NCBI GenBank assembly: GCA_965644295.1
Contig: CBFFRP010000379.1
Location: 1-64,000 of the forward strand
Reading direction: 5' to 3'
Length of the DNA: 64,000 nucleotides
Source: Paraphysomonas bandaiensis
Taxonomy: Eukaryota; Protista; Chrysophyceae
Shown here: in pieces, positions 1-64,000 of the stretch
How the letters are laid out: every line of letters starts with the position of its first letter
How positions within the stretch are numbered: the first letter of the stretch is position 1
Made by a program: the position numbers and the translations under genes
The notes under the pieces: model-generated
What the model was told of the DNA's origin: nothing
Seen by the model: the letters and a program-made list of their open reading frames with translations, nothing else
The model's database searches: none

Positions 1-2
1 CT

Positions 3-1205
3 GATCTCAAATCAGAACTTTTCGCAGAACTGGTTAAGTTGTCAGGACTTCGTCATGTTTTTAGTATTGCCAACAGGCATGTCAATGGATGTGAGCGTAT
101 TATTAAGGAAGTGGTTCGTCACATCCGTGCTATTTGTTTTGACAAGCGAATCGAGGCTGATGCTGTTTTGGAGGACGAACTGTTACTTGCCACTATCATG
201 TTCATTCTGAATACCCACGAGAGTAGTGAGACGGGGTATTCTGCGTTCGAACTGACGTTTGGGTCCCAGGATTCTATCTATAAGAATCTTTTGGCTGCCC
301 AGGGGAGAGACAATGATCCGTCTCATCAGCTGTTGAAAAGGCTGAACGATTACTTAGCTCTAGTTCGCCAGATATCAGCAGATTACCAGAAGTCTCTAGT
401 TGAGAAACGAGCTGAAGCGGGTTTGGATCCTGCCAAACAAAACCAGTATTGTCCAGGCGATTTTGTTATGTTCGACGCTGGTGCTAAACCACATCCGAAA
501 TTATCCTCGAGGATGAAGGGTCCTTTCGAAGTGGTACGGCAATACAAGAATGATGTTCAAATTCGAAACCTTCTTACCGGGGGAATTCGGGAATACTCTG
601 TCTCTGATCTTGAGCCATTTTTCGGAGATAAGGAATCGGCTATTGAAGCGGCGATGCGAGACCATGAACAATTTAAGGTGGAGGAGATTCTTTCATATAC
701 GGGAGATTCACGAACCAAATCTACGATGGTCTTCAAGGTGAAGTATGCGGACGGCGATATCTTGGACATTCCATGGACACCGGATATTCAGTGTGAGGCA
801 TATTATGATTTCTGTGAGTCTAGGCCTTACTTGCGGCACCTCGCATACGACTCGTTTACTGCGAAGCGTTTTATTTCTTCAATGAGGAAAGAGAATATCA
901 CAACAGTGTCGGTTGGAGATACTGTCTATGTTGATCTCAGGTTCTACGGTGACCTGTGGTACGAGAGTCTTGGTTTACCGGATTATGCCACGGCCGCGTA
1001 TGTCATGGAATTCACGTACACCCATTGGTATCACAAGAATTCCAAACGCAAGATTAGCGCCCGTTTTAATCTCAACGGTTCCAACTATGCCTTCGACAAC
1101 TATTTGGTCTATTGTTGGGGGTCCCAGAAGGATTTTGACCCTGCTCGCATGATTTTGGTTGATGCGTCGCTCGCTGCGGCTTATCCCAAAATTATTCAGG
1201 AGTAG
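3..1205 (+). CDS. Gypsy Pol C-terminus: integrase core end, GPY/F motif, chromodomain; 5'-partial
   Basis: NGCERIIK (catalytic E region), HESSETGYSAFELTFG, KLSSRMKGPFEV (GPY/F), FKVEEIL...FKVKYADG...W chromodomain-like; frame is open from the window start. Confidence 0.85.
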   Translation, partial: DLKSELFAELVKLSGLRHVFSIANRHVNGCERIIKEVVRHIRAICFDKRIEADAVLEDELLLATIMFILNTHESSETGYSAFELTFGSQDSIYKNLLAAQGRDNDPSHQLLKRLNDYLALVRQISADYQKSLVEKRAEAGLDPAKQNQYCPGDFVMFDAGAKPHPKLSSRMKGPFEVVRQYKNDVQIRNLLTGGIREYSVSDLEPFFGDKESAIEAAMRDHEQFKVEEILSYTGDSRTKSTMVFKVKYADGDILDIPWTPDIQCEAYYDFCESRPYLRHLAYDSFTAKRFISSMRKENITTVSVGDTVYVDLRFYGDLWYESLGLPDYATAAYVMEFTYTHWYHKNSKRKISARFNLNGSNYAFDNYLVYCWGSQKDFDPARMILVDASLAAAYPKIIQE

Positions 1206-1216
1206 CTACGGCATCC

Positions 1217-1230
1217 GGGGGGAGAAAGGG
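1217..1230 (+). other. Polypurine tract of the LTR retrotransposon
   Basis: GGGGGGAGAAAGGG shortly after the pol stop and 3 nt before TGTAA. Confidence 0.8.
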
Positions 1231-1233
1231 TAA

Positions 1234-3208
1234 TGTAAAGCCGTGGGCTTTTATAACGCCCTTGGTAGTTTTATATGATGATATATATTGGTATAATAGG
1301 CGGTTATAGTATATGGAGAAGGAATGAACAAGTTTTATAAGTAGTTGATAGATTGAATTATTAGAGTGATCTAAAGGGAACGAAACAAGACTTACTAACC
1401 ATCATGGACACGACTTCTGTATTTCCTACGAGCTTTTCGAGGGGGATGAGTAATACCAGCGTGATTAGGAGGAGGCATACGGCAGCGATTGGGGTTAGGA
1501 AGCAGTGATACACACAATTTCGTGGGCCTACGTGATTGCCACCCGTTGGTTTACACCTATATCCATATAGCAGTCGGTGTAACAGCGATTTGAGTTAGGA
1601 AACATTGATTGGTACCGCATGTGCGATATTCGTAGTCCATTCATCATTATGAGAAGCTTTCTGATGGTTTTGAACAGCTCTATGTGCTTGCTCATCGTTC
1701 CGGACTATGATATACGATTATTTTCCCATTATCACACACCATCGATTTTCTGTGGAATGGGGAGGAATTCGTAGGGTGCCATTGGGCACAGATGCATAGG
1801 TGTTCTAGGCATGCTGATGGTAAAATTTCCCTATGTATAGATGGCTAGGTCTGTTGTACACTGGTTCGCAGGAATGGCGATGTTTAACGGGTTGAAATGT
1901 GATTGCAGTTGTCATGAAATGTGCTTGCAATTTTTGTGGATTCGAAGATTGTCATTTTTGGGTGTTTGTGGCTCGAAAATCGGCGATTTTCTGCAATTCT
2001 CAAAAATTGGGGATTTTTGGGTTTTTTGGGACTCAAAAATCGGAGGTTTTTGGAAAAGACCTATTTAGGCGTATTTCAGGGGGTTTTTGACTATAAACGA
2101 TGTAGGATATGAATCGTATGTAGTGTAGTACATGTTTGAGCATATTGTACGGTTGTGGTTGCATTCAATGTCCTGTGTATGAGGAGGAGTCTTTAGACTA
2201 GGGGTCTGTCTTTCGTTTTGCTTGTAACTTAGTTTTTAATAATAATTCTCTATGAAATTAACATAGTTGGTTGACTGATCTGTCTATTGGGAGCTTTAGA
2301 TTGCAGGATACAGGGGAGCTTGTGTTTCTGGCTGTTGGTTTCTTAAAGAGTTATTATTATAGCTTTCTGTTTTGTTGTTTCGATAAACAACCATTTCATA
2401 TCTTTTCAGTGATCTTAGGTTGCAAGACCTGAGTTGTTCATAGCCTCGTACTCTATATCGGCAATTGAAGAAGCAGTGGTCGTTAGCGAGTACAATGGTA
2501 ATGCAGCTCTGGACATATTGTTCAATTTTCACGATAATCTGCTCGCTTATAAGTATGTTCGGTATGTGTGCTGCAATCACATTAAGATGGCAGTTAGGAG
2601 CGAGCTGCATCTCCTCTCAGCAACCGCACTGTATACCGTATATACTGTATATGATGTATTTGCAGTATTCCTCTATCGTATGTATGCGTCTATATCACTC
2701 GTAGGTATACAGTATCAGTATACTGTACCCTACACTGTATAAATACAGGAAGCGAATACTGAACCAATGCTTTCCCTATTCTCAATTCTGATTGGTCGAG
2801 TGCCCATTATCGTTTAGATGAGCAGCAGTTGAGAGTGTATACGGCAGAGTTCATACATTAATGTGTAGAGTATGAAGAAGAAGAATTCTCCAAGAACATT
2901 CATAAATATCGTCACTCCTTCGCAGAAAATTTGGATTTAGTCACTGTGTGGCTGTCAACGCCCAAGCGCATCGTCATTCTTTTTAGTTAAGCTTGTTCTC
3001 TCTTTGTTGGTTGTTGTAGCTCGTCACTTTTTCTGTTTAGTACTGAACTGCATAGCTGGTGAGTTGTGCTTTAGTTTCTTGGGGTGCCGAGAAGCATTTA
3101 GTACTGCAGAAGTAGTATAAGTTAATAATAAGCAGCATTCTCTCTGTTAAAGCGAGTTTTAGCTTATTTAGAGTTTGGCTCTCAGGTCCCAACCTGAGTT
3201 CCATTGCA
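1234..3208 (+). repeat. Probable 3' LTR (~2 kb)
   Basis: TG...CA termini (TGTAA/TTGCA); no convincing coding content; right end coincides with the break in the penton gene; partner LTR not in window. Confidence 0.6.
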
Positions 3209-3738
3209 GGTGTAGCACTATTTATATTATTTAAAACGAAATTTGACGATGCTATTAAAACGTTTCTCACTGTAAATAAATTTATACCAATTGTTGATAA
3301 TAATGTTAATGAATCTGAATAATAGGGTATATTATCTTCAAATCCTAATAATTCAAAACAGGTTGAAGTATTTGAAAAAGAAAAATCATAAGTACTATGG
3401 GTAAATTGTAATTTATTAGTTGATGAGTTATAAGTTATTGTAAATCCTGGTTCTAAATTGGACTGTAAAAACCTTATTAAAGTTCTAATATTATAATTGG
3501 CTTTTGTAATTGTAAGTGAATATGAGATACTATTTAATGTATAATTCAGTGTGTTATTGGTTGAATTAACATTATAAAAAGAGTACGGTATAGAGGCATC
3601 AATTACTGATATATAGGCTTTATGACGTCGTTTAACGTCTATCTTCGGTAATATAAAAATACAATCAGTAGTTTTATTATTTAGGTATTGATTAGCTGTC
3701 TTGCTGTTTAGAACAATCTGTATTTTCTCCATTAACAT
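3209..3738 (-). pseudogene. Penton (minor capsid protein) interrupted by the LTR retrotransposon
   Basis: LNSKTANQY..DCIFILP, IPYSFYNV, STCFELLGF, INLFTVRNV match the 244-aa penton; homology stops after NNINSATP at 3209. Confidence 0.85.
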
Positions 3739-3907
3739 TATCAGATATATTTATATTTGCAAAATCATAAGTCAACATGTCTGTATCTATATTATTATTT
3801 CTGTTTAATTTTGGTGTGTCTAAGTTAATTACTTTGTCTAAGTCTATAACATTTTTCTTTGGAAATTCATAATTATCATAGTCTATTTCCCATTCTAGGC
3901 CGTCCAT
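3692..3907 (-). CDS. Small acidic viral hypothetical protein overlapping the penton start
   Basis: Same position and overlap as ORF 19163-19507 in the complete PLV; LDKVINLD resembles LDEVIDIN. Confidence 0.5.
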   Translation of the reverse strand: MDGLEWEIDYDNYEFPKKNVIDLDKVINLDTPKLNRNNNIDTDMLTYDFANINISDNVNGENTDCSKQQDS

Positions 3908-3947
3908 ATATAAGTATATCACATAATATATTTATATATTTTACATC

Positions 3948-3990
3948 TAAGGGATAATTTCGCGAACAATTATCGCATTTTTATCCCTTA
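3948..3990. terminator. Hairpin copy 1 (TAAGGGATAA/TTATCCCTTA stem), putative 3'-end signal
   Basis: 10-bp perfect inverted repeat plus inner GCG/CGC stem. Confidence 0.45.
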
Positions 3991-4110
3991 ATTTACCTTA
4001 TCAGTTTATCAGTTGCATTTTTTTATAATATTTTATTTCCATCCTACAGAATTACTGTGATATTCACCATATATAAGTATATCACATAATATATTTATAT
4101 ATTTTACATC

Positions 4111-4153
4111 TAAGGGATAATTTCCCCGAAAATTTAGGGATTTTTATCCCTTA
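4111..4153. terminator. Hairpin copy 2, just downstream of ORF 4172-4618
   Basis: Same outer stem, inner CCC/GGG stem; about 18 nt past the stop codon on the minus strand. Confidence 0.5.
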
Positions 4154-4171
4154 ATTTACCTTATCAGTTTA

Positions 4172-4618
4172 TCAATCATCATCATCATCCATTAGTTTGT
4201 CAACAACATTTAATGAATATTTCCATTTTTTTGTTTTCATTTTTCTTTTATTTCCGTCGTTTTCTATGATGTATTCAATTGCATTTAAGAGTTTATCCCA
4301 TAAATAACGGCCATCTTTAGTAATAACTTCGTTTTTTCTTTCTTTTAAATTATTATCGTTAATATATTGTTCTGAACAATTATTTAAAAATGTAGAAAAT
4401 TCATAAGGATAATGTAACATAGCGACATCAAAACGTTTTTTAAAACGTCTGTGTATTACATCCTGAACTTCATCAACTGTTTTACTTAATTTATGCTTTT
4501 TGCAGTCAGAACAATCACGATGTTTATATATTATATCGTTATCATCCACGCATTCACCTTTTGCTTCATCATCAACATTTTCACAACATATGAAATATTT
4601 TATATCTGTGTGTGGCAT
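4172..4618 (-). CDS. Viral hypothetical protein (Cys/His-containing), paralog of 5018-5449
   Basis: 148-aa ORF with AT-rich leader; shares KYFxCCxNVD, DCxKHKL and YIIENDG with its neighbour. Confidence 0.65.
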   Translation of the reverse strand: MPHTDIKYFICCENVDDEAKGECVDDNDIIYKHRDCSDCKKHKLSKTVDEVQDVIHRRFKKRFDVAMLHYPYEFSTFLNNCSEQYINDNNLKERKNEVITKDGRYLWDKLLNAIEYIIENDGNKRKMKTKKWKYSLNVVDKLMDDDDD

Positions 4619-4654
4619 TATAATAATAGCATATATTTATATTATTATAATATT

Positions 4655-4939
4655 TTATTTCCATCCTACAGAATCACTGCGATATTCACCGTGTAGAAAA
4701 TCATATTTTCTTAATAATTCAGTCCTTTTATCTTCGTCCTTATTTTCATATATGATTAATTGCCGTTCATTTAATAGCTCTACTTGTAGTTCTTTCTTTT
4801 GTTTCTGAAGTTCTGATAATGTAATTTTCATGTCTTCTATTTCTCTATCTAAATTTCTTATCTCTTCCTGAATTTTAGGCATATGCGTTTTTCTAATACT
4901 GTATACTTCACCTTTCAACTTTAATAAATACTCACTCAT
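4655..4939 (-). CDS. Viral hypothetical coiled-coil protein
   Basis: 94-aa K/E/L-rich ORF with TATTATA-ATG leader. Confidence 0.55.
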   Translation of the reverse strand: MSEYLLKLKGEVYSIRKTHMPKIQEEIRNLDREIEDMKITLSELQKQKKELQVELLNERQLIIYENKDEDKRTELLRKYDFLHGEYRSDSVGWK

Positions 4940-5017
4940 TATAATATATGACTATATATTTTTTTTAATTATTTTATATTTTTACATATGTAATAATTGA
5001 AATAAATTATAGTATTT

Positions 5018-5449
5018 TTAATGTGTTAGTTTATCAATAATATTCATTGAATATACCCACTTATCCGTTTCCATTTTCTCTTTATCGCCGTCATTTTCAA
5101 TGATATAAACAACTGAATCCCAAAACTTATTTTTAAGATAAAATTCATCTTGAACATCATCATCTTCGTTTTCTCTTAAACCTGATTTAATAATAAATTT
5201 TTCATGCCAATCGTAACATTCAGGTGTATTGTTTACTGGTCTAAAAGTAAAAAAATTGCTACTTTAAAAACCCTTTTCAAACCGTTTGCTTATTATATCA
5301 TTGACTTCATCAGCTGGCCTATTTAACTTATGTTTTAGACAGTCAAATGGATCATTATGAATGTACTTTTTATGTTTGTAGTAGTACTTACCGTTACGCT
5401 CGGAATCAACATTACTACAACAATGAAAATATTTTAATTCTTTTGACAT
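5018..5449 (-). pseudogene. Paralog of 4172-4618 with an in-frame TAA at 5264-5266
   Basis: Reading past the stop gives ...FWDSVVYIIENDGDKEKMETDKWVYSMNIIDKL, matching the paralog C-terminus. Confidence 0.7.
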
Positions 5450-6025
5450 TATAATATAACTATATATTTTTTTATTATTTTATATTCTTATATATGTAAA
5501 ACAGGGAGTAAAATACGGCATGTCTATATATAGTGTTAAACAGGTCTATTGTTCCGTCTATCTGTTGTAATTGTTCGGTGTTTAAGTCAGGGTTGGTTGA
5601 TTGTTTGGTTAATAGGGTCGGTTGATTGTTTGGTATAAAGGGTTGGTTGATCGCTGGGGTTAATATGTATAGTATTATTTTATTTTGATTGCATTTTTTT
5701 TGACATTTTTGTTGAAAATATTTATTTCTGATATTTATTTTTTAGAAAAAAGTTTTTTTTAAAGAAAAATGTTGTAAAAAATGTAGTGTATACTGTTACA
5801 AAATTTGTGAAAATAAGATTTTTTTTGCATTTTTTATTGTGAAAGGTGACACGACATTTTTTATGCAAAAAAGTGTATAAAAAAATGTAATGTACAATAT
5901 TGGAAGCACTTGTACGTGATAAAGAGTAATACCATAGGGGCAAGGGTTGGTGTAAGTTAATAGTTTGCATGGTCACGGTTAACACTGTACAGGGGGTGAA
6001 ATCCCCCTCTTCTCTCTCTTTTTTT

Positions 6026-6170
6026 GCTTTCGTAGCGTTAAATAGTAGGATAAAAGAGTTTGTATTGATTAGTTACGGGTAGTGGTCTAACTAGTATGAC
6101 TAGCATTCTTCTAGCCACTAATTGATGCAAGGTCTCAACGCCTATTGCTAAATAATCAGACATTCACTTT
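6026..6170 (+). repeat. Dispersed host repeat (arm of a MITE-like family)
   Basis: GCTTTCGTAGCGTTAAATAGTAGGATAAAAGAG...CCTATTGCTAA also at ~29018-29183 (inverted), ~29564-29720 and ~61546-61710. Confidence 0.75.
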
Positions 6171-6770
6171 TTTTTTTTATGTGGTACTTAATGAAATAAT
6201 TATAACTCATACAGACATACATGCTTTATATTGAGAAGCTTGTGTTGTGATATAGTATCACTTTAAAAACCAATTAATGTAATTGGCAATTATTGCCAAT
6301 AATTTGAAAACCAATTTATTGTTTACGCAAGCCTGACAGTAAGAACATCTATTATAGCAAGAGCTGATACGCATATTTACAGCTTGTATTTAGAGTAAGT
6401 ACTACGGTGTAGATGCGTAGATTGTATCAGCCGAGTCATCATAAGAGACCCGTTATATAGATACTCAAGACTAAAGCTAAACCATAGCAAAATTATATAG
6501 GTTGCACCTGTGATGGTTTATTACATAGTAGTGTGCGACTAGTAAATTACATTAACAGAAGTCTTCATACCATATTGAGCGTGAGAAATTACCTCTCAAC
6601 GTTACCTCTGTTAAACTCTGACTTCGCTTCAACATACAGCGCATTGTCTGCTTCAGAACGCCGCTGACATAGCATAGTTTTTTTCGCATTGTCGAGCCCC
6701 CCTTTCACTGTGAACAGAATGCAAAGAATCGTACGCATTCTCTACGAAATTATAAATATAATCATACACA

Positions 6771-7925
6771 TTATCCGACTTGAGAACACATTATTCTGAA
6801 GGCCCTTCTCAGGGAAAGTAATTTAATTCTTTCTTCATGCAAAGCTAGCAGTCTCAAACACTTAAGCATTACAGTCCGGGCTCTTGATGTAATGATTTGA
6901 AAGCAGTTCACAATGGCAGCCCCATCTTTGACTGAGGCTCTGCTGTCACTCTGTGAGGTGTTATCCACATTTATGAGGACATGTATAGCTCTATACAGCT
7001 GAGTTGGTACGAACAACTCCAATACCATGATCGACTTATCGCTTGATACATTAGTCTCACTGTCCTCCAAGTGAACGGAACTAATATTGTAGAGCGGTAT
7101 GGACAAACATTGCGGAGGAACGTTATCAACGTTGCCATCATTCGAAATATGGTTTTCATTGATAAGGAAAGCAACCAGAAAAACCTCCCGGTGAATTCTG
7201 CATTGATAATCTAGAAAAACAGCCTGATGCTCAGGAATACCCAGTGAGTGAACTGTCAGGGTACAAATTCTAAGTGCAATGCTAGACTCCTGCAGGCACG
7301 AGATATAATCCGACAGCAGAGATTGTTCCGCAGCTATAATTGCTGGTTTCGCATTGATAACATGTTGGGGGTCACTAGATTCTACTATTCCTGCAAGACT
7401 ACCGAATAGGTCCATGCCTATCACTTGAGACACAGGGCGAAAAAAATCTGAGCTGTCTGACGAGCCCAATATAATATTCCACAATACTACTTGAATATGT
7501 TTCATCGACCTTCGTCGGATATCCTGACTCACATCATCAATCTTTTGGTCAATATCAGCCTCATATTTCTCAAAAAAAGGTTCGATTATTCGGGTATACA
7601 GCTGATATGCTCCTTGGGTTCTTGGCAATGTCAACCAGCACACCAGAACTACTTTTAACTCATAATAAAAAGGAATTTTCCACAAAATAAAATCAAATAT
7701 AGATTCGAAAAGAATAAAGAAAGAAAAAACAGACCAATACGTTAACCACTCCTTCAGATCGTCTTCATTGTTGGAAATAACAGCCTTCGCGGAGCACAAT
7801 GATGGGAGTATGTATCCAAACAATGATAGCAGAACTCCTGATACGGTTGTGCGCAAAGAACAGAGCCATGATACATATAAGCTTGATGACATCGGGACAG
7901 CTCTGGGAATTAATGTTGATAGCAT
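6771..7925 (-). CDS. REEP/Yop1/HVA22 (TB2/DP1) family ER membrane protein
   Basis: GYILPS..SAKA, WLTYWSVFS, IPFYYELKV..VCWLTLP...GA..LY...IEPFF signature. Confidence 0.88.
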   Translation of the reverse strand: MLSTLIPRAVPMSSSLYVSWLCSLRTTVSGVLLSLFGYILPSLCSAKAVISNNEDDLKEWLTYWSVFSFFILFESIFDFILWKIPFYYELKVVLVCWLTLPRTQGAYQLYTRIIEPFFEKYEADIDQKIDDVSQDIRRRSMKHIQVVLWNIILGSSDSSDFFRPVSQVIGMDLFGSLAGIVESSDPQHVINAKPAIIAAEQSLLSDYISCLQESSIALRICTLTVHSLGIPEHQAVFLDYQCRIHREVFLVAFLINENHISNDGNVDNVPPQCLSIPLYNISSVHLEDSETNVSSDKSIMVLELFVPTQLYRAIHVLINVDNTSQSDSRASVKDGAAIVNCFQIITSRARTVMLKCLRLLALHEERIKLLSLRRAFRIMCSQVG

Positions 7926-8233
7926 GGATTGAGGTAAGAGGCAGAGTTGGTGTTACTACTCGTACTTCACTTGTATTCTATCACTGGAATACCGCAAGCC
8001 TACTATGTACACGGTATACTGATGTATTCCGGTCTATACGTTGAGCGGAAGGGCGGTGGTCCACATATTTTTGTTTCGAGTGTTTGCAATGAACTAAAAA
8101 AATATGCTGCAGGCCATATGAGCATGAGCATGTATTCTGTGTATGTGTAGCTATAGAGAAGCATACGTGTGAGGTTCTAGTAGACTTATTTAACATATTA
8201 CGTTGTTAGACCACCTTACCACACTCATCCATA

Positions 8234-10239
8234 ATGCTATCTCGTAGTCACGGAAGGGTTATCAGAGCGGTGTTTTCTTCTCACGCAAGAAGCACGAGCT
8301 CTGCCCCGACAGTAAAGAATTTCATTAACGGAAAATTTGAGGAGTCGAAAGCTACCAAATGGATCGATGTACGCAATCCAGCTACTCAGGAGATCGTCTG
8401 TCGTGTCCCTCAATGTACGTATTGATTGACATGTGATTTTTTTGGGTTAATTGTGATCTAGCAACTCCAGAGGAGCTCGCTAGGGCTGAGGCTGGAGCCA
8501 AAGAGGCCTTTATTAAGTGGAAGGAGGTCCCTATCCAGCAGAGGCAGCGTGTTTTCTTCAAGTTTCAAGCGCTGATTCGCGAGCACACCGAGGAGCTCGC
8601 ACATAGCATCACCACTGAGCAGGGCAAGACCTTGGGAGATGCCCGAGGAGATGTATTCCGCGGCCTGGAGGTGGTTGAAACTGCTTGTAATGCTGCCACC
8701 GTGCTCATGGGTGAGACTTCCGAGAACTTGGCTCGGGGTCTTGACACATACTCTTACCGTCAGCCCCTTGGTGTCACTGCAGGCATCTGTCCCTTTAACT
8801 TCCCGGCCATGATCCCCATGTGGATGTTTTCATTGGCAACCGTCTGCGGCAACACCATGCTCGTCAAGCCTTCTGAGCGTGACCCGGGTATTTACACATG
8901 CTATACACAGCATTTTAATTATTGTGCGGCGATATATGTCTATATATGGTTATTTTGTGTGTTCACTGTGATTGTACGAGAAGCACTTCCTTCTTACCGT
9001 ATATCCAGGTGCCACTATGATCCTTGCGAAGCTCCTTCAAGAGGCAGGATTACCTGATGGGGTTATGCAAGTTGTGCACGGTGCGCATGACACGGTGAAC
9101 TTTTTGTGCGATGCACCGGCTGTTAAGGCCATCTCATTCGTTGGAGGCAATGCTGCTGGAGAATATATATTTGCTCGGTTCGTGAAATATTTTGCCTGAG
9201 TATCTTCTCAAATTTCTTATGATTTATCGATACAGTGGAACTGCCAATGGCAAACGTGTGCAGGCCAACCTTGGAGCCAAGAATCATGCCACTATTATGC
9301 CTGATGCTGACAAGGAGGCCACTCTTAACGCTTTGGTAGGTGCTGCTTTCGGTGCTGCTGGTAAGTGTGTACACCTGCTATAGTGCTCCGAAATATACGG
9401 AGATGTTGCTTGGCCGTACTAATATTGTGTTGTGTATTATTAACCCAGGCCAGCGCTGTATGGCATTGTCGACTGTTATCTTTGTCGGGGAGACTGTCAA
9501 GTGGATTCCTGAGCTTGTAGAAAAGGCTAAAGTCCTGAAGGTTGGATCGGGTATGGTCCTGCATTGTTTTCGTTCTTCTGAAAAATATGATGTGTCTCTA
9601 TTGTATTTCACAGGCATGGATGCGGACACTGATGTGGGCCCTGTCATATCTCCCGAGGCTAAGGAGCGTATTGAGCGCTTGATACAGGCCGGTATCGATG
9701 ATGGTGCTCAGTGCCTACTTGACGGCAGGGGAACTACAGTGAAGGGATACGAGAAAGGAAACTTTGTGGGCCCCACTATTTTGCATGGGGTAGACAAAAA
9801 CAACTTGGCGTACACTGAGGAGATTTTTGGCCCTGTTTTGGTGACTCTAGGTGTGGATACTTTGGAAGATGCTATTGCCTTCACGAACTCTTCTCCCTAT
9901 GGCAATGGGTGTGCAATCTTCACTCAGAGCGGTGCTGCTGCTCGTAAATACCAACACGAAGTGGATGTTGGGCAAGTTGGTATCAATGTACCCATCCCGG
10001 TCCCTCTGCCAATGTTTTCCTTTACCGGGTCCAGAGGCAGCATTAGAGGAGATGTCCATTTCTACGGCAAGCAGGTATGGCAGTGTTGCGTTGACACATA
10101 CTTTGAGTTAACGATAAACTATGTATCGCAGGGCCCCATGTTTTACACCCAAATCAAGACCATCACTTCTAACTGGGACTACAAGCCAGCTGCTAGCCGT
10201 GTGTCCATGGTCATGCCTACTCACGACAAGCACAACTAG
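8234..10239 (+). CDS. ALDH6A1: Methylmalonate-semialdehyde dehydrogenase, mitochondrial, multi-exon
   Basis: [87 protein letters not shown]; GT-AG introns. Confidence 0.95.
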
Positions 10240-11028
10240 AGCGGCATATAAACAACGTGTTGTGGCACAAACGTTGTGGTGTGTGTGGTCTATTCAGTAG
10301 ACATGGAAGTATATGCGATATTGCATCGGATAATTATGCTAATCTCTGTGTAGCTGAATTCTGATAACATAGTAGCATGCATGCTTTTGTCATCTTAATA
10401 GTAAAACAACTTCACATTAAGTACAGTATGGTGACCACTGTGCGCGGGATGTGTGCCCTTTATCCCACGTAAATATTATACATCCACTTCGATAGTCATA
10501 TCAATACTTAACTAACTGAACGTAATTCTTAACCAATGCTGTAATTATAAATTTGCAAGGGTGAGGCTTATTAATAAATACTGAATTCTGAAAGTTAAAA
10601 GTGACTTTTTTGTAGCTTATTAGCCATAAAATTCAGTGTTCAGTGTGGATCACAGAATTGAAATTGCACAGAAAAGGCCTCTACAGTGATGAGGCGGGAT
10701 TACTGAATAATGAGTTTATCACTGAAAATAGATACCATAATATAATACCATATACATGAACTTTATAGTTTAAAGCGCTAACTCTAACACACTGTAATAA
10801 GTAAGTCATCCACTTACACATAGCCCAGGGCCTGGTAACCATTAACGATATCATGCCACTCTACAGCTACTTTTTAAGGTTCCAGGAACTAAACTGCCAT
10901 TAAAGATTTCCAGGTCCTGACATTGCTATATTATTGTAGGTTTAGAAGCATGTCATTTTAACAAACCGACAGTATACTTCATATTAGCATTTGACATATT
11001 TTGGGTGGTGGAATAACTTAAGTAGCTG

Positions 11029-11430
11029 AAAAAAAAAGCAGGATGGTTTATACGCTCCGCTTGCAGGCAATGGGGTCCATTAAATCGAATCCCTAAAACC
11101 AATCCTATATTATAATTTTTAAAAAGTAATATAATTCATTTTTATATAACATTTTAATAATTCATTTTATATATATCTTTTTTATAATATATTATATATT
11201 AAGGGTTGAGGGTTTAGGGTAATTTTCAAGAGAAATAAAAATAGATAAAATAGTTATAATTATTATAATATGAGAAAGGGCATCAACCCTATACTCAACA
11301 CCAGCAGTAAAATAATATAGAGAGAATAGCAGTAGATTTTAAGATTGAAGTCCGCAGTAGCTACAAACGAGCTCGCCACCATACCTACTACACTATCTTA
11401 TCGTACCCACACAATACCCTCATCACTGTC
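11029..11430 (+). repeat. Left terminal inverted repeat
   Basis: Reverse complement of 28298-28699; identical by eye over the outer 388 bp, 2 mismatches in the inner 14 bp; the first two A may belong to the TSD. Confidence 0.97.
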
Positions 11431-11560
11431 TACTTATGTACTATGTCTTTAAGTCATATCGATATTTCAAAAAGGTTTAAAGAATTGATTTGTTGATTTC
11501 ATACCTAAAGTATTTCAACTTAAATAACACTTAAGTAATAAGCAATATAGATAATTATAA

Positions 11561-12097
11561 ATGAAAAACGAAATTGAACGTTGGACTGTCATACATGAAT
11601 ATGATGATTATGAAGTATCAAATCACGGAAGAGTTAAAAATAGCACAACTGGAAAGATGTTAAAGCTTGGAAAAAACAAACATGGATATCAGCTAGTCAG
11701 TTTAAACAAGAATGGAAATTACAAAACTTTGCGAGTTCATAGATTAGTTGCCGGTGCATTTTTGGACAATACACATAACAAGCCCTGTATTGATCACATT
11801 GATGGAGTTCGAGACAACAACAATTTATGTAATCTACGATACGCTTCATGTGCAGAGAACACTTACAATAAAAATGTCGTTGACAAAAGAAATACATCAG
11901 GATACACTGGCGTAAATTGGCATTCCTATGAAAAGAAATGGAAAGCACGAATAAAACATAAAGGAAATGATATAGAAATCGGACTGTATGATACAATCGA
12001 AGATGCTATTAAAGCAAGATGTAAAAAAGCAATTGAATTATTCGGAGACTTTGCAAACAAAGCAGACAAAGAATCTTATATGAAATATTTTATGTAA
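11561..12097 (+). CDS. NUMOD4-HNH-AP2 homing-type endonuclease
   Basis: YEVSNHGRVKN (NUMOD4); VHRLVA..F, IDHIDGVRDNNNLCNLR (HNH); NTSGYTGV.W...KWKARI....IGLY (AP2). Confidence 0.9.
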   Translation: MKNEIERWTVIHEYDDYEVSNHGRVKNSTTGKMLKLGKNKHGYQLVSLNKNGNYKTLRVHRLVAGAFLDNTHNKPCIDHIDGVRDNNNLCNLRYASCAENTYNKNVVDKRNTSGYTGVNWHSYEKKWKARIKHKGNDIEIGLYDTIEDAIKARCKKAIELFGDFANKADKESYMKYFM

Positions 12098-12258
12098 ACA
12101 AAGAAGGCAAGGAGCACAGTATAAGATCGCATCATTGCAATGAACGGACATTGCAACAGATTCAGTTTTAATATGAAATCTTCAATGGGCATTCTTGATA
12201 TCTTCAGTTTTTAGTGTTGTGTCCTGCATGTCAGCTTCAACTTCAAGAAAACGTCAGG

Positions 12259-12493
12259 TCACTCATTTGAGTGAAAACACCCCTCTGTTCACTGTTTTTG
12301 AGTGAAAAACACCCCTCTGTTCACTCATTTGGAGTGAAAAACACCTCTCTGTTCACTGTTTTTGAGTGAAAAACACCCCTCTGTTCACTGGTTTTGAGTG
12401 AAAAACACCCCTCTGTTCACTGGTTTTGAGTGAGGTGTCACTCATTTTGAGCGAAAACCCCCCCTGTTCACTGGTTTTGAGTGAAAAAACACC
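12259..12493. repeat. Tandem array of ~32-bp units with palindromic TCACT-N-GAGTGA core (8 cores)
   Basis: GAGTGA/GAGCGA cores at 12269, 12300, 12332, 12364, 12396, 12428, 12449, 12479. Confidence 0.9.
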
Positions 12494-12510
12494 AATTTCG
12501 AGAGAATAAA

Positions 12511-12699
12511 TTAAACGAACTTTAGGCCGTTGATTTTATTGTTCGCCTTTTTTCGTGCTCCGTTTACCTTCTTGTTGACTTTACTCTGAGCGCCACTGAC
12601 CTTCTTGTTCAGTTTCTTCTGGGCGCCGCTAACCTTCTTGTTAAGTTTATTCTGAGCGCCTGTAATCTTCTTATTGAATTTTGTTTTCAATCTGTCCAT
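12511..12699 (-). CDS. Small very basic repeat protein, putative DNA-condensing core protein
   Basis: 62 aa of 11-residue repeats K(L/V)NKKVSGAQK; function inferred from composition. Confidence 0.6.
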   Translation of the reverse strand: MDRLKTKFNKKITGAQNKLNKKVSGAQKKLNKKVSGAQSKVNKKVNGARKKANNKINGLKFV

Positions 12700-12743
12700 A
12701 GTAATAATATACCTATATATATTTTTCTCACGGAATATATATA

Positions 12744-13697
12744 ATGAAACCATTTTATACAGATGAAACATTCACGTATGTTGTCACCACAGCGAATAAA
12801 ACATCAGGAGATAATGCTTCATGCGAGATACCCATGCTCGCCTTGCTACCTTCAGATGTAGAATACTTTATATGTGTCCCCTTGTACTTTCAGTCCACAA
12901 GTAATTTGTTCTCTATTCCTTCGTCATCGGCTGTAATACTGGAGGCCAAAGACTTTGTAGAGATTGGATGTTCAACACACAAGACATCATCATTCAAAGC
13001 AGTAACTCCACCATTATTCGGAAGTGATGGAGGTTTGCATCGTTTATCCTTAGTCAATAATGTTAGTCAAATGAGGTATGTTGTTCGAAATTTCAACAAT
13101 AAAACCATTCAGTTTACATTTCGTAATGCTACAGGAATTGGTTTTCCCCAAAATGTTACAGCTCAAGGAGGGTGGGCTAAACAATGGATTTTACACCTGT
13201 CCTTAACACCTATAAGACAACACTCACCTTGTAAGTATATAATAAGCAATAAACATAAATCATTTACATACACCATTACAAATAAAGGTGCTGATGGTTC
13301 TGCAAATGATTGTTACATTACACTACCACCAATACATGACAATTATAATAGATACTTTGTTGATGTCATTGACTTTAGTGTAGATAATTCAACAATAGAC
13401 ACTGGTTCAGTAAGATACATAAACTTGTACTCTTTCAACTGGGCAGAAAATGGTTATGGAGGATATAACGATCAAACAGACAGAATGATTGTGTGCAGTC
13501 CATATATTAGAAATGCCAATGAACCTTCATTATATAGCGGAGATGGAGCAGTATTTATGATAAGCAATATGAAGCAATCTAGAAGAGTAAGGTTTAAAAT
13601 GTATGAAGCTACCCAAACAGAAGTAGTAAGCGGTGATATAGATAGCGGTGCAACAACTTATTACTACATAACATGTAAAATAACGCCTATTGACTAG
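12744..13697 (+). CDS. Protein with two tandem penton-like single-jelly-roll domains
   Basis: Internal repeat TFTYVVTTANKTSGDNASC / SFTYTITNKGADGSANDC, ending LSLTPI / CKITPI; motif order parallels the penton. Confidence 0.65.
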   Translation: MKPFYTDETFTYVVTTANKTSGDNASCEIPMLALLPSDVEYFICVPLYFQSTSNLFSIPSSSAVILEAKDFVEIGCSTHKTSSFKAVTPPLFGSDGGLHRLSLVNNVSQMRYVVRNFNNKTIQFTFRNATGIGFPQNVTAQGGWAKQWILHLSLTPIRQHSPCKYIISNKHKSFTYTITNKGADGSANDCYITLPPIHDNYNRYFVDVIDFSVDNSTIDTGSVRYINLYSFNWAENGYGGYNDQTDRMIVCSPYIRNANEPSLYSGDGAVFMISNMKQSRRVRFKMYEATQTEVVSGDIDSGATTYYYITCKITPID

Positions 13698-13722
13698 TAA
13701 TAATTTCTATTATAAATATATA

Positions 13723-14178
13723 ATGCAAAATACTCAAAGTTTTACGTATGTTATTTCATCGGCAAATGCTGCTTCAGGAGATGCTGAGAACTGTTACATA
13801 GATTTAGACCCATTGCCACAAAACTATGAATGGTATAGTGTTCAATGCACTGGATTTATTATGAATTGTGAATCATTAGCTGCTGGTCATCCTCAGTATG
13901 TTTTATTGGTAGCTGATGATTTGGCAGAAGATGGATATTATCAAGGATTTGATGGTAACCAATGTGTTTTATCATATCTTAATACAGATGACACTATATC
14001 ACAAATGACATCAGGAGAAGGGTCTTTGTTTAAAGTAAAGAACTTTAGACAAAAAAGAAGAATACATTTTAGTTTGTATGAACCAGATTTAACACCTATG
14101 GCTGGTGTTGTAGATGACTCTGCAACAACATATTGGTGCATATCATTGCTGTTTACACCTATTTTAGAGTTGAACTAA
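13723..14178 (+). CDS. Single penton-like domain protein (151 aa)
   Basis: SFTYVISSANAASGDAENC...YSVQ...RIHFSLYE...YWCISLLFTPI; paralog of both halves of the upstream gene. Confidence 0.65.
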   Translation: MQNTQSFTYVISSANAASGDAENCYIDLDPLPQNYEWYSVQCTGFIMNCESLAAGHPQYVLLVADDLAEDGYYQGFDGNQCVLSYLNTDDTISQMTSGEGSLFKVKNFRQKRRIHFSLYEPDLTPMAGVVDDSATTYWCISLLFTPILELN

Positions 14179-15780
14179 ATCAATATGCGTTTTCCAAAAT
14201 ATTGAACCTGATCCTACAGTTTGGAAATTATTATATGTATGAATTTCAAATGTCCAATTATCGGCAACATCTCCAACAGTAAATATAAGCGGTGCTAGAG
14301 TACAACCTACAGTACTAACACTTCCACGATTTGCATCCCATACACCCGGACCATAAAGAGTTGCTCTTTCTAGCGTTCCATTTTTCTTAACTAATACACG
14401 CGCGCGTATATCTGTCCATGATTTAATACCCATGATTTCAAAAGAAACTTGTAGCATGTATCGTCCTGTATACTGAATGTAACCTGATGAATCAATCATA
14501 TTTGAATCACCGCCTGTAGGTGTTGTACTCAATTCCGAAGATGTCATATAATGTCCACCGCTAGATGTTTGATAAGTTGTATTATAAGCCATGGATGAGA
14601 AATAAGTTACTGGATCATCAATTTCTTCCCAATAACAATTTTTTTTGCTAGTTAATGTATCCAAATCCGTTCTATCAGTAGCTGTGAACGCTGTTGTTTG
14701 AATGGTAGCATCTGGATATTCTACTTTTGTATAACAATTGATGTGATCACATCTTATTTCATCAATTGCGCCTCCTCCACCAGCTTTTAATAATGTATTG
14801 ACTGGGAAAGTCCATTCATTTGAACTTCTTGTTATATCATCTAATAATGTGCTATAATCAGAACTAAACGCTTTTGTTTGTTCGCTAGCATCTGAAAATT
14901 CTAGAACACCGCCCGATCCTGTGATTTCAAACCTACAATTACTTCCTGTCATTCTGAATGTGCTTCCTGTACCTGACACAGTATGTAATCCATAACTTTT
15001 ATTTAGTAATAGATCGCTTGAAATAGTTAAATCATCATATCCACCACCGGTATAAGACAAAGGTGTTATAGTTGATTCAATAGTTGCAATGTCAGATGTG
15101 TTTGTGGATATGTTTGATGTGTTAGTCGCTATATTGGTTGTATTGGTTGATATGTTAGATGTATTGGTTGATATGTTTGATGTGTTAGTCGCTATGTTAG
15201 ATGTATTGGTTGATATGTTGGTTGTGTTAGTAGATATATTTGATGTATTGGTTGCTATATTTGATTCGGCTGTTGAGAGGTCTACATCAATACTCGCAAT
15301 ATCTGCCGTGTTTGTTGCTATATCACTTGTATTGGTTGCTATGTTAGTTGCGTTTGTTGCTATATCACTTGTATTAGTGGCTATATTTGTGGTGTTTGTG
15401 GATATATTTGATGTATTGGTTGTAATATTGGTGGTGTTTGTGGATATATTTGATGTATTGGTTGCTATATTGGTGGTGTTTGTGGATATATTTGATGTAT
15501 TAGTTGATATGTTATTTGCATTCGTTGTAATTTGAGTTTGTGCGTTTGAAGTGAGTCCATCAATATAACTCAGTTCAACATCTGTTATAGTTGTGCCATT
15601 TGCGACAATACTAGCCCCCGATTGCATTGTTATATCAGTATCAATAATAATGTTACTCGTTTCAAGTGTGTCTAAATATATATTATCACTTGTTAAACTG
15701 CCAGTCGTTATTTCGTCCGCTTTTATTGTTTGTAATCCATTCAAAGATGGTATGTTTAATGATGTATAGCCATTATTCAT
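14164..15780 (-). CDS. Putative virion fibre/spike with trimeric coiled-coil stalk
   Basis: About 20 heptads IxTNTxN, LSYIDGLTSNAQTQI motif, two (F/Y)xDxxxQTxAF fibre-type motifs, beta-rich C-terminal head; adjacent to the MCP gene. Confidence 0.75.
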   Translation of the reverse strand: MNNGYTSLNIPSLNGLQTIKADEITTGSLTSDNIYLDTLETSNIIIDTDITMQSGASIVANGTTITDVELSYIDGLTSNAQTQITTNANNISTNTSNISTNTTNIATNTSNISTNTTNITTNTSNISTNTTNIATNTSDIATNATNIATNTSDIATNTADIASIDVDLSTAESNIATNTSNISTNTTNISTNTSNIATNTSNISTNTSNISTNTTNIATNTSNISTNTSDIATIESTITPLSYTGGGYDDLTISSDLLLNKSYGLHTVSGTGSTFRMTGSNCRFEITGSGGVLEFSDASEQTKAFSSDYSTLLDDITRSSNEWTFPVNTLLKAGGGGAIDEIRCDHINCYTKVEYPDATIQTTAFTATDRTDLDTLTSKKNCYWEEIDDPVTYFSSMAYNTTYQTSSGGHYMTSSELSTTPTGGDSNMIDSSGYIQYTGRYMLQVSFEIMGIKSWTDIRARVLVKKNGTLERATLYGPGVWDANRGSVSTVGCTLAPLIFTVGDVADNWTFEIHTYNNFQTVGSGSIFWKTHIDLVQL

Positions 15781-15828
15781 AATCGTTATACATTATAATT
15801 AGAAATTTAAATTAAGTATTTATTTATC

Positions 15829-17244
15829 TCAGAATTGAGTGTAGCAAACCCCGGCCTCGCACACCATAACAGCGTCATACATAGCGTAAGTATCAAATCT
15901 GACGGATGGAGTTGATGAATTAGCGTTATACGTACAGTGCCAGAACACATCATCATTAGAAGTATTATATCCTGAGTAGATAGAATCTTTATCAGCATTT
16001 GAATATGTTTCAAGATCCATACCAACAAAGAAAGCCTCAGAACTGGCGGTATCATCTACATAATTCTCTGTTTCAGCATTAACCGTAGGGACATCAACAT
16101 CATAATCTCCTAAATCAATATTTGGTTCGTGATTGATATCTGACACGCTACCTATAGCCTTTATAGCTTCAATGAAAAACTCAGGGACAGTCTCAGGAGC
16201 TTTTGATGGTACAACCTTAGAGCCCAATCTCAGCGTATAAGAAGCAAGATTATAGTGACAAGAACCCATAGGGAAATAAGTAATAGAACCGTCGGCATTT
16301 TCTCTTTGAGTCATAAAAAGAGATTTCAAGCTGTTGAATTTAGCTGGCACAGGTATAGATACCTGGGTCGTTGCATTATTTAAAGTGGCATTGTACACGT
16401 AGTTCCTCCATGCAGGAACCACCCACTCAAGTCTTCCACCAGGTGCGGAATTATTGATTATATTCATTGCTTCACTTCCAAGCTCCATAAATTGAGCAAT
16501 AAATTCACAGTTATTTACTTTAAAAGAGGACAATGCAAGTTCAGAACAAATGAATTTCGCTGGGCTAGAAACTAGTTGAAGTTCAAGTCTAAGAGGTGCG
16601 CTTGTCATTGCAAAGAGAGGAATGTATTTATCAGAAAGAGAACCAATAATAGATAAAAGGTTAATGGTGTAAGTTCTAGTAAGAGTATCTCCCGCGGCGG
16701 CGATATCTGCAAACTGTGTTGTTTGTCCATCATCAATAAGTCTTTCACCTGAGTTAATAGTAAAAACTTGGTTGGTTGCCCCTTGAATTTTTGTTAATAG
16801 AGTACCTGCATCTGCTACTGTTGAATCAGTCACATCACAAAAGGCATCTCTCGTTAACCCAGCCATAATGTTTAACTTACCTTTAGCAGAATCTCCAGAT
16901 TGTTGTAATGACATAAGCATGCCTACAAGATTTCCGTAATTATCAATATCTTCAAGTAATTGAGAACCATGATAAAGTCTAAGTCTTTGAATGCAACCGT
17001 GAGCTCCAGCTCTATCTAAACGGGCATAGGCATTTGCTCCAGCTCCATTAGTTACTGTCAAGTCAAATTTTAAGAGTGATTCAGACCCTGCCATGACGAG
17101 ATTCTGAGCTGTGGGGATATTAATGATGATAGTCTGCCCATCTAAGTAGTTTCCAACGCCATTCAATGGTTGTATGTGAGTGGAAAAGTTACGTGCGTAA
17201 GCGCTTGATCGCTTGTTAGTGTATAATAGGTTTTTAGGAATCAA
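15829..17244 (-). CDS. Major capsid protein (double jelly roll, PLV type); begins with TTG
   Basis: 471 aa, beta-rich; IPKNL...SAYARN...PLNG, IQRLRLYHGSQLLEDIDNYG, KYIPLFAM, FFVGMDLETY; clustered with penton and ATPase. Confidence 0.88.
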   Translation of the reverse strand: MIPKNLLYTNKRSSAYARNFSTHIQPLNGVGNYLDGQTIIINIPTAQNLVMAGSESLLKFDLTVTNGAGANAYARLDRAGAHGCIQRLRLYHGSQLLEDIDNYGNLVGMLMSLQQSGDSAKGKLNIMAGLTRDAFCDVTDSTVADAGTLLTKIQGATNQVFTINSGERLIDDGQTTQFADIAAAGDTLTRTYTINLLSIIGSLSDKYIPLFAMTSAPLRLELQLVSSPAKFICSELALSSFKVNNCEFIAQFMELGSEAMNIINNSAPGGRLEWVVPAWRNYVYNATLNNATTQVSIPVPAKFNSLKSLFMTQRENADGSITYFPMGSCHYNLASYTLRLGSKVVPSKAPETVPEFFIEAIKAIGSVSDINHEPNIDLGDYDVDVPTVNAETENYVDDTASSEAFFVGMDLETYSNADKDSIYSGYNTSNDDVFWHCTYNANSSTPSVRFDTYAMYDAVMVCEAGVCYTQF

Positions 17245-17304
17245 AATAGTTATATATTATATGGATAAAATTAATTATCTATATAATTTCAAAATAAATG
17301 CGTT

Positions 17305-17919
17305 TTATACTGTGTTGTTATTCATGTATTCTATATGTTTTTTGGTTTTAATATGCTTATGCATAGAATCTCTTCGCATAACTTGGCCACAACTACAGGT
17401 AACTTCTTGAGCACATCGTTTTTCATGTGGTTTTTTTTTATCTTTTCTGGGTTTTTTTATTCCCTTATGTTTGTTTGTTTTCAGATGCTTGTGAATAGAA
17501 TCTCTTCGCATTACAAGGCCACAAGTACAGGTAACTTCTTCAGCGCCACGTTTATTTTTGGCGTCCTTTCTGTCCTGTCTTTGATTTCTTATGCGTTCGT
17601 ATTCCTTTTTACTCTCCACGGTATGAACAACGTTTTTGATTTTATTAACACACTCATTATTTTGAATGTAGTACCCTTCTCTCGCATGTAATTCATCTTT
17701 ACTGTTACATGGATAGTTTTCTACTAAATAAATAGCACAGTCGGGTTCATCAAGTATTTTAAAGGATGAAACGAAGTGATCTTTACCTTTTTTGTAACCG
17801 TTATAATTGTTGCGATGCTTTGCTAATCTTCTGGCTAGCGTGGGTTCACATGTTGATCCGTAATAAGTTTTACCACCTCCAACAATCTTGTAAATTTTTC
17901 CTTTCTGATAATCAGGCAT
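17305..17919 (-). CDS. GIY-YIG endonuclease with two C-terminal Zn-finger-like repeats
   Basis: GKIYKI...YYGST...LARRLAKH...ELHAREGYYI; twice VTCxCGxVMRRDSxHKHxKTxKH. Confidence 0.85.
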   Translation of the reverse strand: MPDYQKGKIYKIVGGGKTYYGSTCEPTLARRLAKHRNNYNGYKKGKDHFVSSFKILDEPDCAIYLVENYPCNSKDELHAREGYYIQNNECVNKIKNVVHTVESKKEYERIRNQRQDRKDAKNKRGAEEVTCTCGLVMRRDSIHKHLKTNKHKGIKKPRKDKKKPHEKRCAQEVTCSCGQVMRRDSMHKHIKTKKHIEYMNNNTV

Positions 17920-17988
17920 ATTCTTTTATACTCTAATATATTCTTATATCTTAAAGTATTTTAAATTAAAAATTGACTTAAACATTAT

Positions 17989-18414
17989 TTATGCGAATCC
18001 ATCTTCATCTGCGGTTGCTTGTGCGATCTTTTTGCGCACATTGAACTTTTCGAGATCATTAGCATGTTTGTTGGCATGTTTAAGAGCTTTGTTACTTGCG
18101 TTCTTATATTTGTGTAAGGCCTTATCCCCTTTGTCAAGCCCTTTTCTAGCACCATGCAAAGCAGTCGATAATGCATTAACTCCGGGGACGGAACCAGCTC
18201 CAGCATCAACGGCGGCGCCTAGTACAGCGTCGGCTATATCTGCCCCTTTTCTAACGTTGTGCAAAACTTTTGACCCAGTATTAACTGCTTTACGGTTGAT
18301 CTTTTGTGCTTTTTGAAGTACGTCGTGAGATTTGTGCCCTAATTGATGAGCCTTCTTATCTATTTTGTGACCAAGTTTTCTAACACCTCGATCAAACTTC
18401 TTACCTAGTTTCAT
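17989..18414 (-). CDS. Basic protein with central Gly/Ala-rich segment, putative core protein
   Basis: LG(K/H)K repeats at the N-terminus, ADAVLGAAVDAGAGSVPG; lies in the structural gene cluster. Confidence 0.6.
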   Translation of the reverse strand: MKLGKKFDRGVRKLGHKIDKKAHQLGHKSHDVLQKAQKINRKAVNTGSKVLHNVRKGADIADAVLGAAVDAGAGSVPGVNALSTALHGARKGLDKGDKALHKYKNASNKALKHANKHANDLEKFNVRKKIAQATADEDGFA

Positions 18415-18438
18415 GTATATATATACACTATATTTTAA

Positions 18439-19173
18439 TTATTCTATATCAAGCTCTAGAGTTAAAGACCAATGAACTCCATTCAGATCAAGCACATCAT
18501 CATCTTGATCCGTGAGTTTAACATGTAAATTTGTTAAATTATGAACATTATAGATCATATTACGAACATTGTATATATTAGAGTAACTGATCATACTGTG
18601 ATGGGAAGAATCTACTGGAATACTGCATAATATATTACTTTTATTAGGTGTTGAATTGTTAATATTATTGATTTGAAAGTTATCAGATGTAACATAAACA
18701 TTTCTAATTGTGAATAAATTAATTGATATGGTACTTGTAAGCACTTGTGACGTTGACGAGTATGTTGTATCATCTGTAAAACCAAGAACTTCAAAACAAG
18801 TACTATTCGATTCAAATGTAAAATCATATGTACTATGTGAAAAGGTTAATTTGTTTGTTTTGCTGTTATATGTGATTGTTAAAGCGGGTATGCCAGTTGT
18901 AATTGCTGTTATCAAGGTATTAACGTTATAATTTCCTTCTGTAATAGTTAATGTTTGTACTCCACCACCATTGACTGTATATTTTAAAGTGTTATTAATT
19001 GAACTAATGTTATAAAATGAATAAGGTATCATCGCCGTTTGAACCGAACAAAATATCTTTCTATGTTTTGGTATGTTGATAACAGGTAAATGAAATATAC
19101 AATCTGATGTATTACCTGATATATATCTATTTGCACTTTTGCTATTTAAAAAGATGCACAATTTATCGCTCAT
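18439..19173 (-). CDS. Minor capsid protein (penton)
   Basis: IFLNSK...IPYSFYNI...EGNYN...LHVKLTDQD..LDLNGVHWSLTLEL, typical of PLV/Polinton pentons; next to the ATPase. Confidence 0.85.
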   Translation of the reverse strand: MSDKLCIFLNSKSANRYISGNTSDCIFHLPVINIPKHRKIFCSVQTAMIPYSFYNISSINNTLKYTVNGGGVQTLTITEGNYNVNTLITAITTGIPALTITYNSKTNKLTFSHSTYDFTFESNSTCFEVLGFTDDTTYSSTSQVLTSTISINLFTIRNVYVTSDNFQINNINNSTPNKSNILCSIPVDSSHHSMISYSNIYNVRNMIYNVHNLTNLHVKLTDQDDDVLDLNGVHWSLTLELDIE

Positions 19174-19507
19174 CTATATTATTACAATCATATATTTTTC
19201 TATTCATTAACTCCTCTAATGGGGAATCACTGATATTTTCAGCTATAGTTTCAAGTACTTGCTGCCATCCTGGAATGTGAAAACCTGTCCCATTGGGCAT
19301 ATTTTTTAATACATGACGTATACCTTGTCTTTTAAAAGAATCGTTGTAGTGTAACATATTTATATCTATAACTTCATCTAAGCGTTTTGGTCTGACCTGA
19401 TAATCAAGTTCATCCGGTAGTTCATCCTCTGAGTCGGATGATAAATAATACTGCGTTTCAGAATCATATTGCAATTCGGTTGAATCATTTTCTGTATCAC
19501 TGTTCAT
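19163..19507 (-). CDS. Acidic hypothetical protein
   Basis: 114-aa ORF with TATATA-ATG leader between the ATPase and penton. Confidence 0.65.
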   Translation of the reverse strand: MNSDTENDSTELQYDSETQYYLSSDSEDELPDELDYQVRPKRLDEVIDINMLHYNDSFKRQGIRHVLKNMPNGTGFHIPGWQQVLETIAENISDSPLEELMNRKIYDCNNIDER

Positions 19508-19526
19508 TATATATATTGATTAGATA

Positions 19527-20258
19527 TTAATTATTATCAATTGTCAAAGTATTAAAGTTTTTAAATAATTTGTTTTCAACTGTATCCACATCTAAATGAT
19601 TATAGTTTTTATCATAAACATAATCATAGAGCTCAACCGCATTATCTTTCGTCATATTTAAAAGCTCTGATGTCACAACTGTCCACTCTTGCTGATTTTT
19701 AGGTTTAAACAAAGACATGTTAGTTATTTGTTTTCTCAATGTTAAGGGAAATAAATTATATGATTGTAATGTAAACACAAAAGCAGTATTTAAATGCCTT
19801 GCTTTGATAAGCATTCTGTTTAAATGTTTAATTAAAACATTGTCTTTTAAATGATTTGCATAATCATCAATAATAACTAAATTATATTCTGGAGGTATGC
19901 CCTGCTCTATGTTACTTTCTTTTAAGTTTGATAATTCATCATATATTATATCCAATAATTCCGGTGTTAATTCATGATATACCTTTCCATGCTCACTAAA
20001 TGGATGCTTTTCTACACTGAGAAAGCTACTCTGTGGGGTGATTAAGTATATATTATCAAACTTGGCTCTGTAAAACCTAGATGACTTAAACATTGACAAT
20101 AATAAGCTTGTTTTTCCTGATCCACCAGATCCTATTAAAGTATATATAAACCCATTTCGATGTGGTAAGTGTTCATTGATGTTTGGTATATAGACGTCCA
20201 TAACTTCTTTAATAGGTGCTGTATTAGGCAAATCAGAAGGTGTTTCTGTTATCTTCAT
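19527..20258 (-). CDS. A32-like (FtsK/HerA) genome packaging ATPase
   Basis: Walker A GSGGSGKT, Walker B LVIIDD, ARH motif, LQSY, LRKQ. Confidence 0.92.
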   Translation of the reverse strand: MKITETPSDLPNTAPIKEVMDVYIPNINEHLPHRNGFIYTLIGSGGSGKTSLLLSMFKSSRFYRAKFDNIYLITPQSSFLSVEKHPFSEHGKVYHELTPELLDIIYDELSNLKESNIEQGIPPEYNLVIIDDYANHLKDNVLIKHLNRMLIKARHLNTAFVFTLQSYNLFPLTLRKQITNMSLFKPKNQQEWTVVTSELLNMTKDNAVELYDYVYDKNYNHLDVDTVENKLFKNFNTLTIDNN

Positions 20259-20316
20259 TATATTATGAGTAAATATATTAATATTTTGTAAATATTTTTT
20301 CTACGGTAACTATATA

Positions 20317-20871
20317 ATGGTAGAACCCGAAGAATATATAGAAGAATCAATTCCTTTGACAAAACCAAAAAGACAGGTCAAACAACTCGCAACCATACCA
20401 GAGGAGCCTGTTAACACACCCCAAGCACCTATTCAGTCCACTCCTGTAAAAAAGAAAAGAGTGATGACAAAGCCTAAAACACAAGCCCAACTACAAGCAT
20501 TTGAAAAGGCTAGACAAAAAAGAGCAGAGAATGCTGCAAAGAGGCAACAAGAAAAGGAATTACATTACGCTCAATTATTAGCCAAACATCAAGAAGAGCA
20601 ATCAGTAACAAAGACAGATCCCGAACCAAAACCAACACCAAGGCCTGTTGTTAAACGAGCTCCAAGGCAAAAAATAATATATGATGATTCAGAATCAGAT
20701 GAAGAGGTTATAGTTGTTAAAAGACCATCAAAAAGAAAACCAAAAAAGAAAACAATTGTGGTCGAATCATCAGAATCTGAATCAGAATCAGAAGATGAAC
20801 AAGTATCTATACAAAGACAACCCGCTCCACAAAGACATGTGACTTTTAATTCAGATGATTATTTCGCATAA
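20317..20871 (+). CDS. Hypothetical K/E/S-rich protein
   Basis: 184-aa ORF with TATATA-ATG leader; low complexity. Confidence 0.7.
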   Translation: MVEPEEYIEESIPLTKPKRQVKQLATIPEEPVNTPQAPIQSTPVKKKRVMTKPKTQAQLQAFEKARQKRAENAAKRQQEKELHYAQLLAKHQEEQSVTKTDPEPKPTPRPVVKRAPRQKIIYDDSESDEEVIVVKRPSKRKPKKKTIVVESSESESESEDEQVSIQRQPAPQRHVTFNSDDYFA

Positions 20872-20900
20872 TATTATCTTTCACTATTATATAAATACTA

Positions 20901-21965
20901 ATGAAGGAGAAGAAAATCTATTTATCTCTTGACGACTTACATAAACTTTATGGTATTGCACCAGATTTGATTTTAAAAAGAAAAAGAACAAAGAAAAAGC
21001 GCAAAGCTAAAGGCAAAAAGAAAACTAATTTTGGTACTGGTGTAAATAAGCAATTTGGGGGTGGTGGTGGTGGACCGGCCACTGCAGGTGTGGGTGCTGT
21101 ACATAGCTCAACTATTGACAGAAGAGAGATTGATATATTGCGAGGTCAGTTAAATGAAGCTAAAAACAACCCAAAGAATCCCGCCAATGAAGGTGTTTTG
21201 AGACTTGAAAATGTTCCAGAAGAGTTAAAAGAGACTTTCAAATTTGCAAAATTAGCTAATGACGGGTATGCGACTGGAAATATTAAAGTCTCTAAATCTC
21301 CAGCTGGAAATTTAATTATGGGTCCAACATCTCAAAAACAAAAAACTGCGCAACGTAGAAGAGCCATTGATATATCCAGCAAGGCAGATAATACCATCAA
21401 CCCCGCACCACCAATATCTACAAGCAATGATTTGATGTATACACAGCCATTAGAATTTAAATCAAATGATCAGGTGGAAGAATTAGACGATGGTGTTGAG
21501 GATTTGCCTTTAGAGCCACAAACTAAATTAGCTAAACCAAAAGGCAGAACTCAAAAACAGAAAGAAGCAACAAAACAATTAGTTCAACGTAGTAAAGACA
21601 AGAAAAGCGAAAGATTGAACAGAGAAGGTATGGAGGCAGAGGACTATGATGCCGATAAAGCAATTAGAGCCAAAAATCACTATGAAAAAAGACACATGAG
21701 ACAAGGATTAGAAGGCTTGTTTGTCAATATGGAACCCATTACCGGACAAATGAGTCGAACAAGACGAACAGAAATGAATATAAAACAAAAAGATGAAATA
21801 GAGGATGAGAACATGCATAAACTAAGAACAAAGCATTATGTCCGAACTCATAAAATCAAGCCACCAAGCACACCGGTACCAGCAGAATATTTTACTCCCA
21901 GAAAAGAAAATGAATTTGGCTGGGATGAATGGCGCAGTGATATCTCAGATGATGGTTTCGCTTAA
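20901..21965 (+). CDS. Hypothetical basic protein with K-rich tract and poly-Gly
   Basis: 354-aa intact ORF. Confidence 0.7.
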   Translation: MKEKKIYLSLDDLHKLYGIAPDLILKRKRTKKKRKAKGKKKTNFGTGVNKQFGGGGGGPATAGVGAVHSSTIDRREIDILRGQLNEAKNNPKNPANEGVLRLENVPEELKETFKFAKLANDGYATGNIKVSKSPAGNLIMGPTSQKQKTAQRRRAIDISSKADNTINPAPPISTSNDLMYTQPLEFKSNDQVEELDDGVEDLPLEPQTKLAKPKGRTQKQKEATKQLVQRSKDKKSERLNREGMEAEDYDADKAIRAKNHYEKRHMRQGLEGLFVNMEPITGQMSRTRRTEMNIKQKDEIEDENMHKLRTKHYVRTHKIKPPSTPVPAEYFTPRKENEFGWDEWRSDISDDGFA

Positions 21966-22004
21966 ATATAAAATGTTTAAATATTTTGTGTCACAATTAT
22001 ATAA

Positions 22005-22508
22005 ATGAGAAAAGTAGTTATTAAAGACAACGACAACAACAGACCTCTTGGAGTTGAAGAAACTAAAGAGATAGAAACTGAAGTTAAACGTGAATGTAGT
22101 TTTAGACATCGATCGATTCCAGACAAAAAACTATTTAATGTTGAGTTAAATGGACTTTCTGACAAAATTAAAGAAATTAAACTCGAAAATCAGCAGTACG
22201 AATTAGTTACTAAAATTCAATCTGTTTTAGATCTCTTTGATCCTGATTCAAATAAATACAATGAACAAATTCTATTATTTACTTGTCAAGCAGTTGAAAA
22301 TTTTATCACAAAACCAAAATCTGGTGATAGAAAACTGGCGGTTGTAGTTGAAGCAGTTAAAAAATATTTCAATAATGACATAGAATTGATTGTCAAAATG
22401 GTTGAGATATTACTACCACGAATTAAAAAAATGAATTTCATTAGACGTAATTGGAAAAGAGTAGCACGTTTTTTTTGCGGTCTGCAGCCGAGCGAGCCGT
22501 CGATATAG
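22005..22508 (+). CDS. Hypothetical protein; alternative -1 frame C-terminus to 22564
   Basis: 167-aa ORF; T8 run at 22469-22476. Confidence 0.7.
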   Translation: MRKVVIKDNDNNRPLGVEETKEIETEVKRECSFRHRSIPDKKLFNVELNGLSDKIKEIKLENQQYELVTKIQSVLDLFDPDSNKYNEQILLFTCQAVENFITKPKSGDRKLAVVVEAVKKYFNNDIELIVKMVEILLPRIKKMNFIRRNWKRVARFFCGLQPSEPSI

Positions 22509-22587
22509 CTATAACAAAAGCTTTTAAAATATTACTATTACCTATGATACTTGCTGTTTTATAATTTTATTGATTATTAATATAATA

Positions 22588-22854
22588 ATGAATAAAGAGA
22601 AACTTAAACAGTATAATCATGAATATTACTTAAAGAATAGAGACACGTTATTGATTCGAAATAGAATTTACTATTTCAATAATAAAGCTAAATGCAATGA
22701 GTATGCTAGAAACTATTATCATACTAAAATTAAAACACTTAAAGAGAACAATGAATATAAGAAATGGGTCCACACAAAAAAGGATACCAAAAGGAAAAAA
22801 CAGAAAAAATATAAAGTTATCGATGATGATACATTTATAATAAATTTTACTTAA
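22588..22854 (+). CDS. Hypothetical Y/K/N-rich helical protein
   Basis: YNHEYYLKNR-type repeats common in viral DNA-binding proteins. Confidence 0.55.
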   Translation: MNKEKLKQYNHEYYLKNRDTLLIRNRIYYFNNKAKCNEYARNYYHTKIKTLKENNEYKKWVHTKKDTKRKKQKKYKVIDDDTFIINFT

Positions 22855-23267
22855 AGATTTCTATGTTTACTTGAACATTTATGTTTAGTTTTTTCAGATT
22901 CTGGAAATGATTCTTGACATCCCCAACAATACATCAATGGATCAGTTTCACGAGAAGGTCGTTTACTGACCGCGCCTCTTGAACCAGCAGGGAGCTGATG
23001 CTTCAGCGAGTCGTCTTGTTTAGATTTCTTGATGTCTTCTAATTCTTGTTTTATTGCTTCTAATTCGCTTGAAACATTTAACTTTGCTTGTCTTCTCTCT
23101 GCCGTTGTCATGCATACTTTTGATGCTTGATGTTTCTTCATATTTTGATGCGATACTATTCTGCCACATTTTAAACATTCTTCTTTTTCAAATAGCTTTG
23201 CACATATTGCGCTTTTCTTTTCAGCGTAGTATTTTTTATTATACTCTCTTCTTGAATCTTTGTTCAT
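22851..23267 (-). CDS. Zn-finger hypothetical protein
   Basis: CLKCG...H....VC and CWGC...HKC; ACTTAA 36 nt upstream. Confidence 0.65.
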   Translation of the reverse strand: MNKDSRREYNKKYYAEKKSAICAKLFEKEECLKCGRIVSHQNMKKHQASKVCMTTAERRQAKLNVSSELEAIKQELEDIKKSKQDDSLKHQLPAGSRGAVSKRPSRETDPLMYCWGCQESFPESEKTKHKCSSKHRNL

Positions 23268-23357
23268 TATACTATACTCTTATATATTAATTTCTTTTTA
23301 AGTGTTTTTTACTAAATTAGTTTATTTATATTTTTTATATGTGTATTATATATCATT

Positions 23358-24404
23358 ATGAATGATCTTATTAAAAAATATGATATCGATGAAACATTAA
23401 CAAGACCAAGTAAACAAACCAAGAAGAAAAGATATAATCGAATAAAAGATAATATACCACTTAAAGAAAATTATAACTTTATGGCGGATGTGTTGCATTT
23501 ACCAAAAGATAAAAAAGGATATCAATATTTATTAGTTGTTGTTGATTTGGCAACTGATGAGTTTGATATGGAACCAATGAAAACAGAAAACTCTGATGAA
23601 ACTTTAAAAGCAATAAAGGTGATATTTCATCGTAATCATCTTAATAAACCGTACGCTTCTATTCGAACAGATGGCGGTGCATCATTTAAAAAAGGTTTTG
23701 CAAAATATTTGTACGACGAAAGTATATTACATAACGTTGCATTAGCGGGACGACATAAACAAATGTCGGCAGTGGAGAGTTTAAATAGAACATTAGGTAG
23801 ATTTTTCAATGGTTATATGAACAGCATTGAGTTAAAAACTGGAAAAATTTATAGAGAATGGACTGATATAGTTGATAGGCTAAGAATAGATTTGAATAAA
23901 CTAAGAAAAAAAGATGTGTCTGATATTGACTTGGCAACACATAAGTATCCTGTTCCAGACACAACCAAATCAAAACCTAAATATAATGTGGGTGACTTTG
24001 TGTATCGAAAATTAGACAAACCCAAAAATGCTTTAAATGAAACTATTAATTCTGATGTGTTCCGAGAAGGTGACTTCCGCTTTGACCCTATACCTGTACA
24101 AATTAAACAAATATTGTATTATCCTGGAAAAGTTACATACAGATATATGTTAAGTGGTATTAAAAATGCATCCTTTACAGAAGATGAACTAATGCCTGCA
24201 CCTGATGCCGAAGAAGAACAAGTTGAAATTAAAAAGATTCTTGATAAGCGATTTTTTGATGGCGAAAATCACTATCAAGTTTGGATGTATGGAGAGTTAA
24301 AAAAAGACGCGGGATGGTATGCTAAAAGTGATTTACTAAAAACTGTTGATAAAAAGTTATTAGATGATTTTGATAAAAGCATTAAGAAAAAGAAAAAACG
24401 TTAA
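23358..24404 (+). CDS. Retroviral-type (rve) DDE integrase with C-terminal chromodomain-like region
   Basis: ADVLHLP..YLLVVVD, IRTDGGASF, VESLNRTL (D,D,E); IKKILDKR...HYQVWMYG....GW. Confidence 0.92.
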   Translation: MNDLIKKYDIDETLTRPSKQTKKKRYNRIKDNIPLKENYNFMADVLHLPKDKKGYQYLLVVVDLATDEFDMEPMKTENSDETLKAIKVIFHRNHLNKPYASIRTDGGASFKKGFAKYLYDESILHNVALAGRHKQMSAVESLNRTLGRFFNGYMNSIELKTGKIYREWTDIVDRLRIDLNKLRKKDVSDIDLATHKYPVPDTTKSKPKYNVGDFVYRKLDKPKNALNETINSDVFREGDFRFDPIPVQIKQILYYPGKVTYRYMLSGIKNASFTEDELMPAPDAEEEQVEIKKILDKRFFDGENHYQVWMYGELKKDAGWYAKSDLLKTVDKKLLDDFDKSIKKKKKR

Positions 24405-25651
24405 CAACATTCTTCAATATGTGTTTTTATGTCCTTGTATTTAAGTCGCTCGTCACACTTTGGACATATATGATTGTATCCATTTACATGTCTCCATTCA
24501 ATCATACCCGAAGTTTTATCTTCTCGCAATAGATTGGGTATATCTAACTTTGGATCTTTCTTAAAAGTAACGTTATCGGTGTGAATACGAATGACGTTAT
24601 CAATATCCTTTAATGCTACTTCTGCTATTTTGTTTCTTGCATATGAAAGCAAAAACGGAAGTAGTCTAATATTGTATTTAAAAGGATTATTCGAATCTAA
24701 AAGTTTGTAATTCTCTTCATCGTTACTATGTGCTGACATATACTTATCCTGTACAATATAATCGCATTCTTTTGTATATCCCCAGTCATAACCTTCATTT
24801 TCTAATTCATCATATGATTTATATATCATATTGTACTGCGTTAACGTTCCCCATAGCGATGACATCAAATGTTTTACAAGTTTATTGTTGGGATACAACT
24901 TTTTTAACTGAATTAAACGATTGTACCATTCTCCAAATATTTCACTAGCTTTTACTAAATCTTTTGTTCTGTATATGTATGCGTTTGGTTTATCATCAAC
25001 AATTAACTCAATATTTACATCAAATTTCTTTTTGTATTTCATTGCATGTTTTAGAGATATATGAGTATATGTATGTTTTGGAGAAAATGAAAATATCTTT
25101 TTAAAGTTTTTATTATCAGATGTAATTTTAACTCTGTATAATCCGTATTTAAGTTTAGAACGTTTTTTTAACTTCTTTAAGTATTTTTCTTTTCCTTTCT
25201 TTGTTGGTATTATAAAATTATCATCTATCAATAAAGATGGATAAAATCCACTAAAATCGTATCCATATGAATTAAATACTCCCGGTTCGCAAAACTGTAA
25301 ACCTGCATTATAACAATCTTGAAAGTATCCATTTTCTATTTTTTTAATCCTGTCATGGTGTTCATATTTTCCTTTACAATATTGCATAAAGACACATTTA
25401 ACAGCGCCCAAGTGTGAATGAAATTTTTTGTAATCAATTGACAAGTTTTTAGTAAATCTCATCTCTCTACACCACGCCCTGAAATCTTTACCATACTGTT
25501 TTATTCCTTCATCTGATGCTTCGTATCCTTTAAACAATTGATACGCATATTCTAATTTCATACATTTCTCATGTGACATGTCTGAAAAGATGTAGTTCTT
25601 AACATCTAAAACTCTGTACATGGCACTATTCATTTTATAATAAAAATACAT
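24401..25651 (-). CDS. Short divergent family-B DNA polymerase lacking an exonuclease domain
   Basis: YNAG (YxGG/A), YDFSGFYPS (motif A), KHLMSSLWG (motif B), IHTDNV (motif C); C-terminal CPKC...H...C. Confidence 0.8.
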   Translation of the reverse strand: MYFYYKMNSAMYRVLDVKNYIFSDMSHEKCMKLEYAYQLFKGYEASDEGIKQYGKDFRAWCREMRFTKNLSIDYKKFHSHLGAVKCVFMQYCKGKYEHHDRIKKIENGYFQDCYNAGLQFCEPGVFNSYGYDFSGFYPSLLIDDNFIIPTKKGKEKYLKKLKKRSKLKYGLYRVKITSDNKNFKKIFSFSPKHTYTHISLKHAMKYKKKFDVNIELIVDDKPNAYIYRTKDLVKASEIFGEWYNRLIQLKKLYPNNKLVKHLMSSLWGTLTQYNMIYKSYDELENEGYDWGYTKECDYIVQDKYMSAHSNDEENYKLLDSNNPFKYNIRLLPFLLSYARNKIAEVALKDIDNVIRIHTDNVTFKKDPKLDIPNLLREDKTSGMIEWRHVNGYNHICPKCDERLKYKDIKTHIEECC

Positions 25652-25696
25652 TCTATATATTATTATTATATTAATTATTTTTTAAGTAGTTTTATA

Positions 25697-26050
25697 TTAA
25701 ACAAAATTATCCTCAATATCATCGGGTACAAAGGCAGTAATTTGCAATTGTGAGAACTTTGAAAACTTATCTGTGTCTTTGACTCTATTTGCATAATAAT
25801 CTTCTTCATCATCAACATTGAGGTCACTATAAAATCCTTTGAGTGTGCTCCATCTGGCTGCGTTTAAAGCGCGCACCATAAATAGTTTATTTGGATCTGA
25901 ATTTTGCAATCCTTGTACAATATCGCGTACATCTTGAGCAGAGATATTATTCTTTTTGTCATTTCTGTACAATTGTATTGTTCGTTCTTTTCCGTGCTTC
26001 ACAGTTTTCTCTTTGATAATCTTTTTAGTGTAAACAGACTTTTTTACCAT
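25697..26050 (-). CDS. Hypothetical protein in the replication module
   Basis: 117-aa ORF with ACTTAA 37 nt upstream. Confidence 0.65.
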   Translation of the reverse strand: MVKKSVYTKKIIKEKTVKHGKERTIQLYRNDKKNNISAQDVRDIVQGLQNSDPNKLFMVRALNAARWSTLKGFYSDLNVDDEEDYYANRVKDTDKFSKFSQLQITAFVPDDIEDNFV

Positions 26051-26092
26051 TATATATAACTAAACTATATATAATAATTTTTTAAGTACTTT

Positions 26093-27694
26093 TTAATTTA
26101 GTAAATCAATAATTTCATTTAATTCTTCTTTTTCAATTTTTTGTTGTTTAAATATATTTGTTTTAAATGTTTCGGGTATGGGTTCATCGTCATTGTCAGT
26201 ATCATATTCAAAAGTAACTTTCTTAACTTTGACCATCTTAGATTTCTTTAGTTTAACCTCTTCGGGTTCTCTTAATCTATACAATTCATCTTGAAGCTTT
26301 TTTATTTTTTCTTGTAATTTCATATAATCTTCTGCTCTAACATACTGTGCTTTATCATCTGATTTAATGTATTTTGGAACAGGTTCATTTACTTCTTCAA
26401 CACCGTCGGTTAGTGTATAATACTTCTCTGAGATCAAATAATTTTCTAATTCTTTAATATTGCATCGGTACGATCTGCCTTTTTTAGTATTTATTTTCTT
26501 TATGACTTCGTGCTGTTTCATTTCTAGTCCAAACTTTGTAATATTAGTTTTGTATTCAAAGCCATTTTGTTTTAGAAACAAACAATATCTATTGTAGAAG
26601 TCTGTTGCACTTGCTTTTAACTCTTCTGTTTTGTCTAATTCTTCTTGCATGACATTAACTAAAAATTGCGCTGTAATTGGAATATTTCTCTCTTGTAAGT
26701 CATTATAGTAAGATGTTATAGGTCTCTCTTTTTGAAATGACTTTACTTTAATTTTTCTATTCAATAAGTAATCATAAAATGCTCTGTCATATATTCCGCT
26801 GTTTATTTCGTCATGTAAATTGTTAAAATATTCTTCTGAATGCTTTTTCGATGGAATTTTTCTAGCAGTAAAACGCCTATCGTTATGTTCTATTTTAATG
26901 CTGTCAAAGTTGTTAGTTAAAACTACCCAATTTATATGATTTCTCTCGTGCCTTGTTTTTTCTTTCTTTATTCTAATTGAATTTATATCTCTTGTAATTG
27001 CGTTTTTAATTGCCTCAATTATTTCATCCGTCTTTGCTCTTTTACTTTCATTTAGTACGATTAAGCATTTGTGTGATATATCTTCATTAAAGTTCCCACC
27101 AATCAACATATCAATATGATCCTCATTTAAATAGTATTCTGGTCCCAATATTTTAATACCAAAATGATTTAACCCTGTATCTTTACCATCTCCTGGTTTA
27201 GATTGTAGTGACATTGAAACATCTGTTTTATTACCTGTCTGTACTATATATGCAAAATAATCCATCGCATAGTCAAACATTTCATCACCAAATAGGTACT
27301 GATAATGTTTAAACATTAAACTATTTTCAAATTTAAGATCAGTCTTTTTTAATTTTGAAGCTCTCCATCCGTTCCATTGATTGTATTGATCATTTGATAC
27401 TTCCTTACATGGCTCAAATACAATCTCTTTATATGTTCTTATACAAGGGTCTCGCATCCAATCGTTGACAAACATACAATGTTTTTTCTCAGACACTTCT
27501 GTTCCGTCCTTCTTACTTTTTGTTTCAATCTTTGTATAAAATAAGTTTTCATACAATGTTAACATTTCGTGCTTGGATCTCATTACAATCTTTTCATCAA
27601 CAATTTGAACGTATGTAACGGGGTTAATAACTTTGAAGTGAGTCTTTTCAAAAGTAACTTTCAATTCTTTGTAAGAAATTTCTTTACTTGTCAT
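26093..27694 (-). CDS. SF3 (D5-like) helicase/NTPase without an evident primase domain
   Basis: Walker A-like SKPGDGKDT, Walker B LIVLNE, motif C VVLTNN, NDRRF. Confidence 0.85.
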   Translation of the reverse strand: MTSKEISYKELKVTFEKTHFKVINPVTYVQIVDEKIVMRSKHEMLTLYENLFYTKIETKSKKDGTEVSEKKHCMFVNDWMRDPCIRTYKEIVFEPCKEVSNDQYNQWNGWRASKLKKTDLKFENSLMFKHYQYLFGDEMFDYAMDYFAYIVQTGNKTDVSMSLQSKPGDGKDTGLNHFGIKILGPEYYLNEDHIDMLIGGNFNEDISHKCLIVLNESKRAKTDEIIEAIKNAITRDINSIRIKKEKTRHERNHINWVVLTNNFDSIKIEHNDRRFTARKIPSKKHSEEYFNNLHDEINSGIYDRAFYDYLLNRKIKVKSFQKERPITSYYNDLQERNIPITAQFLVNVMQEELDKTEELKASATDFYNRYCLFLKQNGFEYKTNITKFGLEMKQHEVIKKINTKKGRSYRCNIKELENYLISEKYYTLTDGVEEVNEPVPKYIKSDDKAQYVRAEDYMKLQEKIKKLQDELYRLREPEEVKLKKSKMVKVKKVTFEYDTDNDDEPIPETFKTNIFKQQKIEKEELNEIIDLLN

Positions 27695-27750
27695 TTATAT
27701 ATAATACTATATATAAATATTTCCTTAAGTATTTTTAAATTAAATTAAAA

Positions 27751-28197
27751 TTAAAAACCAAATTTCATTTGTCGTTGTTTTGCACGATATGCTTCTTGAT
27801 ACTGTCTTATTTTTTCCTTATTCTTTTCTCTGTATTCTTTACTGGACGTAGCTATCCTTTCTTTATTCTTTTCTCTGTATTCTTTACTGGACGTAGCTAT
27901 CCTTTCTTTATTCTTTTCTCTGTATTCTTTACTGGACGTAGCTATCTTTTCTTTATTCTTTTCTCTGTATTCTTTACTTGATTCAGCTATCTTTTCTTTA
28001 TTTAGCTTTCTATACTGTTTATTGTAATCTTTCTTTTTCTCTTTATTTTCCCCAAACTTTTTGACAAGTGTCTCGCAATTTAGATGATCACTGTATACAA
28101 ACCAACATTTCATATTTGAATCCCACTGGGCGCCTAACAGTTTAGCATCATCTTTGAGTTCGAAATCGACATTAAGAAATATCCTGAAAGTTTTCAT
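27751..28197 (-). CDS. DUF5710-like domain protein with 15-aa tandem repeats
   Basis: FLNVDFELKDDAKLLGAQWD....WFV; repeats SKEYREKNKERIATS (45 bp). Confidence 0.75.
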   Translation of the reverse strand: MKTFRIFLNVDFELKDDAKLLGAQWDSNMKCWFVYSDHLNCETLVKKFGENKEKKKDYNKQYRKLNKEKIAESSKEYREKNKEKIATSSKEYREKNKERIATSSKEYREKNKERIATSSKEYREKNKEKIRQYQEAYRAKQRQMKFGF

Positions 28198-28297
28198 TTA
28201 CTTTATAATATTACTGTAGTGCCTTATTCTTAAGTAGTTTTAATATAAAAAATACTTTAAGTACATATTACCTGATGTCTGACCATGAAACATTTTC

Positions 28298-28699
28298 GAC
28301 AGTGATGACGCTATTGTGTGGGTACGATAAGATAGTGTAGTAGGTATGGTGGCGAGCTCGTTTGTAGCTACTGCGGACTTCAATCTTAAAATCTACTGCT
28401 ATTCTCTCTATATTATTTTACTGCTGGTGTTGAGTATAGGGTTGATGCCCTTTCTCATATTATAATAATTATAACTATTTTATCTATTTTTATTTCTCTT
28501 GAAAATTACCCTAAACCCTCAACCCTTAATATATAATATATTATAAAAAAGATATATATAAAATGAATTATTAAAATGTTATATAAAAATGAATTATATT
28601 ACTTTTTAAAAATTATAATATAGGATTGGTTTTAGGGATTCGATTTAATGGACCCCATTGCCTGCAAGCGGAGCGTATAAACCATCCTGCTTTTTTTTT
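28298..28699 (-). repeat. Right terminal inverted repeat
   Basis: Reverse complement of 11029-11430; followed by GCTGAA. Confidence 0.97.
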
Positions 28700-29017
28700 G
28701 CTGAACTTGAATTCGCACAGTAATCAACTAGTAAAATTTTAAGCAACAATATGTATGTCTCATCATTCATTGATAGTGATTACTACTAATCAATATTATC
28801 TAAAGGTTGGGACTCACAACTCCCTCAGAGGCACCAATTCAAACTCAACTTGAAAGAGTCTGTGGCTCACAAATCCACTGTAGTCTGACCTCGTGTGGAC
28901 TACGTAATTTTGAAAATGCAGTGGTGAGTATACTTCAACTATTATTTGCAGCGGCCAAACAGATGCTCCAAGCGTCCGTGGGCAGCTCCCACACATATAT
29001 ATAGCAATAGGTATTTT

Positions 29018-29720
29018 TATTTAGCAATAGGCGATAACCTGCACCAACTTAGTGGCTAGAAGAATGCTAGACAAACTATTTAGACCTCTACCCGTAACTA
29101 ATCAATACAAACTCTTTTATCCTACTATTTAACGCTACAGAAGCTGTTTGTGCGTCGCCACAAGCACCAAGGTACGACCACTTCCGTTCTTAGTGTATGT
29201 TATGAGGCTCGCCATGATCGTGTGTCCTGGGACTCACCGGCGCGTATGATCAGAGACTCCACTCGCTATATGACTATACATACATTTTGTGTGCAATTTG
29301 CCTCGGCGACTGCCTTATGTACCTCACGGCAACCAGGGGAAACAGTACTATACCCTGCTGAGATAATTTGGCGATCTGGTGGCCTTCCTTTAGGCATATT
29401 GTGCCAAGTGGCTCGGAGGTATGTGGATGAAGGTCTTGCAAAAGGTTATGGCCTACTGTGAAGTAGCGTCAAAATCGACTCTTTTGCTGTCTTAGCCAGC
29501 GGTAGAGAGCACATGCAAGAGAGTGTATAGCTGGACAGGAGTGGAGCATATACTCAAGAGCGAAAGTGGTTGCACCTTGGTGCTTGCGGTGACGCACAAG
29601 AAGCTTTCGTAGCGCTAAATAGTAGGGTATCAGAGTTAAGCACTAGTTAATTAAAAATTGTAATGCTAATAAATTAGTTCTGACTCTTACACGCCTATTG
29701 CTAATAGTTAGTAAGACATT
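29018..29720. mobile_element. MITE-like non-autonomous element with diverged inverted arms
   Basis: ~29018-29183 and ~29564-29720 are inverted copies; solo arms at 6026 and 61546; no coding capacity or clear TSD seen. Confidence 0.6.
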
Positions 29721-30323
29721 CTTAGCAGTACTATTACTATCTATTGTTTCATCATAATATATATAACTAATTCATGTAATACTGTTGATCACTACTACTG
29801 TTCTTCAAGCAACGGTAATAATACCTTCGAAATACAGCGAAAAATTGTTCGCAAACAGCTCTTTTTTCATTTAGCAGTGCACTTTTTAACAGTGAGAAGT
29901 ATATTTAAGTAGATGTCAAACATCATCAAAAATACGAGGGGCATCATGCCATCTTTGAAATATGTAAACTAACGATGTAATGATACTGGTATTATTCACG
30001 GTCATCGAATGTATTGGACTCCCATGCATCGTTGAATTGAAGATCGTTTTTGGACAACCACTCTATATATATTTCCGAGTATTTGTAACAAACAGTTTTT
30101 GGTTTTCATATATTCTTATTATGAATTATATTACAATAAATATTGTACACAGACAGCAGCTATATGCTGAAACTGTATATAATAAATACCGCAAAACTAT
30201 CTTCGATTAGAGAAAATATACTTCTTTGGGAAGATTCAACACAGTGAGATACGAAGGCATGATCACAGCACAAGAAAACCGTACCAGTGGTATATACATA
30301 CACCCTCCTAGTGCCGAAGTAAA

Positions 30324-31619
30324 CTACTCTATATTAAGCATCTCTCTGATACTATCACTTGACGGAGTAGTGCTACCTCCAGTCATCTGCACAGCTAATG
30401 CACCGCCGATACAACCAGCTCTAAGAGATCGTTGTATATTTCCTCGCGACTGTACCCACTCCACTAGAAATGTGCCAATAAATGCATCACCTGCTCCTGT
30501 GGTGTCCACAACCTCCTATACGCATGAACGATATAAAAAAATAGCCAGTATAATGCGCTAAATGTATACATACACACACCTCAATGGGAAAAGCTTTTTG
30601 GTGACATTCCATAATATTGGACTCTACGTCATCCATATTGGTAGTGACGCCTGAACACATATATCAACGAACTGTAACCAGCTAAACACGAGAGTAAAAT
30701 ACCTTCAAGAGTAGGTGAAATCGAATACACGGTCGCGCCATTGCCCGAAGAGGTGATAACTACATATCTACAGCCCCGCCTCAGAAATTCACTGGCTGCC
30801 TGCCTGCTGCTCGTGCATCCAGCCATAGCGTGCGCTTCGTGCTGTTCACGGGACAAAGAATCAGCACTTCAAAAGAATAAATACACAGGAGATACACAGG
30901 AGACTAGGCGTGCAGGCACCTCATTGCAGAAGATCAGATCTAGCCACGGACAGAGGTCATACACTCCATCCCATTGTCCACTGGCGTCGAATTGAGGATT
31001 TACTGACGTGCCGACACCACGGGATCTCGCCTGACAACACCATGTTACGCATTAATCTCGAAAAAATCCGACACAAGTCATACTTTTTGAAAAATTTCTT
31101 CCCAGTGCGGCTTCATATTATCGCAGTTATAGTATCCCGCACAATGAACATGCGTTGCCTCTTCCACCCCATTTACCCAACACGGGAACCACTCCAAGGA
31201 CATATGTTGTATACACCCACGATCAGTGACAAATCCACGATCTTGGCCAGAAAGAACAATACATGTGCCAGTTTGAAGATCTGGGCGAATCACAACACGG
31301 CTATCCACGTAATCCTGGTGCAGAGCACGCTGACATATAATCCCCTGTGCATCGTCTCCTACGGCACTACAAAATAGCACGCTATATTCAGACACCCCAA
31401 TTATTATGTCGCAATTCGATACCTAAAGAGAGTCATCCTTACTCCACTTTCCCCAGAGGCTGCAAATGCTGCCGCATGAAGAGTGGTGTTTAGCCCTGAC
31501 CCTCCCGCCACTATTCGAATAGGGGCCAACACATCTTCTCCCCAGTTCGGCATAGTCGACATACTCGATGCCACAATATCACAAAATATATCTCCGAACA
31601 CAGCTATACTACTCGCCAT
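30324..31619 (-). CDS. pfkB/ribokinase-family carbohydrate kinase, multi-exon
   Basis: VFGDIFCD, AGGSGLN, AVGDDAQG, DTTGAGDAFIG signature. Confidence 0.9.
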
Positions 31620-33084
31620 ATCTGTGACAACCTAATCGATATAATCCTAATTATTCTCTAAAATACGCTTAACTGAGACAATTCAAATACAACATTATTA
31701 GCTTGAAGGTCATGTGATTATGCGGTAAACTGCACAGACACACTGAGCAGGGGTGAATTATAACTTCTACAATGGGGAAAGTTATTTAGCTAAGCTGGAG
31801 GTGTGTGGAACTGCTGCTGTGTATCACCCAGTCAAAGATAACAGTCATGCATCATATATGTACACTGTATAGCAGACACACGCCTAAATCGTATACAGAG
31901 TATACCGGCCCGTACGCCGACATAGAGTGTGTTTACCGGCCATTTTTAGTGGCCTATATCCTGTACTGGCAATGTAATCCTCTAGAAAATCCCAAATATG
32001 GGTTACTTTGGCGGAAGGAAGGCCTGTATATACCCCATAGAAAACGATTTTTTACCTCCCGCAAGTATAAATCCGGAAATCCTCCCTCGCTCTACTCTAT
32101 GCATGGGTACCTCACAGTGTTGGCTCTGTACTATAATAATAACAGCTATACACCATTAATTGGTATAAAGGACGACCAGTACCATTGATACCTTCAAATA
32201 TTTTCAGCAACAAGAGAAATATTATGTTTCACTATAGCAAGCGGCCTCAATGACATGATTTGTCAGAACTTGTTGACTTTGATGTCTTGATGTGCCGGGG
32301 GTCAACATTGAAGGCTGGGAATGTATGATTTTGGCTGCTCAGTACGATCAAATAGCGATTAATTTCATCATTGGTATGAATCCATGTTGCTGGATTCATA
32401 CTTCGTAGATTCAGTATTCAACAGCCCAGTACGTATAGATCTGTGTAGAGCTGTGACATGTATGATGCTGTTTATTAGGGGATTGGTAAGGACCAACGAA
32501 GCAACGGCCGGATTACTATGACGCATATGTAGCAAACAAGAAAAGTGCAACTTATACAACAGTATTTAATGCAACAAACAAGGCAAAATGGCTATGACAC
32601 GTAAATAATTATAATTGCAATTATAATTGACTATAGCCTGCTTCAATTAATTTGTAAATTAATGAAATATTGGAGTGCGTATATTAGTTGCTATACATAA
32701 CCATAAGCGGCACAAACTACATATATCTAGCTACAGGTTTATGACCATTAACATGTATGCATGTATTCATATGTGTTCACTCTGAAGGTGAGAGCGTTTG
32801 GTTGATTGCAACAGGCAACGGAATAAAGCATGTCTTAATAAGTAAACTAGATACCGCAGCATGAAGCACTTGCATGACGGATGCACAACACCATAGCCTC
32901 TATCTTTAAGGTTCAGATCAAGTGGTTGCGTATAAAAGATCCTGCATCAAAATCTAAGGCTTAACATGACACGGACAAGATTCCTACTGCTCTACAGAAC
33001 ACAACTTGAGAAATGCACTTGCAATGTTCAGCAGAGCTAAACTTATGATCTTGGTGTTGCGCAAAAGTATACATGTTATAATTG

Positions 33085-33335
33085 GACATTACACTCTACA
33101 TGTAAACCTTAATCTCCTTTCAAGTAAAAGTTATAATTATTAATCTCAATACTTCACTACATATTCATGTAGCATCTGGCAAAAATCTGTTCTCAAAAAC
33201 ATCTGTTTATCTTGATCATGTGTTCACACCTGTCACTCTTATATCCTACATAGTCACACTTCCTTTGTAACTATATTCGTCCGTTACACGTACGAGTTGA
33301 ATTTACCAATTGCACAATATATATCGCATCATACT
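33085..33335. repeat. Dispersed repeat; inverted copy at ~39552-39880
   Basis: Shared blocks CTTTCAAGTAAAA, ACTTCACTACATATTCAT, ACATCTGTTTATC, CACAATATATATCGCATCATACT. Confidence 0.65.
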
Positions 33336-34380
33336 GCAAAACTCAACATATTCTACTACACTTAATAATATGATATTGTTTCTGAAAGTATAATATATTA
33401 AAAATTATAGCTGTAAATTATATAGGGATTTAGGGTTCTAGGTGTGTTACTTATGGCGAAAATATTTCCTAACTACCCTTTTTCTACTTTAGGGATTTGG
33501 GGCATAAAAACGGCCTAATAAGACATCATGGAGTACAGGAAGTACAGCAAATGTATTTCTGGAACAGCATCGGGGATACCTAGATATCTGTCTGTGCAAA
33601 GCATATCTGAATATACAAAGCTTATTAGATTTCAAAATAATGCATTTTTGTCATATATTCAATTAGCATTTAGAAAGGAATTTGATGACAGTTACATTTA
33701 CCATTATATATTCCTTAAGTAAAGTATATTTTGCCACAGGGGTTGTCTCTAGCCAGCTCTGTGTAGAACTCGAGTCCTATCTCATCCTCAGAGTTTAATC
33801 CATTGTGAAACTCAATATTCACGAACATCAACAGAAATATAGTATTCTTGTGCTAATATGTAATATACACCATGGATATGACTGAGTTCCCAATCTCTTG
33901 TTGTAATATTGCTATTTCAACGTGGTTTGTGTTCGATGAATTGACTGATAGTGGTCATCATACAAAATACAGATTATTGATGTAGTACGTAGCGCCATTA
34001 ACGGTTACTATAATTGAGGTTGACCGACTTGTACACTTGTGGTGAAAACGAAGTTTTCTGCGACCCTCTGCTGTTTAGTGCAAGCATAATAGAGTGTTCA
34101 AGGCAAGCTCAGACCGTTGAAATTGTTAGCGTGGAATATTCAGATCAAATTTCCTTTCAGTGCGTAAATTTGAATGTTTTATAATTTATTGAACATGCTT
34201 GCGGGTGTCATACTCCACAGCTTACTCATTTCGAGACATAATTAGTAAGTATATGAAGCGCAACACACAGAGATAAGATTACTTTATCTTCCGTACTTTC
34301 TTCCCTACGACTACGAGGCCAGAAATATATAATCGATAGCTATATACAATAAGAATCTAGTACAAGTAGAATATATACTA

Positions 34381-35625
34381 CTATGTTGATAATGTAGGGT
34401 ATACGACTTTCGCATCGCTCTTCCCTCCACACTCTACTGGAACCTATTATACACCATCCAATTTGGGGTAAGCACATGAAAATTCACAGTGAGGCACACA
34501 TGCTATAATGGCTGTCATTATAAAGTAGAACACGACATGACAGGTATAAGTGCTTGTTACATATGATGTTTATCATTATATGTTCAGGTCCTTACAGTAT
34601 TAATGTCGACATAGTTATTCATATCGGGTGGACACGGGTATTCACCCTCAGGACCTTGTGCTAGTAGAGTAACTTTGTCTGCCGTGCGTGGATCCAGGAA
34701 GGCTTTGATTACCTACACCGTCTACTTGAGTACCTACACCCTACGAGAGCAGGGAAAGAATAGTACCTGCCACACAGCTCTACCGTACCACGGAAAGGGG
34801 TAAACAACAAGTCTCTTGAGTCGTTCCGGATAATTATCTGATAGCGTCTACAAGACGACAGAAAGTATCAAACGCGAGAAGCAATACATATCACATTGTT
34901 AAGAAATGCTACAGATATAAAACGATGTCCGCAATAGTAATAACGTAACGTACCTGTACAAACGCCTTTATAAATGAAACATCTGCTGGTGCATTGATCG
35001 CACCGGGTGTGTGTGCGGTGTGTACCAAAACAGTCACACTCTGGCTGGCGAGGTCGTACTCGCTGTCAGCTTTCGCGCAATTTAAAAGTGCCTGATCGAT
35101 AACGTAGGCTGCAGCAAGCACATACTGCTCTTTTGTAGCAGCCTTGGCGTCGTACAGCGGCCCACGAAAATATACAACTGGTGTAGAATCTTTCGCAGTG
35201 CCGTGCACAAATATCGTTCTCGTGTCAAGTGCAGGTTGTACATAGCCCTTCTTAGGTGGCATATTACCATTCCGCCATGTCATACTTTTCGTAAGCATTT
35301 CAGTGGCTTTTACAACAGAACCTTTTCGTGCGATGAGAAACCGAATAAGAGTAGACTCCGGCTCATTAGGAAACGCTTTTCTCATTGCTTCCAAGGCAGA
35401 TGAACTGATATCAAACTTTCCAGAAGTCGACTGAACATATACCACTTTGTTTACTTTCCTCTTTGTGGCTTTGTTTACTCGTTTCTTCTTAACGGGCCGT
35501 TTCGTTACTGCTTTAGGCAGTGGCGGTCCAAAGTGATCATATATCTCTACACTAAGAAGAAAGAAGAGAGCTACTAAACAAGCTGAGAGAAGAAAATCAT
35601 TTGATATCTTCAAATAGTGAAACAT
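34381..35625 (-). CDS. CRAL-TRIO/Sec14 lipid-binding protein with N-terminal hydrophobic segment, multi-exon
   Basis: TLIRFLIARKG...A..ML...WR; later exons DNYPERLKRLVVYPFPW, IKAFLDPRTADKV, VPVECGG. Confidence 0.85.
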
Positions 35626-35745
35626 TACAGAGTAAGAAACTTCAAGTGTTAGGGAATAAATACTTTAACGAACCACATAACAATAAGACCTCATTAGATA
35701 CAAGAACTATCATGAATAGTATGTACAAAGAGTATACAGATTACA

Positions 35746-36149
35746 TGTATGTATGTATGTATGTATGTATGTATGTATGTATGTATGTATGTATGTATGT
35801 ATGTATGTATGTATGTATGTATGTATGTATGTATGTATGTATGTATGTATGTATGTATGTATGTATGTATGTATGTATGTATGTATGTATGTATGTATGT
35901 ATGTATGTATGTATGTATGTATGTATGTATGTATGTATGTATGTATGTATGTATGTATGTATGTATGTATGTATGTATGTATGTATGTATGTATGTATGT
36001 AGGTAGGTAGGTATGTATGTAGGTATGTATGTATGTATGTATGTATGTATGTATGTATGTATGTATGTATGTATGTATGTATGTATGTATGTATGTATGT
36101 ATGTATGTATGTATGTAGGTAGGTATGTATGTAGGTATGTATGTATGTA
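35746..36149. repeat. (TATG)n microsatellite, ~400 bp, with TAGG variants
   Basis: Direct reading. Confidence 0.99.
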
Positions 36150-36249
36150 CATATAGGTTTGTTTGTATACTTCTAGTGTGCATTTTATTCTTTGCATAAA
36201 AATCTTTTAATTGCAATAGTTCTCATCCTCCGTTGCGTAGAAGTAAAAG

Positions 36250-37442
36250 ATGCATCGAGAAGACAGTAAGGATGGCGATATCAGCCCCTCCAAACACGCA
36301 GAGGAATCAGGGCGGAAGCATAACAAGGACAGTTCAGATAGAGGTCGGTCCAGTCGTGATGGTTCCTCTAAACATCACAGCAAAAGCCATAGTCGAGAAA
36401 GAAGTCGCAGAAGCGAAAGTCGAGAAAGAAGTCGCAGAAAAAATAGTCGAGAAAGAAGTCGCAGAAGCGAAAGTCGAGAAAGAAGTCGCAGACGCAGGAG
36501 CAGAAGTAGAGATAGTCGTCGTCGATATAGTCGCGATAGAAGTCCTGAATACAGACGCAGGAGATCACCTCGCAGTCGTTCCCGTAGTCCGAGACGCAGG
36601 TACCGTTACTCTTGCAGTGGTTGTTTGGATTGAATTATCTCAGTCTGTGATATATGTGACATGTGTTGTCGAAACTGAACTCCTTATGTTGCCTTATTTC
36701 TTTCCAGGAGCTATCGAAGGCGTAGCGCTTCTCCTCGTTACAGAAGGCGGTCACCTTCATCATCTCGATCTATGTCCCCCCTGTCCCGTAAGCTGCAAGC
36801 TCGCCAGCAACGAATCAAGACAGAGCAGAGTACTGCTAACACTAAGTTCTGGGACGGCTTCCAGTGGGTAGATAGGGCTCCTGCTGCCCCTTCAGGTGAT
36901 GTACAAGCAGCTGTGCAGGCTATCAATACTTCAGGCGCTCCAGGTCAGGCGGATTAATTTATTTCGACGTATTCTTTCTATCTACTAACTATCATGTAGG
37001 CGTGGTAGGTGGTGCACTTGGCCATCAAAAAGACAGGCGTATATATGTGGGCAATCTCCCCGCTGATGTAACTACAGACATCATCAAAGATTTTGGTAAG
37101 AAAATAGCCACTGACTGGACTAGCGTAAAATGTACACATTTTGTTCTGGGGTATGCTCTCGTAGCACCTACTTGTTTACCTACTTCATGAAACTTGCTGT
37201 TCTCACCACACTTATTCGCAGTTAACTCTGCCATGGTTGCTTGCGGGGGAGTGCCAGAAGGTGTCAGCAGCGCTGTACTGTCTGTATGGCTTGGCCCTGA
37301 AAACAAATATGCGTTTGTGGAGATGTGTTCTGCCGATTGTGCAAGCATTGCCCTGGGGCTGAACGGTATATCTTGCATGGGGTGCAGCCTTCGAATCGCG
37401 CGACCGAAAACATATAATGAACCAGGAGGAATGCTAATGTAG
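36250..37442 (+). CDS. U2AF65-like splicing factor (RS domain plus RRM), multi-exon
   Basis: Long RS region, KFWDG, RRIYVGNLP (RNP2), KYAFVEM (RNP1), LNGI...LRIARPKTY. Confidence 0.8.
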
Positions 37443-37929
37443 GCTGTCGATACGTGTACTTTTTGTCATCGTGCATTTGCATTATGTGAGTTCTGAATAA
37501 GTTAATGACTCAATAGCTTAAGTATTTCTCTTGGGGATCACAGTTCTAATCAAAGTGAGACCGTATTGCGTTTATGAAATGGCAGCATACAATTTACAGT
37601 TTTGAAAGATATGTTACCTTTCAATCGAGTTGACAGAACAATACAGATAGTACTTGATAGTTATCAGAGCTAGTAAAACATGTAGCTAGCACATAGTATA
37701 ACAGTCTCTATTCACACAACACACAACCACATAGTATCTCGTAATATGTACACTATCTTGACGGTGAACAGCACTAATGGGATTCACACTGCACTATTGC
37801 ACTCGTAGTCCAGAGTGTATAGTCACAATAGAAAGTAAGTACATAGAAGTCGTTTGCACCTCCATTGTTATATCAGTAACTGCCGTGAGACAAGGAGGAT
37901 GGCTATCGAATTTCCTAGTAGTTGTTTGT

Positions 37930-38350
37930 TGGAAATTGCTCATTCGTAACTAGATCTCAGAGAGAATTTGTCGTTGGACTAGATAGATTAGTTATTAATA
38001 TCGTTTACAAGAAATGTGACAAACAACACAATAATCTCATTTCGCTCCATGCATACTCTCCTACATATGTGAACCTATCGTTACTAAACATATAATATCT
38101 TGAAAGATCAATAAGAATATCTGATTATTACATGAGAACGGTTGTGTTCAGAAACTAGTTTTACATCTATAGACTAACTAATAACTGGGCTTGCTATTTC
38201 CGACTAGTGGTGAGCAACCGTCTCGGGACTGCTTGAAAGATCAAACTATTTCAGTTTCCCAATATATATCATCACAGCATTTGTACATCACTATATATAT
38301 TTCACTGTATTCTCGTACATTGTCTTCAAGTGACATCATACTGAATATAC
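37930..38350. repeat. Dispersed repeat with inverted copy at ~58395-58655, carrying a 120-bp insertion
   Basis: Colinear match to the reverse complement of ~58395-58655 except for 38112-38231. Confidence 0.75.
38112..38231 (-). mobile_element. Short truncated retroelement copy with 12-13-bp TSD
   Basis: Flanked by CTTGAAAGATCAA at 38099-38111 and 38232-38244; matches ~49060-49179. Confidence 0.75.
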
Positions 38351-40486
38351 TAGAAAATAATCCATATTCTCATATATTGTTGAAGTCGTTCTCCATTTGA
38401 CACTTCTGGGTTAGTTAATGCGATGTCTTTTTGTGAATGATTGTGTTGAGGTTAGCTGTTTGCGAGCAATTAAGAGCTGTATTTCTAAGATATTTGAATT
38501 ATGACCGCTACTTGAAGGATAAGTAGTGATCGACAGTAATGATGCACGATAGGAAGAAAGTGATGAACTAATGATAGAAAGAATAATAGTGAAACTGAAA
38601 TATATAGATTGTATAATAAGTTCATGATTATATAAGATCTGACAATATAATTATAGCAGGTATCAATGAATGATGAGACAGTTTATAATTTTACTCACTG
38701 ATTACTATAATGTAAGCAAAATTTGATAAATTGAAGTAAAATACTTATTGCAGACAGGAACAAAGCAAAGCAACATTACTCTAGTTTCAATTTTTACACT
38801 ACGATTCACCCCAACACACTACATGCTCCATCCATCAATATTGAATATTTCGTTTCCTCCCATCAGGATAAATGTTATATATAGTAGTTTGATTCTATTT
38901 GGGATATTTTTTGATATATTGATTGTTGTGTATATGCTGCTTTAATTATTCTTGCAGAGTTCTCTATATTAAAATGACTTAATATAGAGTCCATAAACTT
39001 TATTTCTGATCTGATCCTCATAGGATATAGGATATAGACTATAGTGATCATGGTTGAAAACATAAATTGACTACCTAAGGTTGAGTCATTTTTATTGCTT
39101 TGACTAGGTTATTCTACCAAAAATAGTGTGACTAGGTTGAATATTATTTCCATTATAATATAGTATTATTATTGATAATATAGTAGTAAATGTCTTATTA
39201 TTAGCAATCGGAGTGTAAAACTATTGTAGTAAAACAAATTAACTAACTAATATTATGCTTATCTCTGATATTCTCTTATTGATAATTAGATACAATTTTT
39301 TTGTTGGAGAAATTGCTTCAATTAGCTAATAAAAGTAGTCATATAGCTATTCAGTGTTATCATTATTATGATGGACGACAAGCATATGGAGTTGCAGGAG
39401 ACAGAAAGAGTTCTTTATATACTCAACACGCCAATAAAATAGAGTCGTTCTTATATCCATTGATTACACACACTCTGACTTTTTAAGATACCATATCACA
39501 CCACGCAACATATATATACATTAGTGGCTTACAGAGCATGTTGAGTTCTGAAGTATGATGCGATATATATTGTGTATTGTGCAATTGAAGTGAAATAATA
39601 GTGTGCAATATAGGTGAAGTCAACTCACAGGTGTAACGGGTGATTACGGTTACAATGGAATTAAGTTCAGTTACTGATGAGTGACTACATATGATATAGG
39701 AGTGACCGATAAACAGATGTCTGAGAACAGGTGTTCACCACATGTTATATGAATATGTAGTGAAGTGTTCAGATTAATAATTATAATTTTTTACTTGAAA
39801 GGGCATTGTGTTCAACAAGCAAGATTGAGGTCTACCTGCCTGTAAGAGCAAAGTTAACTTCAGTGAAATGTCCAATGCTAACAGAGCATCAAAACAAACA
39901 CTCAAACATAACAATAAGCTCATATATACATATCTACTTAACACAGGTGTACGTCTATGACTATCGAGCCTATCTGTAGATTATAAATATATAGCGATGG
40001 ATCCCCACTAAGTGTTATGGGTTAGGTCCAATAATCAACAATAGATCCCATATCTAATATATAATTGCTACCTACGATTCACCACCCTTGAGGAGTGATC
40101 AATATCTCCGCACTTCATAATATCATTTCTCACAGTATGTCTATTATCTACCGTAATTGTTTCATTCGAGAGATAATTTTGTACATCAAGAACTACACAC
40201 ACATGACTTATATATTATGAACAGAAGATAACAGTCGTTAACCTAATTCGATTACAGTTACGTAAGTTTATTTCCAGTGAGGACACTGAAACATACACGT
40301 TTACGAAACATAGGAATCATAGATTCGGGGAAGCGTTCAAACTGTAGGCTTCTTATTGATAACATTAAATTCAGAGGTTGTCAGAGAAGTAGATTGTACA
40401 CTCATATCAAAATTTCAATTCGTCTAACCATTGTATCATGCAATTTATGTCAATCTGTTCAATTGAATACTTTACCACTTAATACT

Positions 40487-41791
40487 CTACAGATATGATG
40501 ACACCTCTCTACATAAACTTTTATTCATAAATACTACTCTTAAAATATCGTGATTTGAATTTTCAGAAGAGTTTTCCTGGGGTGTAGATTTCGAAGGTCC
40601 AAACAGCAACCTACTACCGTAATTACAGCATTCAATGAAGCCACTGTTGACAAGGAACATCATAAAGTTCTTTCTCCGCTCCCAGTTCAGCATTGCATAT
40701 AGTTTCCAAACTTTTACAGTTTTGTCCAAACCTGTGGATATCAATGCCTGTCTGTGGCCAAACCTGTGAAATGTTGATGCCACAGATACAGAGAGAACAA
40801 CACCATCATGACTCTTAATTTTGTGTCGTATTTCTAAGGTTGGAAACGTCCATATATGAATGCTGCTGTCACGACTTCCAGTCACTAGTAAATGACTATC
40901 TGGCCGGGCAGCTAACGCCATGCTGGTGACAGCACTAGTGTGCGCATCTTTTTTATAGGCACACTGCGTAAAGGTATCCATTCGATGCACAGCCACCATT
41001 TTGTCCTCGCCACCCGATGCGACATACCCTACGCCTAATATCGTTCGTGCTACCACAGCAAAAACTGGCCCGTTGTGTCCACCAAGTGTGGTAATGTGAG
41101 ACAATTCATCTGTGCACGAATCGTGTAAGAACACCCGTCCATAACCGCCGATTGCTGTTATACCCTGATCATCACATATGTCTACAGAATACAAGCCTTT
41201 AGAATCGATCAGAGTAGAGTGGCTATGTAGGCAAGTGTTTCTACTCCATACGCATATATAACCATCTCTTGTGGTCGCTACAATTTTCCCCAAACTCAAG
41301 CCAGACACAGCAAGAGAGGTCAGGTTATTTCTACTATCTCTTAGATAGTTAATCCAATTGTATTCAGAATCAGAATTCTCTACTGCTTGCCATATGTGAA
41401 TGCCACCATCTTTAGACATAGTTATGATTTCATCAGCCGACTGGGAATGAATATGAATAATATCTTCTCTATGTCCTTCAAAGATACGAACAGTACCATC
41501 AATTGTATTCACCAGTTTGAGTTTGTTTCCTTCAGCAAACGCTGTAAGATAGTCCTTATTAGGGAGACACAACGCTGATTTGACAACTCCAACAGTGGAG
41601 AAATTTACGCAGGAATGTACACATGATTTGTCATACTCATCCGTTCCATATATAAACTCAGGCATTTCCACTGATTCAGAGCCTTCTGAGAGACCTACGA
41701 ACATGTTGTTTAGTGCAGTATATATCAGCTGATAGCACAGATGTGGTTTATTGAATACACATTCCATGATCATCATCAGACAGAAACACAA
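40487..41791 (-). CDS. WD40-repeat protein
   Basis: EGHREDI, GHNGPV..VASGGEDK, AHTSAVTS..LVTGSRDSSIHIW, STGLDKTVKVW; true start uncertain. Confidence 0.85.
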   Translation of the reverse strand: MCFCLMMIMECVFNKPHLCYQLIYTALNNMFVGLSEGSESVEMPEFIYGTDEYDKSCVHSCVNFSTVGVVKSALCLPNKDYLTAFAEGNKLKLVNTIDGTVRIFEGHREDIIHIHSQSADEIITMSKDGGIHIWQAVENSDSEYNWINYLRDSRNNLTSLAVSGLSLGKIVATTRDGYICVWSRNTCLHSHSTLIDSKGLYSVDICDDQGITAIGGYGRVFLHDSCTDELSHITTLGGHNGPVFAVVARTILGVGYVASGGEDKMVAVHRMDTFTQCAYKKDAHTSAVTSMALAARPDSHLLVTGSRDSSIHIWTFPTLEIRHKIKSHDGVVLSVSVASTFHRFGHRQALISTGLDKTVKVWKLYAMLNWERRKNFMMFLVNSGFIECCNYGSRLLFGPSKSTPQENSSENSNHDILRVVFMNKSLCREVSSYL

Positions 41792-42332
41792 GTATTGCTG
41801 TAGTGGACTGGCTACACAATATACGGGAATTCTATCCCGTTACCGGTGATAGTTTACGTCACCGTAGGCGGGGTAGGAGGTGTAGGTGAAAATAGCGAAC
41901 TACTTGGGTTTATGGAACACGGATCACTGCCCGGTGATCAGCCGGACACGGATCTCCCTCGGGCATGTAGAGGGGATCTGATGAAACGTCACAAAAAGAC
42001 GCTAAAAATACACCTCAAGAGTTGAAAATAAGTGAAAATGGTATCATATGACAGCCGCGTAGGGGTGTTAGCACAGTTAATTTTAATTCCTCACTGTTGT
42101 TTACTCTCATCACTATGTACTTATTTTGGATGATTTTATCTTCTGTTCGTTATCAGTTTAGATAGATCCGGTAGACTTCCCCATAGTGTTTGCTGGGATC
42201 GATAAATTGTCAGCCAGTTCTTTATTTACCATCATAGCAGTGTATATATAACGCCGTGTATATTTTCAATGTACTATTCGGCTCCACCACTTCCCAAGTA
42301 AGGATTGTCATATTCGTGTTTCTTATTTAACT

Positions 42333-43875
42333 GTGTGTTCCAGTGGCTCATCACAGCAATCATGGGAATCCACTCAGCAGAGGTCTCGTATTCGAACACG
42401 AGGAAAAGCGAAGACTCGAAATTCGTCGAATATTGCTGGCAAATACGGCGATACGAATGGACAATTGAAGTACGGCGAATTGAGTAGAAAGAAAAATTCG
42501 GAAGAAAAACACGATGATTATTTGGGAACTCTGAGGCATTCTCAGGTTGCTGTGCTCACCTGTATATCCTTGCAACAATGCCTGGTTACAATTTATATAT
42601 ATTCTTCCATATCTATATCTCTTTTTCATTGACAATATTCAGGGTTCACACCTTGGGAGTACCCTTCCTACTCCCGCTGATAGTCACGGGACGGCCATGG
42701 ATGCCTATGCCGCCACGCGCAGACACCGTGCCGCCTCTCGCTCCTCAGGTATACGTGCCTCATCCAGCAGACGACAAAAGGCTCAGCAACTAGCGGCTGC
42801 GGATCAGTCACAACTTCCTCAGATCGCCTCCGCAGGTGGTAAAAAGGTGGCGCAAAACAACGGTAGGGGTGGAGAATTAGTCATAACCTCCGAGGAACAC
42901 TCTACTGCATCAGTATCTTCCATCAAGGGACTCAAGCCCGGCAATCCCCACTGGATAAATCAAGATAATTTCTTCGTAGTGGAACGCATTGACAACAAGG
43001 ATCTGCACATGTACTGTGTCCTTGATGGTCATGGGGAGGTGGGACACCTCGTGTCCCGAAGGTGTCGTGAACTTTTTCCCAATATCATCGTATCAGGAGG
43101 GTTTGACATGAAAGCAGCATTTCTACAGATGCAGCAGGACTTATGTGCATGTGAAGTAGACGTACGATGCTCTGGCGCCACATGCAACCTTGCAGTTATA
43201 TCTGGAAACACAATTAGTGTTTCCAACTGCGGTGACTCTAGATGCGTATTAGGTAAACGGTTACCGTCTGGGGGGTATGCGGCCGTCCAACTGAGCAATG
43301 ACCACAAACCAGATAATCCGGACGAACGCAAGCGTGTGCTTAGCTGTGGCGGTCATCTCGGTTGCCGACAGGCGATGGTGAATCAGGGAGCTCGTGGAAT
43401 GGTCAGTGTACCCGTGGGCCCCACTCGTGTATGGTATCAATTCAGAGGAGACACACTTGGTCTCGCGATGTCTCGTTCTCTTGGAGATGCTGTTGTCCAC
43501 AGATGTGGCGTTTCGGCAGAGCCAGAGACTATCGATCACACTATAGCTGACGGTGACGAATTTTTGATCTTAGCCACGGATGGTATATGGGATGTGGTGG
43601 ACAACAATCAAGCCGTTCAAGTGGTACAGAATTTCTCGAGTAAGAGTCCCCAATGGAACCCCATGGAGGCAGCATCTTGGCTCTCAAAATTCGCCCGCAG
43701 TCGCTGGGAAAAGATGTCACCTATGGTTGATGATATTACTTGTATTGTCGTGAAGATTCCACATAATGGCTCCCCATCCGGTGCAGGGAGCAGTGGAAAC
43801 AGCATCAGTGCACAGCGACACCACAGTCAGTATCAGCAAGCACAACAGCAGCAATATCAACACTATCGTTCCTAA
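42333..43875 (+). CDS. PP2C (PPM) protein phosphatase; start uncertain, probable intron ~42546-42642
   Basis: NQD, VLDGHG, SGAT, NCGDSR, DHKPD, LAMSRSLGD, ATDGIWD, DDIT. Confidence 0.92.
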
Positions 43876-44933
43876 TTTTCGTATAAGACGTATACGTGAG
43901 CCATATATAAAATGTTATGTGCAGGTGTAAACCATGTGCAACCTAAATGCGGTAGTGTTACACTATGCGAGAACCGAATGAGAATATAGTGATTTTACTT
44001 GTCGTGACCTGGATCACAGCAATAGTCGTATGATTGTGGTGTATAGATAGATTTTATACCTCCGAAAACAGATATCCATAATGACCAGCGTTCTTTAATA
44101 TGTGAGGTTCCAGCTGGGTAGTTATCTTGCAATGGTGTTTGTACTGCATGCTTTCGGGCTAGTGTATACTGCACGCGTAAGATATACGGTATTTCCTACA
44201 AGAGTATGTGAAGGCTTTTACTATAATAATAAGTCAAGTATTGATGTAGCGTATATTTAGATTTTTTTGACGTCTAACTATCCCGTACTAACATAAGTAA
44301 CTGAATGTTGAACTCACGCAATAATAAGTAAAATTATAATCAAATAATCAACACCTCTCGTCATTCACTAAATCGATGTCGTCACTACTACCAACCAATA
44401 TATCATATCTTAGATAGCTACGATCTTGTACAGTCAATATATTTCAGTTTCACTAATACAATTCATATCTAAACATCTTAACTCATTCCATCCTGTTTTC
44501 AACTACTGTATTCTTCAAGTAACGGTCATAAGTCAAATACATTAACGTATAGCTTTCAATTGTTTACAAACAAGTACAACTCAACACTGTCGGCATGGCA
44601 AATTACCGATTTCCCATAGACAAGAACGAGATACTTCCTTCTAGCCAACCTATATCTATAATCTATAACGCTAATGACTGTGTTTTTACAACTCTAGAGG
44701 ACTTGGCAATCGATACAAATATCAAAACAAGACATCAATATACAAGTCGAACATCTCCTTATGTACTTTACGAATATAGTGCCTTCTTAACTTATCTAAT
44801 AAATTCTATGTGTCAAACAAACAACAAACTGTTAGAGTGAAGAGGATTGTGCTCTATACGATTGCTTCTGTGGTGATGACTTCCGCTTTTTCTTGGGTCC
44901 AATTGATCCAAAGATGTCACCTGATTCAAGAAA

Positions 44934-45801
44934 TTACGTCAGATCAGAATACATCGACATGCCTCTACCTGATGCTAAGCTACTCACAAAATCAGCAAAC
45001 TTCTCCTTACTACGGAGAATATCGGCGGATACGCCCAATAACATTTGCGCCAACTCTGGCTGTTCCAGAAGATGCTGCCGTACAAGCTCCACTTGTATAG
45101 GATCGGAAAATTTTTGTAACATACTCATGAGTACATCACTACCAAATGGTGCTTGCTCTTGTTCACCTCCAACTCCTTTTCCGCTGGAAGGGAGATCAAA
45201 CTGTGGTTGAAGCAACCGCATTGCATCTAGTATTGACTCCATAGTGGATTTGACATCCCCTTCACCAGTTATACCAGATTCAGATAATATATCTTGAATA
45301 TCAGGAATAGCAGAGTTCAAAGCCTCAACAACATCAGGAGGCAAACTCGCTGTGATGATATCCAGAAGCTTTTCAGGATCCTCCAACAGGCTTGGAAGAT
45401 CCTTCAATACTTTTCTACTCATTGCTAATCCCTCTTTTACCTTCATTTTAAGAACTGCGGGCTCGAAGTCCCACAATGACTGCAGTTCCGGTCGGTCAGC
45501 TAGTGTGGGCACTGCCTCTCTCACCATAGACGTTATGAAATCTGGAGATATGGTAGTGTCAAAATCAGGTGAATTAACATACTCATCCATAATATTCAGC
45601 ATTTCTTCTAGATACTTAATCATATCGCTATCAACTTTAGGCATGTCTTTCAATATCTCAGGACTTGACTGTGTATCACTGCCAGTGGATTGACCTGTGG
45701 TTGCACTGTCTTCCACAGGTGATCGCTTTCTCCGTGCACCCCACATACCCTTGCCATCCACCGGTATCAAACATGCAATAATAATAACAGGAATCCACAT
45801 G
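44934..45801 (-). CDS. Uncharacterised protein with signal peptide and acidic helical regions
   Basis: MWIPVIIIACLIPVDG leader inside a 338-aa ORF; may splice further downstream. Confidence 0.6.
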
Positions 45802-46453
45802 GTTAAGATACGGCGAGCAAACGGTCTAATAATTGAGCCCTCTTTCCTAACGATGAACAATATGCATATTTTCCTGCTGTCTACACGTGTATACGAGTAC
45901 GAAGTACACATACAGCTCCTGTTGGCTGATATTATCAATAAAATATCCATGTTTTCTAATTTCTATGATACGAAAAGCATAGAAAAGCATATATTCTATA
46001 TTCGTAGGACGTAGTACGAGTACTGTAGTATACCCTATACATATCTACTGTACACGTACAGTAGTATGTCATGGTAGTATGTAAAATACATCCATAATTC
46101 AATATAAAATTTTGCTTCCACTTGTGTGGAGATGAGACTGTTTTGGTGTTCAGTGCATCAGATACTGCTCTGTATTCCGGTCGGTATACCCAGCAGAGGT
46201 GTGGAGGAGAAGAGCGTCTGCACAGTATCTCATACCTAACAGAAGCCTGTGTCGTACGTACAATGTATATGAATAGGATGCAGTAGTGTAGGCCTACCCC
46301 ATACATACACATACATACACGTACAGCACACGTGATCTCTATCTTTATCTTAAGACAATTGATACATATGACATACACGGTCATTTAACACATTCACAGT
46401 CATTCACTCAGCACATATCACACAGTTCACTCCCCGACTACCTCTCAATGTAA

Positions 46454-48073
46454 ATGTGGCACCTGAGTATGCTGTTTACTGATTTGTTTGACAGGTCAGA
46501 TAAAGAGAACTCCAATGCGAAAAAGCAGCAGTCCTTCGGTCAGGCTACTACAATGTACATGGGCGCTGTGAAGGAAAAGGTTCCTGCCTCTGTCAAGCCG
46601 TATGTTGAGAAAGCTACACCAGTGCTTGCAAAGGTGTGATGTCTGCTGTATCGCCTGTACTAACAGGTCCGTAGATAGCAGATTTCATAGAGTTCAGCAT
46701 CCCGTTCCTTATCTTGGCTTACAATAAGGTGGTACCCCAGTTATCTTGCGGACTCACACCTTATATATATTGGCGTAGGTGATAGAATTCTACAAGAAGA
46801 TCGCACCGTATCATCCTGAGCTGTTGGCACCTGCTATCATGGGTCTTGTGATGTGTTTCTTTGGAGGTGGGGCACTATCTTGAACCTTTCCATACCGTCG
46901 TAGTTTATGCTCTAAATATCTTCGAGTGTCGTGACATATATTTAATACTGGTAATGTGTCGGTATGTAGGTTCCTACATGACTCTCATCGCCGCTGTAGA
47001 GGCGTATCGTATGACCGGATGGGAATCCACCGAGAAATGTATCAAGGATCTTTATCATGACTTTCAAGCCATTGCGGATGCTAACGCGAAGGTGATCAGA
47101 CATATTCTATACATACATATCAGTTTAAGTATCCATTTGCTAGGACGATGTTGCCGATGATGACGGCGATGGTGTACCAGATGTCCAACAGGTCTCCTCC
47201 AAGGAACTTCTCACTCGCAAGACCCTACTTTTCTTAAAGGTAACAACTACGTACCTTCGGATCGCTGGTCAACAGTTTATTTTGTAGACCGTGGATCCTC
47301 ACAGGTTCACAAATGCTGTTGCTGGACTTCAGAGTGGATTTCTCGCAGTCGTTGCCGCCCTCAAGGTGCAGTTCGCAAAGGTAGGGTGAACGCCTATACG
47401 AGTATATTATGAACCAAGCTTAATTTTCTGTGTGTATGCTGGGTAGGCTATTACCTTGGGCGCAGCTATTGCTGAGATTTTGGAAGTACCAGCTCTCCGC
47501 CACCTGAAACCACTCCTTGAGACTCTGCTCCCTCCTGAGTACAAGAAATGGGCTGGTCCACTCATTTGCTATACAATCAAGAGTACCTCTGTATCGATCG
47601 CGTGGACAGTACAGCGAGTCATATCTGCCTTTCACTCGGCTTTGGCGGGTGGTGTCATGGCTACTAGGTGTGTACTCTCGTGTATTAGTCGTGAGCTGTT
47701 TCGTATTCATTTTCTGTTTTTTTATAAATATATTTCACGACTGTTGTCACGATACGCTTTCTGTAGAAACATCATTGACTACCTTAATACTATGGAAATT
47801 ATGTCTCTGAAGCATGAAGACACATATATCGATGAAATTGCTGGATACGCCCTCTCAGCTATCGGGTTTTGGTTCCAGATTTCGAGTGGATTCAAGGTGT
47901 ATACATGGAATATGTTGTACAACATTGTTTGTAGATGATTGGATATATGTTTCCAATGTGAAATATAAATACTAATCTTGTTATGCATGCAGCTTCCATT
48001 TCTCTTGGGTTTAGTACTTTTCCCCTTTACCTTTGCGGAGTGGTTCCTGATGTATATGGTTAACCGTATGTAG
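46454..48073 (+). CDS. Uncharacterised multi-exon membrane protein
   Basis: Short coding exons separated by GT-AG introns, several hydrophobic segments, DDDGDGVPDV motif; start uncertain. Confidence 0.65.
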
Positions 48074-49057
48074 GAAGGCATCAATACACTTCTTCCAACT
48101 ACCGTGTTCATTCTTGTGGAATTTCAATCTGGAGTGAGGCGTGACACTTAGTTGGATTGATAGATGACTGATCGTGGCCAATCACCATGTTGCAATTGTT
48201 TTTGATTCATTCGGATGCTAATATTTTGCGATTTTGTAGTGAGTATACCAGTACACGAACTGCATTATTGAATACCTTTCGGGCACATTTATGACATTAA
48301 CATTTTCCCGAAGCTCAATACCATTAACAATAATAATAATTACTTGAGTTTATTCTCTATTTGTCATAAACAGTGGTTATGTGTTTACTGGTATATTATG
48401 TGTAATTTGCGTGTTGGTTTATGGAACGCAATGTACTATGGGCCGTCCAACTAAAGCTTCGAAATACAAACTGTGCGTGTAGTGTGAGCGTTTTATAAGA
48501 GGCTATCTGTAATCATGATGAATTGGACTTACAAGCTGTCCTCACACTTACACTATAACTTTGAACACGTTTATTTCCTGGATCTACATATAACATATAT
48601 AGGGCTGCACGTAGCCGGCAACGAATTTTTTCAGCATTGTACACCGAAAAATTATATACTCTAGAGTATGCTACTACTATCATCATTCACTACTGGCAGC
48701 CAGTGTCATTAGCAAGGGGATATCCCCGCATCAGAGTCGGACTCGCACGTTTTCGTGGTGTTCTGGGGGATAAGTACCGGAGAAACTTCTCCGGGAAACT
48801 AACGTGAGCCGCATAGTATATATAGTCAGCAGATATTGCTCTGCTCACTCATAGCCAAATGCCAAATACTTGTGTGGTACAAGGGACACTAATATAAGTG
48901 TCACTTGTGTAGTTGCCTTTTGACGAATAAAATGGCATCCGGGAATATGGGCCCACCTCAAGGGCATGTGGGGTATTGGGCTGACTGCTGAAGTCAAGCA
49001 TCTCAGCATCTGGACTCAAAATGCTGAAGTCAGCATATATCACGTACGTACATAACA

Positions 49058-50239
49058 AGGATATCTGATTATTACATGAGAACGGTTGTGTACAGAAACT
49101 AGTTTTACATCTCTAGACTAAAACTAATAACTGGACTTGCTATATACGACTAGTGGCGGGCAACCGTCTCGGGACTGCGTGTGCATCGCTGCGAGCACCA
49201 TGGTGCAACTGTCCCTTGTAGTGAGGTTAGTCGGGGGGTCTGCCTTTGGGAAGTGTGTCTGGCGGGCCTGTATCATGTGTTTTACGGGGGATGGGTGGGG
49301 CTAGAGGTATTATATGATGAGAGTATAAGTCGGTGATGGAGATGGTGCTGTTTGTCGAGGTGGGATTTCGGTCACAAAAGTAAGGAGGAGTTGTTTCCGG
49401 AGTGGTGGCGCTTGTCTCTGTCGGGTTCGGACTCTTGCAGAGGATAGAATTCTTGGGGTGGATGTCGCTTGAAGTAGTTGGAGTATTTTAGGTGTCGGGT
49501 GAGTATCCTGTGACTGGCGTTGCTGTGAGTGTGGTGGGGTCGTAATCGGTGTCTGTGTTGTGGTGTCAGAGTCCTCTGTTTCGAAGCATGCGGAGCCCTC
49601 CATCATATAGGGGATAGAGGATAGAGGTTACGGATTTTTCGAGGACGTGGAACTGATGTTCGGGCAGGGAGCTGGATATGTGGCGTCCAAATGCGTTGAC
49701 CAATTGTGTGGCAGTAATGTGGCTGGGGTGTGTGTGGATTCCATGCGGCTTTTGCTAGTTTGATTATGGCGGTGTGAAACCAGGGATGGGGGAGCGTGTG
49801 TGTGCGAAGTTTGTCGAGCTTGCTGTGGTGTGCTTGGTGAACATCTTCACGTATTTGAGTGAGGTCCGGGTATGTGCAGGTGAGAAGCATGTGCGCCATG
49901 TTGTCTATTGGGTGTGCACAGTCTGCGCATGCTGAGGCCGTTATATGTGATCATGCCCGGTTTTTCCTTTGGCTCGGTTTCTTCCCATCGCGTATGATTT
50001 GTCCCATACGTTCTTGCGTATATATACGTTCTGGTACGGAGATGGAGTATTTGGAGGAGTTATGGGTACGGAGAGGAAGGAGCTTGTGTGGGAGCCTTGT
50101 TCCGCTGCGTGTCCAATACTGCGGGTCTCGCTGCGTTTGTGCTTATCTCCGGTACTTATCCCCCAAAACACCACGAAAAGGTGCGAGTCCGACTTTGTTG
50201 AGGGACTCTATATATATATTATATTATATTGCTGCTCCT
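49058..50239 (-). mobile_element. Probable degenerate 5'-truncated non-LTR retrotransposon
   Basis: One end shared with the TSD-flanked copy at 38112; strand-skewed, broken P/H/T-rich frames; possible CATAACA duplication at 49051 and 50240; no RT motif seen. Confidence 0.45.
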
Positions 50240-50978
50240 CATAACATATACTATTTAAATAAGAATTACATAATAATATAAGGGTGGATTTAAAGTTAAT
50301 GTGTGATGTGGTGGGGAAATTATCCTGGACAGTTATAATATGTTTCATATACTATTATGATGTTGTAACTGTAAATTTGCTTTGAATGAAAAATCTAGTA
50401 AAGTTTTTCAGTGTCTGGATTATGGATCGTGTGTGTTGGAATATGATATTAACCTCCGAGACAGCAATTATTCAGGGCTGTCATAAGAGTCTATTCAGCA
50501 CCGTCAAGAAGCTTGATTCACCATTATCACAGACTTTTTCAATAATGCTCAGCTACATGCGAGCACAATTCGTCCAGGCTTTCAACTGACAAACTTGACT
50601 TATTTATTACTTTGAGAGGAGGTCAACTACATAATTTACAGTGGTGAGCCTTGTAAATAAATATCTTCATAATAGCAGTGCAATTGCAAATTGGAATAAG
50701 AAATTCCATTGTTAAAACTCATTCCTGAGTGAATGTATGACTGCAACATCACTTACGCTTTTAAAGAGTGGACGAGGGTTACACTTTCATAGAAGTGTAT
50801 ACAAACTAGTCTGAAAATTTTAATTTAAAATTGCTCTCTGAGAGGTAATTTAACAACGACATGGACTACATAAAACTATACATATTACTTATATATAATA
50901 TAGACTATATATGTATCGCTTATAGATATCTACAACCATTTTCGGCATGAGCTTTTGAAGTATTACATACAACTATTT

Positions 50979-53900
50979 TTATTTATTCGCATTGACTTTT
51001 CCTTTTCGCCAATTCGATGACGACGAACCTCCTCGATGATTGCTCTTGACCAATCCAGAGCTTCCAACTCGGCGAGCGGGTGTTACTAATTCCTCTTTAC
51101 TGTGAGCGAATGTGCACTTTTCATTAGCTCGGAAGGGACATTTGTCTCCGTTGCGACACATTATAGTCCGAAAGTTAGAAGGTGGTGTAGAAACTTGTTT
51201 TTTCAACGAAAAAGTATCTCCGGAGCTTGATGATGAGACTTCTGACACCTGTTGTTCTTCTTCGCCGAAGTCCATATCTTCTAGGGCCACTTCCGGGGGC
51301 CCAAACATATCAGATATTGCACTGCAGTACTTCACGTAGAACGGATCGTCCTTACAGAGGTACTGACATGCGATTTGTACACAGCGCATCAGTAACAATG
51401 GATACTTGGACTCAAAATACGAACAGAAATTACTCTCAGGCACAAGCAAAGGTTTCATTTCTTCTGGGACCTCTTCTACATGCCTCCTCTTATTTCTCAT
51501 CATACGCAAGCACTCAGAAGTAGACGAATAAACGTATTTTCCACGTGCATTAAGGTCTCCAAGTAACGCAGTGTCCAATACAGATGCCCAGCTCGACCCC
51601 ACAATGCCGTCACCATTGCAATCCTTCGCATTATCCACTATACGATGTAACATATCTGCACTCTTGTTCTTTATACTCTGCTGTACTCGCTGGGAAAAGT
51701 CATTTAGGAAGTCAAGCCGTTGTATAGGCGACCAGAAGTAAGGGTGTGCGCACACTTGCTGTGCCGATGGGCGCCGGTTGGGGTTCTCATGAATCATCCT
51801 GCTGAGCAAGTCATGTGCCTCAACACTATTCTTTAGAATATGTGACAAGTCGGAGCGTCCTTGAATGATATTGATCACACGCTCATGACACTCTCCATAG
51901 GGATGATGACCAGGGACCATGACAAAATGAAAAACGCACCCCAAACTAAATATATCTGACTTATATGGTTTCGCGTCAGCATCCTCGTCTGAGGAGCTAG
52001 GACATGCATCACTGTCTTTGCGACGGGAAAATAATTCTGGAGCTCCCCATCCAATTGTACCACCCAAATGAGCAGCACTACTACGATATGATGATGGCTT
52101 AGATATATCTGAGTAGACTGTGCTGGACGACGCATACTCGCCTCCAACCACTGCTTTACTCAGCCCCATATCACTAATCTTTAGATCAAAAGCACCAAGC
52201 ATGTCATCATTATCTGCCTCATCACAGACTTTAACACTATCTCCTTGCGGTAAGTACAAATCGGAGGCATTCTTCCTTCGCAAGAGTATATTATGAGGCT
52301 TGATATCCCTACATAATATTACAACTGTAACCACGGAGCTACGCTAAAACAATGTGTAAGATCAACCATGCAACTTACCTGTGTACGATACTTTTGGCAT
52401 GAAGATGGGCAACACCATTGGCAACCTGTTATACAGAAGTGCAAATAAGTGGGATAAATTCGATGCCGAGATGGCACACCTGCCATAATGCGTTTCTAAC
52501 ATCTTCTCGATTCGGAGAGTACATAACAACCTCCTCAGTCTGCTCCACTTCGTCCACATCGCGAGTAACATGACCATCAGCCGTTCCTCGAAAAGTACTT
52601 TTTTCCATTATATATTGCCTACAAAAATTTACTTAACACTTCAGAAAGAGTCATTGGGGCAATACAATTATACCAGAGACTCATGTCACACAGTTCCAGT
52701 ACCAACAAATGGAAGGCGCCATCTTGAAAGCTTTGGAAATATCGCACTACATTAGGGTGTCCATCCACCGCACTCAGCAATGACACTTCCCTATGCGAAC
52801 CACATGCGGTTACTACAACTTACAGAATTTCCCAGTGCCACAACACAACGAAAACACTTCGAGTATGGGTACCTATCTACTGCCCTTTGGAATCTCGACA
52901 GCATCCTCTTCACAGCAACATGTCTTTTTCCTTCAAGCACGCCTCTCAGTACAACCTACATTCATCAGTCAAGCTAACACTCAAAACTATTTGCTAGCGA
53001 CATACCGTTCCATTGGATCCAGTTCCCAATTCTTTGTCATGGTGTATCTCTAGACCACCCACTTTAGATCTAACACCTTGATCTGAAGGAGAGAGTGTAG
53101 CAGATTCTGTTCGAGTATCATGTATACTTGACAGGAGACTGGACACTCGCCTCAGAACAGCCAGAGCGTATTGTCTATGCAACACAAACATCGTCCCATA
53201 ACCGAGCATACATATTGCCGCTAGCATGCCAAACCCAGTGGTCACAGTGTACATCATGGATAATATCAACCACAGACATGCAAGTGCCAAGTGATTGAGT
53301 ATGGCAACTACCGGCTTATTCGAATTCGATGAAAACCCGAAAAGTTCTCTCGCCAAATCGTAAACAGATAAGTCTGCGGGAGTATCATCATGGCTCGGTG
53401 GAAGAGGCAGCATAAGATAACCCTTCCCTTCATTAGTCTGACGACGGTATCGGTCTCCTAACATGTGTACGCGCCTAGACATGTTGCCAATAGAATGGCC
53501 GTTAGAACGGCCCTTTTCTCGCTCGCCGTAAGACTTCGAAGTGTTCCCATCTGGATAAGCAACAGCACAGAATTCTTCGTTGTATAGGCACCGAGTCGAG
53601 TCTATCGTCACAGAATTGATAGGGCGAGAATCAAAACGTCCGATTTGCTTTTGTGAGCGCAGCTGCGACGGGTGTATATACATACCATACTCTCCACCCA
53701 ATGGCGTACGCTGAAAAAGAAGCATGTCACCTGTCAAGTCGTCTGTGCGGACATCAAGTGGGGGTGTAAAAAGCGATGCCAACGCCATAGACTCCTGAAT
53801 ACATCATACACGAGAGAACATGTGAATACACTACTCTGACCAACTCTACTCAAGCACGTACATTGCTTTCCCTGGTCTTTCTCGGTGTAGCTCTCACAAC

Positions 53901-55366
53901 CGCTACACTGTTGCGGGCTGTACCGTCGCTGTTTGGACAACGTTCCGCCTGTGATGTAGGCAAAGCGGTACCATACAAGATATCTAGGGTTTGAATGACA
54001 GATGGCAGAGAACAAGTGTTTTCTTCACTTTCTGAGCTCCGCATTCGCATTCCAACCTTGGAGGCCATATCGCCCCCATGTGTTGAAATGGGGTCGCTTG
54101 TTTGCGTACGGCTCACTGTCGTATTATGGGTTGTGTTGGGAGTATTGCTGTGTTGAATACGCTGGTCACCTGTGAGGAATAGTTTCGGGGTGACAGTGGG
54201 TTCTGGCATCTTAACACTAAATGCAAAGGTTGCGGGTGAGTCCAGCTGAAACGGAACTGAAACAAATCCTATGTATCTTATTACACACGTGGGGAAAAAC
54301 AGCAATTTTTAATTTGACTTACCATTTTTACTTGCAAACGCAACTTCTCCAGCAGGGGTACAAACAACTGAACTGTCTTTGTCACTCCGTGCATCAGAAG
54401 GATGTACAGTCCGTGTAGCATCAATCAGAGGAAAGAGTTCTCCATACGTAAGATTGAACTAATGCAGAAGTTAGGACAATAGGTTCAGAAAACAAAATAA
54501 AGACAAACCTCCTGCACTCCAGTGACGTCATCGTAGGCCTTAATAACATAATCGTTGCGGCCAATGACCAACGAATTCTCGGAACTATTTTTTCGCATCA
54601 TTTGATTCGCTCCAAATTCGGCAATTAACTCTCCTAAGAAAATTAGTTACACTTTACCAACTACAGGTGTGCTTCATTGTTGTACATTCAACGGTCAATT
54701 TATCTACTACATTCCATTCGCATATACCTGTACGCATATCGATTTCAAGAAGGCGAGATAGCTTTTCCCCAGTGTAATAAAGACCATCGTGAGTTCGAAA
54801 CGGCGTGTTCTCTGCCAGCACGCGAGCATGAATGGAAGTAGTTCGAAGCCCTGATTAAAATACAAAGTAGTGAGTGGATATAGCGATGTTGTGTGTGTTG
54901 GATGCAGCACATATGCAACCACAACTTTCCATAAGAGATATATAACAATCCAACACAATAATGCTGAGCCTAAACATTGTCAAGTAACATGAAGTACTTA
55001 AACACACCTCTGTTTCCACGGTACACTAGGGAACCGTCAAGAAGGGGAACTACTGAATAAGCTCGACGATTTACGCTACACTGTATACCCGTAAGAAATT
55101 ATTGTTAAGCAACTAGTGTCACAGCTTACTTCGTGGGATGAAATTAGGGGCCCTCCCGTGCTAAATGTCCACAATTTCTCATGAGTATTGCGATCAATAC
55201 CGTGTATAAGCCCCCCCACAGTTCCGATAACAGCAAAGGAGCTTCCCGAATATCCCAAACTGACGTTTTCATCAGGTTCAGTAAAGAGTCTAGTGACTGG
55301 AGTTTCTGACCAGCATTTGACTGCTAAAATCACAAAAAAAAGCAAAGAGGCCAATGAGCACATCAT
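50979..55366 (-). CDS. IRE1: IRE1 kinase/endoribonuclease, multi-exon, with C-terminal CCCH-like finger
   Basis: Signal peptide and luminal GTVGGLIHGID...LWTFSTGGPL; TM segment; LGTGSNGTV, RDIKPHNILL, KISDMGLSK, GTIGWGAPE, DIFSLGCVF; KEN domain HPYFW...LRMMRNKRRH. Confidence 0.92.
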
Positions 55367-55973
55367 GTTGTTATATGTACTCCTGCTGTGTGTGAAGTGG
55401 AGTGATGTTTACGCTGTGCAGCCCACTAATAGGATGATAACAGTGAATCATGCATTCCCTTCCATGATCACAGGGATCAATAGAAGATGAGAGTGGTCTG
55501 ATAGAAGAGGGTGGATAATGATAACTGGCTATAGTTAGATTATGTTGCTATGTACTCTACATGGGTGAGTAGATGGCGTTCTGTGTAGGTGATAGCCGGG
55601 TGCAGTATGGTATGTATGTATACACATATACAGCAGCAGCAGTATGTATCTAGATCTCCGTGTGGTAGGGTTTATATATACAGCATACAGCACACTTTCT
55701 TCTTGCTTCTTCTTCTTCAATTTTCTGTAGTCTGATCACTGTATTCTATACATGAGTTGGCTGTAGCCTGTAGCGTTGTATGGGTACACTATACCGTATA
55801 CATCTACAGCACTATCAGGTATGTTATATACACATACACACTGTACGTGTTTATTAACGTAAATATTACAGCCTCAATAAGTGGCTCTGCAGCAGTTATC
55901 TGACTATCCAGTGGGATTGGTCCGAATAAGTGGACTTATTTAACTATTCGTTAACTATTAGTTGACTTTAAGC

Positions 55974-58150
<2,177 letters not shown>

Positions 58151-60158
58151 TGCATAGTCTATCCCGGGGTTAACGGAGTTTTCTAGTCATTTATAGTGAT
58201 AATTCCAATGCATGAATTACAAAATTAAATAGCACTTTCATGGTATATGGTATATATGCATATATGTGTACATCTGGTAAGCTAGCAACATCATATGGCC
58301 ACGGCGAGAAATATATTCACTTGTCGGAGGAATATCGCTGGCGTCGTGCAACGTGGTTTCTATTAGAATATGGATCTTATTCTAGTATATTCAGTATGTC
58401 ACTTGAAGACAATGTACGAGAATACAGTGAAATATAGTGATGTACAAATGCTGTGATGATATTGAGAAACTGAAATAGTTTGATCTTTCAAGATATGTTC
58501 AGTAACGAGAGGTTCGCATATGTAGGATACTATGCAGGGATTATAATGAGTTAGTGTTGGTTATCACAACTTCGTGTAAACGATATTAATAAATCTATCT
58601 AGTCTTACGACAAATTCTCTCTGTGATCTAGCTTAAAATGAGCAATTTTCAATAGTTTCGTCAGTAAGCTTTCCCTTCGAATCCACTTTTCATAAAATAA
58701 CATATGGCCCGGGTTACACTCATTTGTGACGTATATGCTATACTAATACTAATCACATTTACATACAACACGTTTAACCCCTACTAGTGCACCTGATTTG
58801 AATCATGTTTACGATGTAAGCACGATGTGGCCAAAACACTACAAGAACTGGGTGCACGCTCCTAACCACCTAGACAGCATCAGATATGGTACTTAAACAC
58901 TCCTTTAATATTCTTGAAGTCGCTTCGAAGATAGATTGCTTGCACTGATATCATTATGATCTTCTACAGCAGACGAAGGATGGAACATAACTTGGAGTGT
59001 TTCATGATCAGCTTTATATAGTCGGCTTATGATTGTGGTTTCTCTCTAATTGTGTTATATAATAAAATCACATACATATGACAGTCAATATCATTATTAA
59101 GATAAAAGTAATTTCTGTTGAACCGAATATTGAATTTGAATGTCTATATTTGCCCGGTGCTGATATATTCAATTCAGGTCAAAAAAGCTCTTTTGAGACA
59201 GAATGGGGAAATATAGAATTTGAGATGCAAATAAGCACAACTACATTAGTGACAGGTATAGATTTACAGTGAAGTGTTAGTTTAGGGTTAGGGTCAAGAT
59301 TTACTACAATCTTGAAATCATTGCAGTGTATAGTTCATTGCTATGCATGGTACTGTATTATTCACGATAAGCTATTCGTTATACTTATTTAACGTTGAAG
59401 GGCTACATAGATGATAGTTCTATCGACAACATTATATACATATAGAGAGAAAATATTATTGATAAATTCTACTATAAGCTCTCATGGTACATGAGATACG
59501 TGTAAAGCTATATAGTGTATCGCATCACTTCGTCTCGTAATATTAGTATATGCTTCTCGTGTGTGTGATGACAGAGTTGTGTATGGATGAGAACTGTTTC
59601 GGTAGTGTGTGAGTGTTGCGTAAAATCACACTGTGCTGTTGCTCTCACAGATATCCAAACTCATTGTCTTAACACTCCATATATATAATCATCGAAGAGA
59701 AAGAGTCACATATCAGATGACACCGACTATGATCCATGCATATCCGATATCTAGATATGCTTATCTAGTAGATGTGGATGGTGCAGCGACTACCCTCGTA
59801 TCGGCATCCTTTGTGTATTTTTGTTCGAAGGTGGCTCTAATATTGAGACAATAATTATCTGTATTCCAGCCGTAGTTGTGCTTCAGTAATATAGAGAATA
59901 TTTACTTCAATTTATTCCCGAAAAATTAGATGCGGACTGCCGATACGCTGCACGATCATCCAGAGTGGACTACTGCTGCAGCCCAGCCTACCTCGACTGT
60001 CCAAAAAAAAACAGAACTGAAAACGTGCGTTTTAGACATGCTTTTGTTGCAGTTTTGCGAATATCATACTTTTATAGACCTCAAAAAGACACTTTTTATG
60101 AAATTTTTGATGATGAGTGACTGGCACAGTTGTGGTGTGGCTGTGTCTTTGAGGGTGT

Positions 60159-61162
60159 TTGTCCATCAGAACACAACTAACGAAACAACTGCATCGGTGT
60201 TTTATGCTGCACAGTGATGGAGATTACGAGGACATAAGTGGAGATGGTGGAGTCCTTAAGAAACGGTCCACTGATACCGGAAAATCTCATACTAAACCCA
60301 CAGATGGAGTAGAGGTGGGAATATTCTATGTGGGCACTCTACTCAACGGAAGGGAGTTCGATAGCAATCGTACTTTTGGTTCTGGTTACTCGAAACCTCT
60401 TAATTATGTTATTGGGTCCGGGAAAATGGTAGCAGGTGAGGTCAGTGTGGTGAATGTATCGTGTGACGTATCTCCCATCCGTCAGGAATGGACATTGCGT
60501 TAAAGTCTATGAACTTTGGTGAAGTTGCTCAGGTAGGAGACACTATATAGCAAGTGGTTGATGTGAGTGATAGTTGTGCTGCAGTTTCGGTTGAGATCTG
60601 ACTATGGATATGGTGACAAAGGAAGCCCGGGCAGAGGAACATCTCCCGATATTCCTCCGGGTGCAACCATTTGCTTTGAGTTGGAAGTAGTAGATTTGGT
60701 AAGAATTCATCGCTCTATTTTTTACAGCGCGTAGCTTGGACTATGTCAGCTAATATTGGACATGAGCAGGGTGAAGTTAAACCTTCAGCATCTGCGGTTA
60801 GAAAAGCGGAGGAGAAACAGCGATTAGCTGAGGTTAGTAGCGATATTTACCACGCTTGAGTCCTATTAAGTATATTTTGGTTCTGTATTCTAATTTGTAC
60901 CCAGATTACTGCGGCTCGTGAGCAAGCAGCATTGGAGCAACTGCAAGCAACCGCCTCCAAGAAGTCTCCAGCTGCCGTAAACACCCCGAAGAACTCTGAC
61001 GCAGTGGTGGTTGATCCAGAAACGCCAGTTGTGCAAGATACGAGATGGGCCAAGAGTCTAAAACCTAATGATCTTAAAGCTCAGTTAAAGCTTCGAAATC
61101 TAAGCACCCAAGGGTCGAAGAAGGAGCTCTTAGCAAGACTTTTGGATAATCTAGGCTGCTAG
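60159..61162 (+). CDS. FKBP-type PPIase with C-terminal SAP domain, multi-exon; start uncertain
   Basis: DISGDGGVLKK, YVGTLLNGREFDSN, YGYGDKGSP, IPPGATICFELEV; LKPNDLKAQLKLRNLSTQGSKKELLARL. Confidence 0.85.
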
Positions 61163-61545
61163 ATTAAGAAAATCTTTTATATAGGGTTTTCTAAGTATAT
61201 AGTAGTTTTGACTTTTGACTTAACTTTATCAACCTCTTCTAATGTAATATCATTATATTTTAAGACTTTGCAACTCCACGGTTATGATATATACTCCTAC
61301 ATCATATAGTGCTACGAATTATTATAAGGCATGAAGTACTAGAAATGAGAAAAACAGATCAGTAGAAGACTTACTGTGCTGGCTGCAGTCATCTGAACTA
61401 GACATGACCACACACAGTATTCAATTGATACGTTGAGTACAGACACATATCGCTGGACTACAGTTGTGTTCTGTTATACACATGTTGTTCCCTCAACAAA
61501 GTTAGCAAGTTTCAGGCATATCAACATTCTGCATGCTCACTGCAG

Positions 61546-61710
61546 AGGTGGTTGCACCTTGGTGCTTGCGGCGACGCATAAGCAGCTTCCGTAGCGTTAC
61601 ATAGTACATAGTAGGATAATAGAGTTTGTACTAGTTAGTTTGTGATTAGTTTTCATCTTGTTACTAAGCTGGTGCTGATTCTTAACACTATTGCTAATAA
61701 TAAGACGTTC
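61546..61710 (+). repeat. Solo arm of the MITE-like family
   Basis: GTGGTTGCACCTTGGTGCTTGCGG...CGTAGCGTTA...CTATTGCTAATA. Confidence 0.7.
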
Positions 61711-61993
61711 AATATATTTCCCTCGTGATAAACTTTAACGCCATTACACACAAGAACATCACGAGTTTACTTTCATTTTACTAGCAATTCTCACGTTTTA
61801 TTTCTGTAATATTTCGAACTATAAAATCAAGGTATCGTACCTGGCTCCTGTTTCGACATATTACTCTATAGACAAGACATATATGCATATAACATGTATG
61901 TGCAAAATCACTACAACAATAACGTGAGTGAAATGACCATGTTCACCACATGTTACGCACAAAATCACTGATAAATAAATAACTGTAGTAAAA

Positions 61994-63998
61994 CTACACA
62001 ACAGTGCGCTTGTGCAATGGGTTCGACATGAGATCAACTGAACTCACACGTTGATTCGTATCTGAATAGCGCAAAGAGCTACTTTTCATTTCAACCTCAA
62101 TAGATTCACCTTTCTGAGGCTGTTCTGTTTTTACATAGAATCGATCTATACTCTCATTTTCACCGAGTTCAGTTTGTAGGTTCAAGATGACACTATCTGT
62201 CCGATCCTTACGTTTGTATCTTCCATCCCGAGCGAGTAACAGATTAAATGCAAAGAAGTCCAGAGCTTCATTTCGCTCAGCGATGGAGTAGGTTTCGGGT
62301 AACGTGATCGCATTAGCATAAAAACCAAATAACCATACCAGTACTGTTACAACAAAAGGAACAACTACACTCATATTTCCCTGTGCCACTCCAGCAGTGT
62401 TAATAAGGACGGACTGGAACTTGCTACGACATTCGAGATAGTCTTGTTCCAGGATCCTCGGTGGATTGGTGGCTGCGTTTACCATAGCACTCTCACTAAG
62501 AGACAAGGTGTTGTTGCAGCTGCCGTAATTAACCTGGTAGTAATATGTGCTCACAGAATGTAGAGAGCTGTCTGCCACATATGCAGAGAGAATTGAGCAC
62601 GATGTGCCATCAGAGAGTCGACAGAATTCATATGCCTTTTCTCTCCATACATCATTTCCTCGTGTACTGCTCAAATAATTCGCAACATCAAATGAGGCGT
62701 TGTACGAATTTCTATTGATATCATACATACTCTGTTGAGAGGCAAGCTCTGCCAGTTTTGCGATAGATTCATTCCTGTTGCTCCCGAAATCATAAAAGAG
62801 TAGTCCCACCATGAGGTTGAAACTGTTGCACGCTGAACTAGTCCCTATTGGGGTATCGCAAAAACAATATTCTGGTGTTGTGGATGATGCACCAGCGTGA
62901 TTAAAAGTAGGAAGCATTAGTATATCCCCTACCAACATACCACACATAGAACTGACGTTGCCATCAACGGAAGAAATCGTAGAACAGAGAATAGGCTGCA
63001 TCCCTACTTGCAATTAAGTGCGATGCCGAGCATATATAGCACAAAAACAACATACCTGCATAGATGGAAAAGTAATAAGAATTAGAAACAACTGTAATAT
63101 TTCCATTCACTAGGGTTGACTCAGTGCCTGCCACAATATCGAGATATGCAAGAGGAGTTACATTCAGATTAACTGACAATGCTATCACCAGCGATCGTAC
63201 ATCTAGAGAAAGGGAGAAAATATCACCATCAAAAATAGCATCATAGCCTGCGTGAAAAGGGTTCAAAATGTCCATGCAAGCTGGTGTTGATGTAAAGAGA
63301 GCATTATCGTATTTCATCATCAAGAGAGACAAACTTTTATCGAAGGATGTTGTTGCATTGAGGGGACAATATTCTTGTTCATTCCCAATTGCCGCTATGA
63401 CCTTTCGGTCGAATATAACACTGGGATTTCCAGTTAACTTGACTGTATTATAACTACCACCTGATTCCTGTCCCTCTGCCCAAGCCATCCAATAGAGGAG
63501 ATTGTAACTTAAACTCTCATTTCTTCCGGCTTCTCCAATAGACGATAAACTCAAAAGATAATTCCTCATAGATTCCTCGAACTCAGAATTAGTGGTTAGA
63601 AAATTATTGAAGTCAAAGGAATATACTGCCGCTGAGTACGTGAATCCTATCGCACCCTCCCATGTCCCAGTATCATCTAGCAGATACTCACCATCTAACG
63701 ACCTTGAGACCTTCGTACAGTCCCCCGCATCCTTAGAGAGAGCGAGATACCTCTCCGACTGAGCATCTAAAAAACTAAGTATAAAGACAAGAATAAAGAG
63801 TCCCAATACGATCAGATAGAGTGCGGAGCCGACTGCACCCGCATATTGAGAGGGAAGATTCTGGATATACTCTGAGGGGATGTTGGCATAAAACAACTCT
63901 TTCCAGCTCTCTTTAGTACCCGCTATACCGCACCAGATAATCTGCTTAAATTTCTTTATGTTCCATTTGATTCGGTGCCATATACCCTCCACCTTCAT
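61994..63998 (-). CDS. Uncharacterised membrane protein (two TM segments flanking a Cys-containing extracellular region); may be 5'-partial
   Basis: Two long ORFs joinable by a short intron near 63006-63054; hydrophobic LYLIVLGLFILVFIL and VVPFVVTVLVWLFGF. Confidence 0.7.
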
Positions 63999-64000
63999 TG

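Follow-up and report, generated by a model that had tools for sequence, protein, structure and literature searches.

Endogenous Polinton-like viruses (PLVs) are common in protists, and the 64,000-nucleotide stretch of Paraphysomonas bandaiensis DNA analysed here (the window) raises the question of whether it holds a complete, recently inserted virus of this kind, and how such a virus would copy its DNA and build its particle. The endogenous PLV spans positions 11029-28699, 17,671 bp in all (Table 1). It is very probably a complete and recently integrated element, one whose own rve-chromodomain integrase likely carried it into the chromosome and whose DNA is likely copied in linear form by protein priming, with a predicted separate terminal protein (TP).

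Boundaries and insertion of the element

The two terminal inverted repeats (TIRs) are 402 nt each and differ at only two positions (11417 and 11419), both no more than 14 nt from the inner edge, much as an earlier sequence-only reading had described them. On the left, GCTG is followed by A9, and on the right T9 is followed by GCTGAA; the target site duplication (TSD) measures 4 bp with A9/T9 termini, 5 bp with A8/T9 and 6 bp with A7/T9. A GCTGAA duplication of 6 or 4 bp had been proposed; the duplication itself stands, and a length of 4-5 bp is favoured over 6 bp. The GC content of the element is 32%, compared with 41% in the host flank. Its 21 ORFs, those of at least 70 aa chosen from 31 listed, with alternative-frame and flanking ORFs dropped, cover 88% of it, in line with the roughly 20 uninterrupted ORFs first reported.

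Table 1. Features of the element and its target site (positions in the window)
Feature	Position	Strand	Details
Left TSD, GCTG	11025..11028	+	4 bp with A9/T9 ends; 5 bp (left end A8) or 6 bp (left end A7)
Left TIR	11029..11430	+	Begins with A9
NUMOD4-HNH-AP2 endonuclease	11561..12097	+	Pfam; PHROGs E 7e-41
32-nt tandem repeat array	12266..12484		5.3 copies plus related 51-nt repeat; intergenic
Small Lys-rich repeat protein	12511..12771	-	No family above cut-off; true start may lie further in
Two paralogous ORFs	12744..14178	+	317 aa (two domain copies) and 151 aa (one); also in L008
Fibre-like protein	14164..15780	-	538 aa; shaft of 7-aa (21-nt) repeats
Double jelly-roll major capsid protein	15829..17244	-	471 aa; begins at TTG
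GIY-YIG-like endonuclease	17305..17919	-	No direct Pfam match; 39% identical to L040 ORF
Conserved basic protein	17989..18414	-	Between penton and capsid genes; homologues in 19 fetched loci
Penton (minor capsid protein)	18439..19173	-	244 aa; DUF5901
Conserved acidic ORF	19163..19507	-	Between ATPase and penton; homologues in L009, L010, L039 and L040
A32-like packaging ATPase	19527..20258	-	Pox_A32 E 3e-13; Walker A/B and Arg motif
Five ORFs without family	20317..23267		184, 354, 167, 88 and 138 aa; Pfam, PHROGs
rve integrase	23358..24404	+	rve E 1e-6; D44/D106/E141
Short phi29-type family B polymerase	24401..25651	-	416 aa; catalytic D132, K260, D359; no TP/vOTU domain
Candidate stand-alone terminal (primer) protein	25697..26050	-	117 aa; invariant Tyr85; function predicted
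Stand-alone SF3 helicase (DUF5906)	26093..27694	-	533 aa; Pfam, PHROGs
DUF5710 protein	27751..28197	-	15-aa repeats
Right TIR	28298..28699	-	T9 at end
Right TSD, GCTG(AA)	28700..28705	+	Flank sequence and empty allele

Both host-virus junctions, which the sequence-only reading had named among its checks, are crossed by contigs of run X1: a 5,374-nt contig passes from the host flank into the left TIR with no differences, and a 396-nt contig connects the right flank with the TIR. These are Logan contigs rather than long reads, and the source sample may be X1 itself. In runs X9 and X14, which come from one sample, a 434-nt contig consists of the left flank, a single GCTGAA and the right flank from 28706. 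Because a related isolate thus carries the empty site, the data support a recent insertion, as had been proposed. Although no single contig spans the element, the alternative that a free viral contig was fused to host DNA during assembly is extremely improbable: the junction contigs have flank-like depths (41.9 and 37.4), a TSD exists and the empty allele matches exactly.

Sibling copies, visible through run contigs only, are present in the same runs as the element. One, in run X5, departs from the window sequence exactly behind 11430, and an X5 contig joint (12217-12494) bypasses the tandem repeat array in one sibling copy. In X9 the depth over most of the element is 1,000-4,500, compared with 80 in the flank, contig depth not being equivalent to copy number. 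Between 54 and 59% of sampled words were found in five marine metagenome studies, and 41-43% in two polyA metatranscriptome runs from one sample, figures that are not taken here as evidence of expression.

Virion genes

The claim of a PLV with a full virion module was borne out. The genes for the major capsid protein (MCP), penton and A32 ATPase, like those for the rve integrase, polymerase (PolB) and SF3 helicase, were each confirmed computationally. The penton family profile matches PBCV-1 P1v1 (E 9e-4). The fibre-like assignment rests on the 21-nt/7-aa repeats and on position; in loci L008 and L009 the gene that follows the MCP shares 61% identity with its N-terminus. The conserved basic protein is a candidate core protein. 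The paralogous ORFs at 12744 and 13723 were considered as extra pentons and set aside, since profile comparison with the penton gave nothing significant (probability 0.5%). No protease was recognised, in agreement with the sequence-only reading: there was no Pfam match in the element, where several ORFs have no family assignment, no tblastn match with the protease-like ORF of L041 and no catalytic motif.

Among the accessory genes, the GIY-YIG-like assignment comes by way of the related L040 ORF, which matches GIY-YIG with an E value of 6e-6; in sibling copies this gene is missing or found at the opposite side of the MCP. Twelve related loci also have the conserved 167-aa ORF (22005-22508).

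The capsid fold and its TTG start

The predicted structure of the MCP (pLDDT 90) shows the double jelly roll on which the sequence-only reading had staked its case, with SGIV and PBCV-1 capsids as top matches (E about 1e-16). The mavirus and Sputnik MCPs match in fold at 10% identity only and rank under these NCLDV capsids, and no Pfam match to the virophage MCP family was obtained. The protein runs full length and shares 98% identity with P0001. Its frame opens with TTG rather than ATG, and the first in-frame methionine is residue 51.

Alternatively, the TTG may mark the loss of a start codon in a recent but capsid-defective copy for which the sibling copies in the same runs supply capsid protein. 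Relatives that begin with ATG exist (L010, L014, L024 and, apparently, one X9 sibling contig). The family therefore varies in this codon, and the copy in the window could be capsid-null; starting at the first in-frame ATG would moreover remove residues 1-50 with two predicted strands. However, TTG occupies the same codon in L008/L009, a relative with 75% identity that also has the upstream 80 nt in common with the element and whose samples are catalogued as viral metagenomes. These two loci are 99.96% identical and were counted as one lineage. As the MCP is also full length and close to P0001, and no further lesion was seen in the element, we regard a defective copy as unlikely, and the TTG is possibly a working non-AUG start. 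The earlier description of the provirus as intact hinges on use of the TTG. A DNA pattern search based on the MCP N-terminus returned no viral contigs; 14 prokaryotic stretches fitted the pattern, none of which matched any element ORF. If a UUG start does operate on a major capsid gene, it matters for annotation, as gene callers silently render TTG starts as methionine and ATG-only callers would call such capsids truncated.

Integrase, polymerase and candidate terminal protein

The C-terminal chromodomain of the integrase is weak (Chromo E 0.049). For PolB, sequence profiles are nearly empty, with no matches in a profile search against PDB sequences and DNA_pol_B_2 matched by only one of 112 family members, so it is fold rather than sequence that identifies the protein. 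The predicted model (pLDDT 96) shows the polymerase fold, with phi29 polymerase as its best match (Z 17.7-18.9 vs 9.3 for the next entry; rmsd 4.6 over 339 aligned residues at Z 18.9; 339-351 of about 570 residues). Its catalytic residues are conserved, D132 and K260 in 112/112 and D359 in 110/112, as are motifs A-C. An N-terminal extension of at least 80 aa occurs in only two of 111 homologues. TP and vOTU domains are absent from PolB and the exonuclease is at most a remnant; the enzyme seems to lack proofreading. The helicase has KPGDGKD as its Walker A motif, compared with G.GK[GS] in relatives. No primase domain was found in the element with Pfam and PHROGs, matches to primase-helicases covering only the helicase part.

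Immediately upstream of PolB, in six of six PolB loci, lies the gene for the 117-aa protein. Its family comprises 553 clusters at E<=0.001, and the best 150 of the 553 are all 74-162 aa long. In these 150, Tyr85 is invariant, with acidic residues before it and G or N at +3 (Gly in 74/150). In PRD1-like TPs the linking Ser or Tyr precedes the last strand (PMC11071308), with Gly or Pro nearby; Tyr85, whose position relative to the secondary structure was judged by eye, is consistent with this. On the grounds of synteny, size, the gap in PolB and the one invariant residue, the 117-aa protein is probably a stand-alone TP.

The protein might instead be another replication accessory, such as a processivity or single-strand binding factor, with priming by a different route. 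No Pfam family or PDB chain matched it, the Atlas gave no usable match, and the helical extensions borne by the stand-alone TPs of PRD1 and adenovirus are seemingly missing from so short a protein. Such a role is nevertheless rather unlikely, given the single invariant Tyr across 150 homologues, the lack of a detected primase domain and the absence of a TP fused to PolB, either among the PolB proteins compared or among the best 150 of the 553 hits. Against PDB and Pfam, profiles of the family gave nothing beyond weak calmodulin-type noise or isolated single matches, which were discarded. A predicted complex of PolB and the 117-aa protein scored 0.00, computed without alignments and with the partner fold uncertain, and is evidence neither way. 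In the current scheme, TP is fused in eukaryotic pPolBs, except in adenoviruses and one coral polinton (PMC11071308). If the 117-aa gene does encode a TP, it would add an independent TP-polymerase split with vOTU loss to that scheme, and would name a large unannotated family. The portions of the literature consulted hold no description of this split primer-polymerase layout.

Putative promoter motif, proposed cycle and lifestyle

In the element and in relatives, ACTTAA precedes the replication genes at a distance of about 36 nt; it also stands upstream of the fibre gene. Seven of the 21 ORFs carry it at -32 to -38, against a mean of 0.38 and a maximum of 4 in 5000 shuffles, both motif and position window having been picked after the data were seen. 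We infer that it is an early promoter of the replication genes, and as such it could serve as a handle for tracing a helper virus.

In the cycle favoured here, the rve-chromodomain integrase would insert the element into the chromosome, ACTTAA would drive the replication genes, and replication would proceed as linear DNA. At the A-run termini the first nucleotide would be attached to Tyr85 of the 117-aa protein; the short PolB would extend this primer and the SF3 helicase would unwind. Capsid protein translated from a UUG start, with penton, fibre and A32 ATPase, would then form a protease-independent virion. More tentatively, and with somewhat less than an even chance, the element may represent a widespread aquatic PLV lineage with a bare palm PolB, a free Tyr-primed TP of 110 aa (more than 550 clusters, no Pfam entry), loss of the vOTU protease required by the fused form, and transcription of these genes from ACTTAA; some of its members would throttle capsid synthesis with a UUG start, and the copy in the window would be competent to reactivate.

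By analogy with mavirus and Gezel-14T, giant-virus infection would be the most likely trigger of reactivation. An autonomous nuclear virus that needs no giant virus, like TsV-N1, would fit an element that encodes polymerase, helicase and a full virion module and has only two occurrences of the mimivirus-type AAAATTGA motif. Autonomy is doubtful, however, as Pfam gave no RNA polymerase or transcription factor match, and as a statistical association with giant viruses is described for elements bearing this type of polymerase (PMC13215967). With filled and empty alleles in related isolates, mobility and giant-virus induction are directly testable.

Comparison with known systems

By its double jelly-roll MCP, penton, A32-like ATPase and TIRs, within a range of 15-40 kb, the element is a PLV in the broad sense. 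Polintons/Mavericks (Polintoviricetes) and Gosseviruses resemble it in combining pPolB and rve with TIRs, a TSD and a double jelly-roll capsid. Their TSD is 5-6 bp, whereas that of the element is probably 4-5 bp, with termini of A/T runs. The element also has no recognisable counterpart of their cysteine protease, of the adenovirus type in Polintoviricetes, and in place of the full TP-vOTU-EXO-PALM pPolB has a short PolB (416 aa; 109 of 111 homologues are without an N-terminal extension). A TP gene separate from and adjoining the polymerase gene, as predicted here, is found in adenoviruses, PRD1 and one Stylophora polinton (PMC11071308), but the adenovirus and coral polinton polymerases retain vOTU, for which the element's PolB has no room.

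Aquintoviricetes PLVs (PgVV Gezel-14T, the TsV group and ochrophyte PLVs) share with the element MCP, penton and A32, a size of 15-25 kb and endogenous copies with TIRs. They have no maturation protease, and none was found in the element, several of whose ORFs are without assignment. According to PMC12220804, Ochromonas danica PLV polymerases flank those of the mavirus type. Gezel has TVpol and a tyrosine recombinase, in contrast to the PolB and rve of the element. To our knowledge, most PLVs are without pPolB and rve. The class includes the TsV, PgVV, Dino and GKS3-Chi MCP groups; of the fetched loci that were looked up, none appears in Table S4 of PMC7805220, and a phage collection gave no match.

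Mavirus and the EMALEs of Cafeteria burkhardae have, like the element, rve integration and a pPolB in which no more than a remnant of the exonuclease is left, accompanied by a separate S3H (PMC11071308). EMALE TSDs are mostly 3-5 bp, and their insertion sites are strain-specific (PMC8547959). The mavirus pPolB, however, is TP-vOTU-PALM in one chain, whereas the element has neither fused TP nor vOTU; it also has no recognisable maturation protease, the cysteine protease that is core to Virophaviricetes, and in predicted fold its MCP ranks those of mavirus and Sputnik below NCLDV capsids. The element also resembles pMVRE group 1, with a mavirus-related, palm-retaining truncated pPolB (PMC13215967). 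It shares with the group the truncated pPolB, the DUF5906 SF3 helicase (described there as specific to group 1), rve, chromodomain (weak here, as above), GIY-YIG, MCP and TIRs; the accessible part of that account makes no mention of a stand-alone TP, a TTG capsid start or ACTTAA. The element is of a kind already known, a PLV with a mavirus-type replication-integration module, of which the predicted split primer-polymerase layout is a variant.

Integration site and termini

The element is a real, young and structurally complete Polinton-like virus (PLV), of a kind already known. It extends over 17,671 bp, with a GC content of 32% against 41% in the flanks, and 21 selected ORFs cover 88% of it. 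The near-identical 402-bp terminal inverted repeats (TIRs) described in the sequence-only reading are confirmed at 402 nt, with two mismatches, both close to the inner edge. Eukaryotic genes (HVA22, CRAL-TRIO, WD40, PP2C and a kinase-RNase) surround the element, which begins approximately 790 bp past the final frame of an aldehyde dehydrogenase gene. Window sequence is recovered in runs from four organisms and in marine metagenomes, so that a microbial eukaryote of marine origin is the likely host.

Both host-virus junctions are crossed by contigs, not long reads, from X1, a sequencing run that is possibly the source sample. A 5,374-nt contig passes from the left flank into the TIR with no differences over 2,459 nt, and a 396-nt contig connects the right flank with the TIR; no empty site occurs among the seven records compared in X1. 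In X9 and X14, two runs of one sample with an organism code different from that of X1, a 434-nt contig comprises the left flank and a single GCTGAA and continues into the right flank at 28706; its depth resembles that of the flank. Across about 2,390 nt, the flank in this sample departs from the window at 10 letters and at 20 gap positions. The site is thus occupied in one isolate and vacant in a close relative, and integration is real and recent, as had been proposed from the sequence. The target-site duplication (TSD) and empty site are observed directly; insertion was presumably carried out by the element's own integrase, which has an intact DDE triad and would insert the virus as linear DNA and produce a short TSD. 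Element contigs in X9 (window 8600-28290) have depths of 1,000-4,500 versus 80 for the host flank, though the site is empty there, an excess that fits either many copies or free replicating DNA, between which contig depth cannot discriminate.

The sequence-only reading allowed a TSD of 6 bp (termini A7/T9) or 4 bp (A9/T9). The empty allele does not separate these, because 4, 5 and 6 bp predict identical letters. Family ends carry nine A in X1 record 7, X9 and X14, and eight in X12 (a further run, behind a non-A base) and X1 record 6; no seven-A end is among those listed, which favours 4 or 5 bp over 6, as support rather than proof, contig starts being graph branch points.

Virion module and capsid start codon

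Structure prediction bears out the capsid fold expected of the major capsid protein (MCP): the model (mean pLDDT 90) matches iridovirus and PBCV-1 capsids at E about 1e-16, and scoring of 7,996 candidates yielded 413 homologues. The penton family profile matches PBCV-1 P1v1, and the packaging ATPase matches Pox_A32 in Pfam. No protease was found in the element by Pfam, by motif or by tblastn with a protease-like ORF from L041, a related locus, in agreement with the earlier failure to recognise one. Sibling copies in contigs of four runs vary in cargo. Copies without the GIY-YIG-like gene at its window place occur in all four (joints 17309 or 17295 to 17984), and copies with it on the opposite side of MCP in three.

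The MCP frame opens TTG-ATT-CCT, where homologues have M-I/L-P. Protein records cannot decide the start codon, because record P0005 matches the MCP of locus L008 at 453 of 454 residues and differs solely by Met in place of the TTG codon. The start was read in the DNA of the five fetched loci whose match starts at residue 1. It is TTG in L008 and L009, both 75% identical to the window MCP and 99.96% identical to each other, and ATG in L010, L014 and L024; more distant loci have ATG one or two codons further upstream. Table S4 of PMC7805220 classes the L008 and L009 samples as viral metagenomes, in its entries for other contigs from them. L008 and the window share the 80 nt upstream of MCP, and one X9 contig is a sibling copy apparently with ATG. 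Residue 51 is the earliest in-frame ATG, with two out-of-frame ATGs ahead of it. A random lesion could also produce the TTG, but two lineages, few as these are, share it at one codon position, which makes a tolerated UUG start likelier. Whether the TTG is functional is close to a coin toss on this comparison. The literature searched yielded no non-AUG start in such viruses, its one review match concerning RNA viruses.

Replication module and promoter-like motif

The PolB ORF has no Pfam match. Its model (pLDDT 96) best matches phi29 polymerase (Z 18.9, rmsd 4.6, 339 aligned; next entry Z 9.3). Across 112 sequences D132 and K260 do not vary, and D359 is retained in 110. The protein falls about 150 aa short of phi29 polymerase in length, with about 125 residues ahead of motif A, and an N-terminal extension of at least 80 aa is absent from 109 of 111 homologues (search range 228-728 aa).

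In six of six PolB loci from IMG/VR, PolB has a small gene (109-168 aa) immediately upstream and the rve integrase facing it from downstream; one, L039, also has the element's MCP family. The profile of the corresponding 117-aa gene recovers 553 clusters at E<=0.001. Its 150 best matches are all stand-alone (74-162 aa) and all contain Tyr85, with acidic residues before it and Gly or Asn at +3. Tyr85 is the sole invariant column in a 118-sequence alignment. The product is quite probably a stand-alone terminal protein (TP), and the A-run termini would presumably suit dAMP priming with slide-back, as in phi29. L041 (4067-4618 and 5263-6051), a locus catalogued as part of a giant-virus MAG, has this module of PolB, small gene and rve too, adjoining the protease-like ORF and a different ATPase.

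ACTTAA occurs 32-38 nt upstream of 7/21 ORFs (HNH, fibre, 22851, PolB, the 117-aa gene, SF3 helicase and DUF5710). In 5,000 shuffles the mean count was 0.38 and the highest 4; the motif had been selected after inspecting the data. Across 13 related loci it precedes 22/177 ORFs, and each of the six PolB loci has it ahead of one or more replication genes; it is absent before MCP, penton and ATPase. The motif appears promoter-like. It was not found among the papers listed in the literature search, where logos in figures are not searchable.

On this model, induction would first switch on the ACTTAA genes. Genome copying would be primed by TP at the two A-run ends and carried out by PolB and helicase, and the ATPase would fill a capsid built from MCP, penton and fibre. 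This cycle may depend on a giant virus, by analogy with mavirus and Gezel-14T and given the statistical link to giant viruses reported in sections of PMC13215967. It may also be that the element is autonomous and needs no giant virus.

Features of the element and other features in the window
Feature	Position	Strand	Remarks
PLV element	11029-28699
G-rich telomere-like repeats	11200-11220; 5589-5663		AGGGTT type; within TIR and in second remnant
32-nt tandem array	12266-12484		Internal inverted repeat; skipped in X5 (another run) sibling copy; could be replication or packaging signal
GIY-YIG-like gene	17305-17919		Either side of MCP or missing among siblings; homing-endonuclease-like behaviour
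PolB	24401-25651	-	416 aa
Candidate TP gene	25697-26050	-	117 aa
SF3 helicase	26093-27694	-
Second PLV-like remnant	3040-6025		AT-rich; penton gene truncated after residue 176, 55% identical to element's; several small ORFs with same AT-rich upstream pattern
T-run	near 6018-6024		May be end of second remnant
400-aa open frame	3-1202		By eye resembles C-terminal half of retroelement integrase; no significant Pfam match
Dispersed host repeat (~100-140 nt)	6026-6121; 29049-29191; 29556-29637; 61545-61640		One copy adjoins second remnant
Long microsatellite	35641-36250		8-nt period

Comparison with known systems

The element fits the broad PLV definition and, as far as the text of PMC13215967 describes it, the gene content of pMVRE group 1. 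It falls outside Polintoviricetes and Virophaviricetes, where a protease is expected, none being recognised here. The favoured TSD lies within the 3-5 bp given for EMALEs in passages of PMC8547959. According to portions of PMC11071308, PRD1-like TPs have a linking Ser or Tyr ahead of the last strand, and pPolB of mavirus has the order TP-vOTU-PALM, S3H being a separate protein, whereas the element's PolB lacks both TP and vOTU; the split TP cases named there, adenoviruses and one coral polinton, retain vOTU, unlike this PolB. Parts of the published record also document intact PLVs as common in protist genomes (PMC10120064; PMC12220804), 28 viruses with pPolB and rve among PLVs and virophages (PMC7805220), and replication-module exchange among capsid lineages (10.64898/2026.10.13.758929; 10.64898/2026.07.28.741278). 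Published supplements may already include the element or annotate the small gene; within its known kind, it is set apart by the pairing of a bare palm polymerase with a probable free TP, by the TTG at the start of its capsid gene and by the ACTTAA motif.

Follow-up and report, generated by a model that had tools for sequence, protein, structure and literature searches.

The window analyzed here, meaning the whole stretch of 64,000 nucleotides, is eukaryotic DNA whose long flanking ORFs code for an aldehyde dehydrogenase, TB2/DP1, WD40 and PP2C proteins and an IRE1-like kinase-RNase. Lodged within it is a 17,671-bp element (Table 1), which is a polinton-like virus (PLV) integrated into the DNA of a marine microbial eukaryote. 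The perfect agreement of its two 402-nt terminal inverted repeats (TIRs), along with a direct repeat of 4-6 bp at both flanks (11025-11028 and 28700-28703), suggests a recent integrase-mediated insertion. In addition to the tabulated genes, the element codes for an HNH/NUMOD4 endonuclease, the rve integrase and two ORFs of 204 and 141 aa. Copies of its proteins with 94-98% identity are present in Tara Oceans and other marine metagenomes, and more distant relatives of the element are likewise integrated beside eukaryotic genes. Next to the fibre gene lie two ORFs, here ORF1 and ORF2, which an earlier note on this DNA had singled out as coding for three additional penton-like domains, and whose coordinates it had correctly placed.

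Table 1. Positions in the window of the integrated element, its repeats and its main genes
Feature	Position	Strand	Basis or remark
Integrated polinton-like element (PLV)	11029..28699		17,671 bp; TIRs, flanking repeat, low GC, rve integrase, DUF5906 helicase
Left terminal inverted repeat	11029..11430		402 nt, perfect copy of right TIR
Right terminal inverted repeat	28298..28699		402 nt, perfect copy of left TIR
ORF1, 317 aa	12744..13697	+	tandem of paralogous domains A-B
ORF1 domain A (aa 1-159)	12744..13220	+	hhalign to ORF2 family and to domain B
ORF1 domain B (aa 160-317)	13221..13694	+	BLASTP and hhalign to ORF2
ORF2, 151 aa	13723..14178	+	stand-alone third copy (C-type); ATG at 13723, stop end 14178
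Fibre gene, 538 aa	14164..15780	-	Asn/Thr-rich heptad-like repeats; PHROG repeat match
Major capsid protein (MCP), 471 aa	15829..17244	-	weak Pfam Capsid_N match; full-length match to related-PLV MCP profile
Putative penton (minor capsid protein), 244 aa	18439..19173	-	Pfam DUF5901; between ATPase and MCP
A32-type packaging ATPase	19527..20258	-	Pfam Pox_A32, E 3.4e-13
Helicase ORF (DUF5906)	26093-27694	-	covers only the C-terminal ~58% of relatives' profile (~736 aa)
DUF5710 ORF, 148 aa	27751-28197	-	separate, directly upstream of helicase ORF

Several features of the surroundings deserve mention in their own right. The helicase and DUF5710 ORFs are either two separate genes or the two pieces of a gene that was split once. 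No enrichment of the mimivirid early-promoter octamer was found. Divergent from ORF1 is a small ORF with lysine-rich repeats (12511-12771, minus strand), a 62-aa version of which occupies the same place in 6/6 Tara/Logan contigs; it may specify a basic DNA-binding or core protein. Outside the element, a solitary second penton-like ORF of 233 aa (3037-3738, minus strand; DUF5901, E 2.9e-9) sits in an AT-rich stretch (2-6 kb, GC 0.26-0.34) and leaves about the last quarter of the penton profile unmatched, with one truncation. Since the main element's other gene families go undetected in the window outside 11-28.7 kb, this ORF looks like the remnant of another PLV insertion.

Three copies of one domain and their family

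The proposal that the 317-aa ORF is a tandem duplicate and the 151-aa ORF a third copy of the same domain, of ~150-155 aa, is borne out by profile-profile comparisons (Prob 92-99.8%). In BLASTP searches, ORF1 residues 172-316 match ORF2 with 34% identity (E 8e-24) and residues 8-159 with 26% identity (E 1e-7), while the two halves of ORF1 recover each other only weakly (E 0.017). With small family profiles, hhalign joins domains A and B over the full domain length (Prob 92.4, E 5e-7) and gives likewise full-domain matches between A and ORF2 (Prob 97.4) and between B and ORF2 (Prob 99.8). A mechanical version of ORF2 begins at a TTG at 13690 and would have 162 aa. All three domains are under purifying selection, with dN/dS against the Tara variant of 0.118 for domain A, 0.136 for domain B and 0.161 for ORF2. 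This constraint, together with the conservation described below, leads us to reject a non-gene explanation: ORF1 and ORF2 are real, constrained genes.

Word searches recovered six relatives of ORF2 and four of ORF1. An exhaustive profile search among 1.84 billion proteins brought the count to 112 representatives at E up to 1e-3, two of which, bacterial cadherin-repeat proteins aligned over a 30-residue stretch, were spurious and were discarded. The ~110 valid representatives are nearly all singles of ~150 aa or tandems of ~310 aa; domain HMMs sort them into 67 C-type singles, ~20 A-B tandems and 18 A-type proteins, some of them fragments. A, B and C stay separate orthologous types throughout the family, and the tandem architecture is retained in relatives down to 32% identity. 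The near-invariant positions (F7, Y9, F103, W138) are aromatics of the core that lie in strands, a pattern to be expected of a scaffold rather than of an enzyme.

Neither ORF has a Pfam or PHROG match, no Pfam family was matched by 66 family members, and none of these 66 matches DUF5901 (PF19254) at E up to 1. PDB sequence and profile searches with ORF1 and the domain profile returned chance matches only, and a pattern-based scan of IMG/VR with the family alignment found no relative. A phage tail-fibre chaperone or adhesin was considered and discarded, there being no PHROG match and no relative by tblastn among 50,697 phage records. The family, which is absent from Pfam, is now defined and can be searched for in PLV catalogues.

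Relationship to the putative penton and predicted fold

Our yardstick for penton likeness is the 244-aa protein of the element itself, a putative penton by its slot between the ATPase and the MCP, by its presence in all related elements and by DUF5901, which 10 of 19 penton relatives match. The order ATPase-penton-MCP is as reported for Gezel-14T; PDB profile and sequence searches gave no named penton for this protein, and none was found by sequence for the extra domains.

Using a profile of 66 sequences, hhalign aligns ORF2 58-145 with penton 157-242 (Prob 85.3, E 6e-6, score 40.8), and the probability rises to 92-93 when more divergent IMG/VR pentons are added. Against the real score of 40.8, the 61 controls gave 13.6 (reversed alignment), at most 15.7 (30 column shuffles) and at most 20.8 (30 block shuffles). 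The match is also specific: the penton is the sole match among 14 gene families of the element, the other 13 remaining at Prob 1.6 or less, with the double-jelly-roll MCP family at 0.1. In the reciprocal direction, an HMM of the extra domains run over 980 ORFs of related PLV contigs places penton ORFs at seven of the ten top non-family matches (hypergeometric P 2e-10), at weak HMM-to-sequence scores of 10-17 bits. Plain BLASTP between the penton and ORF1 or ORF2 was non-significant, as were shallow domain profiles of 6-7 sequences; only the 66-sequence alignment brought the signal out. The earlier note's expectation of profile similarity to the penton was upheld for the element's putative penton, in a specific form and with clean controls.

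This similarity is confined to one part of the domain. The N-terminal half of the extra domain shows no significant similarity to the penton (best Prob 0.4), and homology is therefore supported for β-strands E to I only. Accordingly, the claim that a whole series of motifs aligns in order with the penton holds for its three C-terminal motif pairs, which fall inside the significant alignment, and finds no support in the N-terminal half, where no significant similarity was detected. The companion claim that the domains lack the penton insertion stands insofar as they are ~95 residues shorter than the penton; the missing part could be either an internal insertion, as in the Sputnik penton with its extra β-barrel between strands D and E, or an N-terminal extension. 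On the strength of these profile comparisons, the extra domains probably descend from the same ancestor as the penton's jelly-roll core, a partial and specific relationship that extends over strands E to I.

It might be argued that this likeness is a convergent patterning of strands, and that the extra domains form a non-virion β-sandwich active, for example, in interactions with the host or a helper virus, or as a nucleoplasmin-like chaperone. Such a reading could draw on the presence of a nucleoplasmin-like plant protein (7vmf) among the Foldseek PDB matches of ORF2, on the N-terminal half without penton similarity and on the weak absolute scores. We consider it very unlikely, because the shuffled and reversed controls and the 13 other families, including that of the jelly-roll MCP, fail to reproduce the signal, which instead grows with the diversity of the alignment, and because the genes are constantly found at the end of the structural module (see below).

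In terms of structure, the AlphaFold2 model of ORF2 built from the 66-sequence alignment (pLDDT 87.7, pTM 0.83) is all-beta, with strands in the series that a jelly roll should have, and that of the ORF1 tandem (pLDDT 71.5, pTM 0.75) has two sets of nine beta segments, with the same series twice. Foldseek matches of ORF2 to jelly-roll proteins have probabilities of 0.95-1.00. Judged from the strand series and the fold matches, the extra domains are predicted to be jelly rolls of the eight-stranded (BIDG/CHEF) type; models and fold searches agree here with the fold that the earlier note had proposed. In the PDB, ORF2 matches the Eph ligand-binding domain, MAM, Cry domain III and the cucumber mosaic virus coat protein, and, with a TM among the highest in the matches listed (0.45/0.42), 6ncl_a6, a 167-residue chain of the PBCV-1 capsid. 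In the PBCV-1 paper, the MCP and penton P1 are the only proteins described as jelly rolls, P1 being without the insertion of the Sputnik penton, and the length and fold of 6ncl_a6, rather than the text of the entry, lead us to take this chain to be P1. What bears on homology to a recognised penton of the Bamfordvirae is the Prob of 85-93% between half of the domain and the putative penton of the element, and by fold the PBCV-1 chain at TM 0.45. The solved pentons of Sputnik and adenovirus and PRD1 P31 are absent among the Foldseek matches listed. Among predicted viral structures, ORF2 has its top matches in uncharacterised small proteins from algal giant viruses and in an adintovirus protein (TM 0.64/0.61), with small iridovirus proteins also present. 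The tandem model gave only generic two-domain matches of low TM.

In the PDB search, cellular jelly rolls that bind ligands (Eph domain, MAM, Cry domain III, CBM22) are ranked level with viral ones, and it is this similar scoring that makes a receptor-binding function, lectin- or TNF-like, the main rival. Here, the extra domains would be carbohydrate- or ligand-binding jelly rolls placed at the fibre's distal end, or separate adhesins, comparable to phage adhesins encoded beside tail-fibre genes or to the trimeric knobs of the TNF/C1q type, with the three domains mimicking a trimer. The top PDB matches invoked for it comprise tandem CBM22, PNGase F, the Eph ligand-binding domain, MAM, Cry domain III and the receptor-binding protein of the lactococcal phage 1358; further, the genes adjoin the fibre gene and exactly three distinct domains have been retained. 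However, within the element the penton is the only partner of the profile link, searches of Pfam, PHROGs and phage records brought up no relative, and the matches to binders have low TM values, those to CBM22, the Eph domain and MAM being significant by E-value with TM of just 0.2-0.39. Moreover, the fibre protein already has its own large C-terminal globular part, with a Pfam phage tail Collar domain in its orthologues in the contigs L014 and L015, and the conserved residues belong to the core rather than to a surface site. All told, we regard receptor binding as unlikely, if the most serious of the competing ideas.

Gene order in relatives and a candidate role at the vertex

Both in the window and in the Tara contigs, the genes for the tandem and the single domain are convergent with the fibre gene, the 3' ends of ORF2 and the fibre gene overlapping by 15 nt. 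In distant relatives, the order is co-directional: ATPase, small ORF, penton, small ORF, MCP, fibre (Collar), tandem (305/404 aa) and single (146/149 aa). By comparison with contigs L011, L012, L014 and L015, in which the pair is co-directional downstream of the fibre gene, tandem and single are inverted relative to the fibre gene in the lineage of the window. Synteny with the structural module holds to ~30% identity and across an inversion. In L011, a metagenomic PLV, the penton gene is in two pieces through one frameshift, and the tandem and single genes are intact.

How common are such additional domains? The usual annotation of PLVs, virophages and related viruses lists a single MCP and a single penton. 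Among 22 distinct IMG/VR contigs (23 loci) with a related penton, which were collected via the penton and not via the extra domains, a detectable extra copy occurs in only two, in keeping with the earlier note's view that this is not the usual layout. Our search of the PLV literature found no description of such a tandem-plus-single set. The relatives carry from one to three recognisable extra domains. In L016 and L039, a single extra domain directly follows the MCP with no adjacent fibre gene, which implies that a strict fibre-anchor role is not general.

Their position also bears on whether the extra domains are themselves pentons, either replacing the 244-aa protein at some vertices, such as a unique vertex, or joining it in a mixed pentamer. 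Such a function would fit the homology to the penton core and the existence of an insertion-less penton type in PBCV-1 and iridoviruses, and two tandems plus one single would furnish five jelly rolls, a number compatible with a pentamer. Yet the extra domains are not the single-copy gene in the ATPase-penton-MCP slot; they lie beyond the fibre gene, and the canonical slot is already filled by the intact, universally conserved 244-aa gene. The variation in recognisable extra domains among relatives also speaks against such a substitution, which we hold to be decidedly improbable.

We instead favor, with moderate confidence, the proposal that the extra domains are penton-derived accessory virion proteins, a set of three jelly rolls at the vertex or the fibre base. 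Under this proposal, ORF1 and ORF2, genes of the virion-morphogenesis module of the PLV, encode three paralogous single jelly rolls of ~150 aa, probably related by descent to the penton core, which would work as a fixed set of three distinct units, A-B as one chain and C as another. They would not be enzymes. Their place would be at the capsid vertices, on or next to them, or at the base of the fibre, where they might, for instance, serve as an adaptor that links the pentameric penton to the fibre, form a second tier between these two, or build a specialised capsomer. We infer their presence in the virion, their hetero-oligomerisation and their location there. The conserved three-domain set by the fibre gene is a concrete candidate for complexity of the vertex or fibre base in this lineage.

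Known virions offer several partial parallels. First, the pentons of the PBCV-1 P1 and iridovirus VP14 types are small eight-stranded jelly rolls without crown or insertion. The extra domains resemble P1 in being small jelly rolls and in having the PBCV-1 chain among their best TM matches to solved structures; they differ in that this TM is only ~0.45, without sequence similarity, and in that P1 is the sole penton of PBCV-1, whereas here three domains coexist with a distinct and larger putative penton. Second, with the Sputnik or virophage-type penton and the PLV minor capsid protein, as represented by the 244-aa protein, they probably share the jelly-roll core of strands E to I; unlike the 244-aa protein, they are shorter, lack a DUF5901 match and have their slot after the fibre gene. 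Third, the yaravirus-like mriyaviruses have several paralogous single-jelly-roll minor capsid proteins per small genome, as indicated by structure modelling, and are the nearest precedent for such paralogues. However, these belong to another family, combining a C-terminal jelly roll with a variable N-terminal domain, and no tandem-plus-single set by a fibre gene is described for them.

Two further systems have comparable jelly-roll proteins at the vertex. The PRD1 vertex combines the penton P31 with the spike protein P5, the N-terminal domain of which resembles P31; as might be the case here, one virus employs a penton-like jelly roll again in another of its proteins, one associated with the vertex or fibre. 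The PRD1 copy forms part of the spike itself, whereas here the genes are separate and two copies are fused together; no PRD1 proteins are among the fold-search matches listed. In the archaeal virus STIV, A223 and the turret proteins are vertex proteins with two or more jelly rolls per chain, and hence parallel the tandem jelly rolls of a candidate accessory vertex protein, but they show no detectable similarity to it and belong to a different lineage.

With two jelly rolls in one polypeptide, ORF1 also recalls the double-jelly-roll (DJR) MCPs. These (PM2 P2, phiCjT23 and an iridovirus MCP) rank low in the Foldseek list of the tandem. An identification of ORF1 as a DJR MCP is not supported, given their TM of only 0.14-0.17, the Prob of 0.1 against the element's own MCP family and the normal 471-aa MCP that is already present. 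A natural fusion of two single jelly rolls nonetheless bears on the old question of the origin of double jelly rolls. As a speculation to which we assign a low probability, A-B could be an independent and comparatively recent fusion of penton-derived single jelly rolls, which together with C forms a pseudo-symmetric capsomer of its own with three, five or six jelly rolls. Were this to be true, it would represent a specialised vertex or fibre-bearing capsomer arising from paralogues of the penton rather than of the MCP, and a living model for the origin of double-jelly-roll capsid proteins from single ones.

Finally, the related contigs present some variants and possible outliers of the family. 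In L014 the tandem (14555-15769, plus strand) is enlarged to 404 aa by big loop insertions, and in L020 a 387-aa protein (6793-7956, minus strand) lies upstream of a single domain, in the same position as the tandem. A jackhmmer search of a small local set linked neither protein to the tandems; by domain HMM, the 404-aa protein does link to them, and further sequence searches gave no link for the 387-aa protein. ORFs of ~180-200 aa in other PLV contigs (L022 15479-16036, L026 137-676, L028 7707-8312, L023 4197-4775 and L036 12002-12610) give weak matches of 6-14 bits to the extra-domain HMM and none to the other families of the window's element; they may be more diverged members of the family. 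The contig IMGVR_UViG_3300033073_001022 (L016/L017) bears two mirror-image ATPase-penton-MCP-single blocks, which reflect either a head-to-head duplication or an assembly artefact.

Follow-up and report, generated by a model that had tools for sequence, protein, structure and literature searches.

A run of eight T residues near the 3′ end of a small gene raises the question of whether that gene yields one protein or two. The gene lies on the + strand of a 64,000-nt stretch of DNA from Paraphysomonas bandaiensis (the window). Its zero-frame ORF (22005..22508, 167 codons) encodes a short product of 167 aa, which is predicted to be all-helical and belongs to no known family; the C-terminus reads RFFCGLQPSEPSI, with the stop at 22508. 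Close to this end, the sequence CGT TTT TTT TGC (22467-22478) holds the T run (8 nt, 22469..22476, + strand) in such a phase that it includes an in-frame U_UUU_UUU heptamer, bearing out an earlier note on this DNA. From the run, the −1 frame continues as LRSAAERAVDIAITKAFKILLLPMILAVL to a stop (22475..22564, + strand); this tail of 29 codons plus stop specifies an amphipathic basic helix, followed by 11 uncharged residues with a central Pro. Fused to the short protein, the tail is predicted to give a product of ~186 aa. It also fills the gap to the next gene, as the earlier note had described: the tail ends at 22564, and the downstream ORF begins at 22570 (TTG) or 22588 (ATG).

Two proteins are the likely answer: the short one and, after a slip of one base, a longer form that is probably bound to membranes. 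The recoding site is real and family-wide in eukaryotic dsDNA viruses, and it is apparently undescribed: no published description of it was found, subscription papers and supplements (whose gene tables could mention the family) lying outside the scope of the search, and term searches of PMC6905037 and PMC8547959 gave nothing relevant.

The T8 site in its viral element

By itself, a T8 run is not rare, since the window contains 19 eight-T matches on both strands (8.4 expected; 19 was reached by 3 of 100 shuffles). The gene is part of an AT-rich element of 17,671 bp (17.7 kb, 11029-28699). Its left terminal inverted repeat of 402 nt (11029..11430, + strand) is 100% complementary to the right one (28298..28699, − strand), and this identity makes a recent insertion likely; GCTG, found directly outside both ends, is likely the target-site duplication. 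The element genes all look intact. Among them are a likely major capsid protein (15829..17244, − strand; Pfam Capsid_N, E 0.005, below the cut-off; 374 relatives), a likely minor capsid protein labelled from its size and position (18439..19173, − strand; DUF5901, E 3.5e-6), an A32-type packaging ATPase (19527..20258, − strand; Pox_A32, E 3e-13), an rve-type integrase (23358..24404, + strand; rve, E 1e-6, just below the cut-off) and a primase-helicase-like protein (26093..27694, − strand; DUF5906, E 7e-12). The Capsid_N match recurs in 15 of 40 aligned capsid relatives (best E 1e-6); a single-sequence model of the capsid protein reached a pLDDT of 29, and PDB sequence searches gave no match. 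A further ORF (24401..25651, − strand) without Pfam or PDB match is a candidate protein-primed family B DNA polymerase, which we take to be likely from motifs recognized by eye. Also present are a 538-aa, fibre-like ORF with ~18 heptad repeats (21-nt period; 14164-15780, − strand) and a 32-nt tandem repeat array (12258-12488) between an HNH gene and the next ORF.

Integrated Polinton-like viruses measure 15-30 kb and have terminal inverted repeats (PMC10120064). With its A32 ATPase, rve integrase, primase-helicase and likely capsid, the element fits such a virus (PMC10120064). Polinton-like viruses are assigned by a published ATPase profile, and virophages (Maveriviricetes) by a virophage-type hexon, ATPase and cysteine protease (PMC9952930); among 20 window proteins, searches with Pfam, as distinct from dedicated virophage profiles, gave no match to a virophage capsid or protease. 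The flanks of the element carry eukaryotic genes with short introns, as recognized by eye. Elsewhere in the window, an AT-rich region with small repeats and a truncated-looking second DUF5901 gene (3037-5970; gene at 3037-3738) is likely the remnant of another related element. An ORF at 198-1205 without Pfam match resembles by eye the end of a retrotransposon pol gene (integrase C-terminus and chromodomain). Host DNA at 35641-36514 holds a tandem array with a unit of 8 nt and a 27-nt repeat that looks coding.

Many marine runs contain DNA nearly identical to the element, which points to a marine protist as the probable host; some of the element genes are covered by polyA RNA contigs. For the T run, the earlier note had suggested its length in accurate reads as a check: of 8 public runs examined, 6 bridge the site, all 8 of their contigs read T8 with no insertion or deletion, and T9 is absent from these contigs, which are assemblies that lose rare variants and one source run of which is possibly that of the window itself. 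No contig with an indel at the run was found in the run with a depth of ~1950 at the site, where rare variants would again be dropped. Two of the T8 contigs are polyA RNA, both from one sample; neither shows a 9-U transcript, minor variants being lost in contigs, and the coverage of RNA runs X17 and X19 lies outside the site. Both RNA contigs end at 22531, 33 nt before the tail stop, with no loose end. An allele bubble in DNA run X1 closes at the same position, so that the end may be a graph break; an alternative mRNA end near 22516-22531 is possible. A perfect palindrome, AAAAGCTTTT, occupies 22516-22531, within the tail codons and just before this stop point. In the public runs, two alleles differ in the overlap of the frames: among the rows listed, 7 of the 8 changed zero-frame codons are replacements, whereas 5 of the 7 changed −1-frame codons are silent.

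Conservation of the run and the tail

The window protein has 7 close relatives and belongs to a family of 190 clusters at 50% identity. DNA was available for 21 distinct loci, i.e. the window and 20 relatives of 22-80% identity from Polinton-like, virophage-like and giant-virus contigs; they fall into about four clades and are thus not independent. Duplicates (L077, L075, L107, L109, L248, L252, L270 and L271) were counted once, and false matches were dropped by profile search. In successive DNA-pattern scans, the true family members among the matches numbered 2/2, 9/101 (21 matches without flanks), 6/7, 0/1, 4/55 (all re-finds) and 5/5; a scan of prokaryote genomes gave none among 120 matches, and no relative came from scanning viral contigs with protein patterns. 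The neighbours of the gene in Polinton-like contexts are ATPase, primase-helicase and integrase. Virophage-like contigs with the gene are L054/L075, L078 and L082; a match to the Sputnik V18/19 penton lies beside it in L054 and L078. Giant-virus-type genes adjoin it in L003, and L003, L106 and L111 are labelled as giant-virus bins. In L034/L077, a single 17-kb contig has a copy of the gene at each end, apparently inside its terminal repeats.

A homopolymer of at least 8 bases is present at the site in all 21 loci (T8 in six, T9 in ten, T10 in three, and T7+A9 and T7+A8 in one each). T runs of at least 8 thus occur in 19/21 loci, compared to 2/24 other Phe-Phe clusters that served as control, and in all 12 loci that came from scans not requiring Phe codons at the site. 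Behind the run, a tail of 28-48 residues can be aligned in every locus. Twenty loci have it in the −1 frame; the exception, L054, has it in the +1 frame and may represent a mutant or a slip in the assembly. L078, a relative with 76% identity to L054, has its tail in −1. An in-frame fusion of gene and tail was found in none of the 21 loci, including relatives with T9 or T10, and a profile of the tails matched none of 196 stored proteins. The central proposal of the earlier note, a one-base shift that adds a hydrophobic tail, is supported by this retention of run and out-of-frame tail. Homologues had been named as its touchstone, both for the heptamer with its two frames and for a possible loss of slippery site and tail; the opposite of such a loss was found, each locus keeping heptamer and shifted tail.

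Codon changes in the tail point in the same direction. Relative to L001, silent changes in the window tail outnumber replacements by 14 codons to 2. Three pairs from the L004 clade show 6-8 silent and 0-4 replacement codons, and the zero-frame end is conserved there too. Across the clade of L004 and L317-L321, conservation follows the zero frame within the overlap and the −1 frame in the rest of the tail, and both products therefore look selected. These codon comparisons show purifying selection on the frame of the tail. Hydrophobicity alone proves little, since, in these AT-rich loci, 10 of the 81 other genes are by chance followed by a hydrophobic tail that reads out of frame across the stop. 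What exceeds chance in the sequences compared is the conservation of the run together with an alignable tail at the site, and neither T8 nor hydrophobicity alone.

The protein representatives carry a trace of the same run. Phe-Phe stands at the site in 114 of the 150 listed; of the others, 29 lack it and 7 are fragments. A short and variable end follows Phe-Phe (median 8 residues, maximum 24). Where there are exactly two Phe, the codon of the next residue can begin with T in 76/83 cases, compared to a background of 23%; within this set, the residue is S, C, Y, W or stop 43 times but I, V, M or A only 5 times. As read from the protein sequences, the T-starting codon after Phe-Phe is a signature at the DNA level, which could partly reflect selection on the first residue of the tail. 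Among the 143 full-length representatives, x-Phe-Leu forms the end of ~10, none of which is among the loci with DNA; this ending permits at most T6-T7. Nine others lack any such motif. As for other genes, avoidance of T runs of at least 8 is not demonstrable (2 observed, 2.5 expected), and A runs of at least 8 are tolerated: the 92 other genes at these loci contain 37 of them, where 62 were expected.

Polymerase, ribosome and other possible routes to the tail

The long product is very probably made. Slippage of RNA polymerase at the T8 run appears to be the best overall explanation, with about an even chance of being correct: the polymerase would add one extra U in a minority of transcripts, such that unslipped transcripts would give the main 167-residue protein and slipped ones a minor form of ~186 residues, whose basic and hydrophobic end probably binds membranes. 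The long form would thus be the minority product. Transcriptional slippage has been tied to the 8-9-bp hybrid (PMC4552492). In human apoB, an extra A in an A8 run leads to about a tenth of full-length product, IS elements use A8/A9 (PMC1088944), and indels made by yeast Pol II climb exponentially with run length (PMC5650487). On a run of hybrid length, conservation of length rather than phase is to be expected (PMC4552492, PMC1088944, PMC5650487).

Across the loci, it is indeed the run length, and not its codon phase, that selection appears to keep. Of the 19 loci with T runs, 12 have the first T at codon position 3, 5 at position 1 and 2 at position 2. L004 and L319, which belong to one clade, have lost the 5′ U of U_UUU_UUU and kept T8; in L003, L004 and L319, the sole heptamer is U_UUU_UUG. 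In L023 and L081, the in-phase U_UUU_UUU of the T7 run leads straight into a stop, and the tail can be reached only via the adjoining A9 or A8. L054/L075 has T9 and a tail in the +1 frame, which a slipping polymerase would reach by −1 or +2 bases. The conserved length, the varying phase and the three loci with only U_UUU_UUG favour the polymerase over the ribosome; provided that the long product is made, the polymerase has a slight edge as its source.

The same two products would arise by −1 ribosomal frameshifting at low efficiency without stimulator, i.e. by tandem slipping of tRNA-Phe (or tRNA-Lys) on U_UUU_UUN or A_AAA_AAN, an explanation that is somewhat less probable than polymerase slippage yet a substantial one. 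Ribosomal slipping fits too, because each of the 21 sites holds a formal X_XXY_YYZ heptamer in phase (16 U_UUU_UUU, 3 U_UUU_UUG only, 2 A_AAA_AAA/G). It is further in keeping with the −1 frame of 20/21 tails, with a zero-frame stop within 1-17 codons after the site, with the unedited T8 of the RNA contigs and with tailed phages, some of which shift functionally without stimulators (PMC5009743). The ~10 representatives ending in x-Phe-Leu, which leave no room for T8, would suit an HIV-type U_UUU_UUA and count against slippage by the polymerase. Against the ribosome stands the fact that the run is never shorter than 8, although the heptamer requires only 6-7 bases; dependence on a 6-base run (U_UUU_UUA/C) was found in 0/21 loci. 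The varying phase, the stop after the perfect heptamer in L023 and L081, and the +1 tail of L054 are likewise difficult to reconcile with it.

A stimulatory RNA structure finds no support either. The earlier note had pointed to the GC-rich patch, a would-be stimulator, and to RNA folding as a check: the 40 nt after the T run have a GC content of 57%, compared to 29% for the gene, and the patch is included in the overlap of both frames (22477..22508, + strand). ViennaRNA, which excludes pseudoknots, folds the downstream sequence no better than shuffles in the window (z 0.09 to 1.11) and without significance in any of 16 loci (z −1.5 to +1.6), and the site region has no Rfam match at threshold. 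Over these 16 loci, the GC content downstream of the run varies from 0.20 to 0.57 and is 20-30% in 10; the patch itself is not kept in the relatives. The overlap is thus tail-coding sequence rather than conserved RNA structure, and the patch is discarded as a stimulator.

At the level of the DNA, replication slippage might maintain a minority of T9 genomes that give the long form. Run lengths of 8 to 10 among relatives and the one locus in another frame are what such phase variation could leave behind, but none of the 21 loci is in frame, the tail is in none of the 196 stored proteins and no contig at a depth of ~1950 has an indel (rare variants being lost in contigs), which renders it very improbable. 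Hardly more credible, and if anything a little less so, is a mini-intron around the T run whose removal would lead into the tail, or a separate small ORF that would encode it. The window does offer GT (22468) and CAG (22487), a 20-nt segment whose excision gives the tail frame; yet 4/16 loci are without a suitable GT-AG pair and the others have none at a conserved position, the RNA contigs show no joint, codons inside the candidate intron vary silently in the −1 frame, and host introns measure ~55-110 nt by eye. For a separate ORF, an upstream ATG in the shifted frame exists in 0/16 loci, and 10/16 have none inside the tail. The survey of GT-AG pairs and ATG codons in 16 loci led to the rejection of both variants. 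A homopolymer sequencing error, the true T9 forming a single ORF, was the alternative raised at the outset. It can draw on the general fragility of homopolymers and on the error-prone consensus noted for endogenous viruses (PMC10120064). It is ruled out for practical purposes by the T8 in 8 contigs from 6 runs and by the out-of-frame state of all 21 loci, those with T9 and T10 included, in addition to the 0/196 stored proteins with the tail.

The predicted long form and its known counterparts

The AlphaFold2 model of the short form (pLDDT 89.6) has six helices, the last of which is basic and amphipathic and lies at the slip site. The short protein has no Pfam, PHROG, PDB or fold match (best PHROG E 0.025); in the fold search, the best hits had E 0.24 in a viral library and Z 5.5 in the PDB, values that do not establish a new fold, and an Atlas search with one homologue gave only unnamed viral clusters. 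Compared to this, the long form would gain another basic helix, followed by a hydrophobic end of 11 residues. In all 21 loci, the tail has a basic amphipathic stretch and, after Lys/Arg, 10-11 uncharged residues, mostly with Pro; its best 17-residue hydropathy is 1.4-2.2, the basic helix included. A C-terminal helix that spans the bilayer requires about 17-20 residues. Since the 11-residue end alone is too short for crossing the bilayer, a shallow or kinked anchor is likelier, by which the tail would dock the protein on a membrane. The long form is likely membrane-bound. One may guess that short copies form an oligomer which the anchored ones hold at a membrane during virion exit or lysis.

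A likeness of the window family to LL-H phage holins, suggested by a motif, is reflected in a weak profile match to the soluble part of PF09682. It covers 52 columns, with E-x8-G-x2-K in the register expected (HHalign score 21.0, E 0.004, probability 8.6%). The score exceeds that of all 20 shuffled or reversed controls (best 15.0); among 127 family members, none has a Pfam match to the LL-H holin family. The holins have an N-terminal membrane helix, in contrast to the C-terminal and conditional anchor of the window family, and no N-terminal hydrophobic segment is seen in the window protein.

By analogy, the site would work like the sGP/GP site of Ebolavirus or the slippage sites of dnaX and IS elements, or like lambda G/GT if the ribosome slips. 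Editing of Ebolavirus GP gives proportions of 70/25/5%, the unedited majority being soluble and the edited minority membrane-anchored (PMC5009743); vaccinia polymerase also edits this site, according to a title cited in PMC1088944. One gene, a homopolymer site, one added base and soluble plus anchored forms are common to both cases. Ebolavirus, however, is an RNA virus that uses its own polymerase on a 7-base run in the gene of a large glycoprotein, whereas the window has a small dsDNA virus, a T run on the sense strand, a 29-residue tail and editing that is predicted. Thermus thermophilus dnaX, Shigella spa13 and IS elements (A8/A9 or T9) share the homopolymer of hybrid length, the lack of a stimulator and the short and long products (PMC5009743, PMC1088944); they depend on bacterial RNA polymerase and genes, whereas the window would need the polymerase of the eukaryotic host or of a giant virus. 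In phage lambda, also a dsDNA virus, a small gene is shifted at a low level close to its end, a widely conserved event that yields a C-terminally extended minority form (gpG/gpGT; PMC5009743), but the shift is ribosomal and bacterial, the extension is a soluble domain and no sequence link exists (best PHROG E 0.025).

While RNA viruses and phages offer well-known examples of programmed recoding, hardly any are known from eukaryotic DNA viruses. The nearest cases found in the literature are the Mimivirus release factor (PMC3521657) and a hypothetical shift in adintovirus penton genes (PMC11071296). The former, R726, is an example of conserved recoding in giant viruses, but it involves a +1 shift at a stop codon and readthrough, is autoregulatory and has no homopolymer (PMC3521657). 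The latter is a −1 shift proposed for Polinton-type viruses that leads to an alternative C-terminus; it concerns another gene and is a software prediction termed hypothetical, for which the accessible text reports no family-wide test of conservation (PMC11071296). In the present case, a family of at least 190 clusters hides a second product that gene callers have missed, as seen from the tail's absence from the 196 stored proteins. If the slip is transcriptional, it would represent natural, selected polymerase slippage in eukaryotic cells. Speculatively, and with little likelihood for the reading as a whole, a gene shared by Polinton-like viruses, virophages and some giant viruses would obtain its membrane-anchored form via a stuttering multi-subunit RNA polymerase, as a DNA-virus counterpart of Ebola GP editing in which the transcriber sets the slip rate. 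As either host Pol II or the polymerase of a co-infecting giant virus may transcribe the gene, a change of transcriber could switch the slip rate and, with it, how much of a holin-like exit protein is made. The family also offers a candidate membrane-active protein for viruses that have no known way out of the cell.

Follow-up and report, generated by a model that had tools for sequence, protein, structure and literature searches.

An intact polinton-like virus (PLV) of 17.7 kb is integrated in the genome of Paraphysomonas bandaiensis. Its replication genes encode a family-B DNA polymerase (PolB), a stand-alone SF3 helicase and, between them, a small protein, ORF117. We propose that the exonuclease-less PolB, of about 400 residues, would start DNA synthesis on ORF117 as a separately encoded terminal protein (TP) of 117 residues. 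In our judgement it is likely that a TP-vOTU-PolB polyprotein of the mavirus type was split, that the protease was lost and that ORF117 primes through its Tyr85. A preliminary description of this DNA had treated priming as unexplained and named the short PolB as a possible primase or initiator and the 117-residue ORF as a possible terminal protein or cofactor. Priming is probably not missing from the PLV, and a terminal protein is the most likely identity of the ORF.

How might such an element copy itself? Once excised, the linear genome would receive a primer at each end. PolB would link dAMP to Tyr85 of ORF117, with a T inside the terminal T-run as template, and would then slide back and extend the strand. 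The helicase would unwind the duplex ahead of PolB; with unwinding coupled to a protein-primed polymerase in this way, neither a primase nor a lagging strand would be needed. The rve integrase would then reinsert the copies.

The integrated element and its ends

The window analysed is a stretch of 64,000 nt (assembly GCA_965644295.1, contig CBFFRP010000379.1, positions 1 to 64,000), and the features of the element within it are collected in Table 1.

Table 1. Features of the integrated PLV and of its replication genes (window coordinates).
Feature	Position	Strand	Remarks
Whole integrated PLV	11029..28699	.	17,671 bp; terminal inverted repeat (TIR) pair and empty site
Left TIR	11029..11430	+	402 bp; begins 5'-A9; preceded by GCTG (11025-11028)
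Major capsid protein (MCP), PLV-type	15829..17244	-	weak Capsid_N match, Pfam E 0.005
Minor capsid (penton) protein, probable	18439..19173	-	DUF5901, E 3.5e-6
A32-like packaging ATPase	19527..20258	-	Pox_A32, E 3.4e-13
rve integrase	23358..24404	+	convergent with PolB; Pfam rve, E 1e-6
PolB	24401..25651	-	416 aa; short, protein-primed type
ORF117-PolB gap	25652..25696	-	45 bp; TACTTAA motif at -36
ORF117	25697..26050	-	predicted stand-alone TP (protein primer)
Tyr85 codon of ORF117	25796..25798	-	predicted priming (linking) residue; sole invariant column
SF3 helicase (DUF5906), stand-alone	26093..27694	-	533 aa; Pfam E 7.4e-12
DUF5710 ORF	27751..28197	-	148 aa; contains 45-bp repeats
Right TIR	28298..28699	-	402 bp, 100% complementary; 5'-A9 on minus strand; followed by GCTG (28700-28703)

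The target duplication, GCTG, measures 4 bp, or 5-6 bp if flanking A's are counted, and the empty site is represented in contigs from two other runs, in which 11025 is joined to 28701. Long TIRs and terminal base reiteration (A9) are hallmarks of a linear genome, seen here in the integrated copy rather than in a free linear form. Runs of A at the 5' end also close the helicase side of the contig in two unrelated relatives (L035 and L086); these are the only related contigs with terminal A-runs, most others stopping short of the element end and L003 starting with other repeats. Because slide-back priming needs terminal reiteration (PMC5175343), the A-runs of the PLV would suit that mechanism.

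The capsid module appears to be PLV-like. The MCP is 38-42% identical to MCP candidates of three related loci (L035, L053 and L084) and matches no Sputnik MCP profile, whereas the MCP of another locus, L088, does. The penton label is a probable one, drawn from size and position. A search for Pfam-type domains found no protease gene within the element. The C-terminal tail of the integrase looks chromodomain-like by eye, and an integrase homologue is present in 58 of the 61 loci with at least 400 bp of sequence downstream of PolB. The TACTTAA motif ahead of PolB recurs at -36 to -38 ahead of ORF117, the helicase and the DUF5710 ORF, and is a candidate promoter giving each gene its own start. The DUF5710 ORF thus carries the same upstream motif as the replication genes, yet the module does not always include it in related loci.

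A shortened polymerase and a helicase without a primase

The preliminary description noted a 416-residue PolB with about 110 residues before the YxGG/A motif and with altered catalytic motifs that keep the motif-A Asp and the second motif-C Asp. These points hold: 113 residues precede the motif (YNAG), and DFSGFYPS, KHLMSSLWG and HTDN start at positions 132, 260 and 357. The homologues listed by a search limited to 228-728 aa measure 234-502 aa. Among 107 aligned homologues, D132 and K260 are present in all and D359 in 106, and none of the motif variants listed retains the first motif-C Asp. As catalytic residues and replacement alike are kept across the family, the altered motifs are family traits rather than signs of decay. 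Nor is selection relaxed: where dS could be estimated, dN/dS is 0.03-0.23 for PolB and 0.03-0.33 for ORF117, so both genes are under purifying selection.

The AlphaFold2 model of PolB (pLDDT 96.8) identifies it as a protein-primed-type enzyme. Its closest solved structure is phi29 polymerase (Z 18.2, rmsd 5.0, next best Z 8.6), with 350 residues aligned versus about 200-250 for RNA-primed PolBs. Among viral models the mavirus pPolB fits best, over 402 columns of the 617-aa target (TMq 0.76, E 1.8e-25, rmsd 3.5). Folded insertions lie between motifs A and B (about 145-235) and between B and C (about 272-325), where TPR1 and TPR2 are expected. The model suggests an exonuclease remnant (1-113), a palm with TPR1, fingers, TPR2 and an optional C-terminal zinc finger (about 396-416).

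The preliminary description had also concluded that PolB has no room for a full exonuclease or TP domain and that it ends in a zinc finger. PolB indeed has no intact exonuclease and no TP domain, but its 113 N-terminal residues are not empty: they superpose on the phi29 exonuclease domain (model 1-416 to phi29 8-542), and 103 of the 107 homologues have 118-161 residues ahead of motif A. Positions 1-43, the site of three N-terminal strands, hold no conserved acidic residue in the 107 homologues. This region thus appears to be a carboxylate-free remnant that lacks an active 3'-5' exonuclease domain. The zinc finger is present but is an add-on, since a CxxC tail occurs in just 6 of the 107.

The thumb is probably missing as well. 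We provisionally equate the NxY motif of PolB with the KxY of phi29 polymerase from spacing and secondary structure. Since 76 of the 107 PolBs end no more than 12 residues after NxY, the thumb seems to be absent; the structural alignment ends at phi29 residue 542, and the thumb residues of phi29 polymerase extend to 575 (PMC1475753).

The helicase was said to lack a primase, and this stands. Residues 132-410 match only the C-terminal helicase part (533-818 of 855) of a phage primase-helicase PHROG profile, the first 160 residues match no PHROG profile, and of 26 helicases encoded in related loci not one reaches E<=0.001 against any Pfam primase family. In those loci too the SF3 helicase is a separate gene, not fused to the palm.

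ORF117 as a candidate terminal protein

ORF117 belongs to a large stand-alone family: with ORF117 as the query, a choice that favours shared residues, we gathered 234 homologues. Members of the family measure 93-162 aa (median 112) and comprise only the core domain. A homologue adjoins PolB in 48 of 49 informative loci (those with at least 700 bp upstream), which clustering at 70% PolB identity reduces to 34 of 35; the sole miss, L003, has an ORF117 candidate at E 0.0014. The two are separate ORFs in 60 co-oriented pairs, with unrelated genes between them in 13. Pairwise identities of the two proteins are correlated across 53 loci (Spearman 0.66), as shared descent alone would predict. The helicase partner, by contrast, falls into five sequence groups and the capsid modules vary too. 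The TP candidate, PolB and the integrase therefore move together, whereas helicases and capsid modules are exchanged.

The model of ORF117 (pLDDT 82.8) has strands at 7-17, 20-29, 56-62, 67-71 and 101-109 and helices at 38-51 and 79-89. In element order, b0-b1-a1-b2-b3-a2-b4, this matches the PRD1-type TP, or D1, domain (PMC11071308), and suggests that ORF117 is a homologue. The mavirus pPolB ranks second among BFVD matches, a weak hit (E 0.017, prob 1.00, TMq 0.53; matched range not given) below a Pandoravirus protein (E 7e-4), and it is the only protein labelled a DNA polymerase among the best 50. Y-family little-finger/PAD domains, which are reported to match TP/D1 best in the PDB, account for 22 of the best 50 PDB matches in a second search (for example, model residues 21-117 on the PolIV little finger 241-347, Z 4.1). 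Their Z scores of 4.0-5.1 lie within background, tied with RNA polymerase alpha subunits and unrelated folds. No sequence match to a TP was found in Pfam, PHROG, NCBIfam or the PDB.

Tyr85 is the only invariant column of the family (141 of 141, never Phe). Of the 141 sequences, 134 have an acidic residue at -1 and 123 have one at -2; Gly or Asn occupies +3 in 125, and Gly or Pro lies within +5 in 69. Tyrosine is the priming residue of PRD1 and Bam35 (PMC11071308; PMC5175343). In known TPs the linking residue belongs to the loop that follows a2, whereas Tyr85 is modelled inside helix a2 itself (pLDDT about 72-85); in the family alignment that loop holds no conserved Ser, Thr or Tyr. ORF117 also lacks the N- and C-terminal helical extensions of the stand-alone TPs of PRD1 and adenovirus, extensions presumed to mediate polymerase binding (PMC11161782), and in this resembles the fused D1 domains.

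ORF117 might instead be a non-covalent accessory subunit (a little-finger-like DNA-binding substitute for the thumb, an origin binder or a PolB-helicase link), with the primer supplied by a host or giant-virus primase or by another small ORF. The predicted little-finger/PAD-like fold, the apparent lack of a thumb, the helical setting of Tyr85 and the mildly basic character of the family (median net charge +4) fit this account, which we nonetheless consider unlikely. Where a tyrosine is purely structural, Phe can usually take its place; position 86 shows this (Y 78, F 28, L 25), whereas position 85 next to it does not. A protein primer is also what a TPR1/TPR2-type polymerase, TIRs and terminal A-runs require, and among the small ORFs of the related loci only ORF117 is constant. 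Accessory and primer roles are not mutually exclusive.

Less probable still is that PolB primes de novo, serving the helicase as a primase-polymerase in the manner of the pipolin enzyme piPolB. In both enzymes the first motif-C Asp is missing and KxY is not canonical, and PolB has no exonuclease to degrade short primers. In place of KxY, piPolB has KH-X8-KTRG, and its Lys613 is required for de novo priming (PMC5695915). PolB conserves K379-T/S-T/S-G382 and N390-x-Y392; Lys379, near-invariant (105 of 107), lies 11 residues before Asn390, a spacing similar to that of Lys613 before KTRG, though the equivalence is one of spacing alone. However, the nearest structural relative of PolB is the mavirus pPolB, which shares the motif-C change (PMC11071308). 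Moreover, pipolins are circular, keep the exonuclease and have no TP (PMC5695915), whereas the PLV ends in TIRs and its PolB has a TP-like gene as constant neighbour.

That PolB is catalytically dead or vestigial, with replication of the element left to host or giant-virus enzymes aided by its helicase, is very improbable: exonuclease residues and probably the thumb are lost, motifs A, B and C are altered, and the thumb loss counts here because removing 13 C-terminal residues cripples DNA binding by phi29 polymerase (PMC1475753), but both catalytic Asp residues and the motif-B Lys persist in at least 106 of 107 homologues, dN/dS is low, and length and domain plan are constant.

Origin of the split module and its meaning

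The preliminary description singled out an exonuclease-less PolB beside a primase-less SF3 helicase, a combination that is not new. Mavirus is known to have lost the exonuclease, to have an altered motif C and to encode its SF3 helicase separately; it combines a 617-aa pPolB (TP, vOTU, exonuclease remnant and palm) with a stand-alone S3H and an rve integrase (Krupovic et al. 2024, PMC11071308 / PMC11161782). The PLV shares with it the exonuclease remnant, the loss of the first motif-C Asp, the helicase and integrase, TIRs and a short target duplication, besides the structural matches of PolB and ORF117. It differs in that the TP-like domain is a separate gene of 100-120 aa, that no vOTU is seen in PolB (about 400 aa), where motif A is preceded by no invariant Cys/His pair and the N-terminus aligns with the phi29 exonuclease domain, or between the genes, and that the PLV-like capsid module comes with no detected protease gene.

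Also similar is pMVRE group 1, in which palm-only truncated pPolBs are paired with DUF5906 helicases (Wei et al. 2026, PMC13215967). It shares RVE, chromodomain, a GIY-YIG-like gene and MCP, and occurs in protist genomes and aquatic metagenomes; in the main text the terms 'terminal protein', 'vOTU' and 'priming' are absent.

A secondary split of the TP from a eukaryotic pPolB has precedents in the adenovirus pTP and polymerase and in a polinton of the coral Stylophora with a separate TP (PMC11071308). In these the vOTU stays on the polymerase, inactive or active; adenoviruses also keep the exonuclease, and their large TP carries additional helices. The PLV, by contrast, has no vOTU left, and its TP candidate consists of the core domain alone. 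PRD1 and Bam35 likewise have adjoining separate TP and polymerase genes, with a priming Tyr and terminal base reiteration (PMC11071308; PMC5175343), but they are bacterial viruses with proofreading polymerases and larger TPs, and they have neither helicase nor integrase. Compared with theirs, the two-gene state of the PLV is most likely secondary. The Tlr1-like pPolB-S1H proteins of PLVs and transpovirons also have an exonuclease-less, helicase-assisted palm with TPR1 and TPR2, but there it is part of one polyprotein that also includes TP, vOTU and a fused SF1 helicase. We favour the derivation of ORF117 and PolB by gene split from a mavirus-type polyprotein, after which the vOTU would have been lost as redundant, a TP encoded separately needing no cutting free. 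No fused TP-PolB intermediate was found, which is a weak test, and we found no published description of such a split.

The TPs of polintons, virophages and PLVs have so far been predicted from structure models as domains of large polyproteins, none of them known to have been tested (PMC11071308). A free primer candidate of 117 residues with one invariant Tyr, beside a PolB of 416, makes protein priming in this virus group testable with a pair of small recombinant proteins and a single point mutant. The published evolutionary scheme would gain a further, independent TP split, here with the protease lost completely, and a thumbless processive PolB, if real, would be mechanistically interesting in itself. 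Profiles are now available for a polymerase family that Pfam otherwise misses (1 of 107 members matches DNA_pol_B_2). A survey of protist genomes found many elements without a detectable polymerase (PMC10120064); as existing profiles miss this family, it could account for some of the endogenous viruses with a helicase but no polymerase. The wider reading, on which we are evenly divided, is that a widespread lineage of protist viruses with PLV and virophage capsids, which could form part of these helicase-only endogenous viruses, uses a PolB of about 400 residues without exonuclease activity, protease or thumb. A bare TP of 110 residues would prime for it on an invariant Tyr and perhaps also stand in for the thumb, gripping DNA in little-finger-like fashion. 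This would be the third independent split of a TP from a eukaryotic pPolB and the only one with complete loss of the vOTU.

The element and its ends

The element is an intact endogenous polinton-like virus (PLV) in a eukaryotic genome. It is AT-rich, carries 402-bp perfect inverted repeats at both boundaries and has an empty-site counterpart: contigs of two other runs join position 11025 to 28701. Each end has the sequence 5'-A9 and is bordered by GCTG; the target duplication measures 4 bp (5-6 bp counting adjacent A's). The gene set comprises an MCP whose Capsid_N match is weak, a probable penton, an A32 packaging ATPase, an rve integrase, an HNH endonuclease and, at the right end, four co-oriented replication genes. 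Database records place one PolB homologue in the chrysophyte Epipyxis.

Features of the element and of the flanking DNA
Feature	Position	Strand	Remark
Integrase-chromodomain-like tail of probable LTR retrotransposon	3-1205	+	by eye
233-aa ORF, similar to the penton-like gene of the element	3037-3738	-	by eye
Integrated PLV	11029-28699
Array of 32-bp repeats	12258-12488		inside element, between HNH gene and next ORFs
Fibre-like protein, 538 aa	14164-15780	-	stalk of 21-bp (7-residue) repeats
GIY-YIG-like endonuclease, two zinc-finger repeats	17305-17919	-	label by eye; no Pfam match
PolB, family-B polymerase, 416 aa	24401-25651	-
ORF117, 117 aa	25697-26050	-
SF3 helicase, 533 aa	26093-27694	-	DUF5906 at residues 163-274 (Pfam search)
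DUF5710 ORF	27751-28197	-

Two related loci likewise show an A-run at the helicase-side end of their contigs (A21 in L035, A8 in L086). A third locus, L003, starts differently, and most other related contigs stop short of an element end. In protein-primed replicons, terminal bases are recovered by sliding or jumping back across a short reiteration, 3'-TTT in phi29 and 3'-CCCC in PRD1 (PMC5175343).

The motif TACTTAA lies 36-38 nt upstream of the starts of the four replication genes (28197, 27694, 26050 and 25651) and of the fibre-like gene (15780), all on the minus strand. ACTTAA also precedes the HNH gene. At the 14 further starts that were examined, those of MCP, penton, ATPase and integrase included, TACTTAA is absent; the motif is a candidate stage-specific promoter.

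Contigs of sibling elements differ at two genes outside the replication module. Copies of the fibre-like gene diverge near 14163, at the 3' end; the GIY-YIG-like gene is skipped (17309-17984) or placed elsewhere, as expected of a mobile gene. Outside the element, an AT-rich island at about 3000-6000 (25-28% GC) holds the 233-aa ORF and a 148-aa ORF, and is probably a second, degraded PLV insertion.

A truncated polymerase of the mavirus type

PolB matched nothing in sequence searches of Pfam, PHROGs, NCBIfam, PDB and GenBank phages, and DNA_pol_B_2 was matched by just 1/107 PolB homologues. A search restricted to proteins of 228-728 aa found 157 homologues; the alignment comprises the query and 106 of the 120 listed, one near-identical sequence and 13 shorter or partial ones being left out. 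Asp132 of motif A and Lys260 of motif B do not vary in it, Asp359 of motif C is present in 106/107, and the first Asp of motif C is replaced in all motif variants printed. The altered motifs with both catalytic aspartates kept, as given in the preliminary description, are therefore family-wide; the terminal zinc finger that it also listed is optional (6/107).

The AlphaFold2 model of PolB (pLDDT 96.8) matched phi29 polymerase with Z 18.2 (350 residues aligned), while the next chain reached 8.6; residues 1-416 aligned to phi29 8-542, and Foldseek gave E 5.7e-10. The best match among viral models is mavirus pPolB, the TP-vOTU-PolB polyprotein of the mavirus virophage, where TP is terminal protein (E 1.8e-25, TMq 0.76, rmsd 3.5, 402 columns, 20% identity). 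Second in BFVD is a 339-aa 'Harvfovirus' polymerase, A0A3G5A8K3.

Because of the phi29 and mavirus matches, we assign the N-terminal 113 residues of PolB to the place of the exonuclease domain. In the 107-sequence alignment they have no conserved acidic residue on their three strands, and no invariant Cys/His pair of the kind a vOTU would need. The earlier statement that there is no room for a full exonuclease or terminal-protein domain holds in that PolB has no intact one of either, but the exonuclease position itself is filled. At the other end, 76/107 PolBs have a conserved NxY within 12 residues of the C-terminus. Spacing and secondary structure in the model suggest that this is the KxY motif; if so, PolB would be missing the thumb.

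PolB falls ~200 aa short of the mavirus enzyme, in which those residues hold TP and vOTU; PolB has neither. Wei et al. (PMC13215967) term such enzymes palm-retaining truncated pPolBs and report that in group 1, which includes mavirus, they are typically paired with DUF5906. Published work thus already describes the design in which an exonuclease-less PolB is combined with an SF3 helicase that has no primase.

A separate, linked gene with an invariant tyrosine

Where, then, is the terminal protein? The gene ahead of PolB is the candidate. Neither ORF117 nor its alignment matched a relevant family or PDB sequence; calmodulin matches (E at least 0.026) are noise. A whole-library search found 234 homologues; the lengths of the 150 listed range from 52 to 162 aa, and 140 of these entered the alignment, 10 short ones being dropped.

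An ORF117 homologue occurs in 61 of 85 PolB loci, the window included, and 21 of the 24 loci without one have <450 bp of upstream sequence. Among loci with 700 bp or more of upstream sequence, 48/49 have the homologue (34/35 once PolBs are clustered at 70% identity); the single miss has a candidate at E 0.0014. L086 is a further locus with the same pair. The gap is 36-109 bp in 44 of 60 co-oriented pairs; the rest have unrelated genes inserted (13), a broken PolB start (2) or a longer empty gap (1). In L039 (1542-1874), uniquely among the loci, the homologue and the helicase lie downstream of PolB on the opposite strand, so that linkage is kept and order changed.

The split is real, since it recurs in 60 co-oriented pairs and each gene has its own upstream motif, the TACTTAA found 36-38 nt ahead of every replication gene in the window. 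The same observations rule out an assembly frameshift or an intron joining ORF117 to PolB, and the contigs from RNA-type runs show none that bridges the two genes by a junction. ORF117 and parts of PolB and the integrase are represented in contigs of a poly-A metatranscriptome sample, although contigs are no guide to transcript level or ends. ORF117 is under purifying selection (dN/dS). No longer protein (285-2000 aa) containing its domain was found among 7997 candidates, a weak negative. ORF117 as a duplicated piece of the palm was rejected (profile comparison with the PolB family, probability 0.15, no sequence-level similarity). A free vOTU between the genes seems unlikely: the 13 ORFs inserted there differ from one another, and by eye no cysteine-protease-like one is among them.

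The ORF117 model (pLDDT 82.8) has the element order b0-b1-a1-b2-b3-a2-b4, as described for PRD1-type terminal proteins and for D1 domains such as the N-terminal, TP-like one of mavirus pPolB. Mavirus pPolB itself ranks second in BFVD (E 0.017, prob 1.00, TMq 0.53; target range unreported), behind an uncharacterised 124-aa protein of Pandoravirus inopinatum, A0A0B5JAJ1. The fold reported as nearest to TP and D1, that of Y-family little-finger/PAD domains, recurs in 22 of 50 PDB rows, many of them redundant, at Z 3.9-5.1, level with unrelated folds; PolIV LF 241-347 aligned to residues 21-117. The fold may still be that of a TP, although the PDB match lists contain no known TP structure. Tyr85, preceded by acidic residues, is the only invariant residue (141/141 in the alignment, 60/61 in the locus set).

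Priming and module exchange

Linkage, predicted fold order and the invariant Tyr85 favour the preliminary guess that ORF117 is a terminal protein, and we consider this likely. The fit is imperfect: Tyr85 is modelled within helix a2 rather than in the loop that follows it, which counts against the reading, and ORF117 is without the helical extensions of other stand-alone TPs. That ORF117 is instead a non-covalent accessory protein seems unlikely. A complex prediction of ORF117 with PolB scored 0.00, run without alignments and with the partner fold uncertain, and is informative neither way. De novo priming by PolB, as in piPolB, is less probable still, even with a conserved Lys379 spaced like piPolB Lys613 (PMC5695915). 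A dead polymerase is very unlikely; PolB dN/dS is 0.03-0.23 in pairs with estimable dS (about half of 40 pairs are saturated), not the relaxed selection that had been named as a counterindication.

With ORF117 as the predicted primer, priming need no longer be called unexplained. The first nucleotide, dAMP, would be joined to Tyr85 by PolB on the terminal T-run; after sliding back, the polymerase would elongate from both ends while the helicase unwinds. Protein priming by ORF117 would require no primase. No primase domain was detected in the helicase, in line with the preliminary description: it matches phage primase-helicase profiles in their C-terminal, helicase part only, and 0/26 helicases of related loci match a primase family (DUF5906 in 21, D5_N in 4, one with both; 2 without any match).

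At E<1e-25, 28 helicases fall into 5 groups, and that of the window has just 22-27% identity to those outside its own pair; by sequence comparison, the helicase is exchangeable between modules. In two runs there are contigs that leave out 26249-27701, and those of the RNA runs part from the window at 26249. Sibling elements thus appear to carry a different helicase at 26250-27700, a swap caught within one virus population.

The integrase accompanies PolB in 58/61 loci with enough downstream sequence. The window's MCP type occurs with the module in three related loci (L035, L053, L084), and other MCP candidates in two (L003, L052); two more (L001, L086) combine the module with ATPase and protease genes that resemble the ones in L088, a locus with a Sputnik-type MCP. 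Virophage-PLV exchange of replication modules and a link between pPolB and DDE integrases have been reported in recent preprints (10.64898/2026.10.13.758929, 10.64898/2026.06.19.733378, 10.64898/2026.07.28.741278). L001 is filed under a giant-virus MAG; its genes, A0A0B5JAJ1 and A0A3G5A8K3 may belong to PLVs or virophages that reside in giant viruses or were binned together with them.

The vOTU has been proposed to cut TP from the polyprotein (PMC11071308), and the split would make it redundant. TP has split from eukaryotic pPolB in adenoviruses and one coral polinton (PMC11071308); both retained the vOTU, whereas in the present module, where none was seen, it has probably been lost. In a search of the text of mostly open-access papers, none turned up that describes a TP split off or standing alone in replicases of mavirus-like viruses or PLVs; the clade may already be in the Wei et al. 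datasets, unannotated. The module is a variant of the mavirus-type replicase, and its new part is a stand-alone terminal protein candidate without a vOTU.
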